Assembly: GCA_965261385.1 (NCBI GenBank)
Contig: CBDHDB010000002.1
Span: forward strand, 2,813,096 to 2,877,095
Length of the DNA: 64,000 nt
Origin: Dehalococcoidia bacterium
GTDB taxonomy: Bacteria > Chloroflexota > Dehalococcoidia > Lucifugimonadales > Australimonadaceae
Reading direction: 5' to 3'
The notes beneath the pieces are model-generated. The model was not told where the DNA came from, made no database searches, and saw only the letters and a program-made list of their open reading frames with translations. A program made the position numbers and the translations under genes. Positions 1-64,000 of the stretch are shown here, piece after piece. Numbering within the stretch: position 1 is the first letter of the stretch; each line of letters begins with the position of its first letter.

Positions 1-59
1 GACGGCTGCCGGACCCATCGCTCGCTGCGGACGCGGCGACGCTGGGCAAGCCCGCCCGC

Positions 60-2165
60 ATGCCCAAGACGCTCAAACCGATGTTTGCGCACTCGCTGGA
101 CGGGGCCTTCTCGTCGTCGGACTGGCTGTTCGAACCGAAACTGGACGGCTTCCGGGCGCTGGCGTTCCTCTCCGGCGATGAGAATGGTCGGAACGGGCGT
201 CTGCGGCTCCTCAGCAGGACCGGCAACGACCTCACCAAGAACTTCCCTGGCGTCGCCGAGGACTTGGCCGTCCTCCCCCACGACGAGATGATCATCGACG
301 GCGAAATCGTCGCGCTCAACGCCGAGGGGATGCCGGACTTCAACCTGCTGCAGAACAATTCGGGCATGAGGAGAATGCAGCTCCCCGAGGGACGCGATGA
401 GCCAGCGACCATCGCCTACTACCCATTCGACATCCTCTATCTGAATGGCCGCGACCTGCGGCAAGCGCCCCTCTACCAGAGGAAGCGGCTGCTGGCCCTG
501 GCGGTCGTGCCCAGCGACCGTATCCGCTCGGTGGAGTTCATTGAGGGCGAGGGCGAGGCGTTCTACCACATCGCGGAGCAGGTCGGCATCGAGGGCATCG
601 TCGCCAAGCGCCGCGACTCCCGGTACCAGGCGGGCGAGCGCTCGCGAAACTGGCTGAAGATCAAGCGCGTGCTCTCCCAAGAGTTCGTCGTCGCCGGGTA
701 CACGGCGGGTGAGGGAGAGCGGGCCAAGACGTTTGGCGCCGTCCTCCTTGGCTACTACGAGGATGGCGTACTCACCTACGCCGGACGTGCGGGCAGCGGG
801 TTCACCCAACAAACGCTCCTTGACACGCTGGAGGCGATGCAGCCGCTGCGCGTCGACGACTGCCCCTTCTCTGCCCCGCCGCCCGACGTCGACCCAAAGC
901 TCGCGACGTGGCTAAAGCCGGAGCTCGTAGCGCAGGTGAAGTTCTCCCAGTGGACCGCTGACTCGATCATGCGGGCGCCGGTCTTCCTTGGCCTGAGAGG
1001 AGATGTCCCGGCGCGAGCTGTCGTGCGCGAGTCGCCGGAGCCAGTCGCGTCGATAAAGACGATTGGCGCGTCGGCCGCTGAAACGACCGACCTTCGCTCC
1101 GAGTCAGCGGAGGCGCTCGAACAGCTCGCGCGGATCGCGAAGGACGGTCACGTCGAGGTCGGCGGGCAGAAGATTGCGGTCTCGAATCTCGACAAGGTCT
1201 TCTGGCCTGCGACCCGCGAGCGGAGCGCGGCCACCAAGGGCGAGATGCTCGCCTACTATGCGCGAGTCGCGCCCTACCTGCTGCCGCACCTGCGCGACCG
1301 CCCCCTCACCCTCACGCGCTACCCCAACGGCATCGACGGCCAGAGCTTCTACCAGAAGCGTTGGGAGCACGACCTGCCGCCGTTCGCCGAAACAGTGCGC
1401 CTCTTCTCGTCGGCGGCCGAGGGAGACGTCGACTACCTCGTCGTGAACAACTTGCCGACGCTTCTCTGGCTGGCGCAGCTCGCCGATCTGGAGCTGCACC
1501 CGTGGCTTTCTCGGACGACCGTCGAGCCGGACGCGGGGCGCCTAACCGAGAGCTTCACGGGTTCTAAGGAGGAGCTGCGCGAGAGCGTGCTCAACTACCC
1601 CGACTTCATCGTCTTCGACCTCGACCCGTACATCTACTCGGGCGAGGAAAAGGCAGGGGAAGAGCCGGAGCTGAACCGGCGGGCGTTCGCCAAGGGGGCG
1701 GAGGTCGCGCTCGCCCTGAAGGACCTGCTGGACCAGCTCTCCTTATCGTCGTTCCTCAAGACGTCGGGGAAGACGGGGCTGCACATCTATGTTCCCATCG
1801 TGCGGGAATACGACTACGGCGTGACGCGCAAAACGTGTGAGCTTATCGGCAAGTTCCTGCTGCGCCAGCGGCCGCTCGACGTGACGATGGAGTGGAGCGT
1901 TAGCAAGCGCTCCGGCAAGATATTCCTCGACTACAACATGAACGTGATGGAGAAGAACATGGCGTCGGTCTACTCGCTCCGCCCGCTGCCCGGCGCGCCG
2001 GTCTCCGTGCCCCTGCGCTGGGACGAGCTCGGCAGCGTCTACCCGAGCGACTTCAACATCGACTCCGTCCACGAGCGTCTGGCGGCGGTCGGCGACCTGT
2101 GGGGAGACATCCTGAAGGCCAAACATGACCTCCGGCGGCTGCTCGAAACGGCCATGAAGGAGTAG
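60..2165 (+). CDS. ligD: ATP-dependent DNA ligase LigD (ligase domain followed by primase-polymerase domain)
   Basis: 701-aa ORF. It has the ligase motif I KLDGFR near the N-terminus. The C-terminal half has the typical LigD polymerase signature (FWP..TKG..YY..PHLRDRPLTLTRYPNG..FYQK). The frame is open from nt 3 to the ATG, so the gene may extend upstream of the window (possible PE domain). Confidence 0.9.
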   Translation: MPKTLKPMFAHSLDGAFSSSDWLFEPKLDGFRALAFLSGDENGRNGRLRLLSRTGNDLTKNFPGVAEDLAVLPHDEMIIDGEIVALNAEGMPDFNLLQNNSGMRRMQLPEGRDEPATIAYYPFDILYLNGRDLRQAPLYQRKRLLALAVVPSDRIRSVEFIEGEGEAFYHIAEQVGIEGIVAKRRDSRYQAGERSRNWLKIKRVLSQEFVVAGYTAGEGERAKTFGAVLLGYYEDGVLTYAGRAGSGFTQQTLLDTLEAMQPLRVDDCPFSAPPPDVDPKLATWLKPELVAQVKFSQWTADSIMRAPVFLGLRGDVPARAVVRESPEPVASIKTIGASAAETTDLRSESAEALEQLARIAKDGHVEVGGQKIAVSNLDKVFWPATRERSAATKGEMLAYYARVAPYLLPHLRDRPLTLTRYPNGIDGQSFYQKRWEHDLPPFAETVRLFSSAAEGDVDYLVVNNLPTLLWLAQLADLELHPWLSRTTVEPDAGRLTESFTGSKEELRESVLNYPDFIVFDLDPYIYSGEEKAGEEPELNRRAFAKGAEVALALKDLLDQLSLSSFLKTSGKTGLHIYVPIVREYDYGVTRKTCELIGKFLLRQRPLDVTMEWSVSKRSGKIFLDYNMNVMEKNMASVYSLRPLPGAPVSVPLRWDELGSVYPSDFNIDSVHERLAAVGDLWGDILKAKHDLRRLLETAMKE

Positions 2166-2168
2166 ACG

Positions 2169-4397
2169 ATGCAGTCTTACCGTGTACTCGGGACGAGCGC
2201 GCCGCGCGTTGACGGCGCCGACAAGACAACGGGCGCTGCCCGCTATGCCTCCGACACCGACCTGCCCGGGACGTTATGGGCGAAGTCGCTGCGGAGCCCC
2301 TATCCGCATGCGCGGATCGTCCGCATCGACACGTCGAGGGCCGAGGGCCTCCCAGGCGTGCACGCTGTGCTGACAGGCGCCGACGTTGCGGGGGTCCTCT
2401 ACGGACGGCGGCTGCGGGACGTGCCGCCGCTCGCCCAGGAGCGCGTCCGGTTCGCCGGCGAGCGCGTAGCGGCCGTCGCGGCGGACGACGTGGAGACGGC
2501 GCAGCGAGCGGTCGAGCTCATCGAGGTCGAATACGAGGAGCTGCCGGCCGTCCTGGAGCCGGAAGACGCGCTGGCGGACGACGCGCCGCTGCTGCACCCG
2601 GACGTGCAGAGCTATGCCGGCCTGCCCACGCCCCTCCCGGCGCCCACCAACGCCTTCGTGAGCGATACGTGGGGGCGAGGCGATCCCGAGCGGGGGTTTG
2701 CCGAGGCCGACCTCATCGTCGAGGAAACGTACACGACACAGCGCGCGCATCAGGCGTACCTCGAACCACACTCGTGCGTCGTCTGGATCGATGGGGACGG
2801 GCGCGTGCAGATCTGGGCGTCCAACAAGGCGCCCCACCGCCTCAAGCTCAACTTGGTCGACGCCCTCGGCTTGGACCCGGCGGACATCGTGGTGCGCCAC
2901 TCAACAATAGGCGCGGACTTCGGCGGCAAGGGCTCGCCGATGGACATCCCCGTCTGCTACTTCCTGGCGAAGAAGACGGGAAGGCCGGTCAAGAGCGTAA
3001 TGACCTTCGCCGAGGAGTTCTCGGCAGCGAACCCGCGGCACCCCAGCGTCGTGCGGATGCGGACCGGAGTGAAGCGAGACGGAACGATCACGGCCCACGA
3101 GGCGCGGTTCCTCTTCAACAGCGGCGCCTACGGCGGATTCAAGCCCGTGCCCGGCGTCAACCTGCCTGGCGCGAGCCATGCCGCCGGGCCCTACCGCATA
3201 CCGCATACGCTCATCGAGGCCGTCCACGTCTACACCAACACGGTTCCCGGCGGCTTCTTCCGCGGGCCCGGGGCGGTGCAGGCCAACTTCGCGAGCGAGT
3301 CCCACATGGACGTCATCGCTTATCGCCTCGGCCTCGATCCGCTCACGTTTCGCCGGAAGAACCTCGTCCGCAGCGGCGAAGAGCTGGCCAACGGAATGCC
3401 GGGGCTGACGATGCGCCCGGAAGAGACGGTCGACGCTGCGGTGCGCGCATCCGGATACGGCGACCCCAAGCCGCCCAACGTTGGACGCGGCATATCCCTC
3501 GCCTACAAAGACCAAGGCGAGGGCGTGTCGTCGGCAGCCGTCACGTTCATGGCGGACGGCACGGTGCTGCTGAATACCTCGGTGTTCGAGCAGGGCACCG
3601 GCTCCTATACGGCCCTCGCCCAGATCGTCGGCGAGGCGCTCGGCCTGCCGCCCTCGGCCATCGAGGTCGAGGCGTGGGACTCGGACGACGGGCCATTCGA
3701 CACGGGCGTAGGCGCAAGCCGGGTGACGCGGGTCGCGGGGCCGGCGGCGTACGAGGCCGCCGGCATGGCCAAGGGCGAGCTGCTGAAGCTCGCAGCGGCG
3801 AGCCTCAGCTGGCCGGCGGACCGCGTCGCGTTGTCCGGCGACGACGTGGCGCGGACCGATACCGGAGAGTCGACGCCGTGGGCGGAGCTCGTGGCGCAAT
3901 CGGCGGCGCCTATCATGGGAAAGGCCACGAACAACGAGCACGAGCCCTCGCCGGTGGCTTCCGCGATGGTCCAGATTGCCGAAGTGCGGGTCGACCCGGA
4001 GACCGGGGCCGTCCAACTGCTGAAGCTGACGAGCGCCCACGATGTCGGCGTCGTCATCAACCCCATCGGCCACCAGGGGCAGATCAACGGCGGCGTCATC
4101 CAGGGCATGGGGAACGCGCTCACCGAGGAACTCCTGGTCGAGAATGGCCACGTCGTCAACCCCAGCTTTGCCGACTACAAGCTCCCGTCCATCGCCGACC
4201 TCCCGGAGATGCGGACGGCGCTCGTTGAGTCCGAGGAGGGCGTGGGCCCCTACCGCACGAAGGGCATCGGCGAGTACGCAATCGAGGGCGTAACCGCGGC
4301 GATCGCAAACGCAGTGGCCGACGCGATAGGCGTTCGCATCACCGACACGCCCGTGACAGCGGAGAAGGTCTACCGCGCGCTCCACCGGCAGGCCTAA
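2169..4397 (+). CDS. Xanthine dehydrogenase/aldehyde oxidase family molybdopterin-binding large subunit (orphan, no adjacent S/M subunits)
   Basis: 742-aa ORF starting 4 nt after the ligD stop. The N-terminus (RVDGADKTTGAARYASD) and overall layout are typical of CoxL/XdhA-type large subunits. Confidence 0.85.
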   Translation: MQSYRVLGTSAPRVDGADKTTGAARYASDTDLPGTLWAKSLRSPYPHARIVRIDTSRAEGLPGVHAVLTGADVAGVLYGRRLRDVPPLAQERVRFAGERVAAVAADDVETAQRAVELIEVEYEELPAVLEPEDALADDAPLLHPDVQSYAGLPTPLPAPTNAFVSDTWGRGDPERGFAEADLIVEETYTTQRAHQAYLEPHSCVVWIDGDGRVQIWASNKAPHRLKLNLVDALGLDPADIVVRHSTIGADFGGKGSPMDIPVCYFLAKKTGRPVKSVMTFAEEFSAANPRHPSVVRMRTGVKRDGTITAHEARFLFNSGAYGGFKPVPGVNLPGASHAAGPYRIPHTLIEAVHVYTNTVPGGFFRGPGAVQANFASESHMDVIAYRLGLDPLTFRRKNLVRSGEELANGMPGLTMRPEETVDAAVRASGYGDPKPPNVGRGISLAYKDQGEGVSSAAVTFMADGTVLLNTSVFEQGTGSYTALAQIVGEALGLPPSAIEVEAWDSDDGPFDTGVGASRVTRVAGPAAYEAAGMAKGELLKLAAASLSWPADRVALSGDDVARTDTGESTPWAELVAQSAAPIMGKATNNEHEPSPVASAMVQIAEVRVDPETGAVQLLKLTSAHDVGVVINPIGHQGQINGGVIQGMGNALTEELLVENGHVVNPSFADYKLPSIADLPEMRTALVESEEGVGPYRTKGIGEYAIEGVTAAIANAVADAIGVRITDTPVTAEKVYRALHRQA

Positions 4398-4455
4398 CAC
4401 GAGAGCGCCCGAGCGCAACTCCGATAGCCTCGCCAGCGCGCAGAAGGAGCGAACT

Positions 4456-5136
4456 TTGAAATCACTCATCGTTGGCGGATCATCAGGCATTGGCGCGGCG
4501 ATTATCCGCACGCTCCTAGGCGCCGGCCATGAAGTCGCCGCCACGTACCGGACGAGCATCCCGCCGGGACTCGACGCCGCGGCGTGGGTCAAGGCCGACA
4601 TCCGCTCTCTGCCCGACCTCGACGCCCTCGCCGGGCCGGCGGAGAACGCAGGCATGGTTGTCCTTTTGCCGGGCCTCTCCCCCGGCCAGAAGCTCGAAGA
4701 GTACGCGGACGACCAGATCGACGAGGTCGTCGACGTTAACTTCTCCGGCCAGTTCCGGGTGATTCAGCGTGTCGCTCCGGTCCTTCCGGACCCTTCCCAC
4801 ATCATCGTGATGGGCTCGCTGGCCGGCCAGCGAGGCTCGGCCGACCCCCTCTACGGCGCCACCAAGGGCGCGATGCACGCCCTCGTCAAGTCCTTGGCCA
4901 AGTCCCTTGCGCCGAGGACCCGCGTGAACGTCGTGGCGCCGGGCATGGTGACGGGGACCGGCATGTCCGACGACACGCCGCAGCAGGTCCTCGACGCGCA
5001 CCTCGCGGTGACGCCGACAGGCCACTTCATCAGCGCGGACGAGCTGTCGAGAATAGTGCTCGACCTCACCCAACCCCACTGGCGCCAGCTCAACGGCGCC
5101 TGTATCGACATCAACGGCGGCCAGTACGTGCGCTAG
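4456..5136 (+). CDS. SDR family oxidoreductase
   Basis: TTG start preceded by GAAGGAG. Has the Rossmann motif GGSSGIG and the catalytic Y..xK region (YGATKGA). Confidence 0.8.
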   Translation: MKSLIVGGSSGIGAAIIRTLLGAGHEVAATYRTSIPPGLDAAAWVKADIRSLPDLDALAGPAENAGMVVLLPGLSPGQKLEEYADDQIDEVVDVNFSGQFRVIQRVAPVLPDPSHIIVMGSLAGQRGSADPLYGATKGAMHALVKSLAKSLAPRTRVNVVAPGMVTGTGMSDDTPQQVLDAHLAVTPTGHFISADELSRIVLDLTQPHWRQLNGACIDINGGQYVR

Positions 5137-5300
5137 GGAGTCGATGGCAGCGGCAAGAACTATAGCATCCGGCCCTTGGAGGCTATTCGCCTACGGTCGT
5201 TCGGTAACATATGCGACGGCGGCGCTGACCCCAGCCGGAGATGGTCGAGGAAAGCGCCGCGCCGCCACTCAGGAATCCGGCCTGATAGGCTATCGCCGAC

Positions 5301-6146
5301 GTGCCCTACGAGCCATCCTCATTCCTGCGCAGCCTGAGCCTATTCACCGAGGCTCGGCATCAGCCGTTCCGGCTTCCCGCGGACGGTGAGGCCGTAGGCG
5401 GCGCAGTGCTCGTGCATGGGTTTCCCGGCACGCCCGCCGATATGCGACCGCTTGCCGCTTCCCTCGCCGCTGCCGGATGGTCTGTCGACGCGCCGCTGCT
5501 GCCCGGTTTCGGCCCCGAAATCATCACCCTACCCAACAGGAAGCACGCCGAGTGGTGTGCGACCGTCGCGGAGTGCGTCTGGGGAATGCGGCGGGAGCAC
5601 CGCAAAGTCATTGTCGTCGGCCACTCGCTTGGAGGTGCCGTCGGCGTTGTGTCGGCGGCGCTGGAGCCGGCGGACGGCTACGCGCTGCTCGCTCCGTTCT
5701 GGCGGTTCGGGGGCGCGCTGAGCCACCTTTTCTGGCCGCTGCTCCGGGTGTTTGCCGGCCGCTGGCGTCCCCTCAAGAACGCCGACTTCTCCGACCAACG
5801 CATCAGGCAAGGGTTGCTCCGCATCATCCCCGACCTGGAGATTGACGACTTTGACGTCCAACAAGAGCTGCGCGCGTTTCAAGTGCCGACCCAGCTCCTG
5901 AACGAGCTGCGCGGACTCGGCATCGCGACAGACAGAACGGCCAAACGCTTGGCCGCGCCGACCCTCGTGCTCCAAGGTCTGCGCGACACCCTGGTCAGGC
6001 CCGAGCACACCGCCTTGCTTGTCGAGCGCCTGCCCCAAGTGTCGCGTTTCGAGGTTGTCGACGGCTCGCACAGCCTTCCAAACCCAGAGGACGGCGCATG
6101 GGAGCGCGTTGAGCAGGCCGTGCTCAAGTTCGTCGCGAGCGTCTAA
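5301..6146 (+). CDS. alpha/beta hydrolase
   Basis: 281-aa ORF with the nucleophile elbow GHSLGG and the HGFPG oxyanion region. Confidence 0.75.
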   Translation: MPYEPSSFLRSLSLFTEARHQPFRLPADGEAVGGAVLVHGFPGTPADMRPLAASLAAAGWSVDAPLLPGFGPEIITLPNRKHAEWCATVAECVWGMRREHRKVIVVGHSLGGAVGVVSAALEPADGYALLAPFWRFGGALSHLFWPLLRVFAGRWRPLKNADFSDQRIRQGLLRIIPDLEIDDFDVQQELRAFQVPTQLLNELRGLGIATDRTAKRLAAPTLVLQGLRDTLVRPEHTALLVERLPQVSRFEVVDGSHSLPNPEDGAWERVEQAVLKFVASV

Positions 6147-7306
6147 AGCCCAGCCAGCCACGCTCCGAGACGCGACAGCGCCTCGCGGATGTTGTCCTGG
6201 GAGTTCGCAAACGAGATGCGCGCGTAGCCCTCGCCGAACTTGCCGAACGATGTGCCGGAGAGCAGCGAGACTCCGGCCTCGTCGAGCACGCGCCGCTCGA
6301 ACTCCCCGCTCGATAGGCCGGTCCCCGTGATGTTGGGGAAGGCGTAGAAGGCGCCCTTGGGCATGGGGCACGAGACGCCCGGCAGCGCGTTGAGTCCGTC
6401 CACCAAGAGATCGCGTCGCTCTTTGAACTCCGCGACCATCCCAACGACCGACTCCTGGGGCCCTTGAATCGCGGCCAGCGCCGCAATCTGGCTGAACGCG
6501 GCGGTGCACGACACACTGTTCGTCACGAGCCGCGTGACCGGCTCCACGAGCGGCTCCGGCAGAACGCCATACCCCACGCGCCAGCCAGTCATCGCGTAGC
6601 TCTTGGAGAGGCCGTCGAGCAGCACCGTCCGGTCCCACATGCCGGGGAACTGCGTGATGGAGCTATGGGAGCCTTCGTAGTAGAAGTCCTTGTATATCTC
6701 GTCGGCCAGCACCACGGCGTCCGCCTCCACGGCGAGATCGGCGATGCGCCGGAGGACAGAGTCGGGAATCACGCTCCCGCAAGGGTTGTTGGGCGAATTG
6801 ACGATGATCAGCTTGGTACGGGGCGTGATGAGCCCTTCCAGCTGGTCCGGGTCCAGGTTGTAGCCGAGCTCCTCGTGCAGCTGCATCGGGATCGGCGTAG
6901 CCCCGGCGAACCTGATCATCGACTCGTATATGGGGAAGCCGGGGTTCGGATAGACGACCTCGTCGCCCTCCTCAGCCAAGGCGAGGATAGTGAAGAACAT
7001 GATGGGTTTGCCGCCGGGCGTAACAATCACCCGGGACGCCGGCGTCTCGTAGTCCAAGCGGCGGCTCACGTCAGCGGCAATCGCCTGGCGCGCCTCGGTG
7101 ATGCCGGCCGATGGCACGTAGTGCGTATAGCCGTCGTCAAGCGCGTCCTTTGCCGCCTCGACGATGTGCTCAGGCGTGTCGAAGTCCGGTTCGCCGATGC
7201 CGAGGAAGACGATGCTGCGCCCCTGGGCTTCGAGCCCCTTGGCGCGGGCGAGCGCCTCAAAGGCGGTCTCGGTGCCGAGGCGGGACATACGCGACGCTAG
7301 GCGCAT
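6143..7306 (-). CDS. class I/II pyridoxal-phosphate aminotransferase (aspartate aminotransferase-like)
   Basis: 387 aa. Has the PLP-lysine motif SKSYAMTGWRVGY and the NPxNPCG motif. Confidence 0.85.
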   Translation of the reverse strand: MRLASRMSRLGTETAFEALARAKGLEAQGRSIVFLGIGEPDFDTPEHIVEAAKDALDDGYTHYVPSAGITEARQAIAADVSRRLDYETPASRVIVTPGGKPIMFFTILALAEEGDEVVYPNPGFPIYESMIRFAGATPIPMQLHEELGYNLDPDQLEGLITPRTKLIIVNSPNNPCGSVIPDSVLRRIADLAVEADAVVLADEIYKDFYYEGSHSSITQFPGMWDRTVLLDGLSKSYAMTGWRVGYGVLPEPLVEPVTRLVTNSVSCTAAFSQIAALAAIQGPQESVVGMVAEFKERRDLLVDGLNALPGVSCPMPKGAFYAFPNITGTGLSSGEFERRVLDEAGVSLLSGTSFGKFGEGYARISFANSQDNIREALSRLGAWLAGL

Positions 7307-7313
7307 TGGAGCG

Positions 7314-7592
7314 TCAGCCTGCTCCCCCGGCGATGGCGGGGAGGAAGTGGACCTCGGAGTCCTCGTCTAGGGTGGTCAGCAGGCCCATGTTGGTGGGTTC
7401 GCCATCCACGACGGCCGCAAGCCCCGGCATCAGGCGTTCGGCGTCATCCGGGTTGACGAGGCTTTCAGCGATGCCCGGATACCGCCCGTCCAGGTTCCGT
7501 ATGAGGGCGCGCAAGGTCGCTCCGGGCACTTCCGCGCTGGCCTCGCCACCCGTGTAACGTCTGAGCGGTATCGACAGAAAGACCCTCGCCAC
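7314..7592 (-). CDS. MoaD/ThiS-family ubiquitin-like sulfur-carrier protein, C-terminus ...AIAGGAG
   Basis: 92 aa, of beta-grasp-like size. A diglycine lies 2 residues before the stop. Located immediately downstream of the coxL-type gene. Confidence 0.6.
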   Translation of the reverse strand: MARVFLSIPLRRYTGGEASAEVPGATLRALIRNLDGRYPGIAESLVNPDDAERLMPGLAAVVDGEPTNMGLLTTLDEDSEVHFLPAIAGGAG

Positions 7593-7603
7593 GCCGCCGC
7601 GTC

Positions 7604-9910
7604 CTAGCGTCCGTTCTTGGCGCCCGGCTTGTTCGCCATCGCCTCCATGATCCGGTTCGGGTTCATGGGGGTCTGGTACAGCCGCGCGCCGATGGCGTTC
7701 GCAATCGCGTTGCCGACCGCAGGGGCAGGCGGAACGATGCTCGTCTCGCCGATGCCGCGCACGCCGAATGGGTGGTTCGTGTTGGGCACCTCGACCACGA
7801 TGGTGTCCAGCATCGGCAGGTCAAGGGCAGTGGGCATGCGATAGTCCAGGAAGCTGGAGTTCTGCATCACTCCGTCGGGGTTGGTGTAGTACTCCTCGTT
7901 GAGCGCCCAGCCGATGCCCTGCGCGGCGCCGCCTTGGAACTGGCCTTCCACGTAGGAAGGGTGCACCGCCTTGCCCGCGTCCTGGGCCGCGGTGTAGCGG
8001 AGTATCTGCACCTTGCCCGTCTCCGGGTCCACTTCCACGTCGACGACGTGCGCCGCGAAACTGCCGCCGCCGGAACCGCGGACGTTCACCGTTCCGGTCT
8101 TGGACACCGGGCCGCCGGTCTGGCCGAGCTTGCCGGCCGCCTCCTTGAACGTGAAACGCTGGTCGGGCGCAGTCTTGTTCTGGAAGACGCCGCCCTCGAA
8201 CTCGACGTTCTCCGGCTCCGTCTCCCAAATCATCGCCATTCGCTTCCTGATCTCCTCGACGACCTGCCGCGCCGCTTCTATCGCCGCCTGTCCGCTGGCG
8301 TAGGTCGTGCGGCTGCCGGCAGTGAGGTCGTTATAGCCAACCGAGTCCGTGTCCACGACCGTCGGATGCACGTCGTGAGCAGGCAAACCGAGGATCTCGG
8401 CGGCCTGCATCGCGATCGTGGTCCGCGTGCCGCCGATGTCGGGGTTGCCCTCCACCAGCGAGACCACGCCGTCGTCGTTGACGTTGATGGTGACTGACGA
8501 GCGGTTGCCCCCGCCGTTCCAGTAGCCGCTGGCCATGCCGCGCCCACGCAGCTTCCCATCCGGCCCCGTGCGCTCGAGGTCGCTCTTGAAGTGGTCGGAG
8601 TTCTTGATCGCTTCCATACACGCCACGTTCCCGATGCGCGGGAACACGGGGCCGTCCGGCCTGCGCGTGCCCTCTTCCGCTGCGTTGAGCAGGTGGAACT
8701 CCATCGGGTCCATGCCGATCAGCTCACACAGCTCGCTGACCAACGACTCGCTGGCGAACGTGGCCTGCGGTGTGCCCGGCGCGCGGTAGGCGGCCGTCTT
8801 GGACATGTTGATGACCACGTCGTAGGCGTCGATGCGGACGTTCGGCGCCTTGTAGCAGGCGAAGATGCCCGCCGTCGCCGCGCTGATGGACGAGCCGGGA
8901 TATGCGCCCGCCATGTAGCGGATGTCCGCCGTCACCGCGAGAATCCTACCGTCCGCGTCGACTCCGATCTTTGCGGTGACCTGCCCGCCCGGGCCGGGGC
9001 CGGTGGCGTCGAACACGGACTTGCGGTCCATGATCATCTTGACCGGCTTGCCGGACTTGCGGGACAGCATCGCGGCCAAGGGCTCCAGGTAGAGCCCTAT
9101 CTTGCCGCCGAACCCGCCGCCGATCTCCGTCGGCACAACGCGCACGTTGGAGAGCGGGAGCTTCAACACCGTGGCCAGATTGCTCCGCACGCCGAACGGC
9201 GCCTGGGTGGTCGTCCAGACCGCGAGCTTGTCGTCCGGGCTCCAGAAAGCGGTGGAGCTGTGCGGCTCGATGTAGCCTTGGTGGGCCCGCGCGATGGTGT
9301 ACGTGCGTTCGAGCACGTGGGCCGCCTCCGCGAACGCGGCGTCAGGGTCGCCGAACTCCGTACGGGTGTGCTCCGCGATGTTGGTCGGCGACACCTTCTC
9401 ACCCAGGTGGTTGCCTTCCAGATCGTCGTGGATGATGACTGCGTCCGGCTTCATCGCGTCTTCCAGGCTGATGACCGCAGGGAGCGGCTCGTACTCGACC
9501 TCGATGAGCTTGAGCGCCTCCAGGGCCGTGTTCTGGTCCACGGCCGCGACCGCCGCGACCGGATGCCCCCTGTACACGGTCTTGTCGTGCGCCATGACGC
9601 GCTGGCTGGCCCACTTCAGGTTGGTCACCTCTTCCATCATGTCCACTAGCTTGGAGCCGGTGACCGGCATGTCCTCGCCGGTGATAGCGGCGAAGACGCC
9701 CGGAGCGGCCTCGGCGCGTGAGACGTCCACTTTCTTGATGATGGCGTGAGCGTACGGGCTCCGCAGCACCGCGCCGTGGATGAGGCCTGGCAGTTTCACG
9801 TCCGCGCCGTACTGAGCGCGGCCCAGCACCTTGTCGATGCCGTCATGCCTGACGGGACGCGTGCCTATGACCTTGAATTCTTGGGCAGGCTTGTCGGTTG
9901 TCGTGGTCAT
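7604..9910 (-). CDS. XDH/aldehyde oxidase family molybdopterin-binding large subunit (CoxL-type)
   Basis: The long ORF runs to 9967, but the ATG at 9910 has a GGAGGAG RBS and avoids overlap with the upstream small subunit. Family-typical motifs are present, including AAYRAPG. Confidence 0.9.
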   Translation of the reverse strand: MTTTTDKPAQEFKVIGTRPVRHDGIDKVLGRAQYGADVKLPGLIHGAVLRSPYAHAIIKKVDVSRAEAAPGVFAAITGEDMPVTGSKLVDMMEEVTNLKWASQRVMAHDKTVYRGHPVAAVAAVDQNTALEALKLIEVEYEPLPAVISLEDAMKPDAVIIHDDLEGNHLGEKVSPTNIAEHTRTEFGDPDAAFAEAAHVLERTYTIARAHQGYIEPHSSTAFWSPDDKLAVWTTTQAPFGVRSNLATVLKLPLSNVRVVPTEIGGGFGGKIGLYLEPLAAMLSRKSGKPVKMIMDRKSVFDATGPGPGGQVTAKIGVDADGRILAVTADIRYMAGAYPGSSISAATAGIFACYKAPNVRIDAYDVVINMSKTAAYRAPGTPQATFASESLVSELCELIGMDPMEFHLLNAAEEGTRRPDGPVFPRIGNVACMEAIKNSDHFKSDLERTGPDGKLRGRGMASGYWNGGGNRSSVTINVNDDGVVSLVEGNPDIGGTRTTIAMQAAEILGLPAHDVHPTVVDTDSVGYNDLTAGSRTTYASGQAAIEAARQVVEEIRKRMAMIWETEPENVEFEGGVFQNKTAPDQRFTFKEAAGKLGQTGGPVSKTGTVNVRGSGGGSFAAHVVDVEVDPETGKVQILRYTAAQDAGKAVHPSYVEGQFQGGAAQGIGWALNEEYYTNPDGVMQNSSFLDYRMPTALDLPMLDTIVVEVPNTNHPFGVRGIGETSIVPPAPAVGNAIANAIGARLYQTPMNPNRIMEAMANKPGAKNGR

Positions 9911-9932
9911 TCGCGACTCCTCCGGAATGTCG

Positions 9933-10424
9933 TTAGCCGGCTTCGGCGGCGGCCTTCTCAACCGCACGGACGATTTTGTCGTACCCGGTGCACCGGCAGA
10001 GGTTGCCCGCCAGCCAGAAACGGATGCGGCGCTCGTCCGGATGGGGTTCGCGTTCCAGCAAGGCCCGCGCCGCCACTAGGAAACCGGGCGTGCAGATGCC
10101 GCACTGCAGCGCGGCCTCCTCCAGGAAGGCCTGCTGCAGCGGATGCAGTCCGTGGGGCGGGGCCATGCCCTCGATGGTGTCCACCTTCCTGCCGTTCACC
10201 TCAGCCCCGAGTACGAGGCAGGAGTCGACGATCCTCCCATCGAGGGAGACGGTGCAGGCGCCGCAATTTCCGTCGTTGCAGCCCTCTTTCGTGCCCGTCA
10301 GACCAATCGTCTCGCGCAGCGTCTCCAGCAAGGACTGGTATGGCGCGACGAGGAAATCGGTCGGCTGACCGTTGATCTCGCAAGAGACAGGAATCTTGGG
10401 AACGGGGTTGTGGGTTTGTGTCAT
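9933..10424 (-). CDS. (2Fe-2S)-binding small subunit (CoxS-type)
   Basis: 163 aa with the cysteine clusters CNDGNCGACTV and CGICTPG...CRCTGY. Confidence 0.9.
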   Translation of the reverse strand: MTQTHNPVPKIPVSCEINGQPTDFLVAPYQSLLETLRETIGLTGTKEGCNDGNCGACTVSLDGRIVDSCLVLGAEVNGRKVDTIEGMAPPHGLHPLQQAFLEEAALQCGICTPGFLVAARALLEREPHPDERRIRFWLAGNLCRCTGYDKIVRAVEKAAAEAG

Positions 10425-10432
10425 GAGTACTC

Positions 10433-11302
10433 TCAGCGGTTGGCTTGGGCTCTTCCTAGTGCGACGGCGAGCGTCCGGCGGGTGAGGACTTTGACAAGCT
10501 CCACCCGCTGCGCGGGACCGCCCCGCATATCCTCAATGGGAGACGCTTCCGTGGACGCGATTTCGCCCGCCTCGGCAAAGGTCTCCGGCGAGGCTGGCTT
10601 ACCGGCGAGGAAAGCCGACGCTTGGGTCGCGAGAATGGGCGTCGGACCGACGGCGGCCAACGCGATGCGGCCCGACGCGATGGCCCCGGATTCATCGAGG
10701 GTGATTGCGCTGGCCACCCCAGCGATGGCGATGTCCATCTCATTCCGGGGGATGAAGCGCTGGTACGCCGCGCCGAAACCCTTGGCCGGCGCGGGAATCT
10801 CGATCGAGACGAGCAACTCGCCCTCCTGGAGCGCGTTCTGTCCGGGACCCGTGCAGAACTCCTCGATGGGAAGCGACCGCGCTCCGTTCGGGCCTCGAAT
10901 GTGCGCGGCGCCGGAGTGCACGATGAGCGGACAGATGCCGTCCGCGCTGGGCGAGGCGTTGCACAGGTTGCCCCCCAGGCTCGCGCGCGACTGTATCTGG
11001 ATGCCGCCGATGAGGGAGGCCGCGTCGATGATGCCGGGGAACGCTGCGCTGACCGCCTCGTTCTCGTACACCTGATGGCAGGGAACCGCCGCGCCGACGC
11101 TGAGCCCGCCGTTCAACGAGAGGGCTGTCGTTTCAGGGATGCCCTTGACGTCGACGATGGCGTCGATCTCGAATCGTTCGCCCCGCAGCTGCACCAATAC
11201 GTCGGTGCCGCCTGCAAGCGCCTTGGCGCGCGGTCCGTGTTTCGCGAGCGCGGCGATGGCTTCGTCCAAGGTCCGAGCTGCAATGTAATTGAAGGGATGC
11301 AA
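10433..11302 (-). CDS. FAD-binding medium subunit (CoxM-type)
   Basis: 289 aa with FAD-binding PCMH-type motifs (GGTD..V, ASLGGNL). Forms an operon in the order M-S-L. Confidence 0.9.
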   Translation of the reverse strand: MHPFNYIAARTLDEAIAALAKHGPRAKALAGGTDVLVQLRGERFEIDAIVDVKGIPETTALSLNGGLSVGAAVPCHQVYENEAVSAAFPGIIDAASLIGGIQIQSRASLGGNLCNASPSADGICPLIVHSGAAHIRGPNGARSLPIEEFCTGPGQNALQEGELLVSIEIPAPAKGFGAAYQRFIPRNEMDIAIAGVASAITLDESGAIASGRIALAAVGPTPILATQASAFLAGKPASPETFAEAGEIASTEASPIEDMRGGPAQRVELVKVLTRRTLAVALGRAQANR

Positions 11303-11624
11303 CGCTGCTCCGAAGATTATGAGTTTGACGGCTCTGGCCGGTGGCGACCAATTATAACCGCGCCCATTATCACGAAAGGCCCATGCCCCCGCAACGCCAC
11401 TGGCGGACTAGACATGCCGCGTAGCCACGCTCTCGTTCCTTAGAGGCAATCCGGCGTCACTCGCGCATAATGCTCCGATATTCGGCATGGTCGGCCACTT
11501 GCTTGCTACTAGCCGACCATATGGCTACAATGCCGACGCCGCCGCTCCGTCCGCGCTCTAGCTGCTATGGCCAAGCCAAGCGGGCGACGGCTGAGCCGTT
11601 AAGGCTCGAGCCCATTGCGTTCTG

Positions 11625-11912
11625 ATGGAGGTCCCGTTCGTGGCTGAGGAAACGAATCGCCTATTCGTCGGGAACATGCCGTTTAGGATGACCCAGGACG
11701 AACTCTATGATCTGTTCGGGCAAGCCGGGGGGGTGGTGTCGGTGCATATCCCGACAGACCGCGAGACCGGCCGCCCGCGCGGGTTTGGGTTCGTCGAGAT
11801 GGAGACCCCGACCGGCAAGGACCAGGCGGTCCAGATGTTCAACGGATACTCTGTTGAGGGGAGGGCTCTCGTCGTTAACGAGGCCCGGCCTCGAGAGCAG
11901 CGCTCCTACTAA
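11625..11912 (+). CDS. RRM-type RNA-binding protein
   Basis: RNP-2 motif LFVGNM and RNP-1 motif RGFGFVEM. The true start may be the GTG at 11640, which is preceded by GGAGG. Confidence 0.85.
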   Translation: MEVPFVAEETNRLFVGNMPFRMTQDELYDLFGQAGGVVSVHIPTDRETGRPRGFGFVEMETPTGKDQAVQMFNGYSVEGRALVVNEARPREQRSY

Positions 11913-11930
11913 GCGGCCTCTCTCAGGCGC

Positions 11931-11953
11931 CAGCCCGGTCGAAAACCGGGCTG
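11931..11953 (+). terminator. Stem-loop downstream of the RRM gene (cagcccggt/accgggctg), no U-tract
   Basis: Perfect 9-bp stem with a 5-nt loop, read directly from the sequence. The lack of a T-run lowers confidence. Confidence 0.3.
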
Positions 11954-12028
11954 CGGCGGGATTCTCGCCTCCCTAACCCCGCCCTCTTGAAGGGAATCCT
12001 CATGCGGGCCGCGCCTGCCTGTAGCCCC

Positions 12029-13210
12029 TTAGACCGGCATCGCCAAGTCCATGTACTTGAAACCGGAGCCGGTGTTCATCAGCACCGTCTCAGTCTCCGG
12101 CGCCAGGAAGCCGGACTCACGGAGCTTCCTGTAGCCCACCAGCGTCGCCGCGCCCTCCGGCGCCGGCCAGATTCCCTCGGCGGCGCCCATCTCACGCATG
12201 CCGTCCAATATCTCATCGTCCGTCACAGTGACCGCCGTCCCGCCGCTCTCGCGCACCGCATCGAGAATCAGATAGTCGCCGATGGCCGCGGGCACCCGGA
12301 TGCCGGCCGCGATGGTCGCCGCATTCTCCCAAGGCGCGGCGTACCGTTCTCCGTTGTGGAACGCTCGCACTATGGGCGCGCAGCCCTCGGATTGCACGAC
12401 GATCATCTTCGGGCGCTCATCGTCAATCCAACCAAGCCGTTCCATCTCGTCGAACGCCTTCCACATGCCGACTATGCCCGTGCCGCCCCCCGTCGGATAG
12501 ACGATGGCTTCGGGTAGGCGCCACCCCAGGTCCTCGGCAATCTCGTATCCCATTGTCTTCTTACCTTCCACTCGATAGGGCTCCCGCAGAGTGGAAACGT
12601 CGAACAGCCCCAGCTCGGCGGCTTTCTCGCGGGATAGGCGGCCCGCGTCGGATATCAGCCCGTCCACGAGCGTCAGGTGCGCCCCCGCCAGCAAAGTCTC
12701 CTTCTTGTTGGCCTCCGGCGCGTCCTGCGGCATGAAGACGCAGCACTCCATGCCCCCTCGCGCGCAGTAGGACGCCAGCGCCCCTGCGGCATTCCCTGCC
12801 GATGGCGTGGTCAGGCGCATGAGCCCCAGCTCTTTCGCCCGCGATACGGCAGAGGACATGCCCCGCGCCTTGAACGACCCCGTCGGGTTGAGCCCCTCAT
12901 CCTTGATGAAGAGCGTTCGAGCGTCCAACGCGGCCTCCAGCCTCCGCGCCCGGAGCATGGGCGTTCCCCCCTCGCCTAGCGTCACGACGTTCGCCTCGTC
13001 TCTGACGGGCATTAGCTCGAAGTACCGCCATATGCCGCGGGGACGCCCGACGAAAGCCGCCGGATCGACCTCACGCCTTGCGCTTTCGAGGTCGTAGCGT
13101 GGGTAGAGGACCTTTTGTGCGTCGGGAGAGACGCCGTGCGGCTCGTCGGCGCTGTAGGTCCGGCCAGTCTCGGTGCATTCGAGGTGAGAGAGATAGCTTT
13201 TCATGTTCAC
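12029..13210 (-). CDS. thrC: threonine synthase
   Basis: 393 aa with the PLP-lysine motif SFKARG and the typical TS fold-type II layout. Confidence 0.9.
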   Translation of the reverse strand: MNMKSYLSHLECTETGRTYSADEPHGVSPDAQKVLYPRYDLESARREVDPAAFVGRPRGIWRYFELMPVRDEANVVTLGEGGTPMLRARRLEAALDARTLFIKDEGLNPTGSFKARGMSSAVSRAKELGLMRLTTPSAGNAAGALASYCARGGMECCVFMPQDAPEANKKETLLAGAHLTLVDGLISDAGRLSREKAAELGLFDVSTLREPYRVEGKKTMGYEIAEDLGWRLPEAIVYPTGGGTGIVGMWKAFDEMERLGWIDDERPKMIVVQSEGCAPIVRAFHNGERYAAPWENAATIAAGIRVPAAIGDYLILDAVRESGGTAVTVTDDEILDGMREMGAAEGIWPAPEGAATLVGYRKLRESGFLAPETETVLMNTGSGFKYMDLAMPV

Positions 13211-13297
13211 CGCATTCTACGTTCCGGTGAACATGAGATGCGGGACAGGGCTATCCGCCGGGAAAGGAGCGGGGCGACTCTTTTGCCAGGACGCTTC

Positions 13298-13723
13298 CTA
13301 GCCCCGCGTGATCCATCGCCAAAGGCGGGAAGCCGACCCCGACCCAGGGGGGTCATCGAGGACCTGTCCGCGCCACCTGCGCTCGACAGTGCGGCGCGGC
13401 CTCGTGAAGAAGGAGACGTAGGCGATGATGAACAGGGCGACACCGACATAAGCGATGGGCGCGGCGAGGCTGATGCCCATGAGGTTGACATCAATCCAGT
13501 TCACCACCACCGCGACAACGAGCAGGACGACACCGACCTGAAACAGGCGTCCGGGCGTGAAGCTGAACGAGAAGCGGCGCGGTCTGCTGGGGGGCGCGGC
13601 CCGATGCGCCGTGCGCTGCCCGCGCTTGGGGCGACCGGCGCTCTCGTCGGACGCCTCGTCGGACGCATCCTCATTCGCCTTGCCGAGAATCTCCTCGATC
13701 TCGCGCTGATACCGCTGCGACAT
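13298..13723 (-). CDS. hypothetical membrane protein
   Basis: The start at 13723 is preceded by GGAGGAG. Acidic N-terminus followed by two hydrophobic helices. No family was recognised. Confidence 0.5.
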   Translation of the reverse strand: MSQRYQREIEEILGKANEDASDEASDESAGRPKRGQRTAHRAAPPSRPRRFSFSFTPGRLFQVGVVLLVVAVVVNWIDVNLMGISLAAPIAYVGVALFIIAYVSFFTRPRRTVERRWRGQVLDDPPGSGSASRLWRWITRG

Positions 13724-13884
13724 CCCTTGTTCTCCTCCGGGCTGGGCGGATTTCCGCCCGGCGTGGCCGAAGCCTTGCACCCCTCCAAGCCACTGCCTAA
13801 AGCATAGCAGCCAGCAAAAAACAAGTGTAGGTGGAGAACCGCGCCCATTCGGGCTCCATCGCGAGCCCGGATATACTGACTACG

Positions 13885-14109
13885 ATGATTAAGCGCGTGG
13901 CCCTCGACATTCCCGACCTGCATTGCGACGGGTGCATCGCGTCCGTTAGCCAGGTGTTGGAGACCTTCTCCGGCATCAGTGAGATCGTAGGCGACCTCGA
14001 AAAGCTGACCCTGACGGTCGAGTACGACCTCACGACAATCACTCCCCAGGCGATGAAGGCGCAGCTGGCGGCCATCGGCTACCCGGTGGCGGGCGCGCGC
14101 GATCTCTAG
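13885..14109 (+). CDS. heavy-metal-associated (HMA) domain protein
   Basis: Metal-binding motif HCDGC in a roughly 70-aa ferredoxin-like sized ORF. Convergent with the CDF transporter and overlaps it by 4 nt. Confidence 0.7.
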   Translation: MIKRVALDIPDLHCDGCIASVSQVLETFSGISEIVGDLEKLTLTVEYDLTTITPQAMKAQLAAIGYPVAGARDL

Positions 14110-15014
14110 ACGCGGCCTCGCTCCGCATCCGGGACATGCGCCTCGTCGCACGCTCCGCCGTCCCCCCGTTCGAGCTGAATCGTGACGTGCCCGATGGAGT
14201 AGCGGGCATGCATCATCACGTGCAGCTCGTCCTGCAATGCGCGTACGCAGCCTCCCGTGCATGCGTCCGCAATGGTCACATGCGCGCTGAGCGCGTGATA
14301 GCCGGACGTAATGGTCCAGATGTGGAGGTCGTGACAACCCTCGACGTGCTCGATGTCCTCGATGTCGGCGCGCAGCGAGGCCACGTCAACGTGCGCCGGG
14401 GTCCCCTCCAGCAGGACGTGCGTCGCCTCTCGGACGACCCGCACAGCGCCGTACACCAGGATGAGCGCTATGACGACGCTTAGGATTGGGTCGGCGATCC
14501 GCCAGTCGAAAGCCAGCACCAAGACGCCCGCAACGACCGCCGCCAGGGAGCCAAGCGCGTCGCCCCCCACATGGAAGAGCGCGGCGCGCACGTTCAGGTC
14601 CGAGTGGGACGACCGGAGCAGCAGCGTCGCGGCTATCACGTTGGCTGCGATGCCCCCGGACGCGACCGCCGAAACGATCCCTCCGCGCACCTCGGGGGGC
14701 GCGGCCATGCGCTGCGCGGCCTCGAACACGATGAGCGCGGCCATCGTGAGCAGAATGACGCCGTTGGTGAGCGCCACGAGTATCTCGGCCCGCATGAACC
14801 CGAAGCTGCGCGATGCGGTGCCGGGTTTCGTGGCGAGCCACGCGGCGGCCGAGGCCAGGCCAAGCGCGAGGACGTCGGACACGGTGTGTCCGGCGTCGGC
14901 GAGGAGGGCGAGGCTCCCGCTGATGAGCGCCCCCGCGACCTCGACCCCGAAGTAGGCCAGCACGACGCCGGCGGCGAGGCCGAGCGCCCGGCGCGATGAT
15001 CTGTGCTCGTCCAT
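14106..15014 (-). CDS. cation diffusion facilitator family transporter
   Basis: Only the C-terminal 302 aa of the 572-aa ORF look like real protein (MDEHRSS...SLALLADAGHTVSD, HVGGD). The upstream part is a high-GC read-through artefact that overlaps the next gene. Confidence 0.9.
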   Translation of the reverse strand: MDEHRSSRRALGLAAGVVLAYFGVEVAGALISGSLALLADAGHTVSDVLALGLASAAAWLATKPGTASRSFGFMRAEILVALTNGVILLTMAALIVFEAAQRMAAPPEVRGGIVSAVASGGIAANVIAATLLLRSSHSDLNVRAALFHVGGDALGSLAAVVAGVLVLAFDWRIADPILSVVIALILVYGAVRVVREATHVLLEGTPAHVDVASLRADIEDIEHVEGCHDLHIWTITSGYHALSAHVTIADACTGGCVRALQDELHVMMHARYSIGHVTIQLERGDGGACDEAHVPDAERGRV

Positions 15015-15052
15015 GTCCCCATCCTTACCGGGGTAGGCGCGCCGCTTGCCCG

Positions 15053-15703
15053 CTATACGCCGAGGAACTTGATCGTGCTGTGGGCCTTGTGGATGCGGTT
15101 GATATTCACGAGCAGCGCGGTCAGCTCCTCCACGTACCGGGAGTTGGAGAGCGGGCCCGCGTCGAGCGCGCGCAGGCCGGATATGTCGCCGGCCAGGTCG
15201 AGCGTTTCCCTGCGCGCGTCGTCGTCGTCCGCGCAGACGGCCACGTCGCCGTGAAGCTCCAGATCCGGCTTGAGAAGGTCGCGCGCGCTCAGGTTCTGGA
15301 ACGCGGACGCGACCCGGCTCTCCGGGAGCAGGTCGCGGGTCAGCTCGCCCGCGGAGCCTTCCGGCACGGACACTGCCCGCATCTGACCGTCCGCGAACTC
15401 CAGCGGCGCTACGATGCTGATGACGAGCTTGCCCGCCAGCCCGTCCCTCAGCGCCGTGGCCGTTGGACGCAGGCCCTCGAACGGCACGGACAGCAGAACA
15501 GCGCCAGCGCCGCTTACGGCTTCCTCGTTGGCCGCGCCGGTGATGGGGAGGCCGGGCCTCGTTTCCAGCAGGCCCGCAGCCGCCTCGGCCGCCCGGCCCG
15601 CGTCGCGTGACCCGATGACGATCTCGTGGCCGGCCATGGCGAGCCGCAGGCCAAGCCCTCTGCCCTCCGGCCCCGTGCCTCCAACGATAGCTATGCGCGA
15701 CAT
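15053..15703 (-). CDS. npdG: NADPH-dependent F420 reductase
   Basis: 216 aa. The N-terminus IAIVGGTGPEGRGLGLRLA is typical of Fno/NpdG. Confidence 0.85.
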   Translation of the reverse strand: MSRIAIVGGTGPEGRGLGLRLAMAGHEIVIGSRDAGRAAEAAAGLLETRPGLPITGAANEEAVSGAGAVLLSVPFEGLRPTATALRDGLAGKLVISIVAPLEFADGQMRAVSVPEGSAGELTRDLLPESRVASAFQNLSARDLLKPDLELHGDVAVCADDDDARRETLDLAGDISGLRALDAGPLSNSRYVEELTALLVNINRIHKAHSTIKFLGV

Positions 15704-15712
15704 ACGGCTCCC

Positions 15713-16660
15713 CTATCCCTGTGCAAGGGGAGCCAGGCCGGTGATCTCGGCGAGGCGCTCCGCGTGCTCTTCCAGGTCGAACACCGGATTGAGCAGCACC
15801 TCGTCCACGCCCATCTCCGACCACTCTTCGAGTAGCTCTTGTATCTTGGACGCGCTACCCCAGACCGCTGCCCGGTCGGCGTTGTCGGCGTTGCCGTAGT
15901 AGTAGCCGTACCACTCCCGCAGCCGCCGGTAGGCGCGCGCCTCGTCGTCGTCGACCGCCAGGTACAGACGTTTCGATATGGGGAAGGTCGCGGGGTCGCG
16001 GTCGGCCTCGGCCAGCAGCGATTTCACCAGCTCCACTTTGCGCGGGAAATCGTCGAGCACCGAGCTTCCCGCGCCCATCCAGCCGTCGGCGATACGAACG
16101 GCCCGTTTGAGGGCCTGGTCCACGTTCGCGCCGAACCAGATAGGCGGGTGCGGCTTCTGCGCGGGCTTCGGCTCGATGTTCACGCCGTCCAGGTTGTAGA
16201 AGGCCCCAGAGTAGTTCGCCGGCGTCTGGGTCCAGAGCGCCCGGAGGACCTCGACCTGCTCGGTGAAACGGCTCACCCGATGCTCGGGGCTGACGCCATA
16301 CATCGGAAGCTCGTCGGCGTTGTTCCCCAGGCCCACGCCCAGGACGAGACGGCCCCCGCTCATCTGGTCGACGTCCGCCATGAGCTTGGCCAGGTGTATG
16401 GGGTTGTGCCTAGGCAGCACCAGCACGGAAACGCCCAGCCGCGCCTTGGACGTCTGTCCCGCGATGTAGGCGAGGAAGGTCGTCGGATGGAGCACGTTGG
16501 GCCGTCCCGTCACGCGCTCTTGGGTCCAGAGGCTGGAGTACCCCAGCGCCTCGGCCCGCCGTACGAACCGGCCCACGAATTCCATGTCCACCTTGCCGTC
16601 GGGAAATATGTGCGGCGAGGCGATCCCTATCTTCATCCCATCTGCTATCGACATTGCCAT
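15713..16660 (-). CDS. LLM-class (luciferase-like) F420-dependent oxidoreductase
   Basis: 315 aa with a TIM-barrel LLM pattern (LGVGLG, PPIWFG). Adjacent to the F420 reductase. Confidence 0.85.
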   Translation of the reverse strand: MAMSIADGMKIGIASPHIFPDGKVDMEFVGRFVRRAEALGYSSLWTQERVTGRPNVLHPTTFLAYIAGQTSKARLGVSVLVLPRHNPIHLAKLMADVDQMSGGRLVLGVGLGNNADELPMYGVSPEHRVSRFTEQVEVLRALWTQTPANYSGAFYNLDGVNIEPKPAQKPHPPIWFGANVDQALKRAVRIADGWMGAGSSVLDDFPRKVELVKSLLAEADRDPATFPISKRLYLAVDDDEARAYRRLREWYGYYYGNADNADRAAVWGSASKIQELLEEWSEMGVDEVLLNPVFDLEEHAERLAEITGLAPLAQG

Positions 16661-16689
16661 TCCTCCGGGGGAGTCATGGTAGGGGATGG

Positions 16690-16860
16690 GCTGCGCCGGG
16701 GAAAGTGGGCTCCTCCCCCGCGCTTCGCTGCGCTTGCGCGTTCCCTCTCCCTTGCCCTCTCCCGCAGACGAGAGAGGGAACCTGAGACGGGAGGGGGAGG
16801 GGCTGCGAGGTTCCCGCCTGCGCGGGAATGACGGATGGGAGCGCGGGAATGACGGATGGG
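16690..16860 (+). repeat. Composite hairpin repeat element (core at 16807-16834)
   Basis: Contains ctctcccgcagacgagagaggg, then GAGGTTCCCGCCTGCGCGGGAATGACGG, then a partial second gcgggaatgacgg. Confidence 0.85.
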
Positions 16861-16870
16861 GATGGCGGGG

Positions 16871-18322
16871 TCATACATAGATCTGGAGGGAGGGGGGCTC
16901 CATGAAGGCGAGGGCCAGGGCGTCGGCGCGGTCGGGAGACTTGACGCCACGTTTGCGGAGGCTGGTCTTGCTCTCCAAACGGATGCGCCCGGTGCTCGAT
17001 ATGTCGTAGCGCAGGGCGAGGAGCTGGCTGGCCAGGATCGCGTCGTCCGGGATGTCGATGGCGTCCTCCCGGAGGAGGCGGGCGATCTCCCAGAAGATCT
17101 CGGCGCGCATGTCCACGAACTGGGAGGGGCGTTTCGCCTTCCCGCCAGCCTCCACGCCGATCACCGGGACGCCGAGGACGCCAAGCCTATCGACGACGCC
17201 ACCGCCGACCCCGTTCTCGTCCACGAACACGGCGGGCACGCGGAGGGCGTCCGCCCATGCCTTGACCTCGTCGGCCACCTGCATCGTGTCGAGGCCGCGC
17301 TTGAGGGGGATGAGATGTTCCACGCGAGAGCCGCGGCGGATGCAGATGACGGACTCGGCGTCGCCGAACCGGGCGACGTCGACGCCCATGCGGTAGGGGT
17401 GGTTGAGGTAGTCGCGGTCTATCTCTCCCGCTGGGAGGGGGGAGGGCTGCGAGGTTCCCGCCTGCGCGGGAATGACGGATGGGAACGCGGGGGTGACGGA
17501 TGGGGACGCGGCCATGTCGGAAGGGGAAGAGAGGGGGACGGGGTCGCCGCGCCAGCGGGCGACGGCGCGGTCGACATGGTGGCGCGTGGTGAGAGAGTCT
17601 TCGAGGGCGTCGGGGAAGCGGCCGAGCACCGAGGCGATGTACAGCGGCGAGTCTTCTCCCCAGTCGCGGCGGCGGCGCTCCACGTCCTCGGGGTTGACCA
17701 GGCCAGGGATGTGGAAACGCTTGCGGCGGAAGTTGGGCGAGTCCAGGGCGGAGATCGCTATCCGGTGGTAGAGGGCGGACTTGGAGTGGAAGGACTCGTA
17801 CAGCTCGCCCTCGTGGGAGAGCGGGTTGCCGAGGAGGAGCGCCTTCTTGGGGTTCAGGCGCTTGAGGGCTTCGAAGTAGGGCTGCTTGACGCCTTGGGCC
17901 TCCGTGACGACGACGAGCAGGTTCGGCGAGTGGAACCCTTGCAGGTTGTGCTGGGAGTTGGAGCAGAAGGCGATGGCGAACCGGTCGTCGTCGATGACGT
18001 ACTTGTCCGCGGTCAGCTTGCCGGGCAGGCGTCCGTTGGCCGCGGCGAGGGCGACGCCGAGCTCGTGCCAGAGTATCTCTTTCACCTGGCGAGCTGTCGG
18101 GCCGGTGACGACGGCTTTGGCGTGGGGCCGGGTGTGGAGCCACCAGAGGACGGCGCGGGCGGCGGCCCAGTCCTTGCCCGATGAGTTGGCGGCCACGACG
18201 GAGACGGCAGTGTAGCGGGCGAGGGCGTCGAGGATGGCTTCCTGCTTGTCGTAGGGCTTGCCGGCGTCCTGGAGGACCTCTTTGACGAATCGGGCGGGGT
18301 GGTTCTTGTATTGGGCGAGCAT
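16871..18322 (-). CDS. phage terminase large subunit-like protein (solitary), carrying an in-frame repeat insertion
   Basis: Walker A-like AANSSGKD and Walker B-like LLVVVTEA. RNaseH-like nuclease motifs MGVDVARFGD and SPDRADAL. The ATG at 18322 is preceded by GAGGAAGG. Confidence 0.75.
   Translation of the reverse strand: MLAQYKNHPARFVKEVLQDAGKPYDKQEAILDALARYTAVSVVAANSSGKDWAAARAVLWWLHTRPHAKAVVTGPTARQVKEILWHELGVALAAANGRLPGKLTADKYVIDDDRFAIAFCSNSQHNLQGFHSPNLLVVVTEAQGVKQPYFEALKRLNPKKALLLGNPLSHEGELYESFHSKSALYHRIAISALDSPNFRRKRFHIPGLVNPEDVERRRRDWGEDSPLYIASVLGRFPDALEDSLTTRHHVDRAVARWRGDPVPLSSPSDMAASPSVTPAFPSVIPAQAGTSQPSPLPAGEIDRDYLNHPYRMGVDVARFGDAESVICIRRGSRVEHLIPLKRGLDTMQVADEVKAWADALRVPAVFVDENGVGGGVVDRLGVLGVPVIGVEAGGKAKRPSQFVDMRAEIFWEIARLLREDAIDIPDDAILASQLLALRYDISSTGRIRLESKTSLRKRGVKSPDRADALALAFMEPPSLQIYV
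17423..17515 (+). repeat. Composite hairpin repeat inside the terminase-like CDS (core 17451-17478)
   Basis: Same core as the intergenic copies. It is translated on the minus strand as ...PSVIPAQAGTSQPSPLPAGE... with no stop codon. Confidence 0.85.
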
Positions 18323-18479
18323 GAGCCTTCCTCGACACATAAGGGCCGAGCGGCTCGTCCGCTCTTACTGGGGTGGGGTGTTGCGTCCCATTGTGACGGT
18401 TTCATGACATTTGGTAAATGGGCAGTTGTCACAAGGGGCCTAGGGGGCGCGTGGATTGGCAGGCAGACGCGCAGACCCT

Positions 18480-18615
18480 CTCTCTAGCTCTCATAGGTAG
18501 AACGGGATCACAACGGAAGGGTTCGATACTCATGGCCAGTAGACTTTGCGCTCTAAGGCAGGCAACAGCACCTAAGGCCCTCAGGCGGTTCCAGTCCCCG
18601 ACAGTGGGAGGCGCT
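18480..18615 (+). other. Conserved non-coding element, paralog of 58427-58567 (degenerate tRNA-like 3' part)
   Basis: About 80% identity by eye over roughly 105 nt to the 58.5-kb copy (caacggaa..ttcgatactc..cagtagactt.gcgctct..ggcaggcaacagcacctaa). No convincing ORF. Confidence 0.3.
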
Positions 18616-18741
18616 CCTCCCGTAGTTGTGTCGTTGACGGTCGGCTCAGGCATCGGCGCAGGTCTCGGCAGTCCGCATCTCGCTAGACCAGCTCCTGCAA
18701 CCCAACTAACGTCACCCTCAATATGTATTCTGGATGTAAGA

Positions 18742-20016
18742 CTACGCGAACGGCTTCTCTATGACTTCGTAATCTCCAAGGAACTTGTATGGAGGTATTC
18801 CTTCAACGATGTCTACTTCGCCGTTTGAATACTCTGCATGGGTGATGGACTTGGTCCATCCCGGCAAAGGCTTGTCGGTGTATGGGTTTGAGTAGAATTC
18901 TGCTTTTGCTCTTGTTATCGTCCAAGGATACAGGTCGGAAAACGCTATCACTCCCATGACATGTCGATTCTGAGGCCCTGAGTTGTTGGCCCAAAATCCG
19001 TCGTTCCTTCGGCTAGAGAAGGGACTTTGAAACGTTTCAGCGTTTGCTAGGTGTACGTACGAACTAGACCCTAGTCTACCCAACAGCGCTTCGTCCAGGC
19101 GGTCATCGGTACGGTCACGACGCATGGCGATTATCATGTTTTCCGCGATCTTGTGATGTCGCGCCTTTTCATAGAGCCGAGTCTTCGTCCTGCCTATGTC
19201 GTCGACGGGACTTACTCTAGACGGATATCGCCATATAAACCTTCCAGCTCTTGGACGGTTCTCTGGTAGAACCGGAATCAGCCGACTCATCAGTGTCCAG
19301 TTCCCATGATGAAATGAGCTTGTCGCGAGCAGGTTGGGATTTTGACCACAAAGCATGTAAGAGCGAAGCTAGTCGTTATAGTCCGTCTCCCTTATCAGTT
19401 CTTCGAAGTGGCATTTCAGTTGCTGTTTGGTAGGGAGTGATTCCAATTTCCCTTGGGTTTCGAGGTGCAAGACAAAGTCAGGCAAAGAAATCTCATTCAG
19501 GGTGTCCCAAACCGACAGTTCTAGTTGGTCCCTTTCCAAGGCGGTGCCACTTTCCAAATCGATGTTGGTGGCTTCAACTACGTAAATGAATTGAGTTCCA
19601 TCTTGGACGTTCACCTGAACTCTAAAATCTAGTAGGTGGCTCCTAAGAGAAGGTTGGGCCTCCACCGGATCGCCTGTACCATTCAAGAATTCATGCAAAA
19701 ACAGCTCAAAGAATGCAGCATAAAAGGCCTTGTCATTTATTCTTGATCCAGGTCCTTTGTGGCGCATGGGGCCTACAAGCATGCGCTGGTGCTCGGACGG
19801 GAATCGGTCGACCCAACGCTGAAGCATAGACCGCACTCGTTCATATTCAGGGAGCGAAGAACGATCGAGAAAAGCGTAGACTGACTCAACGCTGCGCGAT
19901 GGTTCGATGTAGTCCCTGGGTTTGTCGTCGAATAGTCGGACTATGAGATTTCTCCAAATGACAAAGGCGCTTGTACTCCGCTCCCGCCAGCACTCCCACG
20001 ATAGTTCTACAAGCCG
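18742..20016 (-). pseudogene. Decayed low-GC gene of unknown function (in-frame TAG at 19369-19371, no start codon for the upstream 60 codons)
   Basis: ORFs 19369..19836 and 18742..19356 are in the same frame, separated by a single TAG. The frame stays open upstream to 20016 without an ATG, GTG or TTG. GC content is clearly lower than in the flanks. Confidence 0.45.
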
Positions 20017-20099
20017 TTATATTACATTGATAAGCATGGGAACAGAGTCAGCGGGCATGAGGGTCTCAGTCGTGACAGACCTTTGCATGGTGGGGACTA

Positions 20100-20815
20100 C
20101 GACCGGTTGCGGGCGAACGCTTTTCCTCCCCCGAGCGTCGCTGCGCTGGCGCGTCCCCTCTCGCAGACGGGCGGGGTTTCCTGGATTCCCGTTTTCGCGG
20201 GAACGACGGGTGGGGGGAGGGGTGCTGACGGCGGGCGAACGTTTCTCCCTCACCCGCGCTGCGCGCGACCTCTCCCGCTGGGAGAGGTGAGGGGCTGCGA
20301 GGTTCCCGCCTGCGCGGGAATGACGGGAGGGCGCCGGGATGACGGAGGGGCGCGGGAGGGGAGGCTGCGAGGTTCCCGCCTTCGCGGGAATGACGGGTTG
20401 GGTTTGGGGTGACGGGGGTAGTTGCGGGCGGGGCGTTCTCCTTCCCCGCGCTTCGTTGCGCTGGCGCGTCCCCTCCCGCAGACGGGCGGGGGGTTCCTGG
20501 GTTCCCGCTTTCGCGGGAATCTCTCACGTTGGCCTATCGGCCAACACCACAACCGACGAAAATAGGGGCTGGAGGACGGAGCGAGGGATCGCGGTGCTGT
20601 CGCCCCGCTACGAGGTTCCCGCCTGCGCGGGAATGACGGAAGGGGGCGTGGGTGGCGGGGGTTAGTTGCGGGCGAACGCTTCTCCTCCCCCGCGTTTCGC
20701 TGCGCTGGCGCCTCCCCTCCCGCAGACGGGCGGGGAGGGCTGCGAGGTTCCCGCCTGCGCGGGAATGACGGAAAGGGCGCGGGAATGACGGAAAGGGCGC
20801 GGGAAATGACGGGAG
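20100..20815 (+). repeat. Dense cluster of six composite hairpin-repeat units
   Basis: Cores at 20183 (variant), 20299, 20369, 20499 (truncated), 20612 and 20744, plus extra gcgggaatgacgg partial copies. The modules between cores are themselves repeated elsewhere in the window. Confidence 0.9.
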
Positions 20816-20828
20816 GGGGGCGGGGGCC

Positions 20829-22886
20829 ATGGGGGTTGGCGGGGTGTACAATCTCGGCGTGGCAAGGCTCTACCGCTACTCCCGGTGGGACGGTTCTCAG
20901 GAGCCGTTCGAAGCCGATGCCGGAGCGCTCCTCGATGCTATGGCCGAGGACGTCATCGACCACGGCGATGTTCGCCGCGCTCTCCGCGACCTCCTCCGGC
21001 GCGGCGCCGACGGCGAGGACACGCGCCTTCCCGGTCTTCAGGACCTCCTCGACCGCCTGGGCTCGCGCCGCAGGGAGACGCTCGACCGGTACGACATGGA
21101 CTCCGTGATGCGCGACCTGAAGGAGCGCCTCGACGACGTTCTCCAGACCGAGCGGGCGGGCACGGACCGCCGGCTCGGCGAGATCGAGCAGGACCTCGCC
21201 CGCATGAGTGATGAGGAGGCGGAGCAGGCCGGCAAGCTGCGCGACCTCTTCCGCCAGCGGGCCGACCGCAACCGCGAACGTCTCGATCAGCTCCCCCCGA
21301 GCACGGCGGGCGCCCTGCGCGAGCTCCAGGACTTCGACTTCATCGACCCGGAGGCGCAGCGGAAGTTCCAAGAGCTCATGGACGAGCTCCGCAAGGAGAT
21401 GCTCGGCTCCGTCGCCTCCGAGATGCGGCAGCAGATAGAGAACATGGACCCCGAGCAGATGGCCCAGATGCGCGAGATGCTGCGGGACCTGAACCAGATG
21501 ATGCGGGACAAGCTCGCCGGTCTAGAGCCCGACTTCGAGGGCTTCATGGACAAGTGGGGCCCCATGTTCGGAGACGATCCGCCGCGCAGCTTCGACGAGC
21601 TGATGGAGATGCTCGCGCGCCAGATGGGGCAGATGCAGTCGCTCCTCGACAGCATGTCCCCGGAGCAGCGTCGCGAGCTGTTCGAGGCGATGAACTCCGC
21701 CATGGACGGCGACACCGCCGGGGAGCTGGCCGAGCTGGCCGCGAACCTGGGCCAGCTGATCCCGTTCGACGACTTCTCGGAGCAGTACCCGTTCATGGGC
21801 GAGGAGAACCTCACCCTCGAACAGGCGATGAACGTCATGGGCGAGATGCAGTCGATGGACGACCTGGAAGCGCAGATCCAGCAGGCGATGCGCCGGGGCG
21901 ACCTCGACGAGCTGGACGCCGACATGCTCGAAACGATCCTCGGTGAGGAGGCCCGCCAAGACCTGGACCGGCTCGCGGAGATGGCGAAGCGGCTGGAAGA
22001 GGCGGGCTACCTGCGGCGGAACGGCGACCGCCTGGAGCTGACCCCGGCAGGCGTGCGGAAGATCGGTCAGAAGGCGCTGCGCGACCTCTTCGGCGACCTC
22101 CGCAAGGGGCGCGGGGGCGACCACGAGCTAACGCTGCGGGGCTCCGGCGGCGAGCACACGGACGAGACCAAGCCCTACGAGTTCGGCGATCCGCTGGAGA
22201 TTCACCTGCACCGCACCATCATGAACGCCATCGAGCGCCAAGGCGTCGGGACGCCCGTCAAGATCGGCATCGAGGACTTCGAGGTGAAACGCACCGAGCA
22301 CATGGTGCAAGCCGCCACGGTCCTGCTCATCGACCAGAGCCGGTCGATGGGGCTGTTCGGCTCCTGGGGCGCGGCCAAGCGGGTGGCGCTGGCGTTGGAG
22401 GCGCTCATACGCGGGAAGTTCCCCCGCGACCGCTTCTGGATGCTCGGCTTCTCGGACTACGCGGTCCCCATCAGCGCCGACGACCTCCCGACGCTCTCGT
22501 GGAACGCGTGGGTGTCCGGCACGAACATGCAGCACGCCTTCGCGATGTCACGCCGTCTGCTCGCCCCCTACAAGGACTGCTCCAAGCAGATCCTGATGAT
22601 CACGGACGGCGAGCCCACGGCCCACCTAGAAGGGACGCGGGCCTACTTCAACTATCCGCCGACGTACCGCACCATCCAGGAGACGCTGCGGGAGGTCCGC
22701 CGCTGCACCACCGAGGGCATCACCATCAACACGTTCATGCTGGAGACGAGCTACTACCTCCTCGACTTCATCGACCACGTGACGCGGATAAACAACGGCC
22801 GGGCGCTGTATACGTCGCCGTCCAACCTGGGGCAGTACGTGCTGGTGGACTATCTGAACAATCGGAAGCGTCGGGTGGTTAGTTAG
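20829..22886 (+). CDS. VWA domain-containing protein with a long acidic coiled-coil region (MoxR/CoxE-associated type)
   Basis: N-terminus YRYSRWDGSQ. The C-terminal VWA fold has the MIDAS-like motif DQSRSM. The start is uncertain (ATG 20829, GTG 20844 or GTG 20859) and lies inside the edge of the repeat cluster. Confidence 0.8.
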   Translation: MGVGGVYNLGVARLYRYSRWDGSQEPFEADAGALLDAMAEDVIDHGDVRRALRDLLRRGADGEDTRLPGLQDLLDRLGSRRRETLDRYDMDSVMRDLKERLDDVLQTERAGTDRRLGEIEQDLARMSDEEAEQAGKLRDLFRQRADRNRERLDQLPPSTAGALRELQDFDFIDPEAQRKFQELMDELRKEMLGSVASEMRQQIENMDPEQMAQMREMLRDLNQMMRDKLAGLEPDFEGFMDKWGPMFGDDPPRSFDELMEMLARQMGQMQSLLDSMSPEQRRELFEAMNSAMDGDTAGELAELAANLGQLIPFDDFSEQYPFMGEENLTLEQAMNVMGEMQSMDDLEAQIQQAMRRGDLDELDADMLETILGEEARQDLDRLAEMAKRLEEAGYLRRNGDRLELTPAGVRKIGQKALRDLFGDLRKGRGGDHELTLRGSGGEHTDETKPYEFGDPLEIHLHRTIMNAIERQGVGTPVKIGIEDFEVKRTEHMVQAATVLLIDQSRSMGLFGSWGAAKRVALALEALIRGKFPRDRFWMLGFSDYAVPISADDLPTLSWNAWVSGTNMQHAFAMSRRLLAPYKDCSKQILMITDGEPTAHLEGTRAYFNYPPTYRTIQETLREVRRCTTEGITINTFMLETSYYLLDFIDHVTRINNGRALYTSPSNLGQYVLVDYLNNRKRRVVS

Positions 22887-22898
22887 GGGTTGGCGAAT

Positions 22899-23048
22899 AT
22901 GGACTCGCCCAAGGACAAACCCGAAATCGACACTGCCGACCGGCGCCCCATAGGGTTGGGCAAGGGCTTGGCGGAGCTCCGCGATTCCTTCTTCGAGCCG
23001 TTGCCTGATGAGTTGCTTGATTTGTTCGAGGGGAAGGGCGAGTCTTAG
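22899..23048 (+). CDS. short antitoxin-like ORF (49 aa)
   Basis: The C-terminal motif GLGKGLAELRDSFFEPLPDELLDLFEG resembles the tail of PIN-associated antitoxins. No intact toxin follows it. Confidence 0.3.
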   Translation: MDSPKDKPEIDTADRRPIGLGKGLAELRDSFFEPLPDELLDLFEGKGES

Positions 23049-23293
23049 GGAGGCTAGTCCCCATATCTGAGCGGGTGCCTAATCCAGGCGTGCGCGGGGA
23101 CGCCACTTTCGTTTTTAGCCTTCCGCTGCCTGGAGACCTTGCAGTCGTACAGGGGGTTTCTCGTAGGCGGCCTCCAGGCCGGCCAAACCTTAACCTGGCG
23201 CTCATTGACCGGGGGGCGGGGCAGCCGTAGAGTGGGGATGTCGGGTGGAGCGCAGGAAGTCTCTTTCCTGGGTCTCCCCCAAGGGGAAGCAGA

Positions 23294-23647
23294 TTGCGTA
23301 GACATGCCTTCGGTAAGGAGTTTGAGCTTAAGAAGCTACCTCTCGACTGCGAGCTAACCCGATTCGGCTGGCTGTTCGGGGCCTCGCGGCAGTGGCGCGG
23401 GGGCGATGGGCTCCACGTTCGAGAGTACGGAGGGAACCTCCTCGCGCACTATGACCGGGTCGACCCACGGCGCAACATGGTGGGGCACTGGATCGTGGAC
23501 GCGCCTTTTGAGCTAGCCGTCGGCAGCGCCGGACTCGTCGGAATGCTGGCGAGCTTCACCATCAGCGCAGGCGCGACGCTGGCCTGGATCACGGCGACTA
23601 TCGTCACGTCCATCACGGCGAGCGCTCTCGGTCGCACGCGCTTCTAG
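23294..23647 (+). CDS. hypothetical protein with a hydrophobic C-terminus
   Basis: ORF only. No family was recognised and the start is uncertain. Confidence 0.25.
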   Translation: MRRHAFGKEFELKKLPLDCELTRFGWLFGASRQWRGGDGLHVREYGGNLLAHYDRVDPRRNMVGHWIVDAPFELAVGSAGLVGMLASFTISAGATLAWITATIVTSITASALGRTRF

Positions 23648-23717
23648 CGTTCGCCGGTTTGACGCTCCCTGCGTATCCCGATACTGCGAGCTATGTCAGA
23701 GGAGGGGGGCAGTTGAG

Positions 23718-23939
23718 ATGAACCTTCCAGTAAGCGGCAAGGGGCATGACGATTCCTCGACGGCGCAGGGCGATATTGTTCGGGAATGGGGGTCGCCCAC
23801 GGGTCTCGATGAGTGCCAAGAGCTCATAGATGACTTGGCCGCAGCCCAACAGGCGCTCGCAGAGTATGAAGCCGCTGGCGTAGAGGGCGCTATTCCCTAT
23901 AGCGAGTACAAGGCAAAGCGCCTTGGAACGAAGTCCTGA
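23718..23939 (+). CDS. putative antitoxin of the RelE/ParE module
   Basis: 73-aa ORF overlapping the downstream toxin by 17 nt, which is typical TA organisation. Confidence 0.6.
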   Translation: MNLPVSGKGHDDSSTAQGDIVREWGSPTGLDECQELIDDLAAAQQALAEYEAAGVEGAIPYSEYKAKRLGTKS

Positions 23940-24195
23940 GTACGAGCTGCACATAGCTCCTCGCGCTCAACGTGAGCTCGAACGCCTGCCGCTCACGGAC
24001 TATGAACGGGTGGACGAGCGCATTGGGCCGCTCGCGCAAAACCCACGTCCTCATGGTGCCGCCAAGCTCTGGGACAAGGCCTACCGGATACGCATTGGCC
24101 CGTGGAGAGTCATCTACATCGTCGATGACGCCAAACGAGTTGTAGTGATAACCGGCGTCCTACGGAGGGAGAAGGACACCTATCGTTTGACGTAG
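23923..24195 (+). CDS. type II toxin, RelE/ParE family
   Basis: 90 aa with the pattern ...AQRELERLP...YRIRIGPWRVIYIVDDAKRVVVITGV.RR, typical of RelE/StbE. Confidence 0.85.
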   Translation: MERSPEYELHIAPRAQRELERLPLTDYERVDERIGPLAQNPRPHGAAKLWDKAYRIRIGPWRVIYIVDDAKRVVVITGVLRREKDTYRLT

Positions 24196-24235
24196 CTCTC
24201 TCGATACGAGACATCGCCTAACTGCCCGACGTCGG

Positions 24236-24310
24236 GGATCCGGGGGCGAGGTTCCCGCCTGCGCGGGAATGACGGGAGAGAGCGAGAATGACGGGGCGAG
24301 CGGGGATAGC
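24236..24310 (+). repeat. Composite hairpin repeat (core 24248-24275)
   Basis: Exact core GAGGTTCCCGCCTGCGCGGGAATGACGG followed by a partial gagaatgacgg. Confidence 0.85.
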
Positions 24311-24399
24311 GGGAAGGTTGCGGGCGTGACGGGCGGGGCTTGCGGGGGACGGCTTGGGCTCCTTATACTCAATCGCACAACAGAAGACCGCGACCGACC

Positions 24400-24507
24400 T
24401 TTAAATCCAGTCCTGTGAGGCTGGCAAGGCAGGGACCGGGGCCGTGGATGTTCGCGTCCAGGGCCTGATTACGAGACCTCTTTGCCAGCGGCTGAGAGGT
24501 TTTTTTC
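24400..24507 (+). promoter_or_regulatory. PyrR-binding leader/attenuator of the pyr operon
   Basis: aaAUCCAGuccugugAGGCUgg resembles the PyrR binding loop. It is followed by the hairpin acctct...agaggt and a T7 run that abuts the pyrR TTG start. The GAGAGG RBS lies within the 3' arm of the hairpin. Confidence 0.6.
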
Positions 24508-25059
24508 TTGCCCGACGAGCGCCAGATACTGACAAGCGACGACATGCGGCGCGTGATTAGCCGCATCGCTCACGAGATCGTCGAGCGCAATCACGGCGCC
24601 GCCGACCTGCTGCTCGTCGGGCTCCAGCGTCGCGGAGTGCCGCTGGCGAACCGCATCGCCGCCGCCATCGCCACCTTCGAGGGCGCCGACGTTCCGGTCG
24701 GATCGCTCGACATCAATCTCTACCGGGACGACCTCACGAGCCGTCCCCAGCCCTTGGTGAGGCCGACGGAGTTCCCCGTCGGCGTGGACGGCAAGATCGT
24801 CGTCCTGGTGGATGACGTCTTCTACACGGGCCGCACCGTGCGGGCCGCCCTCAACGCGCTGATGGACCTGGGCAGGCCGCGTGCGGTCCAGCTGGCCGTC
24901 ATGGTCGATCGGGGCCACCACGAACTGCCCATCCGGGCCGACTACGTGGGCAAGAACGTGCCCACGAGCCTGAACGAAGAAATACAGGTACGTGTCGCCG
25001 AGTTCGACGCCACTGAAGAGGTGGCGCTGGTCAGGCACGACCGGCGGGTGCTGTCATGA
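24508..25059 (+). CDS. pyrR: bifunctional pyr operon regulator/uracil phosphoribosyltransferase PyrR
   Basis: 183 aa with the PRPP-binding motif [13 protein letters not shown]. It is the first gene of the pyr operon. Confidence 0.9.
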
Positions 25060-25114
25060 CGACGAACGCTCCGCCCCCCTCCTCAATCCTCCCCCGGACG
25101 GAGAGGGAGGACAG

Positions 25115-26251
25115 ATGAACCCTCCTCTGCATGAGGGACACGTGCAAGGGGAAGGGGGACAGACGAACCAGCGGCGCAAGCACATCCTCGACCTCGACGA
25201 CTTTTCGCGCGAGGAGATTGTGGGCGTGCTCGACCTCGCCGAGGCGATGCGCGAGCTGCTGGGGCGCAGCATCAAGAAGGCGCCGTCGCTGCGGGGGAAG
25301 GTCGTCATCACGGTGTTCCTCGAACCGAGCACGCGGACGCGGGTCTCGTTCGAGCAGGCGGGGAAGATGCTCAGCGCGGACGTCATCAACGTTAGCGGGT
25401 CGGGCAGCAGCGCGGAGAAGGGCGAGTCGCTCCTCAACACGGCGCTCACGCTCCAGGCGATGCGCGCGGACCTCATCGTCATTCGCAGCCCGCACTCGGG
25501 CGCGCCCTACTTCCTCGCCAGGAATCTCGAACGCGCGGGCGTCGTGAATGCAGGCGACGGCCGCCACGCCCACCCGACGCAGGCGCTCCTCGACCTAATG
25601 ACGATGCGGCATCACATGGGCGACCTCGACGGCAAGAAGGTCGTACTCGTGGGCGACTCGCTGCACAGCCGCGTCGCGCGGTCGGACATCTTCGGACTGA
25701 CCGCAATGGGCGCTTCGGTCGTGCTCTCCGGGCCTCCAACGATGATTCCGCTCGACCTGCTCAAGGGCGGCCCCCTCCCGGCCTCCCCCGCAGACGGGGG
25801 AGGAGATCAGAAGGGGCCGCGAGGTTCCCGCCTTCGCGGGAATGACGGCGGCGGCGGGAATGACGGAGGAACCCGCGGGAATGACGGGGGCGGCAGGAAT
25901 GACGGAGGAGCCCCTGGCCTCACGGTCGAGCCTGACCTCGACGCCGCGATAGAGGACGCCGACGCGGTCATCGCCTTGCGCGTCCAGAAGGAGCGTCAAG
26001 AGGCAGGGATGCTGCCGAGCATGCGCGAATACACGCGCCGCTGGATGATTTCGGAGGCCAGGCTCCGCCGGGCCAAGCCGGGGGCGCTGCTCATGCACCC
26101 GGGCCCGATGAACGAGGGCGTCGAGATTGCGTCCTCCTTGGCGCACGGGCCCGGCGCGCAAATCGAGGAGCAGGTCACGAACGGCGTGGCGATTCGGATG
26201 GCGCTGCTTTACCAACTACTCACCGGCGCGCAAGAAGAGGCTTCCGAGTGA
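25115..26251 (+). CDS. pyrB: aspartate carbamoyltransferase catalytic subunit with a roughly 52-codon repeat-derived insertion
   Basis: Motifs STRTR, HPTQ and LRVQKERQ. The ATG at 25115 is preceded by GAGGGAGG. The longer ORF from 24992 overlaps pyrR and is unlikely to be real. Confidence 0.9.
   Translation: MNPPLHEGHVQGEGGQTNQRRKHILDLDDFSREEIVGVLDLAEAMRELLGRSIKKAPSLRGKVVITVFLEPSTRTRVSFEQAGKMLSADVINVSGSGSSAEKGESLLNTALTLQAMRADLIVIRSPHSGAPYFLARNLERAGVVNAGDGRHAHPTQALLDLMTMRHHMGDLDGKKVVLVGDSLHSRVARSDIFGLTAMGASVVLSGPPTMIPLDLLKGGPLPASPADGGGDQKGPRGSRLRGNDGGGGNDGGTRGNDGGGRNDGGAPGLTVEPDLDAAIEDADAVIALRVQKERQEAGMLPSMREYTRRWMISEARLRRAKPGALLMHPGPMNEGVEIASSLAHGPGAQIEEQVTNGVAIRMALLYQLLTGAQEEASE
25765..25920 (+). 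repeat. Composite hairpin repeat inserted in frame in pyrB (core 25821-25848 plus three gggaatgacgg partial copies)
   Basis: cctcccccgcagacgggggagg plus GAGGTTCCCGCCTTCGCGGGAATGACGG, translated as ...PADGGGDQKGPRGSRLRGNDGGGGNDGGTRGNDGGGRNDGG... Confidence 0.85.
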
Positions 26252-27585
26252 GCCGCGCCATCCTCATCAAGGGCGCCCGGCTCATCGACCCCGCCGCCGG
26301 GACCGATGGCGTGGGCGACCTGCTCCTGCAGGACGGCCGCATCCAGGCGTCCGGGGCCGCCCCGCCCAGCGACGCGCTGGTCGTCGACGGCTCGGGCCTG
26401 GTCGCCGTGCCGGGGTTCATCGACCTGCACACGCACCTGCGGGAGCCGGGATTCGAGGACAAGGAGTCGATCGCGACGGGAACGGCCGCCGCCGCCGCGG
26501 GCGGCTTCACGACGGTCTGCGCCATGCCCAACACGGAGCCAGCCATCGACTCGGCGACGGTCGTCGATTTCATCGCGCAGCAAGCGAGGTTGGCGGGGCC
26601 GGTGCGCGTGCTCTCGTTCGGCGCCGTCTCCAAGGGACGGAAGGGCGTCGAGCTTACGGACATGGAGGAGCTCGCCAAGGCGGGAGTCGTGGGCTTCACC
26701 GACGACGGCAGCCCCGTCGCCACGGGTCATCTGATGGAGATGGCGCTGCTCTACGCCGGCCAGCTTGGTCTGCCCATCATGGACCACTGTGAAGACCACA
26801 CCATCACCAAGGGTCTCGGCATGAACGAGGGCCCGGTGGCCTCGCGGTTGGGTCTCGCGGGCTATCCCGCGGCGGCGGAGGAGTCGCTGATCGCCCGAGA
26901 CATCGCGGTGCTGGGGCTGACCGGCGGTCGCTTCCACGTCGCGCACCTGAGCACGGCGGGGAGCGTCGAGATGGTGAGAGCGGCCAAGAAGCGCGGACTA
27001 AACGTGACCGCAGAGGTCACGCCATCCCATCTGACGATGACCGACGAGTGGGTGCTCGGCACGCAGGGCCGCACGTCGAGCGCGCAGGCGTTGACCGCAG
27101 TCGCCTACGAGACGCGGGCCAAGGTGAGCCCGCCGCTGCGCTCGGACTTCGACCGCGAAGCGCTCATCGAAGGCCTGCGCGACGGCACGATCGACGCCAT
27201 CGCGACGGACCATGCTCCGCATACCTTCGGGGACAAGGCGGTCCCCTTCGACGAGGCGGCAGTGGGCATCTCGGTGCTGGAAACAGCGTTCGCGTCGCTG
27301 ATAGGGCTCGTTCACGCGGGGGCCATCGACCTGCCGACGCTCGTCGCGCGCCTCACAACGGGGCCTGCCGACGTACTCGGGGAACGTTTCGCCGGACTCG
27401 CCACGCTTGAGGAAGGGACACCGGCCGACGTGACGCTGTTCGACCCAGACGAGAGCTGGGTCGTCGACCCCGCTACGTTCGCTTCGAAAGGGAAGAACAC
27501 GCCGCTCGCGGGCGCCGCGTTGAAAGGGAAGGTGAAGATGACCATCGCGGACGGGCAAATCGCCTACGACGGCATCGGCCTATGA
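26248..27585 (+). CDS. pyrC: dihydroorotase
   Basis: 445 aa with the metal-binding motif DLHTHLR. The GTG start overlaps the pyrB stop. Confidence 0.9.
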   Translation: MSRAILIKGARLIDPAAGTDGVGDLLLQDGRIQASGAAPPSDALVVDGSGLVAVPGFIDLHTHLREPGFEDKESIATGTAAAAAGGFTTVCAMPNTEPAIDSATVVDFIAQQARLAGPVRVLSFGAVSKGRKGVELTDMEELAKAGVVGFTDDGSPVATGHLMEMALLYAGQLGLPIMDHCEDHTITKGLGMNEGPVASRLGLAGYPAAAEESLIARDIAVLGLTGGRFHVAHLSTAGSVEMVRAAKKRGLNVTAEVTPSHLTMTDEWVLGTQGRTSSAQALTAVAYETRAKVSPPLRSDFDREALIEGLRDGTIDAIATDHAPHTFGDKAVPFDEAAVGISVLETAFASLIGLVHAGAIDLPTLVARLTTGPADVLGERFAGLATLEEGTPADVTLFDPDESWVVDPATFASKGKNTPLAGAALKGKVKMTIADGQIAYDGIGL

Positions 27586-28649
27586 CCAAGGCCTACCTGG
27601 TCCTAAGCGACGGCGCGATCTACGAGGGGCGCTCCTTCGGCGCGGAAACCTCCGCGTTCGGGGAGGTCGTGTTCAACACGAGCATGTTCGGCTACCAGGA
27701 GATGCTCACCGACCCGTCGTACGCGGGCCAAATCGTCGTTCCGACATACCCGCTCCAAGGCAACTACGGCATCAATGACACGGTCGCGGAGTCGCGCCAG
27801 ATACAAGTCGCTGCGTTCGTCGTGCGAGAGCACTCGTCGACTCCCAGCCACTACGACTCGACGCGCACCATGCACGAGTACCTCGCGGAGGCCGGCGTCC
27901 CCGGCGTCTGGGGCGTGGACACGCGGGCGATCACGCGGCGCATCCGCTCCTCTGGCGTGATGATGGGAGCGGTCGCTATTGGAAATCCCCAGGACGCGCT
28001 GCGGGAGCTGACCTCCCGCCCGGCGTACGACACGGTCAATTTCGTCGAGCGCGTCACGGTCGGCGCCGGGTACGAATGGAGCGGCGAAGGCGACAAGCGC
28101 GTGGCGGTCGTGGACTGCGGGGTGAAATACAACATCCTGCGTCTGCTCGCTCAGCGCGGCTGCCAGGTGCGCGTGTTCCCCGCGGCGGCGACCGCCGAGG
28201 AAGTGCTGGCGGGCAGGCCCGACGGCGTGGTCTTCTCCCCCGGCCCCGGCGACCCGGTCCACAACGGCCCGACCGTCGCAACGGCCAAGACAATCATCGA
28301 GCGCATCCCGACGCTCGGCATCTGCCTCGGGCACCAGATCATAGCCAGGGCGCTGGGCGGCGACACGTACAAGCTGAAGTTCGGCCATCGCGGCGGGAAC
28401 CATCCTGTGCAGGACCTGGCCACCGGGCGGGTCTACATCACCGCGCAGAACCACGGCTACGCGGTGTCCGACGGCGGGTTGCCCGATGACATCGTCGTCA
28501 CGCACCGGAACCTGAACGACGGCACCATCGAGGGCCTGCGCCACCGCAACCGTCCAGTACTGACAATCCAGTACCACTCGGAGGCGTCCCCGGGGCCGTT
28601 GGACAACGAGTACATCTTCGACGAGTTCGTGGGGATGGTACGCGGGTGA
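27582..28649 (+). CDS. carA: carbamoyl-phosphate synthase small (glutaminase) subunit
   Basis: 355 aa with the GATase triad region GICLGHQ and the pattern HRGGNHPV...HGY. Confidence 0.95.
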   Translation: MTKAYLVLSDGAIYEGRSFGAETSAFGEVVFNTSMFGYQEMLTDPSYAGQIVVPTYPLQGNYGINDTVAESRQIQVAAFVVREHSSTPSHYDSTRTMHEYLAEAGVPGVWGVDTRAITRRIRSSGVMMGAVAIGNPQDALRELTSRPAYDTVNFVERVTVGAGYEWSGEGDKRVAVVDCGVKYNILRLLAQRGCQVRVFPAAATAEEVLAGRPDGVVFSPGPGDPVHNGPTVATAKTIIERIPTLGICLGHQIIARALGGDTYKLKFGHRGGNHPVQDLATGRVYITAQNHGYAVSDGGLPDDIVVTHRNLNDGTIEGLRHRNRPVLTIQYHSEASPGPLDNEYIFDEFVGMVRG

Positions 28650-28712
28650 TGCTTGAAAGCGATGTGCTATAGTGATGTGCGTTCACTGCACATTTCTGAC
28701 GAGGTGAATAAG

Positions 28713-28976
28713 ATGCGTACGACGCTCGATATAGACGAGAGGCTCCTCGGGGATGTGATCCGCGCGGTGGGGGTGAAGGGCAAGAGCAAGGCGGTGGAGG
28801 AAGCCTTGCGTATGTACCTCCGGTCGTGGGCCGCCAAGAAGCTCATCGAGGCTGTCGGCACGATTGATCTCACCGAGAACATGGAGGAGTTCAGGCGCGC
28901 CGACTCCCTTAGAGAAGAGAAACTCGACCGGATGAGAAGGGGAGCCACAGAGCAGAACCCTGTTCGTGCTAGGTGA
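28713..28976 (+). CDS. vapB: type II antitoxin VapB-like
   Basis: MRTTLDIDERLL start preceded by GAGGTGA. Overlaps the PIN gene by 4 nt. Confidence 0.7.
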   Translation: MRTTLDIDERLLGDVIRAVGVKGKSKAVEEALRMYLRSWAAKKLIEAVGTIDLTENMEEFRRADSLREEKLDRMRRGATEQNPVRAR

Positions 28977-29374
28977 AGGACCCCATGATCCTCCCCGACA
29001 CCTCTGTCTGGATAGAATATTTTCGGCGACGCGAGTCTCCAACGCAGGTGGAACTCCGGCATCTCCTCGAACGGGATCAGGTAATTGTTGCCGGAGTCGT
29101 CCTCACCGAACTCCTGCGCGGAGCCCGCTCCGAGGGGGAGTTTGAATTTTTGACGCGAACCCTAGGCCTGCTTCCTCAGGCAGAGGTCTCCGAGGATACA
29201 TGGGTGCGATGCGGCGAGGTCTCTTACAGTCTAATGCGGCAGGGAACCACCATCGGGCTGGTCGACGCGCTGATTGCCGCTATGGCCCTCGACGGCGGGC
29301 ATGACGTCTACGCGCTCGATTCCGATTTTCATCTCATACCCGGCCTCCGCCTCCATCAGCCCACGAATTCATGA
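28973..29374 (+). CDS. vapC: PIN-domain toxin VapC
   Basis: ILPDTSVWIEYF (first acidic residue), ..TELLRG.. and a C-terminal D..F pattern. Its stop overlaps the carB ATG (ATGA). Confidence 0.85.
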   Translation: MKDPMILPDTSVWIEYFRRRESPTQVELRHLLERDQVIVAGVVLTELLRGARSEGEFEFLTRTLGLLPQAEVSEDTWVRCGEVSYSLMRQGTTIGLVDALIAAMALDGGHDVYALDSDFHLIPGLRLHQPTNS

Positions 29375-32300
29375 CATCTCCCGACCCTAAGCCCCAAAAA
29401 GTCCTGGTCATCGGAAGCGGGCCTATCGTCATCGGCCAGGCGGCCGAGTTCGACTACGCCGGCGCTCAGGCGTGCAAGTCGCTTCGCGAGGAGGGCATCA
29501 CCGTCGTTCTCGTCAACTCCAACCCCGCGACAATCATGACCGACGAGGAAATCGCGGACGCGGTCTACATCGAGCCGCTGACCGTCGACGTCATCGAGCG
29601 GATCATCGCCCGCGAAAGGCCGGACGGGCTGTTGCCAACGCTGGGGGGGCAGACCGGGCTGAATCTCGCCGTCGACCTCCACGAGGCCGGCGTGCTCGAC
29701 CGGCACAACGTGCGGCTGCTCGGCACGTCCATCGAGACCATCAAGACCGCGGAGGACCGTGAGCTGTTCCGCTCACTGCTGAACCGCCTGGGCGAGCCCG
29801 TGCCGCCCAGCGAGATAGCGAACTCGCTGGACGAGGCGATGGCCGTCGGCCACGACCTGGGGCTGCCGCTCGTCGTGCGTCCCGCGTACACTCTCGGCGG
29901 GACCGGGGGCGGCTTCGCCACGACCATGGAGGAGCTCGAACTGGTCGCGGCGAGCGGCCTTGCGGCGAGCCCCATCCGCCAGGTCCTAATCGAGCGCTCG
30001 GTGCGGGGCTGGCGCGAGGTCGAGTACGAGGTGATGCGCGATTCCGCGGATACGTGCATCACCATCTGCAACATGGAGAACCTGGACGCGATGGGCGTCC
30101 ACACGGGCGATAGCATCGTCATCGCGCCGAGCCAGACGCTATCCGATAAGGAGCACCAGATGCTCCGAACGGCGAGTATCCGCATCATCCGCGCTCTGGG
30201 CATCGAGGGGGGCTGCAACATCCAGTTTGGACTCTCACCGAGTCCGGTCGTCGGCGAATCGCTTCCCGGCGGCGCGCCTGAGCCGATGCAGTATTTCGTG
30301 ATCGAGGTGAACCCGCGGGTCAGCAGGTCGTCCGCACTCGCATCCAAGGCGACGGGGTACCCAATCGCGAGAGTGGCCTCCAAGATCGCGGTCGGACGCA
30401 GGCTCGACGAGATACCGAACGCCGTCACCCAGCGCACCAAGGCCGCTTTCGAGCCTGCGCTCGATTACTGCGTCATCAAGATTCCGCGCTGGCCGTTCGA
30501 CAAGTTCGCCACCGGCGACCGGGTCATCAGCACGCAGATGAAGGCGACGGGCGAGGTGATGGCGATCGACCGCGGGTTCGAGGCGGCGCTGCAAAAGGCC
30601 GTACGGTCGCTGGAGCTTGGCGGCAAGTCCCTGCTCTGGGAAGACCCGGAGTGGGCCGGCGACGGCATCGACACCCTGCCGCTGGAGCCAACCGACCTGC
30701 GCCTATGGGCGATGACGGCGGCCCTGCGCAGGGGCGTTGAAATCGACGCCCTCGCCAAGGCCGCGCAGGTCGAGCCGTGGTTCCTGCACGGCCTCAAACG
30801 CATCGTGGAGATGGAGGAGCGGCTGCGCTCCGAGGAGCTTTCGCGCGATCTCATGTGGGACGCCAAGCGGCTCGGCATGCCGGACGAAAGCATCGGGACC
30901 CTGACCGGCCGCACGCAGGAGCAGGTGCGGACGTTGCGGCATGAGTTCGATGTCAGGCCCGTCTACAAGATGGTGGACACCTGCGCCGCCGAGTTCGAGG
31001 CGGTTACGCCCTACTTCTACAGCACGTACGACCAGGAGAACGAGTCGAGTCCCTTGCCGGGCGAGAAGGCCATCGTCATTGGGAGCGGCCCAATCCGCAT
31101 AGGGCAAGGCATCGAATTCGACTACTGCTCCGTCCATGCGGCGTGGGCGCTGGACGGCGCGGGCGTCAGCTCAATCATGGTGAACTCGAACCCGGAGACC
31201 GTGTCCACTGACTTCGACACGAGCGACCGCCTGTACTTCGAGCCCCTCGACGATGAGAGCGTGCGGGACGTCATCGAGAACGAGAGCGTCGATGGGAAAT
31301 ATCCCCCCTCGGTCGTGCAGTTTGGCGGGCAGACCGCCATCAATCTCAGCCAGGCGATCAGCGCCGCAGGGCTGCCCATCCTCGGCTCATCGGCGGACGC
31401 CATCGACATCGCCTCCGACCGCGAGCGCTTCGGCCAGCTCATGGCGAGTCTTGGCGTGCCGCAGCCGCCCGGCTCCACCGCGACCTTCCTCGAAGAGGGT
31501 ATCGAGACGGCCACCAAGCTCGGTTTCCCGCTGGTTGTGAGGCCGAGCTATGTGCTGGGCGGGCGGGCGATGGAGATTGTCGACAACATCACCGAGTTCG
31601 TGCGCTATCTGAACCGCGCGTTCGAGGCGGCGCCCGGTCGGCCCATCCTCATCGATAAGTACTTCCAAGGCCGCGAGGTCGAGGTCGACGCCGTGGTGGA
31701 TGGCCAAGAGGTGCTGATCCCAGGAATCATGGAGCACATCGAGCGGGCGGGAGTGCATTCGGGCGACTCCATGGCCATCTACCCCGCCGACGGACTTTCC
31801 GACCACGAGCGCCAGACCATCGTCGACTACACCACGCGCATCGGCCTTGCCATAGGCGTCCGCGGACTGATGAATATCCAGTACGTAATCATGAACGAGA
31901 GCAAACCCTACGGCCTAACCGTCGCCGCCGACACCGGGCTATCGGCGGTCTACGTCATCGAGGTCAACCCGCGCTCCAGCCGGACGATCCCGTTCATCTC
32001 CAAGGTGACGGGCATCCCGATGGTGCAGATGGCGACGCACGTGATGCTGGGCCGGACGATCGCAGAACAGGGGTACGCCGGCGGACTGCAGCCCGACCCG
32101 CCGATGACCAGCGTGAAGGCGCCCGTGTTCTCGATGTCGAAGCTGACCGGCGTCGACACGTACCTGGGGCCCGAGATGAAATCGACGGGCGAGGTGATGG
32201 GCATCGACGTGGCGCCGCGTCCCGCAGTGGCGAAGGCGCTCATCGCCGCCGGGCTGATGCTCCCGCCGTCCGGCACGCTTCTCGTGACCATCGCCGACCG

Positions 32301-32700
32301 CGACAAGGCCGAGGCGGTCCCGTGGCTCAAGACGATGGGCAGCCTCGACTATCGCTTCTATGCGACGACGGGCACCGCCGCGCTGATGCGGGGGCTGGGC
32401 CTCGAGGTAACGGAAATCAACAAGGTCGGGGAGCCCGAGCCGAATGCCTACTCGGTGGTCGCCGACGGCACGGTCGATGCGGTCGTGAACACGATAGCCG
32501 AGGTTGCGCAAGCGATGCGGGACGGGTTCGAGATACGCCGGTCGGCGACGGAGCGCAGGATCCCCTGCTATACGTCGATGGACACGGCGAAGGCCGCCGT
32601 CGAGGCGCTGGCGCACGGCGGCTCCGAGTACCACGTCGCCCGCACCTCCGAGTACGTAGGCGGCGCCGCAAGAGCCGGCCTAGAGCAGCCTGTACAATGA
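29371..32700 (+). CDS. carB: carbamoyl-phosphate synthase large subunit
   Basis: 1109 aa with duplicated ATP-grasp halves and the conserved N-terminus VLVIGSGPIVIGQAAEFDYAG. Confidence 0.97.
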   Translation: MTSPDPKPQKVLVIGSGPIVIGQAAEFDYAGAQACKSLREEGITVVLVNSNPATIMTDEEIADAVYIEPLTVDVIERIIARERPDGLLPTLGGQTGLNLAVDLHEAGVLDRHNVRLLGTSIETIKTAEDRELFRSLLNRLGEPVPPSEIANSLDEAMAVGHDLGLPLVVRPAYTLGGTGGGFATTMEELELVAASGLAASPIRQVLIERSVRGWREVEYEVMRDSADTCITICNMENLDAMGVHTGDSIVIAPSQTLSDKEHQMLRTASIRIIRALGIEGGCNIQFGLSPSPVVGESLPGGAPEPMQYFVIEVNPRVSRSSALASKATGYPIARVASKIAVGRRLDEIPNAVTQRTKAAFEPALDYCVIKIPRWPFDKFATGDRVISTQMKATGEVMAIDRGFEAALQKAVRSLELGGKSLLWEDPEWAGDGIDTLPLEPTDLRLWAMTAALRRGVEIDALAKAAQVEPWFLHGLKRIVEMEERLRSEELSRDLMWDAKRLGMPDESIGTLTGRTQEQVRTLRHEFDVRPVYKMVDTCAAEFEAVTPYFYSTYDQENESSPLPGEKAIVIGSGPIRIGQGIEFDYCSVHAAWALDGAGVSSIMVNSNPETVSTDFDTSDRLYFEPLDDESVRDVIENESVDGKYPPSVVQFGGQTAINLSQAISAAGLPILGSSADAIDIASDRERFGQLMASLGVPQPPGSTATFLEEGIETATKLGFPLVVRPSYVLGGRAMEIVDNITEFVRYLNRAFEAAPGRPILIDKYFQGREVEVDAVVDGQEVLIPGIMEHIERAGVHSGDSMAIYPADGLSDHERQTIVDYTTRIGLAIGVRGLMNIQYVIMNESKPYGLTVAADTGLSAVYVIEVNPRSSRTIPFISKVTGIPMVQMATHVMLGRTIAEQGYAGGLQPDPPMTSVKAPVFSMSKLTGVDTYLGPEMKSTGEVMGIDVAPRPAVAKALIAAGLMLPPSGTLLVTIADRDKAEAVPWLKTMGSLDYRFYATTGTAALMRGLGLEVTEINKVGEPEPNAYSVVADGTVDAVVNTIAEVAQAMRDGFEIRRSATERRIPCYTSMDTAKAAVEALAHGGSEYHVARTSEYVGGAARAGLEQPVQ

Positions 32701-32734
32701 CGATGATTGCGCGGCGGAGAGCCGCGCGCGAGGT

Positions 32735-34285
32735 TTGATGGTCGAAGATTCACGAGAAACTCAGCAGCCGGAGGACGCCCCGCGTCCATCCCGGCGGCGG
32801 TCGCCGCGGCGGCCCGCCCCGGACGCCGAATCGCCAGACGCCCCGATTGCCGGGATACAACCGGAGAGCGAGCCTTCCAAGCCCCCTGCGCGCCGCCGCA
32901 GGACCACCCGGACGAGGACGGAAGCGTCGGCTGATGCGACGCCAGAGGCTGCCGCAGCGGCAGAATCCGGCGCAACGGCGGATGAGCAGCCAAGGCCGAC
33001 GCGCAGGAGGCGTCCTCGCAAGTCGCCTGCCGAGGCCGAGGCGACTTCGGCAGCCTCCGACGAGTCGGCGGCCCAAGCAGCGCCGCAGGCCGCGCCAGCC
33101 GCGGAGGCGGACGAGCAGCCAAGGCCAGCGCGCAGAAGGCGTCCCCGAAGACCGTCTACCGAAACCACTGGGGCGAGAGCGGAGGAGTCGCCGGCCCAAG
33201 CCGCTCCGCAGGCCGAGCCCACTGGAGAAGACTCCTCGCGGCGTCGGCGCGGACGTGGGCGCGAGGGTCGTCAGGCGGACGCTCCAGGCGCCACGGGAGT
33301 CTCGGCGTCCAGGGCGGAATCCTTCGAGGAAAGAGGCGAGCAATCGTCCCGCTCGGGACGCGGACGGCGCGGTCGCGGCGGACAGTCCGAGGCGGACTGG
33401 ACGGCGGTCGAGAAACCTCAGAAAGCCTTCATGCATCCGAGCGAGAAGGAATTCGCCGACCTCCTAGACTACTACCACATCAACTATCTCTACGAACCCC
33501 GGTCCTTCCCCCTACGCTGGGATGGAAACCGGGTCGTCGAGATGTTTACTCCCGACTTCTACCTGCCGGAGTACGACCAGTACTTCGAACTGACGACGAT
33601 GAAGCAAAGCCTGGTCACGCAGAAGAACCGGAAGCTTCGTCACGTCCGTGAGATGTACCCGGGGGTCAACGTCCAACTGCTTTACCGGCGCGACCTCATG
33701 CGCCTGATGGGCAAGTACGGATTCGGGCCGCTCTCCGAAGTCTCCGTCGAGGGCACGGAGCAGGTGTTGTTCGACGCGGAGCAAGTGCAGACGCGGGTGA
33801 GGGAGCTCGGCAAACAGGTGTCGCTGGACTACGCGGGCAAAGAGCCGGTGCTGGTCGGCGTGCTGCGCGGGGTGGTGGTCTTCATGGCCGACCTCATGCG
33901 AATGATCGACCTCCCGCTCCAGATCGAGTTCATGGAGATATCGCACTACGGCGAGCGTGAGGAGAGCATCGATATCATCAGGGACGTCATGACGGAGCTG
34001 AAGGGCCGCCACGTGCTCGTCGTCGAGGACATCGTCGACACCGGGCTGACCTTGCGCTACCTGCTGGAGCACTTGCAGGCGAAGGGCCCCGCCAGCCTCA
34101 AGGTCTGCACGCTCTTGGACAAGTCGGTGCGCAGGATGGCCGACATCCCTATCGAGTACGTGGGTTTCGAGGTCCCGGACGAATTCGTCATCGGGTACGG
34201 CCTCGACTACGGCGGCCGCTACCGAAACCTCCCGTACATTGGCGTGCTCCAGCCCGTCGAACCCAAGGCGGTCGCTCAGCGTTAG
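32735..34285 (+). CDS. hpt: hypoxanthine phosphoribosyltransferase fused to an Arg/Pro/Ala-rich disordered N-terminus and a PD-(D/E)xK-like middle domain
   Basis: The C-terminal roughly 180 aa have the HPRT motif VLVVEDIVDTGLT. The middle region has TPDFYLP...YFELTTMK. The N-terminal roughly 225 aa are low complexity with a 129-nt tandem duplication. Confidence 0.8.
   Translation: MMVEDSRETQQPEDAPRPSRRRSPRRPAPDAESPDAPIAGIQPESEPSKPPARRRRTTRTRTEASADATPEAAAAAESGATADEQPRPTRRRRPRKSPAEAEATSAASDESAAQAAPQAAPAAEADEQPRPARRRRPRRPSTETTGARAEESPAQAAPQAEPTGEDSSRRRRGRGREGRQADAPGATGVSASRAESFEERGEQSSRSGRGRRGRGGQSEADWTAVEKPQKAFMHPSEKEFADLLDYYHINYLYEPRSFPLRWDGNRVVEMFTPDFYLPEYDQYFELTTMKQSLVTQKNRKLRHVREMYPGVNVQLLYRRDLMRLMGKYGFGPLSEVSVEGTEQVLFDAEQVQTRVRELGKQVSLDYAGKEPVLVGVLRGVVVFMADLMRMIDLPLQIEFMEISHYGEREESIDIIRDVMTELKGRHVLVVEDIVDTGLTLRYLLEHLQAKGPASLKVCTLLDKSVRRMADIPIEYVGFEVPDEFVIGYGLDYGGRYRNLPYIGVLQPVEPKAVAQR
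32978..33220 (+). repeat. Tandem duplication (about 129-nt unit, about 1.9 copies) within the hpt-fusion N-terminus
   Basis: ADEQPRPTRRRRPRK...AAQAAPQA is repeated as ADEQPRPARRRRPRR...PAQAAPQA. Confidence 0.7.
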
Positions 34286-34365
34286 CGCGCCGGGGGCGGG
34301 GCGTTTGTGCGTTCCGCCCAATATGATGTACCCTCGCGCGAAAGACTGTGGAGGAGAGAGTAGCT

Positions 34366-35520
34366 ATGGTCATGCAAGGCACCGACATGAAGGTCGCCGA
34401 GACCCCAACCGGCGATCTCGAGGACTTCCGAGTCCCCGACGCTTACGAGAACTGGCTGGAGAGCGAAGGGGTGATGGTCCACAAGACCTTCTACGTCCCC
34501 AACTGGAACGAGGTCGAGGTCGGCCCGTGGGAGCGCAAGGGCGGCTCCGGCGCCGTCATCCACATCGACAACGCGCATATGCCGAACGACCTCCACGTCG
34601 TGGACATCAAGCCGGGCGGCGTCTCCGAGCCCGAGCACCACATGTACGAGATCAACTTCTACATCGTCCAGGGCCGGGGGGCCACTACCGTGTGGATGGA
34701 CGAGAACAGCAAGCAGACGTTCGAGTGGAAGGCCGGCTCCCTCTTCACCATCCCGCTCAACGCCTGGTACCAGCACTTCAACGGCTCCGGCGACGAGAAG
34801 GTGCGCTACATGGCGACGACCAACGCGCCGCCGATGATGCGTCTCTTCCGCGACACGGACTTCATGTTCAACAACGACTTCCAGTTCCGCTCCCGCTACT
34901 CCGACGACGAGACCTACTTCAGCGGGAACGGCACGCTCTACAACAAGCGCATCTGGGAGACCAACTTCATCCCCAACGCGCCGGACATGGCGCTCTACGG
35001 ATGGAAGGAGCGCGGCGCGGGCGGCATCAACGCAATGCTCCAGATGGGCAAGAACGACATGGGGAACCACATCTCCGAGTTCCCCATCGGCACGTACAAG
35101 AAGGCCCACCGCCACGGGCCCGGCGCGCACCTCTTCCTGCTCAGCGGCGACTCCGGCTTCTCGCTGCTGTGGACGAAGGACGACCGCTCCGACATGGTGA
35201 AGTGCGACTGGCAGGTCGGCTCCATCGTTGTTGTTCCGAACGACGGCACGTACCACCAGCACTTCAACTCCGGCACGAAGCGGGCCCGGTACATGGCCCT
35301 GCGGGGCGGCAACGGCGGATTCTACGCCCCCAACCAGCGGCAGTCCGCCGATGTCAGCATCAAGGACGGCGGCATCCAAGTTGAGTACGAGGACGAGGCC
35401 CGCCAGATCCACGAGATCTTTGAGGCAGAGCTCGCCAAGAGCGGCGCGCAGTGCAACATGAAGGCGTTCATCCCTTACTGCACCGGCAACGCAGGAGTCC
35501 TCGACGAGCGCGCCACCTAG
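34366..35520 (+). CDS. bicupin protein (gentisate 1,2-dioxygenase-like)
   Basis: Two cupin-like halves. The ATG at 34366 is preceded by GGAGGAGAGAG. Confidence 0.7.
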   Translation: MVMQGTDMKVAETPTGDLEDFRVPDAYENWLESEGVMVHKTFYVPNWNEVEVGPWERKGGSGAVIHIDNAHMPNDLHVVDIKPGGVSEPEHHMYEINFYIVQGRGATTVWMDENSKQTFEWKAGSLFTIPLNAWYQHFNGSGDEKVRYMATTNAPPMMRLFRDTDFMFNNDFQFRSRYSDDETYFSGNGTLYNKRIWETNFIPNAPDMALYGWKERGAGGINAMLQMGKNDMGNHISEFPIGTYKKAHRHGPGAHLFLLSGDSGFSLLWTKDDRSDMVKCDWQVGSIVVVPNDGTYHQHFNSGTKRARYMALRGGNGGFYAPNQRQSADVSIKDGGIQVEYEDEARQIHEIFEAELAKSGAQCNMKAFIPYCTGNAGVLDERAT

Positions 35521-35553
35521 CCATAGACCGTCCCAACACGCGCAACCAACGAA

Positions 35554-35584
35554 GGGCGGGGGCCAAGGCCCCCGCCCTTTTCTT
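35554..35584 (+). terminator. Rho-independent terminator
   Basis: gggcggggg-ccaagg-cccccgccc followed by ttttcttt. Confidence 0.8.
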
Positions 35585-35736
35585 TACCCCATTGCGGCGA
35601 GGTCTGCGGGAAGGGCCGCGTGAGGAACGGCCTGAGTTCACCGCATTACCTGAGCCACGGACAAGCGGAAAGACGTGAATGGGAGAGGGACAGCGGGGCA
35701 GGAATAGAGAAGAGCGTAGGCGCCCGAAGGGGAGCG

Positions 35737-35937
35737 TCACCCAGCGACGTAGAGTCCAATCATTGTGGCCATCAACGTCACCCATGAGCCGCCTATGAAG
35801 AGGTACAGGGTGCGTATCTCGCGGTGCAGGTCGCTGACGGATTGGGCCAATCCCCCCAACCGCTCATTGACCTGCTCGTAGGCGCCTTCAAGCCTGCTGA
35901 CGCGGGTTTCTATTGGAAGTGAGGCTTGCGTCGTCAT
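35737..35937 (-). CDS. small coiled-coil/transmembrane protein
   Basis: 66 aa: an amphipathic N-terminal half followed by one transmembrane helix. No family was recognised. Confidence 0.4.
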   Translation of the reverse strand: MTTQASLPIETRVSRLEGAYEQVNERLGGLAQSVSDLHREIRTLYLFIGGSWVTLMATMIGLYVAG

Positions 35938-36059
35938 CGGAACTCCCTACTCGTTAACTTAGCACACCCGCCTGGCGACCCGGGCTTGCCAAGAGCCAGA
36001 CTAGAAGCCCGCGCGATAAATGCACAATGGGCAAGTGACACCGCGCTCGCCAACGCAAC

Positions 36060-36926
36060 TCAACCCCGGATTGCGCGGAGGGCTTGGGCGGCGGCGGCGT
36101 AGTCGCGGGCGCCGGTCTTGAGAATCGGCGGGACGAGGTAGACGCCTCGGACGCCGCCGGCGATGAAATCGGCGAGCATCTCTGCTGCAATGTCGGCGGC
36201 AGGGCGGCCCTTCTCAAGGTCGGAGCGCACGCCGTCCGGGACGTTCCCGAAGACGAGTCCGTCGGCGGTGAGAACTTGGAGTCCCCAAAAGACGGGCACG
36301 GGCATGGGCCCACCGGCAATCGACTCGTAGAGGTCGAGGAAGCGCTCGCGCTCGTCCAACGAGTAGATGGGCTGGGTCATCAGGAACTGGACTCCCGCCT
36401 CCACCTTTGCCGCCGCGAGCTTGGCCTCTCGCTCGAAGTCCTTCTCCAAGTCCGCCGCGCCGCCGATACAGAGGTCGGCCGGGCCTTGGAGATTCGCTCC
36501 TCGGTAGTCCACTCCTGCCTTCAGCGCCGCCACGTCCCTTATCAGCGCGGTGGAGGCGGTGTCGCGCACCTGCTTGACGCCGTGCCGCAGCTCGCGCTCG
36601 ATGAGGTTGTCGCCGCCGAGGACGAGGACATTCTCCAGGCCGAGCATCGCCGCGCCCAGCAGCTGGGATTGCAAAGCGATCTTGTTCATGTCGCGGGGTG
36701 AGAGGGCGAAGATGGTCTGCTTGCCCAAGCGCTGCCGGATGACGCTCGCGACGGTGATGGAGTCGGCGCGCGGGAGGCGGCCGGGGTTGTAGGCGACCGA
36801 GATGAAGTCGGCGGGCACGCCGGCGACGCGGTCGACGAAGGCCGGATCCGCGGAGCGCGGCGGCGAGAAGTCGCAGATTACGACAGACCCCTCAGCCTGG
36901 TTGTAGGCGTCGACGACGGTGGTCAT
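36060..36926 (-). CDS. methylenetetrahydrofolate reductase family protein
   Basis: 288 aa from the ATG at 36926. A TIM-barrel MetF-like pattern was recognised by eye. Confidence 0.65.
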   Translation of the reverse strand: MTTVVDAYNQAEGSVVICDFSPPRSADPAFVDRVAGVPADFISVAYNPGRLPRADSITVASVIRQRLGKQTIFALSPRDMNKIALQSQLLGAAMLGLENVLVLGGDNLIERELRHGVKQVRDTASTALIRDVAALKAGVDYRGANLQGPADLCIGGAADLEKDFEREAKLAAAKVEAGVQFLMTQPIYSLDERERFLDLYESIAGGPMPVPVFWGLQVLTADGLVFGNVPDGVRSDLEKGRPAADIAAEMLADFIAGGVRGVYLVPPILKTGARDYAAAAQALRAIRG

Positions 36927-37639
36927 GGCGCGCTCGCCCTCATCCCCCCGCCAGCCCGTCGCGCAGAGGGCCGGCCCGTCGCGCAGAGGTCGGCGAGCAC
37001 GCACGACGCGCATCGCGGCTCACGCTTCACGCACACCTCCTTGGCGTGGGCGTCGAGGAGCGCATGGTACTCGTTGTACAGCTGAGCATCGCGGGGGAGG
37101 TTTTGCTCGAAAAGCGCCTTGTAGGCGTCGTAGCCCCTCAGGACACGGCGCGGCGTCATGCGGTCGATGATGCGCTGGGTGTAGACGTCGATCACGAAGG
37201 ACGGGAGGCCCGCCGCGTAGAGAACGATGTCGTCCGCAGTCTCCGGCCCTATACCGTGGACGGCAAGCAGTTCGGCGCGCAGCCGATGGGGGTCCATGCG
37301 GCGCCACTCCTCGACGCTGTCGCCGTAGCGCCCAAGGAACTCGGCCATAGCCTTGAGCTTGCGGGCCTTGGCGTTGAAATAGCCGCTGGGCCGGACCGTC
37401 TCGGCGAGCTCGGGCTCCGGCGCGGCGCGCAGGGCCGACGCGGACATGAGCCCCGCCGCGCGGAGGTTGGCGATGGCTCGCGCGGCGTTCGTCCACGCCG
37501 TGTTCTGGGTGAGTATCGCACCGACGATCGTCTCGAACGGGCCGTCGCCGGGCCACCAACCCTGGGGGCCGTAGTGGTCGAAGAGCCGCCGGTACACCTC
37601 GCCGAGCAGCTGCTCCGCGCGCGCGGAGCGGGGCGTCAT
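36923..37639 (-). CDS. endonuclease III-like HhH-GPD base-excision DNA glycosylase
   Basis: HhH motif LLAVHGIGPETADDI and a C-terminal 4Fe-4S cluster loop, CVKREPRCASCVLADLC. Confidence 0.8.
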   Translation of the reverse strand: MTPRSARAEQLLGEVYRRLFDHYGPQGWWPGDGPFETIVGAILTQNTAWTNAARAIANLRAAGLMSASALRAAPEPELAETVRPSGYFNAKARKLKAMAEFLGRYGDSVEEWRRMDPHRLRAELLAVHGIGPETADDIVLYAAGLPSFVIDVYTQRIIDRMTPRRVLRGYDAYKALFEQNLPRDAQLYNEYHALLDAHAKEVCVKREPRCASCVLADLCATGRPSARRAGGGMRASAP

Positions 37640-38403
37640 GCTCGCTCCGTCACGACGTCGACGCGCTTCACCGGCGTGATGGACGCCGCCGTGATTTCGC
37701 AGCCGATGCCGTAGAACTCGACGCCCGCGCCGGCGGACGCGGCCACAGCGTCGGCGAAGGCAGGGTCGGCGGGATGCATGGCGACGGCGCAGGCGTCGTC
37801 GCGCTGCACCACGAAGAAGACGGCGGCCCGCTCACCTTGGGCGACCGCCTTGGCCAGCTCCTCAACGTGCTTGCGGCCGCGAAGGGTGGGGGCGTCGGGG
37901 AAGAGCGCCACGCCGTCCTCGACGAGGTTGCAGTTCTTCGCCTCGCCCCAGCACCGGTCCTCCCCTACCCTCGCGGACGGGAGGCCGGGAAGGTGGGCCG
38001 GGCCCTCGAACAGCAGGTCGAGCCTGCTCGCGCCGCAGGCAACCTCCCTCCGAACGCGCTCAAAGTCGTTGAGCTCGGGGAGCAGCCCGGCCCGCCACGC
38101 CTCGATCACAAGGCCAGGAGGCCGCCGGGAGTCAACGCCGACCCACCGCCCTCCGTACTCGACCAGCTCGACGTCGAAGCGCGTCTTGCGCTTGGGGGAG
38201 GCGGCATGCCGCAGCAGGACGCATGCGCCCGGCACGAAGAGCTCCGCCATGCGCCCCGAATTGGGGACGTGCGCCAGCTGCAACGAGCCGTCGACCTCCA
38301 CCTCCGCAACGAACCGGTTGGGCCGGCGGACGAACGTCGCCGTCAGGCTAGGGGCGGGAGCGGGGGTTACGGAGATTGTCGGTCTGCTATCGTCGTTCGT
38401 CAT
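37636..38403 (-). CDS. sfsA: SfsA family nuclease/DNA-binding protein
   Basis: FVRRPNRFVAEVEVDG...AHVPNSGRM is typical of SfsA. The start at 38403 was chosen over 38484. Confidence 0.85.
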   Translation of the reverse strand: MTNDDSRPTISVTPAPAPSLTATFVRRPNRFVAEVEVDGSLQLAHVPNSGRMAELFVPGACVLLRHAASPKRKTRFDVELVEYGGRWVGVDSRRPPGLVIEAWRAGLLPELNDFERVRREVACGASRLDLLFEGPAHLPGLPSARVGEDRCWGEAKNCNLVEDGVALFPDAPTLRGRKHVEELAKAVAQGERAAVFFVVQRDDACAVAMHPADPAFADAVAASAGAGVEFYGIGCEITAASITPVKRVDVVTERA

Positions 38404-38445
38404 TTCATCCGGCGGCTCTGAGGCGGCGTCCGGCGCCGTCCAGTG

Positions 38446-38740
38446 GGGAAGTTGCGGTCCCGCTACGAGTAGGAAGTTCCCCACTTGTACAGTCCCTTAC
38501 GAGTAACAACTTCCCCGAAAAACACGGAAAACCGGCGGTTTCGAGGAGTGTTTCCATGGCCACGGCCTGCTTCCCGGGTCTTGGAACAACTTCCTCACCC
38601 ACTTGCATTGCGTAACTCATGGCGGCTGCTCCGGGCAGGGGACCGTAGTTGGGACGCTCTGAAGCGGGGTAGCGACACTCCATCGTAGAGGGCGTGGGGG
38701 CGATTGGGCAATGGGCAAGTGTCAGTGCGTTGCTTGGGGT
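38446..38740 (+). other. AT-richer conserved non-coding element (copy A), inverted paralog of 50400-50765
   Basis: Shares with the reverse complement of copy B the blocks ttacgagtaa..ccgaaaa, gttt(c/t)catggcc(ac/gt)ggcctgcttcc(c/t)gggtc and ttgggcaatgggca. Confidence 0.35.
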
Positions 38741-38793
38741 ATGGGCCCCGCGTAGGTTAGCCTCAGTCTCCCATCCTGCTCTTCGGCGGTCCC

Positions 38794-39450
38794 ATGCTAC
38801 GACCCACCGACGCCCTGCCGACCTACCTCCGCGACTACCGCGAGATGCGCCACAGCCACGACCACGACCTCCTTAGCGTGTTCAGAGCGGTCCGACGCCT
38901 CATCGGCGCCCCGGACACCGTCTATCCCGGCTGCTACGTACACCTCTCGCCGTCGCTGGTGTTCCCCCGCGTGTGCTACGTGGACTCGGTCAAGGGGTTT
39001 GGCGTAGCCATGCAGTCCGACGATCTGACCGTGTGGCTCGACGCGCACAAGGAGTACGCGGAGCCGGCCTCTGTATGCGCAGTCGAGACAGCCTACGACA
39101 GGATCCCGTCCACGCTGTTCGCGAGGTTCGGCCTGATGGTGTCGCTCAATGCAGGAGCCGTCTCCCAGGAGTGCAAACCGCTGCTGACTCCCGGCGCTCA
39201 CCTCCTCGTCAACGACGGCCACTACGACGCGGCCCGCGCCCACGTAGACGGCGACTACACGCTTGTGGCGGTCCTCGGCGCCGACGGCGCTCTCGAAACG
39301 AGCGAGGAAGAGCTGCGCGAGTATTTCGTCAGCAAGCAGGGGCAGCCGCTAACACGCGACATGCTCGCTGAGAACGAGCGGCGCGCGCCAAGCAAGGCGC
39401 GGCACAAGATGGCCCGCGCAGCGGACGCGTACCTGTTCCGGTTCAGATAG
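38794..39450 (+). CDS. hypothetical protein
   Basis: 218-aa ORF with protein-like composition. No confident family assignment. Confidence 0.45.
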   Translation: MLRPTDALPTYLRDYREMRHSHDHDLLSVFRAVRRLIGAPDTVYPGCYVHLSPSLVFPRVCYVDSVKGFGVAMQSDDLTVWLDAHKEYAEPASVCAVETAYDRIPSTLFARFGLMVSLNAGAVSQECKPLLTPGAHLLVNDGHYDAARAHVDGDYTLVAVLGADGALETSEEELREYFVSKQGQPLTRDMLAENERRAPSKARHKMARAADAYLFRFR

Positions 39451-39475
39451 GCGGGCGCGCCAGCAGCCCTCAGAT

Positions 39476-39545
39476 AACACCACAACCGACGAAAATAGGG
39501 GGTGGGACGGCACTCTCTCTAAACTCTCCCCCGCAGACGAGATTC
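39476..39545 (+). repeat. Repeat fragment (aacaccacaaccgacgaaaatagg module plus ctcccccgcagacgag hairpin)
   Basis: The same modules occur at 20541-20565 and, inverted, at 50110-50135. Confidence 0.7.
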
Positions 39546-39555
39546 TTGCGTAGCC

Positions 39556-39948
39556 CTATGCACCGGTCCGTGCGGCGGTGCGAATGGCGTGCTCTACGTA
39601 GTCCTTGCGGGAGATACGCAGGCGCTTGGCCTCTTCGACGATGGTTTCAGCGATCGCTGCATCGAGGTAGAGGTTGACGCGTTTCACCTCAGTCCGGCGC
39701 GGGCGAACCAGCAGGACGGGGAGCAGTGTAGTCCCTTGCGGTACGCTGATGTCCTCTGGGGCGCTGGGCATGGCGAAGGTGCGGCCGCGAGCTTCGGCGG
39801 CGTCCATCCAGTCGGCTATTGCTTCCTGTGCGTTCGCGATGGCGTTGTCAATGGTCGCGCCCATAGCGTGGCAGCCGGGCAGGTCAGGGAAGACGATGCC
39901 GTAGGCGCCCTTCTTGCCGTCGAGTAGTGCGGGGTACCGCATGCTCAT
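39556..39948 (-). CDS. hicB: HicB family antitoxin
   Basis: YPALLDGKKGAYGIVFPDLPGCHAMG is typical of the HicB N-terminal domain. A ribbon-helix-helix-like C-terminus is present. Confidence 0.85.
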   Translation of the reverse strand: MSMRYPALLDGKKGAYGIVFPDLPGCHAMGATIDNAIANAQEAIADWMDAAEARGRTFAMPSAPEDISVPQGTTLLPVLLVRPRRTEVKRVNLYLDAAIAETIVEEAKRLRISRKDYVEHAIRTAARTGA

Positions 39949-40135
39949 GCCTCCCATCCAGCTATTTTGGCAATGCTGCGGGCGACCCCTGGCGAGACTT
40001 CGCGATGCCGTGGCAGTTGTATCTGCTCGGTGATGACGCTGTGCAGTAGATGTCGTGCTTGTTGCCGGGTCGCGCGAGGCGCCAACCTTCCCTGAGGAGT
40101 TGCTGCCGTATCCTTCGGATGTTGGTCTCTATCAC
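39945..40135 (-). pseudogene. hicA: hicA toxin gene with an apparent frameshift
   Basis: The N-terminal part (IRRIRQQLLREGWRLARPGNKHDIY) and the C-terminal part (HSVITEQIQLPRHREVSPGVARSIAKIAGWEA) are in different frames. The span is 191 nt, not a multiple of 3. Confidence 0.55.
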
Positions 40136-40284
40136 GGGCCTATTCTAACGCGCGCGATTCGTGCATCAGTCAACACTTTGCCATTGCATTGGATACGAGG
40201 GCCGACGCATGGCGGCACAGGGGGCTGAGTGGACAAGGGAATGTTCCACGCAGGTCCGCCGCGCCGCTGTTGTATAGTTCGGAC

Positions 40285-40464
40285 ATGGATATTCGACAGT
40301 GCGACGAGTGCGGAACGCCGGTCGAGAGAGGCGTGGACGGCGTGGTCCAGTGCCCCATGTGCCTGATGACGTACGCTGATTCCCTGCTCACGGACGACAC
40401 CATCATCGAGGAGGGACTCTCCCTCAGCGAGGTTATGCGCATGGTCAGCGAGGCCCAGCGATGA
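40285..40464 (+). CDS. small zinc-ribbon protein
   Basis: CDEC...CPMC. Its end overlaps the start of the following gene. Confidence 0.45.
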   Translation: MDIRQCDECGTPVERGVDGVVQCPMCLMTYADSLLTDDTIIEEGLSLSEVMRMVSEAQR

Positions 40465-41249
40465 GCGACGAGCTTCTCGTGCAGCGCGACGGGCCCGTTG
40501 CGACGGTCATCATCAACCGTCCGGAGCAGCGCAACGCCATCTCCCACGCTATGTGGCAGGCCCTCCCCGGCCTTCTGGCCGAGCTCGAAGGCGACGACGC
40601 GGTGCGGGTCATCGTCTTTACCGGCGCGGGCGACAAGGCGTTCTCCGCAGGCGCCGACATTAAGGACTTCGAGGAGACCCGCAGCACCCCGGAGAGGGCG
40701 CGCAGCTACCGTGGCACGGTCAACGCCGCCTGCGAGGCCATCGGTCGCCTCTCCAAGCCCACCATCGCCTCCATACGCGGCTACTGCCTCGGCGGGGGCT
40801 TCGAGCTTGCGCTCTACGCGGACATCCGCATCGCGGCCTCCGACGCCCAGCTCGGCCTGCCCGCCGCAAAACGCGGCATCGTCATCTCCCACGGCCACGT
40901 GGACCGGGTCATGCGCCTCGCGGGCTCCGGTGGCGCGAGCTATCTCCTATTGACGGGACGCTCCATCTCCGCCGACCAAGCCCTCGCCGCCGGCCTCCTC
41001 AGCGTCGTGGTCGAGCCGGAGGATTTACAGAGCGAGACCGGCGTCCTCGCCACCGAGATTGCCGAGCTGTCGCCGGTGTCACATCGCTTCCACAAGGAGG
41101 TCGTGCGCGACCTCCTCGAGTTCGGACCGGCGGACCAGGTCCCCCAGGAGCGTCACGACGCGCTGCGGACAACCGAAGCCAGTGAGGACTTCCTCGAAGG
41201 CGTCCGCTCCTTCAAAGAGAAGCGCAAGCCCCAGTTTCCTGGACGCTGA
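40461..41249 (+). CDS. enoyl-CoA hydratase/isomerase family protein
   Basis: 262 aa with crotonase-fold motifs (NRPEQRNA, FSAGADI, GGGFELAL). Confidence 0.9.
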   Translation: MSDELLVQRDGPVATVIINRPEQRNAISHAMWQALPGLLAELEGDDAVRVIVFTGAGDKAFSAGADIKDFEETRSTPERARSYRGTVNAACEAIGRLSKPTIASIRGYCLGGGFELALYADIRIAASDAQLGLPAAKRGIVISHGHVDRVMRLAGSGGASYLLLTGRSISADQALAAGLLSVVVEPEDLQSETGVLATEIAELSPVSHRFHKEVVRDLLEFGPADQVPQERHDALRTTEASEDFLEGVRSFKEKRKPQFPGR

Positions 41250-41354
41250 CGGGGGCGAGGCGCTGACTGGACAAACGCCTTCCCGCGTGCCATCGTTCAC
41301 CTCCTAGGACATGGAGGGCGCGCCCCGAAGAGAGGGAGCGCGAAAGGAGACGTT

Positions 41355-42341
41355 ATGGCAGAAATCGTACTTGGGCTCGGCACGTCCCACTCGCCTCTCC
41401 TCAGCATCCCGAACGGGCTCTGGGCCTCGTACGCGGAGCGAGACAAGGAGAACCGAAACCTCTATCGCGTCCCGGACGGCAAGCACGTCAACTACGAAGA
41501 ACTCCTCTCCGAGGCCGACCCCGCCGTCCGGAAGGAGCTGACGGAGGACGTGTTCGAACGGCGACACGAGGCCAACCAGCGCGGCATCGCCAAGGTGGCC
41601 GAAGCCCTCGCCGAAGCCGACCCGGACGTGCTCATCATGTTCGGCGACGACCAGAGCGAGATCTTCGATAAGGAGGCGATGCCTCCCTTCTGCGTCTTCT
41701 GGCAGGACGAGGTGTCGTTCGGGCCCCGCGCCGGCCGCAACCAAGAGTCGGACCGGGCCCGCATCGACTACTACGGCGGAGACGACGCCCGCCTCTACCC
41801 CGTCCACGCCGAGCTGGGCAGGCATATCGTCCAGTCGTTGAACGACCAGAACTTCGACACGATGCACGTCCGCCGGATGAGGGAAGGGCAGAACATGAGC
41901 CACGCCTTCGGGTTCGTCTGGCGCCGGCTGATGTCCGGCAAGGTCGTGCCGACGGTCCCCGTCCACATCAACACCTACTTCCCGCCCAACCAGCCGACGC
42001 CCGAGCGCTGCTGGAACTTCGGCAAGGCAGTCCGGGAAGCCGTGTCCAGCTGGGACAGCGGGACGCGCGTCGCGGTCCTCGGATCAGGCGGCTTCAGCCA
42101 CTTCATCGTCGACGAGGAGATCGACCAGCGCTGCCTCAAGCTCATCGAGGAGCGAGACGAGCAAGGAGTCGCCGCCCTGCCGACGGAGCGGCTCCAAGCC
42201 GGGACCTCCGAGATACGAAACTGGTTCGCGGCGGCCGGGGCGATGGGCGACGACATGGAATTCGACCTGTTCGACTACGTCCCCTGCTACCGCTCCGAGG
42301 CCGGGACGGGCTGCGGCATGGCTTTCGCCAAGTGGTCGTAG
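41355..42341 (+). CDS. class III extradiol ring-cleavage dioxygenase (LigB family)
   Basis: 328 aa. The N-terminus GLGTSHSP and the GSGGFSHF motif are typical of the LigB/gallate dioxygenase family. Confidence 0.8.
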   Translation: MAEIVLGLGTSHSPLLSIPNGLWASYAERDKENRNLYRVPDGKHVNYEELLSEADPAVRKELTEDVFERRHEANQRGIAKVAEALAEADPDVLIMFGDDQSEIFDKEAMPPFCVFWQDEVSFGPRAGRNQESDRARIDYYGGDDARLYPVHAELGRHIVQSLNDQNFDTMHVRRMREGQNMSHAFGFVWRRLMSGKVVPTVPVHINTYFPPNQPTPERCWNFGKAVREAVSSWDSGTRVAVLGSGGFSHFIVDEEIDQRCLKLIEERDEQGVAALPTERLQAGTSEIRNWFAAAGAMGDDMEFDLFDYVPCYRSEAGTGCGMAFAKWS

Positions 42342-42377
42342 CCTAGCCGCCGACGGACCCACTGGCGTTCGCCTCCG

Positions 42378-43244
42378 TCACCAAGGCAGCATCGGCTCGG
42401 CTGCGAAGGTGACGAAGGCGACCGCCAGATAGAGCAGCGAGTACTTGTACGCCGCGACGACTTGGCGCACCTCGCCGCCATTGAGCAGCGGCCACGTAGT
42501 CCGCAGCCAATTCACGCCGAGCAGCGTCGTAACGATCGCGAAGGTCAGCCCGCCGTAGCCCGCAGCCAGCGGAAGCCACGCCATCGCCGTGAGTAGGACG
42601 ACGTACAGCAGCACCTGCCGCACGGTGTCGCGCCGGCTGGCCACCGCCGCCAGCATCGGCACCTTCGCCGCGGCGTAGTCCTCCCGGAGCAGCATCGAGA
42701 GCGTCCAGAAGTGCGGGGGCGTCCAGAAGAAGACGAAGGCGAACATGTAGATTCCCACCGTCGTGATTTCCGACGAAACGGCGGCCGCGCCGATGAGCGG
42801 AGGGAACGCTCCGGCAGCCCCGCCGATGACGATGTTGTTCCACGAGCGGCGCTTCAGGAGCATGGTGTAGACCAGCACGTAGACAGCCGCGGCGCCGAAG
42901 GTGAGCGCCGCCGCCAGCAGGTTTGCCCCCGCCGCCATGAGCGCCGTCGCCATCGCCACCAACACCCCCCCCATGACGGCGGCGCCGCGCGGACTCACCT
43001 CCTGCGCAGGCACGGGGCGCGTCTGCGTGCGGCGCATCACGGTGTCGATGTCCGCGTCCAGACCCTGATTGATGGCGTTGGCGCCCGCGGCGGCGAGCGC
43101 GCCCGCGACAATGACCGTCAGCAGCACACCCACGTCCGGCGGCCCCTCCGCCGCCCGCCAGGCGCCCGCGGCCCCAGTCAGCACGAGCAGGGATATGACC
43201 CGCGGCTTGGAGAGCGCGACGACACGGCGTAGGAACGCCGCCAT
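42378..43244 (-). CDS. ctaB: protoheme IX farnesyltransferase (heme O synthase)
   Basis: Only the C-terminal 288 aa of the 566-aa ORF are plausible (MAAFLRRVVALSKPRVISLL..., UbiA-type motifs). Confidence 0.9.
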   Translation of the reverse strand: MAAFLRRVVALSKPRVISLLVLTGAAGAWRAAEGPPDVGVLLTVIVAGALAAAGANAINQGLDADIDTVMRRTQTRPVPAQEVSPRGAAVMGGVLVAMATALMAAGANLLAAALTFGAAAVYVLVYTMLLKRRSWNNIVIGGAAGAFPPLIGAAAVSSEITTVGIYMFAFVFFWTPPHFWTLSMLLREDYAAAKVPMLAAVASRRDTVRQVLLYVVLLTAMAWLPLAAGYGGLTFAIVTTLLGVNWLRTTWPLLNGGEVRQVVAAYKYSLLYLAVAFVTFAAEPMLPW

Positions 43245-44122
43245 CAGCGCGAGCGTCCGAGCAACGCGAAGCTCAGCTGGGCCACGACGGCCCACCACAC
43301 CGCAGCGGCCAGCCCTAAGTGCAACACCCTCAGCGCCTGGGGCAGCTGCATCGCCACCGCGGTCACCCCGACTGCGACCTGCGCGCCAGCTAGCAGCGCG
43401 GCTATGACGCTCAGCCGCAGCGTCCAGCCGCCCGAGCCGCGCGCCTGCCACGCGGTCCACGCGAGCGCCAACAGCAGCAGCGTCGCCGCTACACGGTGCG
43501 TTAGATGCAAGCCTGTGGCCTCCGCGCTGCTGCGCGCGTCGCACAGCGGCAGACCGGGGCACCCCGCGCTCTGCCCCGCGCCGACAATCGCTCCGCCCGC
43601 GAGCAGGACGAACCCCGAGGCGACGGCCAGCGCCCGCCATCGCCGAACGTCCGGCGGCGGGGTTAGGCGCACGTCGAGCGCTCGGACCGCGCCGGCCGTG
43701 AGCAGTGCCAGCGTCAACATCGAAAAGACCAAGTGCGCCAGCCGCACCATGCCGTGCAGCTCGGTGAGCACCGTGACGCCCCCCAGCACCGCCTGCGCAA
43801 GGATTGCCGCCAGCGCGCCGACAAGCAGGCGGGCGCTCAGCCGGTCGGCGCGACGGGCGCGGAACGCGAACAGCGCGGAGACGGCAGCGAGCAGCATCGT
43901 CACGCCGGCGTAGGCGCGATGCCCGAACTCGATGGCCGTCGCGCCCTCGATCTCCGGGATGAGCACGCCCTCGCACAGCGGCCAGTCCGGGCAGCCTAGG
44001 CCGGAGCCCGATACGCGCACCCACGCTCCGTAGGCGATGAGGCCGAACGTCAGCACCGCCGCTCCGAGCGCAAGCCATCCGGCGCGGCGGGTATGCGCCG
44101 TAAGAGGTTGCCGCGCCTGCAT
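43244..44122 (-). CDS. ctaA: heme A synthase (COX15/CtaA)
   Basis: 292 aa, polytopic membrane protein, with SGSGLGCPDWPLC. Confidence 0.85.
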   Translation of the reverse strand: MQARQPLTAHTRRAGWLALGAAVLTFGLIAYGAWVRVSGSGLGCPDWPLCEGVLIPEIEGATAIEFGHRAYAGVTMLLAAVSALFAFRARRADRLSARLLVGALAAILAQAVLGGVTVLTELHGMVRLAHLVFSMLTLALLTAGAVRALDVRLTPPPDVRRWRALAVASGFVLLAGGAIVGAGQSAGCPGLPLCDARSSAEATGLHLTHRVAATLLLLALAWTAWQARGSGGWTLRLSVIAALLAGAQVAVGVTAVAMQLPQALRVLHLGLAAAVWWAVVAQLSFALLGRSR

Positions 44123-44126
44123 GGGC

Positions 44127-44327
44127 CTACACGCTCCTCGATGACATGACCGCCAGCAGGACGATCAGCCCCGCAGGCAGCAACGTCCAAACGACCTCAG
44201 CCGGACGCGCTCCCCAGATGCCGCGCGCGGCATGTGTGCGGACGGGCATACGCAAGGCCGTGACGATAATGGCTGCTTCGGCCAGCGCCATCAGGCTAAC
44301 GACTATCCAGAATCCTGCGGTGGGCAT
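44127..44327 (-). CDS. small two-helix membrane protein (resembles the N-terminal TM region of cytochrome oxidase subunit II)
   Basis: 66 aa. EVVWTLLPAGLIVLLAV resembles CoxB TM2. Lies upstream of ctaA. Confidence 0.4.
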   Translation of the reverse strand: MPTAGFWIVVSLMALAEAAIIVTALRMPVRTHAARGIWGARPAEVVWTLLPAGLIVLLAVMSSRSV

Positions 44328-44452
44328 TTATGATGCGCTACATGAACCGCGCGCGGTTGCCGTGTGGCAAGGCCGCGCGCTTACTCTATGGTAGCGTAAC
44401 CGAGTCCGCCGCCGCTACGGCGGAAAAGTCCCAGGGCTCGCCGGAGGGAGTG

Positions 44453-45214
44453 ATGGACATTCGAGAAGAAGAGCTCGATCTACCCGTGGACGAGGGGACG
44501 ATGGCCACGTTCGTGTACCGGCCCGACGACGACGAGCCCCGGCCGGCCATCATCATGGTCCACGACGCGCTCGGCCTCAGCGTCGACGCCCGCGCCCAAG
44601 CGCGATGGATCGCCGAGCAGGGCTACGTGGTCGCCGCTCCCGATACGTTCCACCGGGCGGGGCGCCTACTGACCACAACCGCTCTCGGCGGCGGCGAAGA
44701 AGCCACCCGCCGCATCCGCCAGGGTATGACCAACGACGACCACCGCTCCGATATGGCCCGCCGCGCCGCGTTCCTCAGAGAGCAACCAGCCGTCAACGGG
44801 CGGGTGGGGCTGACCGGCTTCTGCCTGGGCGGACGCATCTCCTACCTGGGCGCGACGATGGGCGGCGTGTTCGACGCCGTCGTCGCCTTCTATCCGACGC
44901 GCCTCCGCGAGCCGGACCCCGCCGTCCCCGGCTCACCGAGCCCCATCGATGACGCGGGCAACATCACGCGGCCGCTGCTCATGTTCTTTCCGGAGCTCGA
45001 CGGCTTCAACCCGGCAGAGGGAGTGGACGTCATCCGCGCCGCCTCCGAGAACTCTCCCGGCGAGGTCGAGGCAGTCTGGGTCGAGGGAGCAGACCACGGG
45101 TTCGCCCAGCCTGCGGGCAGCAAGCATCATCCGCAGCGCAGCGCCGAGGCGTGGGAGCGGGCGCTCTCATTCTTCGCCGAGCATCTCAGCGCAACGCCCT
45201 CGCGGGCGCAGTAG
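44453..45214 (+). CDS. dienelactone hydrolase family protein
   Basis: The start is preceded by GGAGGGAG. Has the nucleophile region GFCLGG and a C-terminal GADHGF. Confidence 0.85.
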   Translation: MDIREEELDLPVDEGTMATFVYRPDDDEPRPAIIMVHDALGLSVDARAQARWIAEQGYVVAAPDTFHRAGRLLTTTALGGGEEATRRIRQGMTNDDHRSDMARRAAFLREQPAVNGRVGLTGFCLGGRISYLGATMGGVFDAVVAFYPTRLREPDPAVPGSPSPIDDAGNITRPLLMFFPELDGFNPAEGVDVIRAASENSPGEVEAVWVEGADHGFAQPAGSKHHPQRSAEAWERALSFFAEHLSATPSRAQ

Positions 45215-45215
45215 T

Positions 45216-45262
45216 CAGCGAGATTCCCGCCTGCGCGGGAATGACGGAGTGCCCGTGCCCTC
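45216..45262 (+). repeat. Hairpin repeat (core 45220-45247) between the two DLH paralogs
   Basis: GAGATTCCCGCCTGCGCGGGAATGACGG. Confidence 0.85.
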
Positions 45263-45293
45263 GCGGGCGAGGCAATAGCAATAAGGAGCGCAC

Positions 45294-46028
45294 ATGGACA
45301 TCATCGAGCAGATCATCGACATCGAGACAGCCGACGGGCCGATGGCCGCGCCGGGCGCGCGTCCGGCAACCGGCGGGCCCCATCCCGCCGTGATCGTCGT
45401 CATGGAAGCGTTCGGGGTGAACCTGAACATCATCGGCATCACCACCCGCTTCGCCGAGCAGGGCTACGTCGCCGTCGCGCCCGACCTCTTCCATCGATCG
45501 GGCCGCCTCCGCTACGCCCCGTACGACAAGCTCCAGGAGATGCGGGCCGAGCTCCGCGTCGGCTTCAGCGACGCATCGGTCGACGCGGACATTCAGGCGA
45601 CCATCGACCATCTCAACGCCGACCCCGGCGTCAGCGGCGCCAGCGGCATCGTGGGTTTCTGCCTTGGCGGGCGAATCTCCCTGCAGTCCGCGGTCCGGGC
45701 GCGCGGCCTCTCCGGCGCGGCCATCTACTACGGCGGCTTCATGTTCCCCGGCGACGACCAGCCCGAGGCGTTCTCCGCACTCGCCGAGTCGCCGGACCTG
45801 AGCATTCCCGTGGTGGGCTTCTTCGGCAACGGCGACCAGAACCCCACGCCCGAGCAGGCCCACGCCTTGGACGACCGCCTAACGGCCTTGGACAAGGAGC
45901 ACCGCTTCCACTACTACGAAGGCGCCGGCCACGGCTTCTTCTGCGACGACCGCGGCAGCCACAACCCCGAAGCCGCTGCCGACGCGTGGGAGAAGACGCT
46001 CGCCTTCTTCGCCCAGAGCCTTCGCTAG
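45294..46028 (+). CDS. dienelactone hydrolase family protein (paralog)
   Basis: GFCLGG and GAGHGF motifs. Confidence 0.85.
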   Translation: MDIIEQIIDIETADGPMAAPGARPATGGPHPAVIVVMEAFGVNLNIIGITTRFAEQGYVAVAPDLFHRSGRLRYAPYDKLQEMRAELRVGFSDASVDADIQATIDHLNADPGVSGASGIVGFCLGGRISLQSAVRARGLSGAAIYYGGFMFPGDDQPEAFSALAESPDLSIPVVGFFGNGDQNPTPEQAHALDDRLTALDKEHRFHYYEGAGHGFFCDDRGSHNPEAAADAWEKTLAFFAQSLR

Positions 46029-46066
46029 CCCCTTCCTCAGTCTCCCCCTCGAAGACGGGGGAGGAG

Positions 46067-47455
46067 CTAGAGCCCGTAGGTCTCCAGGAAGCGCAGCCAG
46101 ATCTCGCTGAGGGTGGGGAATGACGGCGTGGCGTGCCAGAGGCGGTCCAACGTCACCTCGCCCACGATGGCGATGGTGGCCGCGTGGGTGAGCTCGGCCA
46201 CGCCCGGCCCCACGAACGTCGCGCCCACCAGCACCCGACGGTCCTCGTCGACGACGAACTTCACGCCGCCCTTGAACCCTTCGCCAAGCAGCGGCGCGGC
46301 TGCGACGCCCCACCCCATCTCGACGACGCGAATATTCAGCCCCTTGTTGCGCGCGGCCCGCTCCGTCAGCCCTACGCTCCCCACCTGCGGGTCCGTGAAT
46401 ATGACCGCGGGCACGGCCCCGTTGTCCGCCCACGCCGACGCATCCTTGCCGAGGATGTGGTCGCCCGCCTGACGCGCCTGGTACTTACCCTGATGCGTAA
46501 GCAGCGCCCGGCCGTTCACGTCGCCCACCGCGTAGAGCCAGCCCCCCTCCACGCCCTCGACCTGCAGATGGTCGTTGACCGTGACGAAACGGCTCGCCGT
46601 TACCCCGACGGTATCGAGGCCAACGCCGTCCACGACGCCTGCCCTGCCCGCCGCCACGACGATCTGCTCCGCCGAAATCTCTTCGCCGTTGTCCATCGTC
46701 GCCTTCACGCCCGCTTCCGTGCGCTCCACGGACGACACGACGCAGCCGAGGCGGAACACGACCCCCTGCTCTTCGAGCGACGAGATAACCGCCTCCAGGG
46801 CGAACGGCTCCAGCGTGGCCGAGTCCTGGGGCTGCAGCCGCTCCAGCACCGTGACGCTGCCCGTCCCCAGCGACTTCCACGCCTGCGCCATCTCGAGGCC
46901 GACGACGCCGCCGCCGATGATGATCAAGCTCTCGGGCACGCTCGGCGCCGACGTGATCTCGCGGCTCGTCCAAGGCGCGGCTTCCGCCAGCCCCGGAATC
47001 GGCGGAACGAACCCCACCGACCCCGTCGCCAGCACGACGGCCTTCCGCGCCTCGAGCTCGACCTCCGCGCCGTTTGCCTGCTCGACGACCACGCGTCTCT
47101 CGCCTGTCAGCCGGCCCTTCCCGCGAATGAGAGCGGCGCCGACCGAATCGACCCATGCCGCCTGGCCGCTGTCGTCCCATCTGCTGGCGAAGGCGTCGCG
47201 GGCCCGCAGCGCGCGGGCGGCGTCCACCGTTCCCGTGACGGCGTCGCGGGCCGCCGGAACACGCCGCGCCGCGGCGAGCGCCTCGGCGGGCCTCAGCAGC
47301 GCCTTGCTGGGCATACAGGCCCAGTACGTGCACTCCCCGCCCACCAGCTCCGACTCCACAATTGCGGTGCTGAGGCCGCCGGGCGACGTTCGCCCCGCCA
47401 CGTTCTCGCCCGCCGCCCCGCCGCCGATGATGATTACGTCGTAGGTTTCGGTCAT
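46067..47455 (-). CDS. FAD-dependent pyridine nucleotide-disulfide oxidoreductase (dihydrolipoyl dehydrogenase/mycothione reductase-like)
   Basis: GGGAAG dinucleotide fold, a redox-active pair in GGECTYWACMPSK, and a C-terminal dimerisation domain. Confidence 0.85.
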   Translation of the reverse strand: MTETYDVIIIGGGAAGENVAGRTSPGGLSTAIVESELVGGECTYWACMPSKALLRPAEALAAARRVPAARDAVTGTVDAARALRARDAFASRWDDSGQAAWVDSVGAALIRGKGRLTGERRVVVEQANGAEVELEARKAVVLATGSVGFVPPIPGLAEAAPWTSREITSAPSVPESLIIIGGGVVGLEMAQAWKSLGTGSVTVLERLQPQDSATLEPFALEAVISSLEEQGVVFRLGCVVSSVERTEAGVKATMDNGEEISAEQIVVAAGRAGVVDGVGLDTVGVTASRFVTVNDHLQVEGVEGGWLYAVGDVNGRALLTHQGKYQARQAGDHILGKDASAWADNGAVPAVIFTDPQVGSVGLTERAARNKGLNIRVVEMGWGVAAAPLLGEGFKGGVKFVVDEDRRVLVGATFVGPGVAELTHAATIAIVGEVTLDRLWHATPSFPTLSEIWLRFLETYGL

Positions 47456-47638
47456 GTTCGTCCCCGCGTCTTCGGTTGATTGCGTTCTAGGTTACCGGCA
47501 TCGTTCGGAATATAGGAGGAGCCACAGCGCCGCCGAATCCCCATCCTTTGGTCCGTGTCTGCAGAGACGGATGGGGAGGCAGGGAGTCCCGGCGGATCCC
47601 AATGGGCGTTAACTTCGCTCTGTCCCCGTCTGGGGTTG

Positions 47639-48160
47639 CTACCGGGGGTGGCCTTTGTAGATGGCGACGGGGAGGCGGGACCAGCGGAGGTGCTCGATGA
47701 GCAGGGTCTCGCCGAGCTCGAACTGTAGGTAGGTCTCGAGGTCGATGGGGAAACGCACCCGCCCCAGCGTGGTTACGTATGGTTTCGGCGGGAGAGGGTT
47801 GAACGAGCTGCGGCGGACGATGGGGCCAAGTCTGCCCGGCACGAACCCATGCCGCCTGTACAGCTCGAACCCTCCCAGCAGCGAGCGAGTGAAGAACAGC
47901 ACCGCGACCATCAGGAAAATGCTGGACACCTGAAAGCCTTGCACCGCAACGCCGAACACCTGGGTGACGGCGAGAAGCGCGACGCTGACGAGGGCGATCA
48001 CCAGGTTGCGCGTCGCGGGGCGCAGCAGGTCGCGGCGCTCGGACGCCCACGCCAGCCGGAACTGCACGCCGCAGTGGACGCATGTGGCGTCGCGGGTGAG
48101 GTAAAGGTGTCTGCACTCGCCGGACTCGTCGGTCTGTTTCGGCGGTATGGGTCTGTTCAT
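47639..48160 (-). CDS. hypothetical membrane protein with an N-terminal zinc-ribbon-like motif
   Basis: The ATG at 48160 overlaps the upstream stop (ATGA). Has C..H...CVHC and two hydrophobic helices. Confidence 0.5.
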   Translation of the reverse strand: MNRPIPPKQTDESGECRHLYLTRDATCVHCGVQFRLAWASERRDLLRPATRNLVIALVSVALLAVTQVFGVAVQGFQVSSIFLMVAVLFFTRSLLGGFELYRRHGFVPGRLGPIVRRSSFNPLPPKPYVTTLGRVRFPIDLETYLQFELGETLLIEHLRWSRLPVAIYKGHPR

Positions 48161-48864
48161 GCGGGCATATCTCCGGCCTCGTACCGTTCGGCCCATCCTA
48201 TGAGCCAGTCGAACAGCTTGAGGAAGCTCTTTGGGACTTCGCGCTCGCGCTCGGGGTGGCATTGAACGCCGATTAGCCAGGGGTGCTCCGGGCTCTCGAC
48301 CGCCTCGATTATCCCGTCGTCGGGGCTGTAGGCGCAGGCCATGAGGCCCGGGGCGCGCTGCGCTTCCTTGAAGCCCTGGTGATGGCGGCTATTGGCGCGA
48401 TAGATGGCGCCCGCCCCAATGATGGCGCCGAACCGGCTCCCCGGCGAGACGTAGACGGGATGCATCGCCGACGTTTCGCTCGGAGGGGGATAGCCGATGG
48501 TGTGGGCGGGCAGGTCTTGAATCAGCTTTCCGCCCATGGCGACGTTGATGAGCTGCATGCCGCGGCATATGCCGAACGTGGGCATATCGCGCTCGACGGC
48601 GCAAAGGAGCAGGGCCGTCTCCATCGCGTCGCGCTCGGGGTAGGTCTGCCCGGCGCCGCCGGGCTGCGGCTGCTCGCCGTACAGGCTGGGTTGGATGTCG
48701 TAGCCGCCGGAGAGGAGGAGGCCGGAGACGCCGTCGAGGGCGTCGTCGAGGGTGGTGTAGGTCTTGGGAGTGAGGACGCGGACGTCGCCGCCCCTGGAGG
48801 TGATCGAGGCGGCATAGGGCTCCGCCTCGCGGGGGCCGGTGGCTGTCACTGCGATGAGGGGCAC
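48157..48864 (-). CDS. class I glutamine amidotransferase, gamma-glutamyl-GABA hydrolase (peptidase C26) family
   Basis: GICRGMQ nucleophile and a ...HH... / HPE region. Confidence 0.85.
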   Translation of the reverse strand: MPLIAVTATGPREAEPYAASITSRGGDVRVLTPKTYTTLDDALDGVSGLLLSGGYDIQPSLYGEQPQPGGAGQTYPERDAMETALLLCAVERDMPTFGICRGMQLINVAMGGKLIQDLPAHTIGYPPPSETSAMHPVYVSPGSRFGAIIGAGAIYRANSRHHQGFKEAQRAPGLMACAYSPDDGIIEAVESPEHPWLIGVQCHPEREREVPKSFLKLFDWLIGWAERYEAGDMPA

Positions 48865-48874
48865 GGCCCTGCGC

Positions 48875-49876
48875 CTATGCCACGCCGACGGCCAAGCTCA
48901 TGGCCGCCATGTCGACGTTAGCGTCGAGCAGCTCGGCGGCGCGCTGGGCCTTGTCCGGGTGGTGGACCGTGACCGCCGCGCTCAGCGATTCCAGCGCGGC
49001 GGCGGCCTCGTGGGTGTTCTGCGGTACCGCGATGAGAGGCGCGTCGAGGTCGTCGGCGCGCTGGTAGACGTACTGAGAGGGGGTGTCGCAGCCGGTGAGG
49101 ATGAGGGCGCTGAGAGGGAAGTTGAGGGCGGACATCTGGATATCGATGCGCCCGCCGCGGACGATGACGGCCTGGTTGGGGAGGCGGCCGAAGTAGTTGC
49201 CGCCCCACTCGGTAATCAGGCCGCCGATGAGGAAGTGCTCGATGAGCGCGCCGGCCGCGTCGGGAGCGGTGAAGTAGACGCCGCCCAGGCAATCGACGAC
49301 CTGCTGCACGGTTGGCGCCAGCAGCAACCGGTCTTCGGGCAGCGCGCCGAACGCGGGAACGCCATCCCCGGCGAGCTCAGAGAGGAGGCGTGCTGCGACG
49401 TCGTGCTCGGCATAGAGGGTGCGCTTGTTCACGAGAAGGCCAGCGAGCCGCGAGCCAAATGCGCTTCGCCAAGCGTCGGCAGTCTCGCCTCCAAGGGAGC
49501 GAGCGTAGGGGATGACGCCGACGACGCGGGCGTCGAGTCCCTCGGCAAGGGTCGGGGACGAGCCGTTGTCCAGCGGAAGACCCTCGACTACGACAATGTC
49601 CGAGGAGCCGTCCAAGGCTTGGACGATTCGCACGGCCTCGCCGATTAGCTCGGGTGCGGGGTCGCCGTCGGCGGTCGCGGCATCCCCGTCAATCGTCGCC
49701 GTATCCGAAGATCCACCGAGCTCCGCGAAGAAGGCGGGGTCGAAGTCGCCGGTCGTCGAGAGAGGCTTGACGAGGGAGACTCGCTTGCCCGCGGAACGCC
49801 AGGACGCAGCCAACCCCGCCGCCACCGCCGTGACGCCTGAGCCGGAAGTCTGACCTGCAAGATAAACGATGCCCAT
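48875..49876 (-). CDS. DRTGG domain protein (phosphotransacetylase N-terminal-like)
   Basis: CobQ/MinD-like N-terminus and an LILTGC..P...PLIAV DRTGG-like C-terminus. Confidence 0.65.
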   Translation of the reverse strand: MGIVYLAGQTSGSGVTAVAAGLAASWRSAGKRVSLVKPLSTTGDFDPAFFAELGGSSDTATIDGDAATADGDPAPELIGEAVRIVQALDGSSDIVVVEGLPLDNGSSPTLAEGLDARVVGVIPYARSLGGETADAWRSAFGSRLAGLLVNKRTLYAEHDVAARLLSELAGDGVPAFGALPEDRLLLAPTVQQVVDCLGGVYFTAPDAAGALIEHFLIGGLITEWGGNYFGRLPNQAVIVRGGRIDIQMSALNFPLSALILTGCDTPSQYVYQRADDLDAPLIAVPQNTHEAAAALESLSAAVTVHHPDKAQRAAELLDANVDMAAMSLAVGVA

Positions 49877-49924
49877 CTAGTCCCGTGCTCCCGTCGTTGG
49901 CAGGGTTGCGAAATTATAGCAGTC

Positions 49925-50395
49925 CCCTGCCCCTCCCCTCCGTCATTGCCTCGAAAATAGACGCCCACGCCCCCTCCGTCATTCCCGCGCAGGCGGGAAC
50001 CTCGTAGCGGGGCGACAGCACCGCGATCCCTCCCCGCGCCCCAACCGTCTTCCCACGCCCCAACCGTCATTCCCGCGAAAGCGGGAATCCAGGTATCGGC
50101 GTCCGCTCGCCTATTTTCCTTGGTTGTGGTGTTGGACGAGGCCAACATAGGGGATTGCCTCGAAAATAGACGCCCACGCTCCCCTCCCGTCATTCCCGCG
50201 CAGGCGGGAACCTCGCAGCGGCGCGACAGCGGCGCGGTCCATCCCCCTCTTCCCGTCTGCTCCGGTTCTCCCCACCGTCTGCGGGGGAGAGCTAGAGAGG
50301 GGGCCGCCCCACTCGCCACTTTCGTCCGTTGTGGTGTGGAGCGTTGGCCCGTCTGCGGGGGAGAGCTAGAGAGGGGGCCGCCCCGCCAACCAGGT
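49925..50395 (-). repeat. Second cluster of composite hairpin repeats, inverted orientation
   Basis: Cores at 49976-50003, 50064-50090 and 50187-50214 (ccgtcattcccgcgcaggcgggaacctc), plus cccgtctgcggggg hairpins at about 50255 and 50350. Confidence 0.9.
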
Positions 50396-50399
50396 TCCC

Positions 50400-50765
50400 G
50401 GGGAGTTCAACTACCAAATTCTGAACAGTTGCCTGCGACGCCTGCCCATTGCCCAACCCCATTGATATTTCTACAATGAAGTGTCGGATTATCGTCATGT
50501 CTAGGACCACGAATCCCCCAACCACTTACGCCGGACTGTTCCCTGCCGCCCCCGTCTGCGGGAGAGACTACGAGGGGGCTGGAGCGCACGAAATACAAAT
50601 TTTCGGTCAGATAGTAGTTCCGCGACCCAGGAAGCAGGCCACGGCCATGAAAACAACCTCTGTCAACCCCCAAATGTCATCGATTTTCGGATACTTTTTT
50701 ACTCGTAATCTCCCCGAAAAATCGAGTACTTCCCACTCGTAACCTCCCCGATAGATTCGGGGACT
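50400..50765 (-). other. AT-richer conserved non-coding element (copy B), inverted paralog of 38446-38740
   Basis: See copy A. Contains two direct tcggggagRttacgagt units 34 nt apart, read on the minus strand. Confidence 0.35.
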
Positions 50766-50854
50766 TTCCTCATCCCGCCTGCGCGGGACTGAGGTGCGGC
50801 GCAGGCAGCCTATATAATCGTTGTTCGGTAAGAGACGGCGCGGCAGGCGAGGTT

Positions 50855-51814
50855 ATGTCAGACTCAGTGAGCATCCAGGTCCCGGCGACGACGGCCAACC
50901 TTGGCCCAGGCTTCGATTGCCTGGGCATGGCGCTGTCAATGTGGAACACGATGCGTGTCGGCTGGTCGGAACGCCCGTATCTGGAGATTCACGGCTCGGG
51001 CGAGGGGCGTCTGTCGCTCGATGAGCGAAACCTGATGTACCGCTCGGCCCAGCGAGTCCTCGACGAGACAGGCAACAGCCGCCGGAGCCTGTCGATCGAG
51101 AGCTGGCAGGAGATACCGCTCAGCCGCGGACTCGGGAGCAGCTCGGCGGCAATCGTCGGCGGGCTGTACGGGGCGAACGCGCTCCTCGATCACCCGATCG
51201 ACCCGCATGGGCTGCTGCAACTCGCGGCCCAGATCGAGGGGCATCCCGACAATGTCGCGCCGGCGCTGATGGGCGGGTTGAGCATCGCCATCGCGGACGG
51301 GGACACCGTCCACGCCGCGCCCGTTCCGCTGCCCGCCAACCTTCAATGCGTGGCGTACATACCCGACACGCCGATGGCGACGAAGCAGGCGCGGAGCGTG
51401 CTCGAACCGCAACCGGCGCGGACCGACGCGGTGTTCAACGTGGGGCGCGCCGCGCTGCTCGTGGCGAGCCTCGCGCTGGATAGGCCGGAGTACCTGCGTC
51501 TCGCGACGCAGGACCGGCTGCACCAGCCCCAACGGCAGAAGGTATATCGTCAGATGAAGGTCATCTTCGACCACGCGTTGGCGGCGGGCGCGCGCGGCGT
51601 GTTTCTATCCGGCGCGGGCTCGTCAATCGTCGCGTTCACGACGCGGGAGGAGAACCGCGCGTTCACCATCGGTTACGAGATGGCGGACGCCGGGGACAAG
51701 TCAGGGCTGACGGGCACGTTCCGCGTGCTCGAACCCGCAACGACGGGCGCCGGCCCCGTTGACCAAGTCCCGGACTCTGCCGTTCCTCCTCCCCCGTCTG
51801 CGGGGGAGGACTGA
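50855..51814 (+). CDS. thrB: homoserine kinase
   Basis: GHMP kinase motifs PATTANLGPGFD and RGLGSSSAA. The last roughly 8 codons and the stop lie inside a hairpin repeat. Confidence 0.9.
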   Translation: MSDSVSIQVPATTANLGPGFDCLGMALSMWNTMRVGWSERPYLEIHGSGEGRLSLDERNLMYRSAQRVLDETGNSRRSLSIESWQEIPLSRGLGSSSAAIVGGLYGANALLDHPIDPHGLLQLAAQIEGHPDNVAPALMGGLSIAIADGDTVHAAPVPLPANLQCVAYIPDTPMATKQARSVLEPQPARTDAVFNVGRAALLVASLALDRPEYLRLATQDRLHQPQRQKVYRQMKVIFDHALAAGARGVFLSGAGSSIVAFTTREENRAFTIGYEMADAGDKSGLTGTFRVLEPATTGAGPVDQVPDSAVPPPPSAGED

Positions 51815-51830
51815 GGAGGGGGGCCGCTTG

Positions 51831-53075
51831 ATGGGAACGCTCGTCCAGAAGTACGGCGGCACGTCGGTAGGCGACGCCGAGAAAATCAGGCGCGTCGCAC
51901 AGCGCATCGCCGCAACCCGCGCGGCGGGGAACCAGGTGGCGGTGGTCGTGTCCGCGATGGGAGACACGACAGACCGGCTGATCGAGCTGGCGGAGTCCAT
52001 CTCCTCCACGCCGGAGCCCCGCGAGCTTGACATCCTGCTGTCGACGGGGGAGCTCGTGTCCTGCACGCTGCTGGCGATGGCGCTGCGCGAGCTGGGAGAG
52101 CAGGCAATCAGCATGAGCGGCGCCCAGGCCGGAGTGCGCACGGACACCGCCCACGGACGGGCGACCATCGTGAGCTTCGACGCCGAGCGCGTCCGGAGCG
52201 AGCTGGACGCCGGGCGGATCGTCATCGTGGCCGGCTTCCAGGGAATCAACGAGGAAATGGATGTGACGACGCTGGGCCGCGGCGGCTCGGACACTACGGC
52301 CGTGGCGCTCGCCGCCGCGCTGGGGGCCGCTCGCTGCGAAGTCTACACGGATGTCGACGGCATCTACACAGCCGATCCCCGCATCGTGCCGAAGGCGCGC
52401 AAGCTGAGCGAGATCGGCTACGAGGAGATGCTGGAGCTGGCGAGCTACGGGGCGAAGATGCACCCGCGGTCGATCGAGCTGGGCGCGTGGTACAAGACCC
52501 CCATCCTGGTGGCGTCGAGCCGCGAGGACTTGCCCGGCACGCTGATCCACGACCTCGAGGCGGAAGGACCGGGACAAACGGAAGGACAGGGAATGGAAGT
52601 CTCGAACAAAGTCAGAGGCGTGACCTACGACCGGGACGTGGCGCGCATCACGGTGCGGGCCGTGCCCGATCGGCCCGGAATCGCGGCGGCGGTGTTCAAG
52701 CCGCTCTCCGATGCCAACGTGAGCGTCGACACCATCGTGCAGAACGCGAGCGCCGAGCGGCTAACCGACCTCTCATTCACGGTCGACCGAACGGACCTCC
52801 GCCTTGCGCTGGAGCTGACGAGCAAGATCGCGGACGAAATCGGCGCGGCGGACTGCGTGTCGCACGACCACCTGGGGCAGGTGAGCATCGTCGGGACGGG
52901 GATGCAGAACGCGCCGGGAGTCGCGTCCTTGATGTTCTCGACGCTGGCGCAGGCGGGAGTGAACATCGAGATGATCACGACGTCGCAGATCCGCATCACC
53001 TGCATCGTGGACGAAGAGCAGGTCAACGAGGCGGTGCAGGCGCTCCACGACGCGTTCGAGCTCGATCAGGAGTAG
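51831..53075 (+). CDS. lysC: aspartate kinase
   Basis: VQKYGGTSVG, with two C-terminal ACT domains. The ATG at 51831 is preceded by GAGGAGGGGGG. Confidence 0.95.
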   Translation: MGTLVQKYGGTSVGDAEKIRRVAQRIAATRAAGNQVAVVVSAMGDTTDRLIELAESISSTPEPRELDILLSTGELVSCTLLAMALRELGEQAISMSGAQAGVRTDTAHGRATIVSFDAERVRSELDAGRIVIVAGFQGINEEMDVTTLGRGGSDTTAVALAAALGAARCEVYTDVDGIYTADPRIVPKARKLSEIGYEEMLELASYGAKMHPRSIELGAWYKTPILVASSREDLPGTLIHDLEAEGPGQTEGQGMEVSNKVRGVTYDRDVARITVRAVPDRPGIAAAVFKPLSDANVSVDTIVQNASAERLTDLSFTVDRTDLRLALELTSKIADEIGAADCVSHDHLGQVSIVGTGMQNAPGVASLMFSTLAQAGVNIEMITTSQIRITCIVDEEQVNEAVQALHDAFELDQE

Positions 53076-53169
53076 TCCCGGCTCCGCCAGGGGCGTTCCC
53101 TTCGGTCGTCCTCCATCGACGTGAGAGGACGCATTCACCCTGGCGCAGGCCGTGGCAGCGAGGAGAACC

Positions 53170-53886
53170 ATGAGCATTCAGTTGCCCAAGGCCATCTTCT
53201 TCGACATGGACAACACCATCCTGGCCTACGACAGCATCTCTCCCAAGAGCTGGGGACAGGCCTTCACCAGGTTCGCGCAACGGTTCGACGGCCTGGACGT
53301 TCAACAGTTCAGGGAGACCGTGAGCGCAATGCGCTCGTGGTTCTGGAGCGACCCGGCACGCGACCAGCGGGCGCGCTCGGACCTGGCGGCGGCCCGGCGT
53401 GAGATGGTTGCGCTGGCCTTTTCTCACCTGGGCGTGGATGCCGGGGAGACAGCCAACGAGATTGCCGACGCTTACGGCGACATTCAGGAAGCGTCGGTAG
53501 AGCCGTATCCCAGCGCCATCGAAACCCTGCAACGTCTTCGAGAGATGGGAAAGGGGATGGCGCTCATCACCAACGGCGCCTCCAGATTCCAGCGGCCCAA
53601 GATCCACCGCTTCGGGCTAGAGCGCTTCTTCGACTGCATCATCATCGAAGACGAGTTTGGCGTGGGCAAGCCGGACCTCCGGGTATACCGGCACGCCATG
53701 GAGCAGCTGGCGGTGCAGCCGTCGGAGGCCATGATGGTAGGCGACAACTTGCATGCCGACATCGCCGCCGCTCAGTCTCTGGGCATACACGCAGTGTGGG
53801 TTGACTGGAAGGGCAGCGGCCTGCCGGAGAGCAGTCCAACAACGCCGGATAGCGCGGTGCGGACGATTTCGGAGCTGTTGGCGTAG
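53170..53886 (+). CDS. HAD family hydrolase
   Basis: Motif I FFDMDNTIL. Later motifs LITNG and VGDN..AD. Confidence 0.8.
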   Translation: MSIQLPKAIFFDMDNTILAYDSISPKSWGQAFTRFAQRFDGLDVQQFRETVSAMRSWFWSDPARDQRARSDLAAARREMVALAFSHLGVDAGETANEIADAYGDIQEASVEPYPSAIETLQRLREMGKGMALITNGASRFQRPKIHRFGLERFFDCIIIEDEFGVGKPDLRVYRHAMEQLAVQPSEAMMVGDNLHADIAAAQSLGIHAVWVDWKGSGLPESSPTTPDSAVRTISELLA

Positions 53887-54080
53887 GGGATTAGCGTAGG
53901 GGATTGGCCCTCCAGGGAGCGGCGCAGGGAGCCGCCTGCTGTAGGGCAAGCGCTTTCGAGTGCATTCGAGCGCGCGTCCCGCGCTGGGCAGTTGCTGGGC
54001 GTTCTCCCGATGCCTCTCCCGCGCTTCTCCAGATCGAGCGCCTCCGCCCCGCCGCGGCCTGCTTTAAGGGCGACGACGGG

Positions 54081-54593
54081 ATGCGCGAAATCTCGCCGCA
54101 AACCCGCGGGAACCTGCTTGACGGTGTGACCCGGCTACGCCAATCTAGCGTCCCAACCGAAGCGCCACCCAGGAGAACAACCTTGGCGACGGTCGAAGAG
54201 ATACTGACCAAGAGCAGGGTGATTGCGGTGGTGGGGCTTTCGGACAGGCCGGACCGGCCATCTCACGGGGTGGCGCGGTATCTGCAAGCGCAGGGGTACC
54301 GGGTGATCCCGGTGAACCCCGCGCTGACCGGGCCGGTGCTCGGCGAAGCGCCGTACCGCAGACTGGAGGACGTAGAAGAGCACGTCGACCTCGTCGACAT
54401 ATTCAGGAGACCGGTAGATGTGCCGCCCGTCGTAGAAGCGGCCATCGAAATCGGCGCCTCCGTAGTGTGGATGCAGCTGGGGATTATCCACGAGGAGGCC
54501 GCCGCAAAGGCAAGGGCAGCAGGGCTCGACGTCGTGATGGACAAGTGCACGGCAATCGAGCACCGGACCTTGCTCGGAGACCGAACAATCTAA
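54081..54593 (+). CDS. CoA-binding domain protein
   Basis: RVIAVVGLSDRPDRPSH...GYRVIPVNP. The start is uncertain; a TTG at 54183 is also possible. Confidence 0.75.
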   Translation: MREISPQTRGNLLDGVTRLRQSSVPTEAPPRRTTLATVEEILTKSRVIAVVGLSDRPDRPSHGVARYLQAQGYRVIPVNPALTGPVLGEAPYRRLEDVEEHVDLVDIFRRPVDVPPVVEAAIEIGASVVWMQLGIIHEEAAAKARAAGLDVVMDKCTAIEHRTLLGDRTI

Positions 54594-54646
54594 AACAGAC
54601 CGCCGTCACGAAAGGGGGTAAGTGCGCTGTCGAGCGGAGTGTGGAG

Positions 54647-55498
54647 ATGGTTTACCGTGAAGCGGACCACGTCAGGTTGCTGAAGGAGCGGACGCGCACG
54701 TCGATCAGCCTCGCCATGGAAGGCAGGTGGGAAGAGGCGGCGCAGCTCAACCGGGAGATTCTCGAAGCGTGCCCCGATAACGTCCAAGCCTTGAACCGGC
54801 TCGGCAAGGCGCTGATCGAGCTCGGCCACATGGAGGATGCGCTCCAAACGTTCGCGCTGGCGCTGGAGATGGAGCCGGACAACCCCATCGCGGCCAAGCA
54901 CGTTGCCCGGCTCAACTGGGCCGCTGAGAAGGGGCCCTCCGCCAACGCCCACTCGAATGGACTTCCGGGCCTCAGCGTCAAGATGTTCACCGGCGACAGC
55001 GGGAAGAGCGCGGAGGTCGTCCTGCTGGCCTCCGATCACGCGGGCCATCCGTCGCCCGGCACGCCGGTGTCGCTGGAGCGCAACGGCTCGACCCTTGCCG
55101 TGTTCGACGCCGCGGGCGTCTGCCTCGGACTGACCCCGCCCAAACTGGCGCACCGGCTCATCGCCCTCATGGAGGGCGGCAACCGATACGACGGTGCAGT
55201 GTCCGGCCTGACGAACGGCGCGGTGCGTGTGGTGCTTCGCGAGGCGCACCAAGACCCGAGCCAGCGGTCGAAGGTCTCCTTCCCGCCGACCTCGGCTCCT
55301 GAGCCGGAGCCTGCCGAAGAGGCGCCCGCGCCGGAGTGGGCGGAGAATGAACTACCTGTCGCCGAGGCTCCTCCGGTCTTCAGCGAGGAGGAGTCGCAGG
55401 CGCTGGAGCTGGCGGGTGTCGGGGCGGCGCTCGATGGCGGACTGTTCGACGACATGCTGCTGCCCGAGCTGATCGAGGAGGACGAGCCGCCGCTATAG
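54647..55498 (+). CDS. TPR repeat protein with an acidic C-terminus
   Basis: TPR-like helices (ALNRLGKALIELGHMEDALQTFALALEMEPDN). Confidence 0.6.
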   Translation: MVYREADHVRLLKERTRTSISLAMEGRWEEAAQLNREILEACPDNVQALNRLGKALIELGHMEDALQTFALALEMEPDNPIAAKHVARLNWAAEKGPSANAHSNGLPGLSVKMFTGDSGKSAEVVLLASDHAGHPSPGTPVSLERNGSTLAVFDAAGVCLGLTPPKLAHRLIALMEGGNRYDGAVSGLTNGAVRVVLREAHQDPSQRSKVSFPPTSAPEPEPAEEAPAPEWAENELPVAEAPPVFSEEESQALELAGVGAALDGGLFDDMLLPELIEEDEPPL

Positions 55499-55558
55499 GC
55501 CCACTACAACCCCCCGGTGCGGGCGCTATACTCCTCACCACCCTAGGAGCAGCCCCGC

Positions 55559-55903
55559 ATGACCTCTTCTCCCGACCCGGGCCGGTCCCTCGCCGCCCAC
55601 GTGCAGCGTCTCACCGAGATGATGCAAGCCATGGACGCTGAGCACAAAGCCTACGAGGAATGGCTCCTACGCGTAGACGCCGACCTCAATACGCGCATAG
55701 CGGCTACCGAGGACGAGCTAGCCCAAACGAACCGGCGGATAGAGACCATACGCGCCGAGTCGGCCGACCAGCGCCGAGCGCACCAAGCGTGGGTGCAGAC
55801 CGTCGAAGCCCAGATCGCCAGCCACCGCGAGACCATGAGTGGCCTCCTCGACGGCCTCGTCCAAGCCCAAGCCGACATCTCCCGCCTCGACGCCGCCTCC
55901 TAA
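55559..55903 (+). CDS. hypothetical coiled-coil protein
   Basis: 114-aa ORF with heptad-like composition. No family was recognised. Confidence 0.4.
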   Translation: MTSSPDPGRSLAAHVQRLTEMMQAMDAEHKAYEEWLLRVDADLNTRIAATEDELAQTNRRIETIRAESADQRRAHQAWVQTVEAQIASHRETMSGLLDGLVQAQADISRLDAAS

Positions 55904-55904
55904 C

Positions 55905-55950
55905 CCCACCCCCGTCACTCCCGCGCAGGCGGGAACCTCGCCCCCTCTCT
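55905..55950 (-). repeat. Hairpin repeat (core 55912-55939)
   Basis: ccgtcactcccgcgcaggcgggaacctc. Confidence 0.8.
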
Positions 55951-55965
55951 GCCATCCCATGCAGC

Positions 55966-58056
55966 CTATTCCTCCAGCGACTCCGCTAGGAGCTCCAGCA
56001 GGTCTTTGGCGGCCTTGTGGTCGGCGGCACCTTTGGCGGTGATGCCCTCTTCCATCATCTGGAGGCAGAATGGGCAGGAGACGCCCACGACATCGGCTTC
56101 GGTCTCCAGGAAGTGGTCGGTGCGGATGTGGTTGACGCGGACGCCCTGCTCTTCCATCCACATGCGCCCGCCGCCGGCGCCGCAGCAGAAACCTCGCTCG
56201 CGGCACTTGCCCTCGCCCATCTCAACGAGCTCCAAGCCGGGGATGGCGCGGGCAATCTCTCGCGGCGGGTCGTAGATGTCGTTGTGCCGGCCCAGGTAAC
56301 AAGAGTCATGGTAGGCGACGGAGATGGGGACAGCCTTCTTGGGCCGGATGCGGTTCTCGCGGAGAAGCTGGGCGACGAGCTCGGTGTAGTGGACCACCTC
56401 AAAGTCGCCGCCTAGCTGCGGGTACTCGTTCTTGATCGTGTTGAAGCAGTGGGGGCACAGGGTGACGACCTTCCGCACCTCGTAGCCCTTCATCGTCTCG
56501 ATGTTCTGCTCGGCCATCATCTGAAAGAGGTACTCGTTGCCGAGGCGGCGGGCCGGGTCGCCCGTGCAGGTCTCCTCGCTTCCGAGCACGCGGTACTTCA
56601 CCCCGGCCAGCTTGAGCACGGACGCCATAGCCCGCGCCGTCTGCTGGCCGCGCCCATCGAGCGCCGAGGTGCAGCCGACCCAGAGCAGCAGCTCGTTGTC
56701 GGGGTCGTCGGCCATGGCGACGGCTTCGGTCCCCTCCATCCAGTCGGTCCGCGTGGCCTGGGTGCCGCGCCAGGGATGGCCGCGCTGCTCCATCGAGTTG
56801 AGTGCGCCCATCGCGGTCTCGGGAACGTCGGCCTCCTCCATCGTGAGGTAGCGGCGCATGTCGACGATGGAGTCGATGTGCTCGACGAATGCGGGGCAGG
56901 CCTCCATGCAGGCGCGGCAGGTCGTGCAGGACCAGAGGACCTCGGGGCTGATGAAGCCGTGGACGAGGTCGCTTTCCGGCTCCGGAGGCGGAGCGTCGGC
57001 GCCCTCGGCGAGGAGGACCGGCGCGCGGGAGACCATGTAGGCCTTCGCATCCTGCACAAGCTTCCTCGGCGAGAGAGGCTTGCCGCTGCGCCATGCGGGG
57101 CACTGGTCCTGACAGCGTCCGCAGTTCGTGCAGGAGTCGTAGTCGAGCAGCTGTTTGGAGGTGAGCTGGGTGAGCTCGCGCGCGCCGAAGACCTCCAGCG
57201 TATCGAGGTCCCCCATGGACCGGAGGGCACCCTTGGGGCGGGTGACCGAGGAGCGCATCACAAGATTGATGGGGCTCACGAAGATGTGCATGAGGGGACC
57301 GAACCGCCACGCGGCGTAGACGAACGTGGCCGACATGAGCGCGGCGTGGGCCCACCAGAGGACGAAGTGCGATACCTCCATGCCGTAGACGGTTGCGCCC
57401 ACGGCCCGGATGCCTTGGGCAATGACGTATGAAAAGGGCGACCAGTAAGCAGACGACACGCTGTAGAGGTCGCTCGCCGGCTCGAGCTCGGTGGCGGCCA
57501 TGCGCAGAGACTGCAACACGAAGCCGGAAAGGGCCATGCTCAGGAGCAGGACGAGGAGCACGCCGTTCTCCAGCATCGTGTTCAGACGGGGCGGTCTAAC
57601 GACGTAGCGGCGGTAGGCGGCGAGCGCGACGCCCGAGATGAGCATCAGGCCGCCGATGTCCCAGACGAGCTCCAGCTGTACGCCGATGCGGCGGCTCGCC
57701 AGATGCCAGCCAAACCACTTCTCGGCGTTGAATTCCACGGCGTCGAGGCTCGTCGCGATGAATAGGATGGCCATCCCCCAGAAGATGAGGAAGTGCATCG
57801 CACCGGGGTAGCGCTCATGTTTCGCAAACCTTCGGTGGCCGGCGGCGTCGGTGAGCAGCGTACTGAAAGCGGCCCTGAGCCTCGCGCCCCAAGGGCCAAC
57901 GTCCGGGTTGGGCTTCCCAAGCCGCCAGTACCGCGAACGCCGCCAGAGCGCCCAGGCGACCGCCGCAAGCGAGATGACGCCGACGAGATAGACGACCGCT
58001 CCCAACGGGTAGCCGATATTCCAGAAGTCGAGGCGTCCGTTCAGCTCAGGGGGCAA
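55966..58056 (-). CDS. membrane-anchored (Fe-S)-binding oxidoreductase, NarI/DsrM-like N-terminus fused to an HdrD/DsrK-like CCG-domain C-terminus
   Basis: 696 aa with 5-6 N-terminal transmembrane helices. Has two 4Fe-4S ferredoxin motifs (CTNCGRCQDQCP, CTTCRACMEACP) and CCG motifs (CPHCFNT, GFCCGAGGG). Confidence 0.8.
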   Translation of the reverse strand: MPPELNGRLDFWNIGYPLGAVVYLVGVISLAAVAWALWRRSRYWRLGKPNPDVGPWGARLRAAFSTLLTDAAGHRRFAKHERYPGAMHFLIFWGMAILFIATSLDAVEFNAEKWFGWHLASRRIGVQLELVWDIGGLMLISGVALAAYRRYVVRPPRLNTMLENGVLLVLLLSMALSGFVLQSLRMAATELEPASDLYSVSSAYWSPFSYVIAQGIRAVGATVYGMEVSHFVLWWAHAALMSATFVYAAWRFGPLMHIFVSPINLVMRSSVTRPKGALRSMGDLDTLEVFGARELTQLTSKQLLDYDSCTNCGRCQDQCPAWRSGKPLSPRKLVQDAKAYMVSRAPVLLAEGADAPPPEPESDLVHGFISPEVLWSCTTCRACMEACPAFVEHIDSIVDMRRYLTMEEADVPETAMGALNSMEQRGHPWRGTQATRTDWMEGTEAVAMADDPDNELLLWVGCTSALDGRGQQTARAMASVLKLAGVKYRVLGSEETCTGDPARRLGNEYLFQMMAEQNIETMKGYEVRKVVTLCPHCFNTIKNEYPQLGGDFEVVHYTELVAQLLRENRIRPKKAVPISVAYHDSCYLGRHNDIYDPPREIARAIPGLELVEMGEGKCRERGFCCGAGGGRMWMEEQGVRVNHIRTDHFLETEADVVGVSCPFCLQMMEEGITAKGAADHKAAKDLLELLAESLEE

Positions 58057-58094
58057 GTCCGGCCTCCATGTGAGGTGGCCGCGAGTTTAGCAGG

Positions 58095-58215
58095 TCTCCC
58101 CTACCCTTCCGTCGTTCCCGCGCCCTCCCGCCCGACTCTCCGTCATTCCAGCGCAGGCGGGCACCTCGCAGCGACGCGACAGCAGCGCGGTCCCTCCTCC
58201 CCCGGTCTGCGACGC
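58095..58215 (-). repeat. Degenerate composite hairpin repeat (core 58140-58167)
   Basis: ccgtcattccagcgcaggcgggcacctc, plus a partial ccgtcgttcccgcgcc and the ggaccgcgctgctgtcgcg module. Confidence 0.75.
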
Positions 58216-58390
58216 ATGATGCGAAAATGACATGGTGGGAGCAGCCGGAGCGGCGCCCAGTGAGGGCGGAATCGGCGCCGCTCCGGCGCATCGCACGACC
58301 GCAAAGGCTTGTTTTGCCTCAAGATGTGTCATCCATTCACTCGTAACTTCCCCGGCCTACGAGTGGACGAGGGCTGCCTCTCGCAAAAAC

Positions 58391-58420
58391 GGTCTCATTT
58401 GGTCGCATTTGGTCGCATTT
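58391..58420 (+). repeat. Three tandem 10-bp units (ggtctcattt ggtcgcattt ggtcgcattt)
   Basis: Read directly from the sequence. The period equals one helical turn. Lies immediately upstream of the tRNA-like element. Confidence 0.7.
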
Positions 58421-58426
58421 GCTCCT

Positions 58427-58567
58427 GGCGGAACCACCCCTAGCCCCTCCATGGACAGGAGGCAATCGCAACGGAAAGCTTCGATACTCGTGGGCAGTAG
58501 ACTTGCGCTCTGGGGCAGGCAACAGCACCTAAAGGTCCTCACGTGGTTCGAGTCCCCGCCAGGGGCC
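58427..58567 (+). other. Conserved non-coding element with a tRNA-like T-arm/acceptor-like 3' end (better-preserved paralog of 18480-18615)
   Basis: cgtGGTTCGAGTCCccg followed by ccagggg. A possible closing helix forms between ggcgg-aaccac (58427-58437) and gtggtt...ccgcc (58543-58560). It does not fold as a canonical tRNA. Confidence 0.35.
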
Positions 58568-59331
58568 TATTTTGACGATAGACAGAACCATCTTCGAGAT
58601 GTGGCTCGTCCTGGCAGGCTCGCCAAAGGCTGTCACTGCAAGATGACAACGAGGGCGGCGGGGGCGGCAACAATGCCGCCCATGCTCGCGGTCAGACGTC
58701 GTCCCGCATCGTCAACATTCGTAGTACACAATCGACACGAAAAACTCAGGTGCTCGTGGGCGGTGGATCTGAAGGCCGCCAAGTACGGACAGTCTGATGG
58801 TCACGGTTCCTGCCCCTTCGGCATCCGATAGCCGACGGGCGGCTCCTGAAGGGGTGCGTGGGCTTGTCCGCGTCCTCGCCCAGCTAGCGGGGGAACTGCT
58901 TCACCGCATGTGCGGACGCTCCCCCTGCCGTCGGTGTGTCCAATGCCCCAGGCCGCTCAATGGCGAGCTCAGCGAAAGGAACCCGAGTGTCGCTCATGTA
59001 CTGGACGAGTACAACGTATTTGACACACGGCCTTGCCTGTGTAGACTGGCGCTTGGCGCGTCCGAGAGGGTCTCACTCGATGATTGATCTGTCCGGCATA
59101 CACCGTCCGCCCCTGCGCGCGGGCATTGCCTACCGGCCTGGCTAACACCGCCGGCTTGCCGACCACCACGTGGCTGGATCGCGGCGCTTCGTCCCATTCG
59201 CCTCCACTATAGTTTGACCGTCATCCCGCCCCGGTGGTCTCCTGATATACCGCTCCGGTGTTTGCCGCGTGCGCGATACGCCATAGCGCGGGCACCCCGA
59301 GAGCGTGAGCCATCCAAACGGGAGGACTCGC

Positions 59332-60450
59332 ATGGCGTCGCCGGTGCAAGCAGTCTCGTCACTCTACGGGGGGTTCTGGAACTTCGAGCTCCAGGACTTC
59401 TGCTACATGACGAACCGGTACTTCCCTCCCGCCGGCCTCATTGGCGAGCTCGCATCGAGCCTTCCCGAGCTCGTCAAGTCGTACCCCTCGACGAACCGTC
59501 ACCTCTCGTCGCTCGTTGCCGCGCCCCTCGGCCTCACCCACGAGCAGGTCGTCGTTGGGAACGGCGCGGCGGAGATCATCAGCGTCCTCAGCGGTCTGCG
59601 CGTCGAGCGCCTGGCCGTGCCCATCCCGACGTTCGACGAATACCCCAACCGCGCCGCCGTCCAGGGCAAGCCCGTCAGTCGTTACCCCACGGACGCTGAG
59701 TTCGTCCTGGACGTCGACGGGTTCATCGCGCACGTGGCGGAGACTGGCGCGAACGCAGTGGTCCTCATCCGGCCCAACAACCCATCAGGGACGCTCATCC
59801 CCAAGAGCAGCGTTGTCGATATGCTCCAGGCCTTCCGCCGCCTTGACCTAGTCGTCATCGACGAGTCGTTCCTCTACTTCGCGTCGCCCGACTGGCCGCA
59901 GCTGAGCGCGTTGAGCCTCATACACGAGTTCCCGAACCTGGTCATCGTCAACAGCATGTCGAAGGCCTACGGCGTGCCGGGGCTCCGGCTGGGCTACGCC
60001 GTCTCCGGCGACGCCGCCCTCGTCGCTCGCCTGCGCGCCGAGCTCCCCATCTGGAGCGTGAACTCGCTTGCGCAGCTGTTCATCGAGCGCGTCCAGCGAT
60101 ACGAGGCCGAGTTCGCCGAGTCCTGTGTACTCGTGACCCGTGCGACACAGGCCCTCTACGAGGGACTCCGGACGGTCCCCTTCCTCCACCCGTATCCGAC
60201 CCACGGCAACTACGTCCTCTGCCGCACCTCGCCCGAGCTTAGCGGGGCGGAGGTCACCGCTCGCCTGTTTGACGAGCACCGGGTGCTCGTCAACGACTGT
60301 AGTCGAAAGCAAGGACTCGACTATAGGTTCTTCCGCATCGCCTCGCGGACAACCGAGGAAAACGAATGGCTGGTCGGCATTCTCCGCACGATGGCGGCCG
60401 GCGAGCCGCGAGCGCTCCGCTCGGCCGCGCCCGACGGAGTTAGTAGGTAG
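59332..60450 (+). CDS. class I/II PLP-dependent aminotransferase/decarboxylase (HisC/CobD-like)
   Basis: NPSGTL and SMSKAYGVPGLRLGY motifs. The ATG at 59332 is preceded by GGGAGG. Confidence 0.8.
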   Translation: MASPVQAVSSLYGGFWNFELQDFCYMTNRYFPPAGLIGELASSLPELVKSYPSTNRHLSSLVAAPLGLTHEQVVVGNGAAEIISVLSGLRVERLAVPIPTFDEYPNRAAVQGKPVSRYPTDAEFVLDVDGFIAHVAETGANAVVLIRPNNPSGTLIPKSSVVDMLQAFRRLDLVVIDESFLYFASPDWPQLSALSLIHEFPNLVIVNSMSKAYGVPGLRLGYAVSGDAALVARLRAELPIWSVNSLAQLFIERVQRYEAEFAESCVLVTRATQALYEGLRTVPFLHPYPTHGNYVLCRTSPELSGAEVTARLFDEHRVLVNDCSRKQGLDYRFFRIASRTTEENEWLVGILRTMAAGEPRALRSAAPDGVSR

Positions 60451-60455
60451 ACGTC

Positions 60456-61253
60456 ATGCAGGCAGTAATCCTCGCAGCGGGACAGGGCACGAGACTCCGT
60501 CCATTCACCAACGAATGCCCCAAACCCCTGGTGAGCGTTCAGGGTAAGCCCATGCTGTACTACCAGCTCGAGGCGCTCGACGGGGCGGGCGTTCGGGAGT
60601 GCGTGATCGTCGTAGGCTGCTGCGCCGACCTGGTCCGCGAGACCATCGGCGCCCGGTTCGGCAACGTCGCCATCTCCTACGTTGAGAACGACATATACGA
60701 CCGGACGAACAACATCTACTCGCTCTGGCTGGCGCGGCGAAGCATCGTTGACGACATCCTGTTGCTCGAGGGCGATCTCGTCTTCGAGCCCGGCCTGCTG
60801 CTTGACCTGCTCGACGCGCCCTATGACAACGTCGCCGTGGTTGACCGCTACGACTCCACCATGAACGGGACGGTCATCCAAGCGGCTGGCGACCTGGCAA
60901 CCGCCATGGTGCTCAAGGCGGACCAGCCCCCCGATTTCGACTACGGCTCCGCGCTCAAGACGGTCAACATCTACAAACTCTCGGGTAGGGCGGTGCGCTG
61001 GCAGGTGATGCCGTACCTCGATGAGTACATCGCGCGGGGCCAGACTAGCCACTATTACGAGATAGCCTTCGCACGCGCCATTGCCGACGGCTCGTTGCGC
61101 ATGCACGTGCTCGGCACGGGCCCACGGTGGTGGACGGAGATCGACAACGTCGATGATCTACGCCACGCCCAGACCATGTCGCTGCTGCCCACCCATCGCC
61201 CGCGCTCCGGGCTGACAGCACAGCGCGGCCCAGTAGGGAGGATCGTGCGATGA
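60456..61253 (+). CDS. LicC-like sugar/phospho-alcohol nucleotidyl(cytidylyl)transferase
   Basis: AVILAAGQGTRLRP..PKPLV, and NNIYSLWLA, which is typical of the LicC/phosphocholine cytidylyltransferase group. Confidence 0.8.
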   Translation: MQAVILAAGQGTRLRPFTNECPKPLVSVQGKPMLYYQLEALDGAGVRECVIVVGCCADLVRETIGARFGNVAISYVENDIYDRTNNIYSLWLARRSIVDDILLLEGDLVFEPGLLLDLLDAPYDNVAVVDRYDSTMNGTVIQAAGDLATAMVLKADQPPDFDYGSALKTVNIYKLSGRAVRWQVMPYLDEYIARGQTSHYYEIAFARAIADGSLRMHVLGTGPRWWTEIDNVDDLRHAQTMSLLPTHRPRSGLTAQRGPVGRIVR

Positions 61254-61990
61254 CTGAGCGCGACGCCGCCGGAAGGGCGGAGATTGACCAGCTGATAAGG
61301 ACCATCCCGCCCATGGACGTCACGGTGGCGGCGGAACTCCTCCGGGAGGCGAAGGAGGTCTTCGACGAGCAAGGAGGGGTGTTCTTCCTGAGGCAGGGGA
61401 CCTGCCTTGGAGCCGTCCGCGACGGCGCCTTCATTACTTGGGACGACGATATCGACCTCGGCTCCATCTACGGGATGCACGGCCTAACCAAGCGGTCGGT
61501 CGCGTCGGTGGCCGACGCCTTCAGGGCTCGCGGATTCCACGTCGAGACGGCAACGTACGGCGGCGAGTCGTGGCTCGGGGTCATGAAGCGCCACATACGG
61601 ATCGACTGGCTTTGCTACCGCGTCCGCAAGGGCCACATCGTCCACTTCCCGAACGTGTCGATTCCGGCGGAGCTGTTCACCCGCCTCGAAGAGATCGACT
61701 TCGTCGGCGAGAGGTTTCTGGTACCGAGTCCGCCTGAAGAGTACCTCCGCTGCAAGTACGGACCGCACTGGGCGACGCCCAAGCGCATCGGTTACGAGAA
61801 GGACGTCGTCGATAACCTCCCGGCTGAGCAGCCTGCTTGGCCTCGGCTCCTCTGGCGGTTCCTCGCGGCCCGTCTTGCGGGCAGAACGGCTGTGCTTCAA
61901 TATGGGAAATCCTGGTCTTACAGCCTATGGGCCTGCAACTTTGCCCACCAAGCCTTGGCCCGGGACTCCGGGCTGCCCATGGGCGCGTAG
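61250..61990 (+). CDS. LicD family phosphotransferase
   Basis: LRQGTCLGAVRDGAFITWDDDIDLG is the LicD signature. Confidence 0.8.
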   Translation: MTERDAAGRAEIDQLIRTIPPMDVTVAAELLREAKEVFDEQGGVFFLRQGTCLGAVRDGAFITWDDDIDLGSIYGMHGLTKRSVASVADAFRARGFHVETATYGGESWLGVMKRHIRIDWLCYRVRKGHIVHFPNVSIPAELFTRLEEIDFVGERFLVPSPPEEYLRCKYGPHWATPKRIGYEKDVVDNLPAEQPAWPRLLWRFLAARLAGRTAVLQYGKSWSYSLWACNFAHQALARDSGLPMGA

Positions 61991-62017
61991 AGAACCAACG
62001 GACAAGAGGATATCTTC

Positions 62018-63124
62018 ATGCAGAACGGCGACCACCTGACCATACGCGGCAAGCGGTTTCACTACACTTGGCTGCGCGACCATTGCTTGTGTCCTGAGTG
62101 CTTCCACCAGGACTCCTCGCAAAAAATCTACGACATAAGCATGGACCCGGTTCCCCCGGAACCGCGGTCCGTGGAAGAGACCTCCTCAGAGCTGCGCATT
62201 TCCTGGAACGGAGCCCAGCCCCACGAAAGTGTATTTCCCATCCATTGGCTGCTTGAACATTCCTACGACCCCTCGCCGGGTCCCGAGCAGCCCAGCGAAT
62301 CGGCCCTGTGGGATGCGGCTTACATGGACGCCCATCCGCCTGGATTTTTCGATGCTTCCTCCACTCCCTTTGAGTCGTGGGGCCGGCAACTTGCTGCCCT
62401 GGGCTTGGCAGTAATTCACAACCTTCACCACACCGAGCTGCATACTTGGGTCACGGACATCGCCCCGATACACCTCACTGAGTACGGCGTCACTTGCCGG
62501 GTTAGGCCGACGCCCGGAGCCAAGGACCTGGCCCTGTCCAACGCCGGTGACAGCCTCTTGCCCCACACCGATGGCTCTTATAGGTGGGGAGAAAGGCTGG
62601 TGCAGTTCCTCTGCGCCCGCAGCAACACGACGTCCGGAGGCGACACAATCCTTGTAGACGGGTTCCGCGTGGCCCGGGACTTTCGACTGCAACATCCTCG
62701 CGCGTTCGACCTGCTGGCCTCAACTCGCATACAATTCCGCCAATATGACAGGCAGGCCGGATATCTGTTCAAGCATTCCACTCCCCTTTTGCTCCTCGAT
62801 AATGGAGGGGAAGTCGAAGCCGTCTGCTATTGTCCCAAGAACCTTGACTGGCAGCTTCCCTTCGACCAGGTGGAGGAGTATTACCGGGCATACAGACTCT
62901 TCTCCAGCTGCCTCAACGACCCCCAGTACCAATATCGGTTCCGGTTGGAGGAGGGCGACTGCGTGATCTTCCAGAATTTCAGGGTCCTCCACAGCCGCAG
63001 CAAATACGACCCAGCCTCAGGAGACAGGGACTTCGAGACCGGCTACGTTGACTGGAGCTACGTAGCTGCGCGCCTCGAGTACCAGCGCGTCAAAGGCTCA
63101 AGGCAGCCTTCGGGTGCGGCCTGA
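62018..63124 (+). CDS. Fe(II)/2-oxoglutarate dioxygenase of the gamma-butyrobetaine hydroxylase/TmpA type
   Basis: N-terminal zinc motif RDHCLCPEC..H, plus HTDGSY (HxD) and VLHSR (distal His). GC content is lower than in the neighbouring genes. Confidence 0.8.
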   Translation: MQNGDHLTIRGKRFHYTWLRDHCLCPECFHQDSSQKIYDISMDPVPPEPRSVEETSSELRISWNGAQPHESVFPIHWLLEHSYDPSPGPEQPSESALWDAAYMDAHPPGFFDASSTPFESWGRQLAALGLAVIHNLHHTELHTWVTDIAPIHLTEYGVTCRVRPTPGAKDLALSNAGDSLLPHTDGSYRWGERLVQFLCARSNTTSGGDTILVDGFRVARDFRLQHPRAFDLLASTRIQFRQYDRQAGYLFKHSTPLLLLDNGGEVEAVCYCPKNLDWQLPFDQVEEYYRAYRLFSSCLNDPQYQYRFRLEEGDCVIFQNFRVLHSRSKYDPASGDRDFETGYVDWSYVAARLEYQRVKGSRQPSGAA

Positions 63125-63412
63125 GTACGCCGGTTCCCCAGTGCAAGAGGACCTGTTCTACCGCGCCATCAATTAATTGCTGGAGCCAAGCGCATCTAGA
63201 GGTCGTACGATGCCATGGCAAACAGCCGCCGGAGACGGCCTACGGCGAATTAGGTTAGGCCAATTCCTGACTTGAGGTGATTCCCACTGATACCATGGCA
63301 GCATAACCGAGTGACATTTCTGTCGGCCACTTAAACGGACATTTATCCTGAACAGCGACACCCTAATGGTCCAACTTCCGTCCGCCCTTGACACAACGGC
63401 CGGGGCGGACTC

Positions 63413-63553
63413 TTGTCCGACAAGCCCGACCATGAGCTGTATGCAGAGCTCCGGCAAGAGATATTCGGAGGCAAGCCTCTTCCTGGGAATCCCGCCGACT
63501 TGATCCGGGAGGCCCGTGAGATCAGGGATGCGGAAATCGAGAGGTGGGCATGA
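63413..63553 (+). CDS. possible antitoxin remnant
   Basis: 46-aa TTG-initiated ORF whose stop overlaps (ATGA) the following short PIN-like start. Confidence 0.2.
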   Translation: MSDKPDHELYAELRQEIFGGKPLPGNPADLIREAREIRDAEIERWA

Positions 63554-63624
63554 ACGGGTTCGTGGTGACCGATGCAAGCCTGGCGCCCGAGCCCAGGGCT
63601 GGTAGCGCTGCGCAGCCACACTAG
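63550..63624 (+). pseudogene. possible truncated PIN (VapC) N-terminus
   Basis: MNGFVVTDASL... resembles the start of a PIN domain, but the ORF stops after 24 codons. Confidence 0.2.
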
Positions 63625-63634
63625 GAGGAGCGCG

Positions 63635-64000
63635 ATGAGTGAGTGCGACGCCGCCGGGAGTGCGGAGATGGACCAGCTGATGAGGACCACCCCGCCGATG
63701 GACGCCACCGTGGCAGCGGAGCTCCTCCGGGAGGCAAAGGAGGTCTTCGACGAGCTGGGGGTTGTGTTCTTCCTGAGGCAGGGGACCTGCCTCGGGGCGG
63801 TTCGCGATGGCGCCTTCATCCCTTGGGACGACGATATCGACCTCGGCTCCATCTACGGGATGCACGGCCTAACCAAGCGGTCGGTCGCGTCGGTGGCCGA
63901 CGCCTTCAGGGCTCGCGGATTCCACGTCGAGACGGCAACGTACGGCGGCGAGTCGTGGCTCGGCATCATGAAACGCCACATAAAGATCGACTGGTTCTGC
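63635..64000 (+). CDS. second LicD family phosphotransferase (partial, runs off the window)
   Basis: The ATG is preceded by TAGGAGGAG. Paralog of 61250-61990, with a 141-nt tract (63823-63963) identical to 61438-61578. Confidence 0.8.
   Translation, partial: MSECDAAGSAEMDQLMRTTPPMDATVAAELLREAKEVFDELGVVFFLRQGTCLGAVRDGAFIPWDDDIDLGSIYGMHGLTKRSVASVADAFRARGFHVETATYGGESWLGIMKRHIKIDWFC

Follow-up and report, generated by a model that had tools for sequence, protein, structure and literature searches.

CGTC-1-type REP hairpins, probably mobile, in intergenic and in-frame arrays of an uncultured Chloroflexota genome

We conclude with high confidence that the hairpin repeats in a 64,000-nucleotide stretch of DNA from an uncultured Chloroflexota bacterium (the window) are CGTC-tagged REPs of the CGTC-1 type, equivalent to the dRS3 repeats of Neisseria, and that they are probably small non-autonomous mobile hairpins. 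The family identity and its wide distribution are direct results of this analysis. The identity follows because the anatomy of the hairpin fits the published definition of CGTC-1 and because the sequence matches dRS3. The family has already been described, and what is new here is the host, whose relatives are labelled as Dehalococcoidia MAGs.

With up to three mismatches, the core GAGGTTCCCGCCTGCGCGGGAATGACGG matches the window 13 times and matches nothing in 100 of 100 shuffles. A looser hairpin pattern (TTCCCGC-N4-GCGGGAA, up to two mismatches) finds 17 hairpins. These are the approximately 17 core copies of the first-pass annotation, all exactly where it had placed them: 16807, 17451, 20183, 20299, 20369, 20499, 20612, 20744, 24248, 25821 and 45220 on the plus strand, with a variant at 50771 on the same strand, and 49976, 50064, 50187, 55912 and 58140 on the minus strand. 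The extra half-copies and reusable modules that it had described around the cores are also real. GCGGGAATGACGG half-copies follow cores at nine plus-strand sites (16843, 17487, 20333, 20779, 24282, 24320, 25854, 25875 and 25893) and, after core 58140, at 58109 on the minus strand, and the modules 5' of the cores belong to repeat families (D5, D6, D8 and D10). A composite of the REP and a module of about 32 nt is kept in four window copies and at two loci of a relative, and in four of these six copies CCGTC or CCCGTC stands 3-12 nt past the composite unit. The description of a dispersed, modular, REP/MITE-like hairpin family is therefore supported. Local duplication, which had been named as the alternative to dispersal, is rejected, since the copies span 41 kb in the window and, in the chromosome of a relative, are located at positions from 0.6 to 2.3 Mb.

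Taken from the other strand, the core is CCGTC-ATTCCCGC-GCAG-GCGGGAAC-CTC. It forms a hairpin with a stem of 7-8 bp and a loop of 4 nt, predicted to fold with -7.9 to -8.4 kcal/mol if DNA and with -12.6 to -13.5 kcal/mol if RNA. Positions 2-8 of the stem, ATTCCCGC/GCGGGAA(C/T), are paired in nearly all window copies. In most of them the first stem pair is a mismatch, G-T or A-C depending on the strand, and copies 45220, 50064 and 20183 have a true A-T there. Compensatory changes conserve the stem: of 84 distinct variants, 57 have T-A at pair 3-18, 17 have C-G, and mismatches are few. The tag GACGG, which is CCGTC on the other strand, is present on 15 of the 17 window hairpins, in some with one mismatch; copy 20499 is without a tag and copy 50771 has TGAGG. 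Across the core-bearing loci, GACG is the dominant tag. The loops of the window hairpins are CTGC, CTTC, TTTC and TTTT. The tail is CTC(G) in most window copies and CCA or CCCA only at 20183, 20499 and 50064, and it is CCAG or CCAT in other taxa.

An exact 26-mer is found in more than 113 genome stretches, mainly from Pseudomonadota, Chloroflexota, Planctomycetota and Nitrospirota, often as inverted pairs, which are common in the Pseudomonadota and Planctomycetota loci. N. gonorrhoeae records each contain at least 40 places that agree with the element at 29 of 30 bases, and the gonococcal array that we retrieved carries the identical hairpin and the GACG tag. The element also matches replicons of Azospirillum, Cupriavidus and Coxiella. 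The CGTC-1 REPs defined by Di Nocera, De Gregorio & Rocco in 2013, who equated them with Neisseria dRS3/NIME and Rickettsia RPE-6 (PMC3733652), have the same unpaired CGTC tag, the stem ATTCCCGC/GCGGGAAT and a 4-nt loop (GCAG, GAAG or GAAA). They are likewise dispersed and multi-copy, occasionally intragenic and in frame, and without an adjoining transposase. By definition, the CGTC-1 tag is terminal and adjoins a stem of 8 bp that opens with A-T pairs, the tail is a 3-nt sequence fitting CCA, and most elements are head-to-head dimers. However, the window copies mostly end in CTC where the family tail is CCA, and their first stem pair is usually G-T/A-C, leaving 7 paired bases. Head-to-head dimers are also lacking in the window, where units occur singly, head-to-tail or clustered in mosaics, and in Neisseria and Wolbachia too the CGTC repeats are clustered rather than dimeric (PMC3733652). 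Chloroflexota is not one of the five phyla given for CGTC repeats in that survey (PMC3733652).

The likeness extends to the organization of the arrays. In the NIMEs of Neisseria, dRS3 (ATTCCC-N8-GGGAAT) flanks module families of 50-150 bp, and the arrays vary between strains. The same is found in the window, with module families D5, D6, D8 and D10, the conserved composite and differences between strains. Hairpin and tag are identical (TTCCCGCCTGCGCGGGAATGACG), the hairpin alternates with module families of 40-110 nt, and arrays of strain-variable length adjoin variable genes. The differences are that Neisseria hairpins occur in both orientations and as inverted pairs, whereas each window array has one orientation; that Neisseria modules are lower in GC than the hairpin, whereas those of the window are GC-rich small palindromes; and that tandem GCGGGAATGACGG half-copies are prominent in the window. 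The REPIN-RAYT systems of Bertels & Rainey are also populations of short palindromic repeats, and the Neisseria REPIN, to which a Group 2 RAYT partner has been assigned, has the same hairpin as its master sequence (ATTCCCGCGCAGGCGGGAATC; bioRxiv 10.1101/2021.07.10.451892). Thus, the possibility raised in the first-pass annotation, a described REP family with a known RAYT, is largely what we found: the family is CGTC-1, equal to dRS3 (PMC3733652), and the RAYT is assigned in Neisseria. The doublets in inverted orientation (the REPIN form, which is considered mobile) and the flanking RAYT gene that define these systems are, however, not found within the window.

Sequence and repeat searches resolve the copies into arrays and single units. 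Between a luciferase-like gene and a terminase-like gene, the intergenic array at 16690..16870 (plus strand) consists of module A, a CAGA-loop palindrome (16761), core 16807-16834 and half-copy 16843-16855. The largest mosaic array, which is NIME-like, occupies the intergenic space before the gene at 20829-22886 (20085..20828, plus strand); its six cores (20183, 20299, 20369, 20499, 20612 and 20744) are interleaved with three copies of module A, module B (ctctcccgctgggagagg), module C and half-copies. Core 24248-24275 lies with degenerate half-copies 5' of the PyrR leader (24230..24340, plus strand) and is kept in three strains, among which the number of half-copies varies. Two divergent intergenic regions hold minus-strand copies: a mosaic array at 49930..50400, with cores 49976, 50064 and 50187 and CAGA-loop palindromes at 50274 and 50348, and a segment at 58100..58215 with half-copy 58109-58121, the diverged core 58140-58167 and the module of about 32 nt. 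A single core at 55912-55939 (55905..55945, minus strand) has convergent genes on either side. This core and the degenerate variant hairpin that the pattern search found at 50771..50798 (plus strand; ATCCCGCCTGCGCGGGAC), which has no proper tag, are both kept in the comparison strain L117, which is about 98% identical to the window (98% for the DLH2 protein).

Two further arrays, overlooked in the first-pass annotation, are intragenic and in frame. The first is inserted in the linker between the domains of the terminase-like ORF, a solitary terminase-large-subunit homologue (16871..18340, minus strand) that has arrays on both sides and this one inside. The insert (17415..17510, plus strand) is made of a small palindrome module, core 17451-17478 and a degenerate half-copy (17487-17499), and it encodes ..SVIPAQAGTSQPSPLPAGE... 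The second lies within pyrB (~25765-25915, plus strand) and comprises a CAGA-loop palindrome (25787), core 25821-25848 and three half-copies. It splits the Pfam domain and adds about 49 residues to a short surface loop, which has 6 residues in a solved structure; the insert is absent from pyrB homologues that are about 85% identical, and strain L115 has an additional in-frame 108-nt core-plus-module unit in this gene. In both genes, array length differs among relatives. The spacings of the intragenic half-copies are all multiples of three (18, 21 and 18 nt in pyrB, 21 nt in the terminase-like gene), as against 19, 19, 20, 21 and 38 nt in non-coding DNA. We suggest that copies in tolerant protein loops would persist only when the reading frame is kept. 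The palindromic elements of Rickettsia (RPE-4/RPE-6 and RPE-1), of which RPE-6 is classed as CGTC-1 (PMC3733652), are also in-frame inserts at tolerated protein sites. The inserts of the window resemble them in that they lie in conserved genes, keep the frame and are lacking in close homologues. In the present case, by contrast, the inserts are multi-unit arrays whose length varies among near-identical strains, and the host belongs to a free-living Chloroflexota lineage where the Rickettsia-type host is obligate intracellular. The terminase-like gene at 16871..18340 is context of the arrays.

Comparison with L117 identifies three units that are present only in the window and one core that is present only in L117. 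Because of these differences, the family looks recently active. An isolated 61-nt unit (45209..45269, plus strand; core 45220-45247) is absent from L117; it ends in a 13-nt direct repeat of its target palindrome GCCCTCGCGGGCG (45196-45208 and 45257-45269), and the gene upstream takes its stop codon from this unit. A 66-nt unit at 50192-50257, bordered by CCCGTC on either side, stands 3' to CCCGTC within a CCCGTCTGCGGG palindrome, which L117 has in uninterrupted form. In the array at 49930..50400, L117 has the middle core only, and one composite unit is found only in the window. The two clean insertions are located in small GC-rich palindromes, and their junctions have short direct repeats that differ in length (13 and 6 nt). 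There are two such clean events, and loss from the other strain via slippage between the short repeats may account for the difference instead.

Instead of being transposing units, the arrays could mark cassette-exchange hotspots, as has been proposed for Neisseria dRS3, into which filamentous prophages are reported to integrate and whose NIME arrays flank variable genes. We consider this rather unlikely, even though the window arrays bracket a low-GC cargo cassette and the terminase-like gene. At another locus, L124, a terminase-like gene with 91-93% nucleotide identity is bracketed by REPs again in a different genomic context; there a Kiwa defence system (KwaA E = 1e-45, KwaB E = 5e-100) forms the cassette, that of the window has unknown ORFs, and the homology between the two loci ends at a REP. 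An IS110-family transposase is also present in a related genome. However, the comparison rests on one locus pair, and REPs are so dense in these genomes that the flanking is possibly coincidental. The window has neither a recombinase or integrase gene nor an IS110 gene, and cassette exchange leaves isolated single units, such as that at 45209-45269, and the in-frame intragenic arrays unexplained. It is more doubtful still that the hairpins are kept mainly for transcript-end stabilisation, read-through attenuation or gyrase binding, roles that have been suggested for REPs generally. The compensatory changes keep the stem, the strand with the GACGG tag often has G-T pairs, the RNA hairpin is predicted to be stable, sites 45220 and 55912 come directly after stop codons, and many REPs have been argued in the literature to be transcribed. 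Against this, the orientation relative to transcription is inconsistent, the sense strand having the GACGG form in pyrB and the CGTC form in the terminase-like gene. Several arrays are in divergent promoter regions, the hairpin is not followed by a T-run, and Rfam has no matching family. Near-identical strains also differ in the presence of copies, which argues against an essential local role.

The first-pass annotation had pointed to a resemblance to type I-E CRISPR repeats. This holds for the architecture alone: the length is similar, and the GAG start, the 7-bp GC-rich stem and the 4-nt loop are shared, and 20 of 30 aligned columns agree with the verified E. coli I-E repeat, a score reached by 1 of 2000 shuffles. 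Nevertheless, a degenerate or orphan CRISPR-like array, its repeat derived from or processed like type I-E, is extremely improbable, and a CRISPR array is rejected for the window. This is because the cores have no constant period (spacings of 70, 129, 114, 132, 88 and 123 nt, whereas E. coli keeps strictly to 61 nt), the segments between them are repeated modules and not unique spacers, no leader or cas gene accompanies them in the window, and the proposed Rfam search gave no CRISPR-DR match even at E <= 10. In addition, copies are dispersed, single, intragenic and on both strands, and the 26-mer also occurs in inverted pairs in many phyla.

We favor mobile CGTC-1 hairpins. New units would land in or beside small GC-rich palindromes, typically CCCGTCTGCGGG. 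Since insertion into or beside palindromes leads to nesting, this would build mosaic arrays of cores and reusable modules, as in Neisseria NIMEs, and the arrays would then lengthen or shorten as whole units and GCGGGAATGACGG half-copies are gained or lost. We infer hairpin-targeted insertion via single-stranded DNA. As has been suggested for Neisseria, the enzyme would most likely be a Y1 (HUH) transposase of the RAYT type, with its gene elsewhere in the genome. CGTC repeats had no associated transposase in the 2013 survey (PMC3733652). In agreement with the first-pass annotation, none of the approximately 65 ORFs scanned against Pfam came out as a transposase or cas gene of the window, and no RAYT gene is found within it. 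A tblastn with an approximate RayT query and a scan for HUH-Y motifs, in the window and 113 loci, gave one Y1-like gene. This gene, the sole Y1-transposase-like one that 828 kb of core-bearing loci yielded, has an unrelated long palindrome at its flanks and not a CGTC REP. IS200/IS605-type transposition is not known to leave a target duplication, and the direct repeats at both clean junctions contrast with this expectation.

Core orientation tracks the local GC skew at 58 of 89 loci (p = 0.006), a strand bias that would fit a process acting on one strand. The correlation is modest, and gene orientation could be its source instead. The small palindrome CCCGCAGACGGG occurs 11 times against 1.35 expected, and 10 of the 11 occurrences are co-oriented with the cores.

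The repeat family in this window is an already described one, the CGTC-1 class of CGTC-tagged repetitive extragenic palindromes (REPs). The first-pass annotation had reported a dispersed family with a 28-nt hairpin core, and this observation is confirmed. The core GAGGTTCCCGCCTGCGCGGGAATGACGG has 13 matches in the window with at most 3 mismatches and none in 100 dinucleotide-preserving shuffles, and a pattern for the hairpin alone recovers all 17 copies that the annotation had located. There are 11 plus-strand copies at 16.8-45.2 kb, 5 minus-strand copies at 49.9-58.2 kb, and a degenerate variant hairpin at 50771 on the plus strand. The half-copies said to trail the cores are also present, with GCGGGAATGACGG behind many of them, and the reusable upstream modules proved to be separate repeat families (D5, D6, D8 and D10). 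A composite of the core and a module of about 32 nt is kept in four copies in the window and at two loci of one relative. The complement of the core, read 5' to 3', is C-CGTC-ATTCCCGC-GCAG-GCGGGAAC-CTC. The G+C content of the window is about 66%, and the named homologues of its proteins are labelled Chloroflexi, Chloroflexota, Dehalococcoidia or SAR202 MAGs.

CGTC-tagged REPs were defined by Di Nocera et al. 2013 (PMC3733652). In their CGTC-1 elements the CGTC tag is unpaired, the 8-bp stem opens with A-T pairs, the loop measures 4 nt and the tail 3 nt; the CGTC-1 elements of Neisseria are the dRS3 repeats, and Rickettsia RPE-6 belongs to the same family (PMC3733652). In neisserial intergenic mosaic elements (NIMEs), dRS3 hairpins flank families of 50-150 bp modules in arrays that vary among strains, and the modular layout that the first reading described in the window is this definition. 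On plasmids, a sensitive-mode search recovered family members from Neisseria, Azospirillum, Cupriavidus and Coxiella records. In its proteobacterial form, the core agrees with N. gonorrhoeae records at 29 of 30 bases, with at least 40 such sites in each record, and it also matches Azospirillum, Cupriavidus, Sphingobium and Coxiella replicons; one gonococcal locus contains an array with the identical hairpin and a GACG tag. The Chloroflexota-type core had no megablast match to plasmids or phages. The stem is preserved through compensatory changes: among 84 distinct variants, pair 3-18 is T-A in 57 and C-G in 17, and the outermost pair is G-T, A-T or G-C.

At least 113 stretches of species-representative genomes contain the exact 26-mer GGTTCCCGCCTGCGCGGGAATGACGG. 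Among the matches listed, its hosts include Sphingomonadales, Hyphomicrobiaceae, Massilia, Ramlibacter, Kingella, Pseudomonas and Glaciecola, together with about 12 MAG assemblies of Chloroflexota (for the most part with the label Dehalococcoidia), several Planctomycetota and one Nitrospirales MAG; a few short contigs labelled Bacteroidota or Streptomycetaceae may be mis-binned. Because the 2013 paper records CGTC repeats in Proteobacteria, Chlorobi, Bacteroidetes, Spirochaetes and Thermotogae only (PMC3733652), the occurrences in Chloroflexota, Planctomycetota and Nitrospirota are range extensions, and the same scan finds the identical 26 bases in all three. A relative's chromosome (OZ252088.1) carries the element over 0.6-2.3 Mb. 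Local duplication, the alternative raised earlier, is therefore rejected, since copies are dispersed in the window, along that chromosome and across several phyla. The usual form of the element in Pseudomonadota and Planctomycetota is the inverted pair; its copies in the Chloroflexota MAGs are arrayed head to tail, with half-copies. New here are the host phylum, this head-to-tail mosaic organisation, the gains and losses at strain level, and the variable in-frame arrays in two genes. The extension to further phyla sharpens an old puzzle, namely why the hairpin varies so little from phylum to phylum and by what it is moved.

The core had also been likened to a type I-E CRISPR repeat, and the likeness is real as far as it goes. 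The E. coli K-12 repeat, which we verified from the genome as CGGTTTATCCCCGCTGGCGCGGGGAACTC, aligns with the core at 20 of 30 columns, a score matched by a single shuffle among 2000. Each of the two folds into a stem of 7 bp with a loop of 4 nt. All else fails. The E. coli array has a 61-nt period and unique spacers, whereas in the window the cores follow one another at irregular distances of 70 to 132 nt, repeated modules separate them, and copies stand singly and within genes. The Rfam search that had been proposed gave no CRISPR repeat match at E <= 10, and, as the annotation had stated, the window has no cas gene, with no cas domain found in about 65 ORFs. We thus reject the CRISPR reading on spacing, repeated "spacers", cas genes and Rfam together. 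The REP/MITE-like part of the original interpretation stands, and the part that was CRISPR-like in any functional sense does not, which removes a false lead.

Family membership is far more secure than mechanism. Near-identical strains with single-unit gains and losses are material for working out insertion rules. One of them is L117, whose DLH2 protein is 98% identical to that of the window and which shares synteny with the window over its interval of about 40-58 kb. A 61-nt unit at 45209-45269, comprising a core and short flanks, has a terminal 13-nt direct repeat of the small palindrome GCCCTCGCGGGCG and provides the stop codon for the upstream gene; its site is empty in L117. A 66-nt unit at 50192-50257 begins directly after CCCGTC, ends in CCCGTC and lies within a CCCGTCTGCGGG palindrome. 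L117 has this palindrome intact, and it lacks a second copy of the composite that the unit carries, at about 49963-50056 in the window. After DLH2, L117 has a core and a half-copy where the window has a 38-nt spacer only (46029-46066); the flanks differ there too, so that this is not a clean insertion, and we left the site out of the junction rules. CCGTC or CCCGTC stands 3-12 nt behind the composite in 4 of its 6 copies.

Another small palindrome, CCCGCAGACGGG, has 11 copies in the window against 1.35 expected (plus strand: 16761, 20160, 20475, 20719, 25787 and 39530; minus strand: 50274, 50348, 50551, 51793 and 8016). It often adjoins cores, is co-oriented with them in 10 of the 11 copies, and may be their preferred landing site. 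Together, the strain polymorphisms suggest units that start directly after CGTC, end in CGTC and enter the loops of small palindromes. We infer that units would insert at small hairpins, often beside CGTC, and such insertion would nest one unit in another and so build mosaic arrays. Similar targeting of small palindromes is on record for other REP families (PMC3733652). For individual sites, loss from L117 by slippage between short repeats is possible. Elsewhere in L117, the first dienelactone-hydrolase gene carries in its 3' end a low-GC insert of about 690 nt (9247-9950, equivalent to about 45180 in the window) that includes a 106-aa ORF; DDE transposase fragments lie further upstream. The window also has a 300-nt direct repeat of 92% identity at 61247-61546 and 63632-63931, 2.4 kb apart, the first copy of which covers the start of a LicD-family gene.

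Aspartate carbamoyltransferase, an essential enzyme, appears to be a clear natural example of mobile hairpins reshaping a protein, with a repeat-encoded loop that varies in length among relatives. The pyrB gene (24992-26251) encodes 378 aa, counted from the MNPPLHEG start that matches protein P0001, and contains an in-frame array at about 25765-25915 made up of a palindrome, a core and three half-copies. This array interrupts the Pfam Asp/Orn-binding domain. Against the solved Aquifex enzyme, 55 query residues span 6 chain residues, and therefore a short loop has gained about 49 residues. Among homologues of 92% alignment identity or more, insert length varies widely (proteins of 351 to 414 aa), and homologues of about 85% identity are without the insert. 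The pyrB gene of a co-occurring strain (L115) is longer by precisely one core-plus-module unit of 108 nt, which is in frame. We left a frame-shifted insert in protein P0008 out of the evidence as a possible sequencing error, its source being a 6x long-read contig. Half-copies are spaced by 18, 21 and 18 nt in pyrB and by 21 nt in a terminase-like gene, and by 19, 19, 20, 21 and 38 nt in non-coding DNA, a pattern that fits selection for the reading frame.

The surrounding pyr operon (pyrR-pyrB-pyrC-carA-carB) is preceded by a PyrR-binding leader at 24394-24509 (Rfam RF00515, 54.9 bits, just above the gathering score). Between carA and carB lies a VapB/VapC (PIN) toxin-antitoxin pair (28653-29374), at the position of which L115 instead has a gene for 74 aa. 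Upstream of the leader, at 23700-24215, two small ORFs end in ..WRVIYIVDDAKRVVVITGVLRREKDTYRLT and may encode a RelE/ParE-type toxin, to judge from this sequence. An exact-sequence look-up of the pyrC ORF of the window and of protein P0284 returned no database record.

The second gene with an in-frame repeat encodes a solitary terminase-large-subunit homologue (16871-18340, minus strand; PHROG 2, E = 2e-35), for which we draw on the window and loci L074, L123 and L124. The core falls within the interdomain linker, where it codes for VIPAQAGT; one relative has a paralogue of 60% identity with an identical core in the same place and different flanking modules. The family has several copies per Chloroflexota genome, and the linker ranges from 33 to 141 residues. 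Among the homologues listed, 38 of 120 carry REP-encoded peptides in the linker, which fall into four or more classes of frame and orientation; the controls gave 8 of 120 for pyrB, all in one clade, and 0 of 120 for DLH2. A low-GC cassette (about 55%) occupies 18341-20082, between this gene and the big REP array. Its ORFs have no family match, and PADLOC and PHROGs gave none either. In L124, a 92%-identical orthologue sits in a different genomic context and is again bracketed by REPs, and a Kiwa defence system (KwaA/KwaB, 6140-8000) takes the place of the low-GC ORFs.

The arrays could have a rival or complementary role here. For Neisseria, it has been proposed that arrays promote the exchange of neighbouring genes, and the pattern in the window and L124 resembles this proposal: the gene is bracketed by REPs in both, with different cassettes in the same position, and nucleotide homology stops at a REP on one side. 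On the other side it ends about 150 nt upstream of the terminase-like gene. The block thus looks like an exchange hotspot bounded by REPs. As to what acts on the hairpins, the literature on CGTC repeats disagrees. The 2013 survey found no transposase (PMC3733652), while Bertels & Rainey tie the Neisseria REPIN (REP doublet) master sequence, ATTCCCGCGCAGGCGGGAATC, to a Group 2 REP-associated Y1/HUH transposase (RAYT). No mobilising enzyme is found in the window, in agreement with the first-pass annotation. A tblastn search of the window and 828 kb of core-bearing loci with an approximate RayT query gave no genuine RAYT match, the only hit being rejected as spurious because it lies inside an old-yellow-enzyme gene. 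An HUH-Y motif scan of the same DNA found one Y1-like gene (L043), which we rejected as a partner since what flanks it is a long palindrome of the GGGGTCAGG type, unrelated to this REP. A RAYT is the best available guess, a tentative one that holds about a third of our confidence. The terminase-like protein is the most unusual candidate; its gene is bracketed by REP arrays, has REP-derived sequence in the linkers of 38 of the 120 listed homologues and travels with exchangeable defence cassettes. That this ATPase-nuclease, rather than a RAYT, acts on the hairpins is very improbable; if true, it would be a new kind of repeat-nuclease partnership. The Chloroflexota lineage could make the question of the CGTC-REP transposase testable.

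Core orientation was surveyed in the window and loci L001-L113. In other genomes it follows the local GC skew, computed after masking 1 kb around every repeat, at 58 of 89 loci (p = 0.006). This correlation, modest in size, may point to a process that is strand-specific, and gene orientation may be a confounder. Within the window, the typical plus-strand cores all precede the minus-strand ones, the former ending at 45.2 kb and the latter starting at 49.9 kb. Along OZ252088.1, six of seven stretches (0.6-2.2 Mb) share a single core orientation, and the seventh, at 2.3 Mb, has the opposite one.

Follow-up and report, generated by a model that had tools for sequence, protein, structure and literature searches.

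An In-Frame CGTC-1 REP in the Interdomain Hinge of an Orphan Terminase-Like Gene of a Dehalococcoidia Bacterium

A gene for a terminase large subunit-like (TerL-like) protein in a Dehalococcoidia bacterium carries a short repeat in frame in the hinge between its ATPase and nuclease domains. The reading that we favor, with a probability of roughly 80%, is that this repeat is a CGTC-1 REP (repetitive extragenic palindrome), accompanied by a half-REP tail and a hairpin module, that resides in a tolerant hinge as a selfish passenger. Its effect on the protein would be neutral or nearly so, and the repeat would represent selfish DNA in a tolerant loop, not a repeat adapted to coding DNA. In-frame REP events have already been documented in other bacteria, and the TerL-like case is clear but ordinary; what goes beyond the published descriptions that we consulted is the repeated REP occupancy of the Dehalococcoidia TerL-like hinge. 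All positions given below are those of the 64-kb stretch of contig CBDHDB010000002.1 that we analyzed (the window), which has a GC content of 66%.

The host gene is a 489-aa open reading frame on the minus strand (16871..18340), identified from the ORF list, the PHROG_2 profile, Foldseek, and tblastn. Its real start is probably at 18322, which gives a protein of 483 aa, because the homologues begin with MLAQYKN. The PHROG_2 "terminase large subunit" profile matched the ORF with an E value of 2e-35, and in tblastn, annotated phage terminases matched the protein at ~30% identity over 97% of its length (E 1e-38). The AlphaFold2 model has a mean pLDDT of 86.4, and its best Foldseek matches were Sf6 gp2 (E 3.5e-18), HK97, and T4 gp17 TerL. 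Secondary structure and pLDDT of the model, together with Foldseek, delimit an N-terminal ATPase domain (residues 1–264; 17549..18340, minus strand) that matches the ATPase domains of P74-26 and T4 TerL; AlphaFold2 and Foldseek likewise delimit a C-terminal RNase-H-like nuclease domain (residues 310–489; 16871..17413, minus strand) that matches the nuclease domains of E217, G20c, and Sf6 TerL with a TM of about 0.7. The Pfam models Terminase_6N (17.1 bits, cut-off 22) and Terminase_6C (residues 318–389; 14.4 bits, cut-off 22.6) scored below threshold. GK (55–56), TE (146–147), D321, D374, D470, and D473 are all present and invariant, and the catalytic residues are unchanged across 90 homologues. 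Comparison with orthologues gave a dN/dS of 0.06–0.13, and the GC3 of the coding frame is 0.89 on either side of the insert. The low dN/dS and the intact catalytic residues indicate that the gene is functional and under purifying selection.

The phage TerL proteins (Sf6 gp2, HK97, and T4 gp17) have the same two-domain architecture of an ATPase and an RNase-H-like nuclease at that ~30% identity, but unlike them, the gene described here is a chromosomal orphan that lies outside any packaging module. Neither in the window nor at five related loci does its neighborhood contain an annotated portal, capsid, or small-terminase gene, and we therefore refer to the gene as "TerL-like, orphan." A prophage context was rejected, as none was found in the window or in related loci. 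In the window, the gene is surrounded by F420-dependent oxidoreductases and by low-GC ORFs of no assigned function, and the orthologues in loci L001, L002, and L118–L120 are flanked by housekeeping genes, IS21, AbiU, or LmuB-like genes. The TerL-like gene often adjoins a variable slot that holds defence-type genes (AbiU, LmuB-like). A role in defence for the TerL-like protein or for the two adjoining low-GC ORFs was also rejected, as PADLOC returned no match. The family has several paralogues per genome.

Inside this ORF, 93 nt of the minus strand (17515..17423) read MAASPSVTPAFPSVIPAQAGTSQPSPLPAGE. Sequence, the pLDDT profile, and comparison with a sister copy define a composite insert that corresponds to residues 276–306 (17421..17515; plus strand, taken as the element's own strand). 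The original prediction was correct in the coordinates (17423–17515), sequence, and reading frame of the repeat copy, and its placement between the ATPase and nuclease halves is borne out by the Foldseek matches, by the short hinges of homologues, and by the AlphaFold2 model, in which residues 273–303 are the sole internal segment with a pLDDT below 50. The insert peptide is predicted to comprise ~31 residues that are uncharged, rich in Pro, Ser, and Ala, and disordered. Conservation of the frame suggests that translation proceeds through the insert, and a tryptic peptide crossing it would cover ...SVIPAQAGTSQPSPLPAGEIDR.

The REP core of the insert (17454..17477, plus strand), defined by its sequence, folding, and match to dRS3, consists of the stem GTTCCCGC / GCGGGAAT, in which seven Watson-Crick pairs are joined by one G.T pair, a CTGC loop, and a GACG that follows immediately after the stem (17474–17477) and reads CGTC on the minus strand (...CCGTCATTCCCGCGCAGGCGGGAAC...). 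Folding predicts a hairpin of −12.6 to −12.9 kcal/mol whichever strand is used, the value for the mRNA strand being −12.6 kcal/mol. The tail (17466..17507, plus strand) is made up of two 21-nt tandem half-REP units (GCGGGAATGACGGATGGGAAC and GCGGGGGTGACGGATGGGGAC), which read SPSVTPA and FPSVIPA; a similar tail follows the copies at 16809, 20746, and 25823 and is also found in other phyla. A second short hairpin module (CTCTCCCGCTGGGAGGGGGGAG; 17423..17444, plus strand) belongs to a co-occurring repeat family. Modules of this type also precede the copies at 20305, 20750, and 25827, and in the orthologue of locus L001, one fills the linker without a REP core. The hairpins of the 93-nt insert are internal; terminal inverted repeats of 15–30 bp are lacking, and alignments with orthologues revealed no visible target-site duplication at its borders.

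The 28-nt core GGTTCCCGCCTGCGCGGGAATGACGGAT (17453–17480) has 13 copies in the window at up to three mismatches, compared with 0 in 100 shuffles, and a 20-nt version has 17 copies, compared with 0.08 expected. Because these numbers are far above those of the shuffles and the expectation, this is a true repeat family and not a chance resemblance. When copies were defined by up to three mismatches to a 22-mer, 13 of 15 were extragenic. On the plus strand, a mosaic cluster (20281..20799) contains at least four REP cores (20301, 20371, 20614, and 20746) interleaved with other repeats, with no GC3-supported frame across the cores, and single extragenic copies are located at 24250..24277 and, between two plus-strand genes, at 45222..45249. 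On the minus strand, there is an extragenic cluster of three copies (49974, 50066, and 50185; 49974..50212), a single copy between convergent genes (55910..55937), and another extragenic copy at 58138..58165. No inverted REP pairs within 130 bp were found in the window; all of the copies are singlets or parts of direct arrays. A CRISPR-like array was considered, as the core is shaped like a type I-E repeat, and rejected because the spacings are irregular (70, 129, 114, and 132 nt) and the would-be spacers consist of repeats. Searching the full window against Rfam at the gathering cut-offs detected the PyrR leader alone and gave no match to the repeat.

The copy most similar to that in the TerL-like gene is extragenic and lies directly past the TerL-like stop codon (16789..16862, plus strand). 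Positions 17433–17506 and 16789–16862 are identical at 69 of 74 nucleotides, and the next-best copy in the window reaches 52 of 74, which argues for a local origin of the in-gene copy. Homology between orthologous loci stops at the TerL-like stop codon.

The second in-frame host in the window is pyrB (aspartate carbamoyltransferase; 24992..26251, plus strand), in which the copy (25779..25905, plus strand) reads ...GSRLRGNDGGGGNDGGTRGNDGGGRNDGG... and is translated in the other orientation than the TerL-like copy. It was proposed that the TerL-like copy is inserted in the opposite orientation; this holds relative to the coding strand but not on the chromosome, where the plus strand carries the TerL-like copy, that in pyrB, and nine more. 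The pyrB insert is flanked by Pfam matches to OTCace_N at 63–206 and to OTCace at 310–408 (profile positions 59–156). Orthologues of pyrB within the close clade carry one to three cores, and more distant ones have no insert.

The presence of an open frame through the insert does not set the repeat apart. The core does have five open frames and one (+2) that contains a TGA (two over the full 93 nt), and all six translations given in the original prediction are correct. However, the conclusion that such a core would be unusually tolerated inside coding DNA does not follow: on average, 5.13 frames are open in 28-mers drawn at random from the window, and 80% of such 28-mers have five or more. The 93-nt element is matched by 25% of random segments, and shuffles of the element agree. 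The five open frames are explained by a GC content of 66%–73% and reflect no special property of the element. In a sample of 293 repeat copies, 288 were extragenic and five (1.7%) were in a coding frame, a number too small to address frame usage. The repeat family is thus mainly extragenic and avoids genes rather than tolerating them. A 29-mer with the Chloroflexi-type flank had no matches in metagenome_contigs. The proposed test for a deficit of the stop-containing frame would be nearly tautological, because an intact gene cannot carry the TGA frame. The hosts do not appear to be pseudogenes either, given the dN/dS of the TerL-like gene and the identity of the second host as pyrB.

Across the TerL-like family, the repeat motif is present in the hinge of 36 of 120 homologues (about 30%), in up to 11 copies. 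The hinge is 13–18 aa long where it is free of insertions, as in homologues at 54%–58% identity and in a whole clade of the family that lacks the repeat; it is 56 aa long in the window protein and reaches ~300 aa in others. Repeat-bearing members are dispersed over the family tree, which implies at least 16 changes of state, and orthologues that are 95%–97% identical differ in the hinge by whole repeat modules. At L118, the single DNA locus examined for spacing, the gene contains 11 copies and 10 of the 10 in-gene spacings are multiples of three, compared with two of 13 in extragenic arrays that flank the gene on that contig, which indicates that the frame is kept by selection. The in-gene copies of L118 carry that genome's own REP variant (TTCCTGC/GCAGGAA), and this argues for recent gain or homogenisation and not for ancient inheritance. 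In-gene and flanking arrays have one common orientation. Frame −1, which is uncharged, is used in 29 of 37 hinge motif occurrences, and a stretch of 45 nt is identical between the window and L002, although the dS of the TerL-like gene is 0.26. We found no clean empty site: L119 (with REP) and L120 (REP-free) are syntenic, with housekeeping genes on both sides of the TerL-like gene, and because L120 has an unrelated hinge sequence in place of the REP, no insertion borders can be read. The TerL-like copy itself presumably arose by an insertion event.

The passenger interpretation can be expressed as a sequence of steps. The TerL-like copy would have come from the adjacent REP past the stop codon, or both would derive from one master. 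The route may have been single-strand hairpin transposition, as carried out by Y1 (RAYT) enzymes of the IS200/IS605 type, or alternatively, template switching or gene conversion between hairpins. After the arrival of a first copy in the hinge, slippage or recombination could add and remove copies, and selection would purge versions that shift the frame, use the TGA frame, or disturb the fold; the survivors would be in-frame versions in a permissive linker alone. A transposase linked to the element was not found, which counts against this explanation. A motif scan and tblastn detected no RAYT/Y1 gene in the 64-kb window, and among ~240 REP-bearing loci, there were just two Y1-like ORFs (L104 [PF01797, E 6e-10] and L226), which lie kilobases from the REPs and one of which holds stop codons. 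Neutrality is likewise challenged by the frequency of the repeat in the TerL-like family (~30%, compared with 1.7% of sampled copies that are intragenic), by the preference for frame −1, and by the 45-nt identity with L002. Targeting could underlie the hinge enrichment, frame bias, and sequence identity, as could selection for the peptide or RNA or simply local amplification and gene conversion.

It seems unlikely that the hinge is a preferred site of REP landing and expansion (up to 11 copies and ~300 aa, almost always in a single orientation and frame) that the host exploits as a disordered tether of rapidly changing length or as a contingency switch; if this were true, REPs would build protein sequence on a scale that has not previously been reported. 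We consider it quite improbable that the hinge repeats are functional, whether as a length-variable disordered tether that tunes ATPase–nuclease coupling, as an mRNA hairpin that pauses translation between the domains, or as a contingency locus. Many members of the family, including one entire clade, manage with a repeat-free hinge of 13–18 aa, module content varies freely among near-identical orthologues, and the repeat also occupies a loop of pyrB that has no relation to the hinge, as well as numerous unrelated proteins of other bacteria. The retention of up to 11 copies in frame and the stable hairpin on the mRNA strand are in keeping with a function, as are the excess of the repeat in the family over its intragenic share of the sample and the favoring of the uncharged frame, but frame bias and enrichment can be produced when a single seeded copy is amplified locally in tandem. 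The REP core is more conserved than the gene's synonymous divergence would predict, which also fits a function, but gene conversion with the many extragenic copies can account for this.

Site-specific targeting, in which a mobilising enzyme prefers the hinge DNA or a resident REP so that the pattern reflects insertion bias and not tolerance, is very unlikely. It would account for recurrence at the hinge in many lineages and for the single orientation of in-gene and flanking arrays, but copying from the neighbouring array explains the orientation bias equally well. Insertion into REPs and dRS3 is on record, with Neisseria dRS3 copies serving as integration targets of a filamentous prophage; against this, the hinge borders show no conserved target motif, the sequence at this place in the REP-free orthologue is unrelated, and the searches found no transposase. 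Finally, the idea that we are looking at a pseudogene in decay or at two fused ORFs, with an open frame that is an accident of high GC, draws on the many frames left open by chance in GC-rich DNA, on the opposite frame (open for 442 codons), and on the subthreshold Pfam terminase models, but is effectively refuted by the low dN/dS, the equal GC3 on both sides of the insert, the invariant catalytic residues of 90 homologues, the confident two-domain AlphaFold2 model, and the L118 spacings, of which ten multiples of three in ten are no accident.

The TerL-like insert adds a phylum and a host protein to those in which REP/RPE palindromes survive in frame inside working genes, and the relatives with up to eleven translated copies in a single hinge show the extent of the phenomenon. 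For annotation, it serves as a warning that VIPAQAGT, SRLRGND, HSRAGGN, and PACAGMT in GC-rich genomes are translated REP DNA and not protein motifs, and that differences in hinge length between orthologues can be repeat driven. The repeat is not specially adapted to coding DNA, as it has open frames like any sequence of equal GC content.

Judged by its sequence, the element is a CGTC-tagged REP of the CGTC-1/dRS3/RPE-6 family, which is already published and not new: the window core GTTCCCGCCTGCGCGGGAAT is identical to the dRS3/Nf1 consensus ATTCCCgcCTgcgcGGGAAT at 19 of 20 positions. Rickettsia conorii RPE-6 and Neisseria dRS3 are other names for CGTC-1 (Di Nocera, De Gregorio & Rocco 2013, BMC Genomics 14:522, PMC3733652). 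CGTC REPs are described as having a stem of 8–9 bp, a loop of 4–5 nt, and a CGTC tag on one side (Table 1, PMC3733652), and the window core conforms to this, with its CGTC tag, stem of 8 bp, and loop of 4 nt. CGTC-1 and the window repeat also have in common a high copy number, dispersal, and mostly extragenic placement. Published in-frame copies encode VIPAKAGI, SFPRKRES, CHSRESGNP, DSRFRGND, GSRLRGND, RYSRAGGNP, and VIPACAGMT and are spread over many unrelated proteins of other bacteria (PMC3733652). The original prediction missed that the element belongs to a published family, whose published in-frame peptides correspond to the very frames that the prediction listed. Both CGTC-1 and the window repeat are translated as VIPA(K/Q)AG(I/T), SRLRGND, HSR(A/E)(G/S)GN, PA(C/F)AGMT, and SFPR(K/R)RE; in intragenic CGTC-1 of C. 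burnetii, GSRLRGND is identical to the window translation, and VIPACAGMT is identical over the seven common residues.

The window repeat differs from published CGTC-1 in host and organization. Dehalococcoidia (Chloroflexota) lie outside the five phyla given for CGTC repeats in PMC3733652. Head-to-head dimers predominate among CGTC REPs, with Neisseria and Wolbachia copies clustered instead (PMC3733652), whereas the window copies are singlets with tandem half-REP tails in mosaics; dimer predominance is a trait of family organization and not of the single unit. The in-gene arrays of TerL-like relatives, with up to 11 copies and ~300 aa, exceed the published CGTC-1 maximum of 43–82 aa (PMC3733652). 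CGTC REPs have no dedicated transposase (PMC3733652).

Rickettsia palindromic elements (Ogata et al.) are found in frame in still-functional genes, typically in surface loops or linkers (refs 13 and 14 of PMC3733652), and the TerL-like insert is equally in frame, at a permissive site of a functional host gene. RPE-1 is longer (about 100–150 bp) and its host is an obligate intracellular bacterium, whereas the unit here is a short REP hairpin with a tail in a free-living, GC-rich member of the Chloroflexota; the likeness noted here is one of behaviour. The REP sequence of the Neisseria REPIN-RAYT system (Bertels & Rainey; seed ATTCCCGCGCAGGCGGGAATC, Group 2 RAYT) matches the window core. The REPIN form, that of inverted doublets with a 15–30-nt spacer, was seen for the exact 24-mer in other phyla but not in the window, and inverted dimers of the 24-mer are common in loci of Proteobacteria and Planctomycetota. 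In neisserial intergenic mosaic elements (NIMEs) and E. coli BIMEs, REP/dRS3 units are likewise interleaved with other short repeats, and the TerL-like hinge resembles such a mosaic. NIMEs and BIMEs are intergenic, however, whereas the mosaic of the TerL-like hinge is intragenic and in frame.

We found that the repeat in the terminase-like gene is built on a 28-nt core, GGTTCCCGCCTGCGCGGGAATGACGGAT (17453-17480), for which the window gives 13 matches at no more than three mismatches and 100 shuffles give none; a degenerate 20-nt version has 17 window matches (0.08 expected). The core is predicted to form a hairpin on either strand (stem GTTCCCGC/GCGGGAAT, loop CTGC, about -12.6 kcal/mol), and GACG, which is CGTC on the opposite strand, follows it directly. 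It matches 19 of the 20 positions of the published Neisseria consensus. The dRS3/Nf1 consensus is ATTCCCgcCTgcgcGGGAAT (PMC3046118), and the seed of the Neisseria REPINs (inverted doublets of repetitive extragenic palindromes, REPs), which Bertels and Rainey pair with a Group 2 RAYT, is ATTCCCGCGCAGGCGGGAATC (bioRxiv 10.1101/2021.07.10.451892). Di Nocera et al. (2013; PMC3733652) define CGTC-tagged REPs by a stem of 8-9 bp and a loop of 4-5 nt, treat CGTC-1, dRS3, and Rickettsia conorii RPE-6 as equivalent, and describe intragenic copies that are in frame. By sequence and architecture, the window element is a CGTC-1/dRS3/RPE-6 REP.

The original prediction quoted the sequence and its six translations correctly: of the six frames, only +2 is closed, by a TGA. 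The same five open frames appear among the in-frame peptides in Additional file 3 of PMC3733652, from R. conorii (VIPAKAGI, SFPRKRES, CHSRESGNP, DSRFRGND, WIPAFTGMT), Erythrobacter litoralis (VVPAKAGT), and Coxiella burnetii (GSRLRGND, RYSRAGGNP, VIPACAGMT), and therefore both the element and the phenomenon had already been described. The copy was said to lie in the opposite orientation, which is true with respect to the host gene's reading direction but not on the chromosome, where it is "+", as are ten others at 16.8-45.2 kb; five copies at 50-58 kb are "-". The coding strand of the element is "+" in pyrB and "-" in the terminase-like gene.

In the terminase-like ORF (489 aa; 16871..18340, minus strand), positions 17515..17423 read ...SSPSDMAASPSVTPAFPSVIPAQAGTSQPSPLPAGEID... 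The ORF product hits PHROG_2 ("terminase large subunit", E 2e-35) and aligns with annotated phage terminases at about 30% identity across 97% of the protein (best E 1e-38); Pfam terminase models scored under their cut-offs. From 90 homologues, AlphaFold2 gave a model (mean pLDDT 86.4) that retrieved the large terminases of Sf6 (gp2, E 3.5e-18), HK97, T4 (gp17), and D6E in Foldseek, with separate matches to the ATPase and nuclease domains. The repeat would be translated as residues 276-306, and residues 273-303 are the sole internal segment with pLDDT below 50, a stretch of predicted disorder; homologues at 54-58% identity have an insert-free hinge of 13-18 residues. The model, the Foldseek domains, the pLDDT profile, and the insert-free homologues thus bear out the proposed placement in the ATPase-nuclease linker.

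That genes carrying the repeat might be pseudogenes, an outcome that would have counted against the original prediction, is ruled out for this gene, which is under purifying selection. Its dN/dS is 0.106 and 0.063 relative to the orthologous loci L001 and L002 (independent assemblies, 95-97% amino acid identity, dS 0.26-0.29), the Walker-type GK, the Walker B-region TE, and the nuclease aspartates are unchanged in 90 homologues including the window protein, and GC3 in the coding frame is about 0.9 on both flanks of the insert. No portal, capsid, or small-terminase gene neighbors it in the window, in L001 and L002, or in L118-L120 (L118 is the contig of P0088, a terminase-like homologue); in L119 and L120, a syntenic pair, it lies between housekeeping genes. 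Genomes carry several paralogues of the family, some with an N-terminal HTH domain (PF01381). The slot just upstream is variable: it holds two low-GC (0.55) ORFs in the window (18742-19836, minus strand), neither with a Pfam or PADLOC match, an AbiU/AIPR gene in L001 (1714-3399), and an LmuB-like ATPase in L120 (2147-4228), and may be a small defence-gene hotspot.

The core was also proposed to be unusually tolerated inside coding DNA, and this did not hold. Random 28-mers from the window have a mean of 5.13 open frames (80% have five or six), 25% of random 93-nt window segments reach five, and shuffling the element makes no difference to these values; the open frames are a consequence of a GC content of 66-73%. 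We called a copy coding if its frame was open for 240 nt on each side with GC3 > GC1 > GC2 on both sides, which in the window selects exactly the terminase-like gene and pyrB. Among 293 copies from GC-rich loci fetched by pattern alone, with terminase-fetched loci left out, five (1.7%) were in a coding frame (both window cases, a single copy from a Sphaerotilus contig, and one doublet from a Sphingomonas contig), so the REP family is strongly extragenic. Asking whether intragenic copies lack the stop-containing frame, as was suggested, is nearly circular as a test.

The second in-frame case is pyrB (aspartate carbamoyltransferase; 24992..26251, plus strand; OTCace_N 63-206, OTCace 310-408), a core pyrimidine-biosynthesis gene, which thus tolerates the repeat too. 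The insert (25779-25905, plus strand), a REP mosaic of one core and three "GND" tail units, lengthens the protein by about 47 residues and interrupts its match to the Asp/Orn-binding domain; in this orientation, the other from that in the terminase-like gene, it reads ...GSRLRGNDGGGGNDGGTRGNDGGGRNDGG... The gene is flanked by pyrR and its PyrR leader on one side (24394-24509, plus strand, upstream of pyrR-pyrB-pyrC; Rfam RF00515, 54.9 bits) and by dihydroorotase on the other; an extragenic REP lies just before the leader (24250-24277). The motif occurs in 9 of the 120 pyrB homologues listed (P0121-P0128 and P0145); the eight that were aligned (P0121-P0128) have one to three cores in the same loop, and cores are absent from more distant orthologues.

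In the terminase-like family, the motif [VI][IV]PA[QE]AG[TI] occurs at about residues 260-310 in 36 of the best 120 homologues, an enrichment that may be slightly inflated because candidates were gathered by shared words including the repeat peptide. Frame -1 is used in 29 of 37 hinge occurrences. Hinge lengths span 13-144 residues in an alignment of 90 sequences, 29 of which have a recognizable REP motif. The largest number of copies, 11, is found in P0088 (748 aa), where they are spaced at 69, 69, 54, 72, 54, 54, 54, 162, 54, and 54 nt; all of these are multiples of three, compared with 2 of 13 spacings in the immediately adjacent arrays on either side, which is direct evidence for selection maintaining the reading frame through the array.

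We favor recent local copying or ongoing gene conversion among REPs over one ancient inherited insertion, on the following observations taken together. REP presence is scattered over the terminase-like tree (at least 16 changes by parsimony). The P0088 in-gene copies carry their own genome's variant, TTCCTGC...GCAGGAA, as do the flanking extragenic copies. Near-identical orthologues vary in units of whole modules, with two cores in L002 and, in L001, no core and the second hairpin module alone. The window in-gene 74-mer is identical at 69 of 74 positions to the copy just past the stop codon (next best, 52/74), and L002 shares the central 45 nt of this 74-mer without a mismatch despite a gene dS of 0.26. 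Relative to the window REP, the P0088 variant is a compensatory stem change, so the hairpin is conserved and not the sequence alone; it replaces TTCCCGC...GCGGGAA in other Dehalococcoidia (L118 5586-8692; L119 6788 and 7396; L120 12732).

The exact 24-mer GGTTCCCGCCTGCGCGGGAATGAC occurs in at least 115 species-representative genome stretches and at least 120 metagenome stretches. The matches listed come from Alpha-, Beta-, and Gammaproteobacteria, Planctomycetota, Dehalococcoidia (Chloroflexota), Bacteroidota, Nitrospirales, Rhodothermales, one cyanobacterium, and one candidate-phylum bacterium, a cross-phylum identity that is striking for a REP. Among them, Proteobacteria and Planctomycetota usually have the REPIN form, with a 15-30-nt spacer, and inverted doublets predominate outside Chloroflexota generally (L003-L117 and L121-L240, genome and metagenome contigs), whereas the window REP is a singlet. 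Its tail consists of tandem half-REP units (GCGGGAATGAC + 6-10 nt), and window REPs sit in mosaics among other short hairpin repeats. Each half-REP unit comprises the 3' stem arm, the CGTC tag, and 6-10 nt, in tandem 3' of cores (window 16809-16862, 17466-17507, 20746-20800, and 25835-25905; also contigs L015, L049, L052, and L114); such tails frequently follow cores, including in very different taxa. They suggest that the tag is a site of recurrent nicking or slippage, and the portions of published REP descriptions available to us make no mention of them. A second short-hairpin family, of the CTCCCGCAGACGGG[A/G]G type, shares these mosaics (17423-17444, 20152-20181, 20467-20496, 25779-25808, 50272-50578, and 51791-51820) and, in orthologues, likewise contributes translated sequence to the terminase hinge (...PVLSPVRGGELERG...). 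The hinges of the homologues P0063 and P0099 also hold ...CHSERSAAEPRACPEPAEGN..., seemingly the translation of a copy from a further dispersed repeat family. A 300-nt direct repeat (61247-61546 and 63632-63931) is 92% identical over copies 2.4 kb apart.

Copies of the family would be mobilized as single-stranded hairpins by Y1 transposases (RAYTs, the Y1 type tied to REPs). The local similarity would fit equally well with template switching or gene conversion acting on neighboring hairpins. Selection would then retain just those versions that stay in frame and free of stops, in a loop that permits them. No clean empty site was found in the orthologue comparison. On a dedicated enzyme for CGTC REPs, the literature is divided (bioRxiv 10.1101/2021.07.10.451892 versus PMC3733652); a search of the window and of about 240 loci turned up no Y1 (RAYT) gene in the former and none adjacent to REPs in the latter. 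The only IS200-like Y1 ORFs in these loci, L104 7399-7998 (PF01797, E 6e-10) and L226 9039-9524 (which holds stop codons), are kilobases away from REP copies.

The window element behaves like the catalogued in-frame RPE and REP insertions. Relative to the available parts of the published CGTC-1/dRS3/RPE-6 accounts, the host lineage, Dehalococcoidia, and the host protein, an orphan terminase-like enzyme, are new; the largest in-gene insertions in those accounts are 43-82 aa, whereas the arrays in terminase-like relatives reach about 300 aa.

Follow-up and report, generated by a model that had tools for sequence, protein, structure and literature searches.

REPs carrying a CGTC tag were defined by Di Nocera, De Gregorio and Rocco (2013, BMC Genomics 14:522; PMC3733652). 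In CGTC family 1 (CGTC-1), which that survey equated with dRS3 of Neisseria and RPE-6 of Rickettsia conorii, the 8-bp stem begins with AT, the loop is 4 nt long and the tail is CCA. Head-to-head dimers predominate in the family and clusters are rare, with Neisseria and Wolbachia as exceptions. In-frame intragenic copies are known, the clusters among them encoding 43 to 82 residues, and the tabulated peptides include DSRFRGND, DSRLRGND and VIPAKAGI (Additional file 3, PMC3733652). REPs lying in frame inside known enzymes of free-living bacteria were already published in the same survey, which reported no dedicated transposase for CGTC REPs and gave Chloroflexi only for the GTAG repeats (PMC3733652). 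Rickettsia palindromic elements (RPEs) in protein-coding genes go back to Ogata et al. (2000), as cited in PMC3184786 and PMC3733652.

We analysed a 64,000-nucleotide (64-kb) stretch of DNA, here called the window, which has a GC content of 66% and whose nearest public loci were all metagenome-assembled genomes of Dehalococcoidia or SAR202. The source is a free-living soil bacterium of the Dehalococcoidia (Chloroflexota). A first-pass annotation had placed a repeat element in frame inside pyrB, the gene for aspartate carbamoyltransferase (ATCase), at 25765-25920. The ORF, the flanking peptides and the 50-residue translation were exactly as it described; the location held as well, with the limits corrected to 25769-25918. 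The gene, its leader and the parts of the insert are as follows.

24394..24509, + strand: PyrR-binding RNA leader, 5' of pyrR (Rfam RF00515, 54.9 bits against a gathering score of 54)
25115..26251, + strand: pyrB, ATCase catalytic chain, 378 aa (Pfam, PDB matches, fold, catalytic motifs)
25769..25918, + strand: whole repeat-derived insert, 150 nt, 50 codons, residues 219-268, stop-free (DNA and translation reading)
25782..25803, + strand: module 1, small hairpin CCTCCCCCG-CAGA-CGGGGGAGG, read as SPADGGG (perfect 9-bp inverted repeat)
25825..25848, + strand: module 2, one full CGTC-1 REP unit, read as SRLRGNDG (palindrome and tag match)
25849..25905, + strand: module 3, three half-copies in tandem, each a right arm with its tag, read as (G)GNDGG repeats (TRF, motif scan)

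PyrB is encoded by the second gene of a pyrR-pyrB-pyrC-carA-carB operon, and this gene order was kept across all relatives examined. The PyrR-binding leader ahead of pyrR indicates that pyrB is part of a regulated pyr operon. It was the only Rfam match in 23.6-26.4 kb at E values up to 1 and in the whole window at the gathering score; the insert had no match, and no PyrR site was found in the pyrR-pyrB spacer. The Pfam domains OTCace_N (residues 22-165) and OTCace (residues 269-367), with the insert between them, were found together with the STRTR, HPTQ, R, RxQ and HPxP motifs that characterize an ATCase catalytic chain. The catalytic motifs (STRTR, HPTQ, R..., RVQ and HPGP) were invariant in 117 PyrB homologues, bearing out the claim that the motifs flanking the repeat are intact. 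The best solved homologues in a PDB search were the ATCases of Aquifex (4bjh/3d6n), B. subtilis (3r7d) and S. aureus, with E values of ~1e-51. Solved ATCases could be aligned over query residues 6-215 and 271-367, and their own sequence between these two segments is only ~6 residues long.

The insert lies between the peptides ...VLSGPPTMIPLDLLKG and LTVEPDLDAAIEDADAV... and is translated as GPLPASPADGGGDQKGPRGSRLRGNDGGGGNDGGTRGNDGGGRNDGGAPG, and the predicted junction-spanning peptides of the protein include ...LDLLKGGPLPASPADGGGDQK and GNDGGAPGLTVEPDLDAAIEDADAVIALR. Its residues are 40% glycine, and it starts with Gly-Pro and ends with Ala-Pro-Gly, followed by Leu. Module 2 consists of a full 18-nt palindrome, TTCCCGCCTTCGCGGGAA, at 25825-25842 and the tag TGACGG, and reads CCGTCA-TTCCCGC-GAAG-GCGGGAA on the - strand. 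The half-copies of GGGAATGACGG in module 3 start at 25856, 25877 and 25895, with successive motif starts spaced 18, 21 and 18 nt; TRF found period 18 (3.9 copies) and period 39 (2 copies, 92% match) in the insert. The GC contents at codon positions 1, 2 and 3 were 0.82, 0.72 and 0.68 in the insert, as opposed to 0.70, 0.44 and 0.87 in the pyrB flanks, and the insert thus lacks the coding signature of its host gene. As a composite, it has no terminal inverted repeats, a MITE feature. GCCCC(C)T..GGCCTC-like strings are common to both junctions and similar to the empty site, GTCCCCGGCCTG, a likeness that is indistinguishable from chance in this GC-rich DNA; comparison of filled and empty sites showed no clear target-site duplication. 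An intein was considered and rejected, since Pfam found no intein domain and the Gly-Pro start and Ala-Pro-Gly end are unlike intein junctions.

The same repeat was abundant elsewhere in the window. With at most one mismatch, GGGAATGACGG occurred 25 times against 1.85 expected, and the 18-nt palindrome TTCCCGCYTKCGCGGGAA, with at most two mismatches, 17 times against 0.04 expected. Intergenic copies were found at 16.8k, 20.1-20.85k, 24.25k, 45.2k, 49.9-50.3k, 55.9k and 58.1k, and four of these regions are set out below.

16745..16870, + strand: intergenic composite of hairpin, full REP and half-copies, the closest architecture to the pyrB insert (alignment)
20100..20850, + strand: intergenic cluster, ~700 nt consisting almost wholly of family members, six full palindromes (palindrome scan)
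24225..24330, + strand: intergenic REP and degenerate half-copy array, directly 5' of the PyrR-binding leader (palindrome scan)
49930..50300, - strand: intergenic cluster, three full palindromes including the canonical CCTGGATTCCCGCTTTCGCGGGAATGACGG (palindrome scan)

The pyrB insert could be aligned with the intergenic copies module by module. As in pyrB, an intergenic copy runs from a small hairpin through GGGCTGCGAGG, the palindrome and TGACGG to tandem half-copies; a 24-nt core was identical between the insert and intergenic repeats, and the hairpin, REP and half-copy architecture was common to both. The module 1 hairpin also adjoins intergenic copies at 16.76k, 20.16k, 20.47k, 20.72k, 50.55k and 51.79k. 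Motif spacings in the intergenic arrays of the window were 13, 19, 20, 21, 31, 36 and 38 nt and were thus not limited to multiples of 3. Coding DNA makes up 82% of the window and would hold ~14 of the 17 palindromes if they were placed at random; it held two, both in frame and each in a loop or linker. The REPs lay on the + strand up to 45 kb and on the - strand beyond 49.9 kb, and a GC-skew profile run to relate this orientation to replication direction was noisy.

The second coding copy lies in a terminase-like gene of the window.

16871-18340, - strand: terminase-large-subunit-like ORF (PHROG_2, 2e-35)
17405..17535, - strand: in-frame copy in this ORF, in opposite orientation, read as ...SVTPAFPSVIPAQAGTSQPSPLPAGE... 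(palindrome scan)

This copy occupies the linker between the ATPase and nuclease halves of the protein, and homologues had either no insert at the linker or REP-derived inserts of other lengths. A PDB search with the terminase-like protein was uninformative.

Comparison with the described families identifies the repeat, from its sequence, as a type 1 REP with the CGTC tag. Its unit, taken from the - strand, is CGTC-ATTCCCGC-GCAG/GAAG-GCGGGAA(C/T), with some copies matching the canonical CGTCATTCCCGCGAAAGCGGGAATCCAGG; the CGTC tag directly abuts one end of the palindrome, and the unit reads CCGTCATTCCCGC... on this strand. A palindrome followed by TGACGG is found repeatedly in the window, and also in the related loci L081-L087. 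The loop was always 4 nt (CTGC, CTTC or TTTC), and stem positions 2-8 paired perfectly. Position 1 was a canonical A-T pair only in the minority GGATTCCCGC...GCGGGAAT copies; most copies had G there, so that the bases facing each other are G·T on one strand but A·C on the opposite strand. The tail was CCA in the CCTGGATTCCC copies (20.18k, 50.09k and L086), and most copies had AACCTCG, a CCT-type tail. BLAST with the 35-nt canonical unit as the query gave matches of 94-100% over 28-33 nt in Neisseria gonorrhoeae (at least 40 matching places per record), Azospirillum lipoferum replicons, Novosphingobium, Legionella, Cupriavidus and others; the assignment to CGTC-1 has thus been tested directly. 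The matched hosts agree with those given for CGTC-1 in PMC3733652, and so do the encoded peptides, SRLRGND in pyrB and VIPAQAGT in the terminase-like gene. No transposase domain was found among the window ORFs scanned with Pfam or PHROGs, no Y1_Tnp match was found in the window with Pfam, and the copies in the window showed no consistent GTAG or CTAC at the unit ends.

As the ortholog alignment confirmed, PyrB does not natively possess the segment. In nine relatives with 57-86% identity there is a 39-nt (13-residue) loop between PLDL and VE(H/P)DLD, as opposed to 165 nt in the window, a net gain of 126 nt. The ~52 added residues of the first-pass annotation therefore hold in comparison with the PDB homologues, whereas the net gain over the 13-residue loop of the nearest empty-site relatives is 42. 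In the protein database, relatives with at least 91% flank identity all carried repeat-derived sequence at this site, with lengths and compositions that all differed, and relatives with 77-86% identity had none. The repeat was present at the same pyrB site in at least 10 close relatives, and no two arrays were alike. Eight filled alleles available as DNA were 84, 105, 129, 150, 153, 246, 258 and 318 nt long, all divisible by 3 and without a stop in the frame used. The differences were modular, with varying copy numbers of 18/21-nt half-units. Two further alleles known as protein, P0241 and P0025, are set apart from the window and from P0007 by whole units of 6 or 7 residues. A second hairpin-plus-REP composite was present in L081, L084 and L087, and L085 equals L081 minus 108 nt lying between two direct copies of the hairpin module, a difference that would fit unequal recombination. 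No part of the array was conserved across alleles beyond the terminal REP, and none of the 10 insert-bearing alleles had reverted to the empty site.

The motif spacings in the coding arrays were 18, 21, 42, 93, 108 and 114 nt, with a single exception of 44 nt. This exception is L087, from an assembly with 6x coverage, in which the frame shifts to another open frame (AGMT). The repeat unit is stop-free in two of its three forward frames and in every one of the three reverse frames, so an element that lands at random will fairly often be readable; more striking than this initial readability is that the frame was kept across many later indels.

By dS, the insertion is later than the split from the L088 lineage (dS of ~0.7-0.8) and earlier than the split of L082 and L083 (dS of ~0.2-0.28), and the shared terminal REP and junction point to a single origin. 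The window, L081, L085 and L086 have a flank dS of 0.045-0.11, and the pyrB array differs in each of these four genomes, as opposed to the intergenic array 1.4 kb upstream, which was invariant in length. An array that changes in pyrB and is fixed upstream is not predicted by simple neutrality, although the difference may come down to more frequent slippage in pyrB, where the half-copies are better preserved.

Selection on the host gene was assessed by dN/dS (Nei-Gojobori) over 906 nt of the pyrB flanks. The values were 0-0.064 among insert-bearing genomes and 0.063-0.085 against the empty-site relative L088, and the flanks of the window and L083 differed by 47 synonymous and 7 non-synonymous changes. 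These low values indicate that pyrB is under selection, unrelaxed since the insertion, which argues that the insert-bearing copy is functional.

An AlphaFold2 model was built from the 117-sequence alignment, with a mean pLDDT of 80.4, a pTM of 0.80 and pLDDT of at least 70 for 286 of the 378 residues. Its TM-scores with the B. subtilis, S. aureus and Aquifex ATCases, normalised to the target, were 0.88-0.89. Residues 223-263 had pLDDT below 50 and no secondary structure, and lay between a helix (213-216) and a strand (269-271). The insert is thus modelled as a disordered loop at an alpha-to-beta turn of the aspartate domain, in agreement with the loop proposed in the first-pass annotation. This turn is at the N-terminal end of a strand of the parallel sheet. 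In Rossmann-like domains, such strand ends lie on the face opposite the substrate-binding loops, and the fold topology suggests that the insert is distal to the active site. The equivalents of E. coli Arg229 and Gln231, R289 and Q291, sit at the C-terminal end of the following strand.

Across the 117 homologues, the length of this loop had a mode of 13 residues and a range of 5-91. The loop expansions of P0037 and P0051 carry ...SARPELVEGPPYLPN, and that of P0109 has 71 Gly-rich residues including a degenerate GGCGGAATGACGAC. The DNA core of the insert at the P0051 locus (L089) was also found in an intergenic region of another genome. The only outside match to these other loop inserts was one 17-nt exact stretch (~19 nt aligned) in another genome, and no further copy of the P0051 and P0109 inserts was found within their own contigs. 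As judged from these sequences, the same loop has been enlarged independently in other Dehalococcoidia lineages, and the independent expansions mark it as a recurrent permissive site.

Taken together, we consider it probable (roughly 0.85) that the insert is a CGTC-1 REP cluster tolerated as a disordered loop of a functional PyrB, most likely neutral or slightly deleterious selfish DNA rather than a functional addition. One CGTC-1 copy would have landed in the aspartate-domain loop between the short helix and the next beta-strand, probably once and after the split from the relatives that keep the 13-residue loop. The allele series suggests that the array then grew, shrank and reshuffled, likely because 18/21-nt half-copies slipped against each other and duplicated modules recombined unequally. 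Since pyrB has been shown to be under strong purifying selection, only stop-free array variants with a length that is a multiple of 3 survive. The segment would be translated as a Gly/Asp/Asn/Arg-rich disordered loop, which the enzyme would tolerate because the model and the fold topology place it away from the active site.

The array could instead have been co-opted, either as a hairpin block in the operon mRNA that tunes how stable pyrB is, or how well it is translated, in comparison with pyrC and carAB, or as a variable disordered surface tether affecting the assembly of ATCase with the adjacent dihydroorotase. Retention of the array in all 10 alleles would fit such a role, although precise excision is expected to be rare anyway, and so would the faster change of the coding array compared to the neighbouring intergenic one. 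The tether is also in line with the fact that Aquifex ATCase, among the closest solved homologues, works in a complex with dihydroorotase; a literature search found no residue-level data on the ATCase-dihydroorotase interface for placing the loop. The RNA hairpins of the insert are strong (-87.9 kcal/mol, z = -2.06). However, 6 of 200 shuffled sequences were equally stable, and this marginal folding gives no support for a selected structure. Furthermore, the length (84-318 nt) and modules vary freely, L087 is read partly in another frame, nothing is conserved beyond the terminal REP and the codon-position composition is unadapted, and we regard co-option as improbable. Also doubtful is the idea that the intragenic array is an actively remodelled hypervariable module, driven by an enzyme, coupled to transcription or replication, or subject to diversifying selection on the loop. 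Were a remodelling process at work on the well-preserved CGTC units, the frame filter inherent in pyrB would make it a tractable locus in which to look for the machinery behind the spread of CGTC REPs across phyla.

A decaying or unused pyrB, with another intact pyrB doing the work, is much less probable still. The paralogue search covered 64 kb of a ~2.9-Mb genome, which leaves room for such a gene, and within this window no other ATCase-like sequence was found. The pseudogene reading was rejected on the low flank dN/dS (0-0.064), the frame preserved in every allele and the intact catalytic residues, and the pyrR-pyrB-pyrC-carA operon stands behind a PyrR leader in all relatives. The least credible reading is a native loop grown by internal duplication with a chance likeness to the repeats, or a mis-joined assembly. 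The region is indeed GC-rich and of low complexity, and the data are long-read metagenome assemblies, with frameshifts in L087. However, the identity of the 24-nt core and the module architecture shared with many intergenic copies, the great excess of palindromes in the window and the fact that eight independent assemblies, made from at least six samples, all have the insert at this site effectively refute both forms of this reading.

The tolerated REP cluster in pyrB shows that REP-type selfish DNA reaches the core metabolic genes of free-living, high-GC Chloroflexota, beyond reduced intracellular genomes. It extends the range of CGTC-1 to a phylum unlisted in 2013 and sharpens a puzzle, namely that a ~30-nt palindrome is nearly identical across distant phyla without a known transposase. 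The allele series amounts to a natural insertion scan in which the helix-to-strand turn of ATCase tolerates up to ~100 extra residues, and this permissive turn may serve protein engineering. The pyrB array could act as a strain-typing marker. Such inserts can also be mistaken for frameshifts, chimeras or poor gene calls in metagenome-assembled genomes.

Of the described systems, CGTC-1 is the closest. The window copies share with it the CGTC tag beside an ATTCCCGC/GCGGGAAT stem, the 4-nt loop and, in canonical copies, the CCA tail. They are likewise numerous and mostly intergenic, with in-frame ones encoding SRLRGND or VIPAKAGI-like peptides, and are nearly identical in sequence to known members. 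No associated transposase is known for the family, and the scanned ORFs of the window, 64 kb of a ~2.9-Mb genome, gave none. To our knowledge, there is no known mobilising enzyme for CGTC elements. However, the host phylum, Chloroflexota, is absent from the five phyla of the 2013 survey (PMC3733652). In most of the copies described here, moreover, G replaces A at stem position 1 and the tail is of the CCT type, and copies are often joined to a second, small hairpin module. Instead of head-to-head dimers, a full palindrome is usually followed by 1-3 direct half-copies at 18-21 nt, and there are large clusters at 20.1-20.85k and 49.9-50.3k, a feature of arrangement and not a defining one.

The first-pass annotation had likened the insert to the RPEs, and this likeness holds. 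As far as these are described in the citing papers, both are in-frame palindromic repeats in genes of known function, read as an extra protein segment and apparently compatible with function, with filled and empty sites among relatives and a conserved flanking protein. The comparison is more than an analogy and points to a related element, because the CGTC-1 family includes R. conorii RPE-6. The classic RPE-1, as described there, occurs as one unit of ~105-146 bp, and its host genomes are AT-rich, reduced and intracellular. Here, by contrast, a ~30-nt REP makes up a composite, VNTR-like array in the 66% GC genome of a soil bacterium that is free-living, and no two of ten related genomes have the same array. 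The short GC-rich hairpins, the mosaic intergenic arrays and the occasional intragenic copies also resemble BIME mosaics and the GTAG REPs that RAYT transposases mobilise (REPtrons), but the tag is CGTC and the window has no Y1 or RAYT gene. As with in-frame coding VNTRs (MIRU-type, contingency), copy number changes in frame-preserving steps of 18/21 nt and differs between close strains, although the unit is a fragment of a dispersed REP and not a locus-specific repeat; because all alleles stay in frame, there is no sign of on/off switching. The setting in a high-GC genome and a core enzyme, which had been taken as unusual, is less so in view of the in-frame REPs published in 2013 from enzymes of free-living bacteria. 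Our literature search found no paper mentioning both Dehalococcoidia and REPs. The mechanism is thus not new in comparison with these systems; new are the host phylum Chloroflexota, the host gene pyrB and the in-frame allele series.

The palindromic repeats (CGTC-1 REPs) of the pyr region differed in their conservation between positions. The intergenic array upstream of pyrR (window 24225-24330) was the same in four closely related genomes (those of the window and of loci L081, L085 and L086), whereas the intragenic array in pyrB (window 25769-25918) was distinct in each of the four.

Independent expansions of the same PyrB loop were also observed in other Dehalococcoidia. These loci and the features surrounding the pyr operon are as follows.

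Window 23923-24195: ParE-like toxin gene
Window 24394-24509, + strand: PyrR-binding RNA leader upstream of pyrR (RF00515, 54.9 bits)
Window 25059-25180 and relative's locus L083 3000-3160: pyrR-pyrB spacer and PyrB N-terminal extension, made up of locally tandem hairpin units, CCTCCCCC..GGGAGGACAGAYGAAC
Window 28653-28976: VapB-like antitoxin ORF between carA and carB
L089 10640-10740 (homologue P0051), homologue P0037, L090 1800-2020 (homologue P0109) and L054 5217-5233: PyrB-loop expansions, and an intergenic copy of the repeat core of one of them

In one lineage, the expansion was built from a different repeat, encoding the peptide SARPELVEG, and its core, TCCTGAGCTTGTCGAAGGA, was also found intergenically in another genome. 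The loop of P0109 is a 71-residue Gly-rich stretch with a degenerate CGTC half-copy inside.

Hairpin units were also found at the start of pyrB. In the window, a single hairpin unit provides the ATG at 25115 together with its Shine-Dalgarno sequence. In L083 and the PyrB homologue P0241, the ATGA at which pyrR and pyrB overlap serves as the translation start, and as many as three units are then read as coding sequence (LPLQGGGQTN x3). Among close relatives, therefore, PyrB varies in its start codon and N-terminus. The toxin gene and the antitoxin ORF are interleaved with the operon.

Other features of the window also carry repeat modules.

16871-18340, - strand: terminase-large-subunit-like ORF (PHROG_2)
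~17405-17535: in-frame REP in this ORF, reading ...SVIPAQAGTSQPSPLP...
20520-20570 (+) and ~50110-50160 (-): further shared module in repeat clusters, GTTGGCC-N5-GGCCAACACCACAACC..GAAAATAGG
51789-51806, - strand: small hairpin module copy (CCCCCGCAGACGGGGGAG) in the final codons of a GHMP-kinase gene

The GTTGGCC-N5 module, in which an A-rich tail comes after a short hairpin, had no match in Rfam. The small hairpin copy sits in the overlap between the GHMP-kinase gene (50855-51814) and the beginning of an aspartokinase-like ORF (51759-53075). Orientation was compared between 16.8-45.2 kb and 49.9-58.2 kb for palindromes carrying no more than one mismatch; the G-rich strand lay on + up to 45 kb and on - in all those beyond 49.9 kb. 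Most were sense-oriented relative to the adjacent downstream gene, and a GC-skew profile set against these orientations showed no clear replication signal.

The REP in the terminase-like ORF is opposite in orientation to the pyrB copy and was placed in the linker joining the two halves of the protein. Homologues of this protein occur widely on Dehalococcoidia chromosomes, where a genome has several paralogues, and their linker is hypervariable at the REP position.
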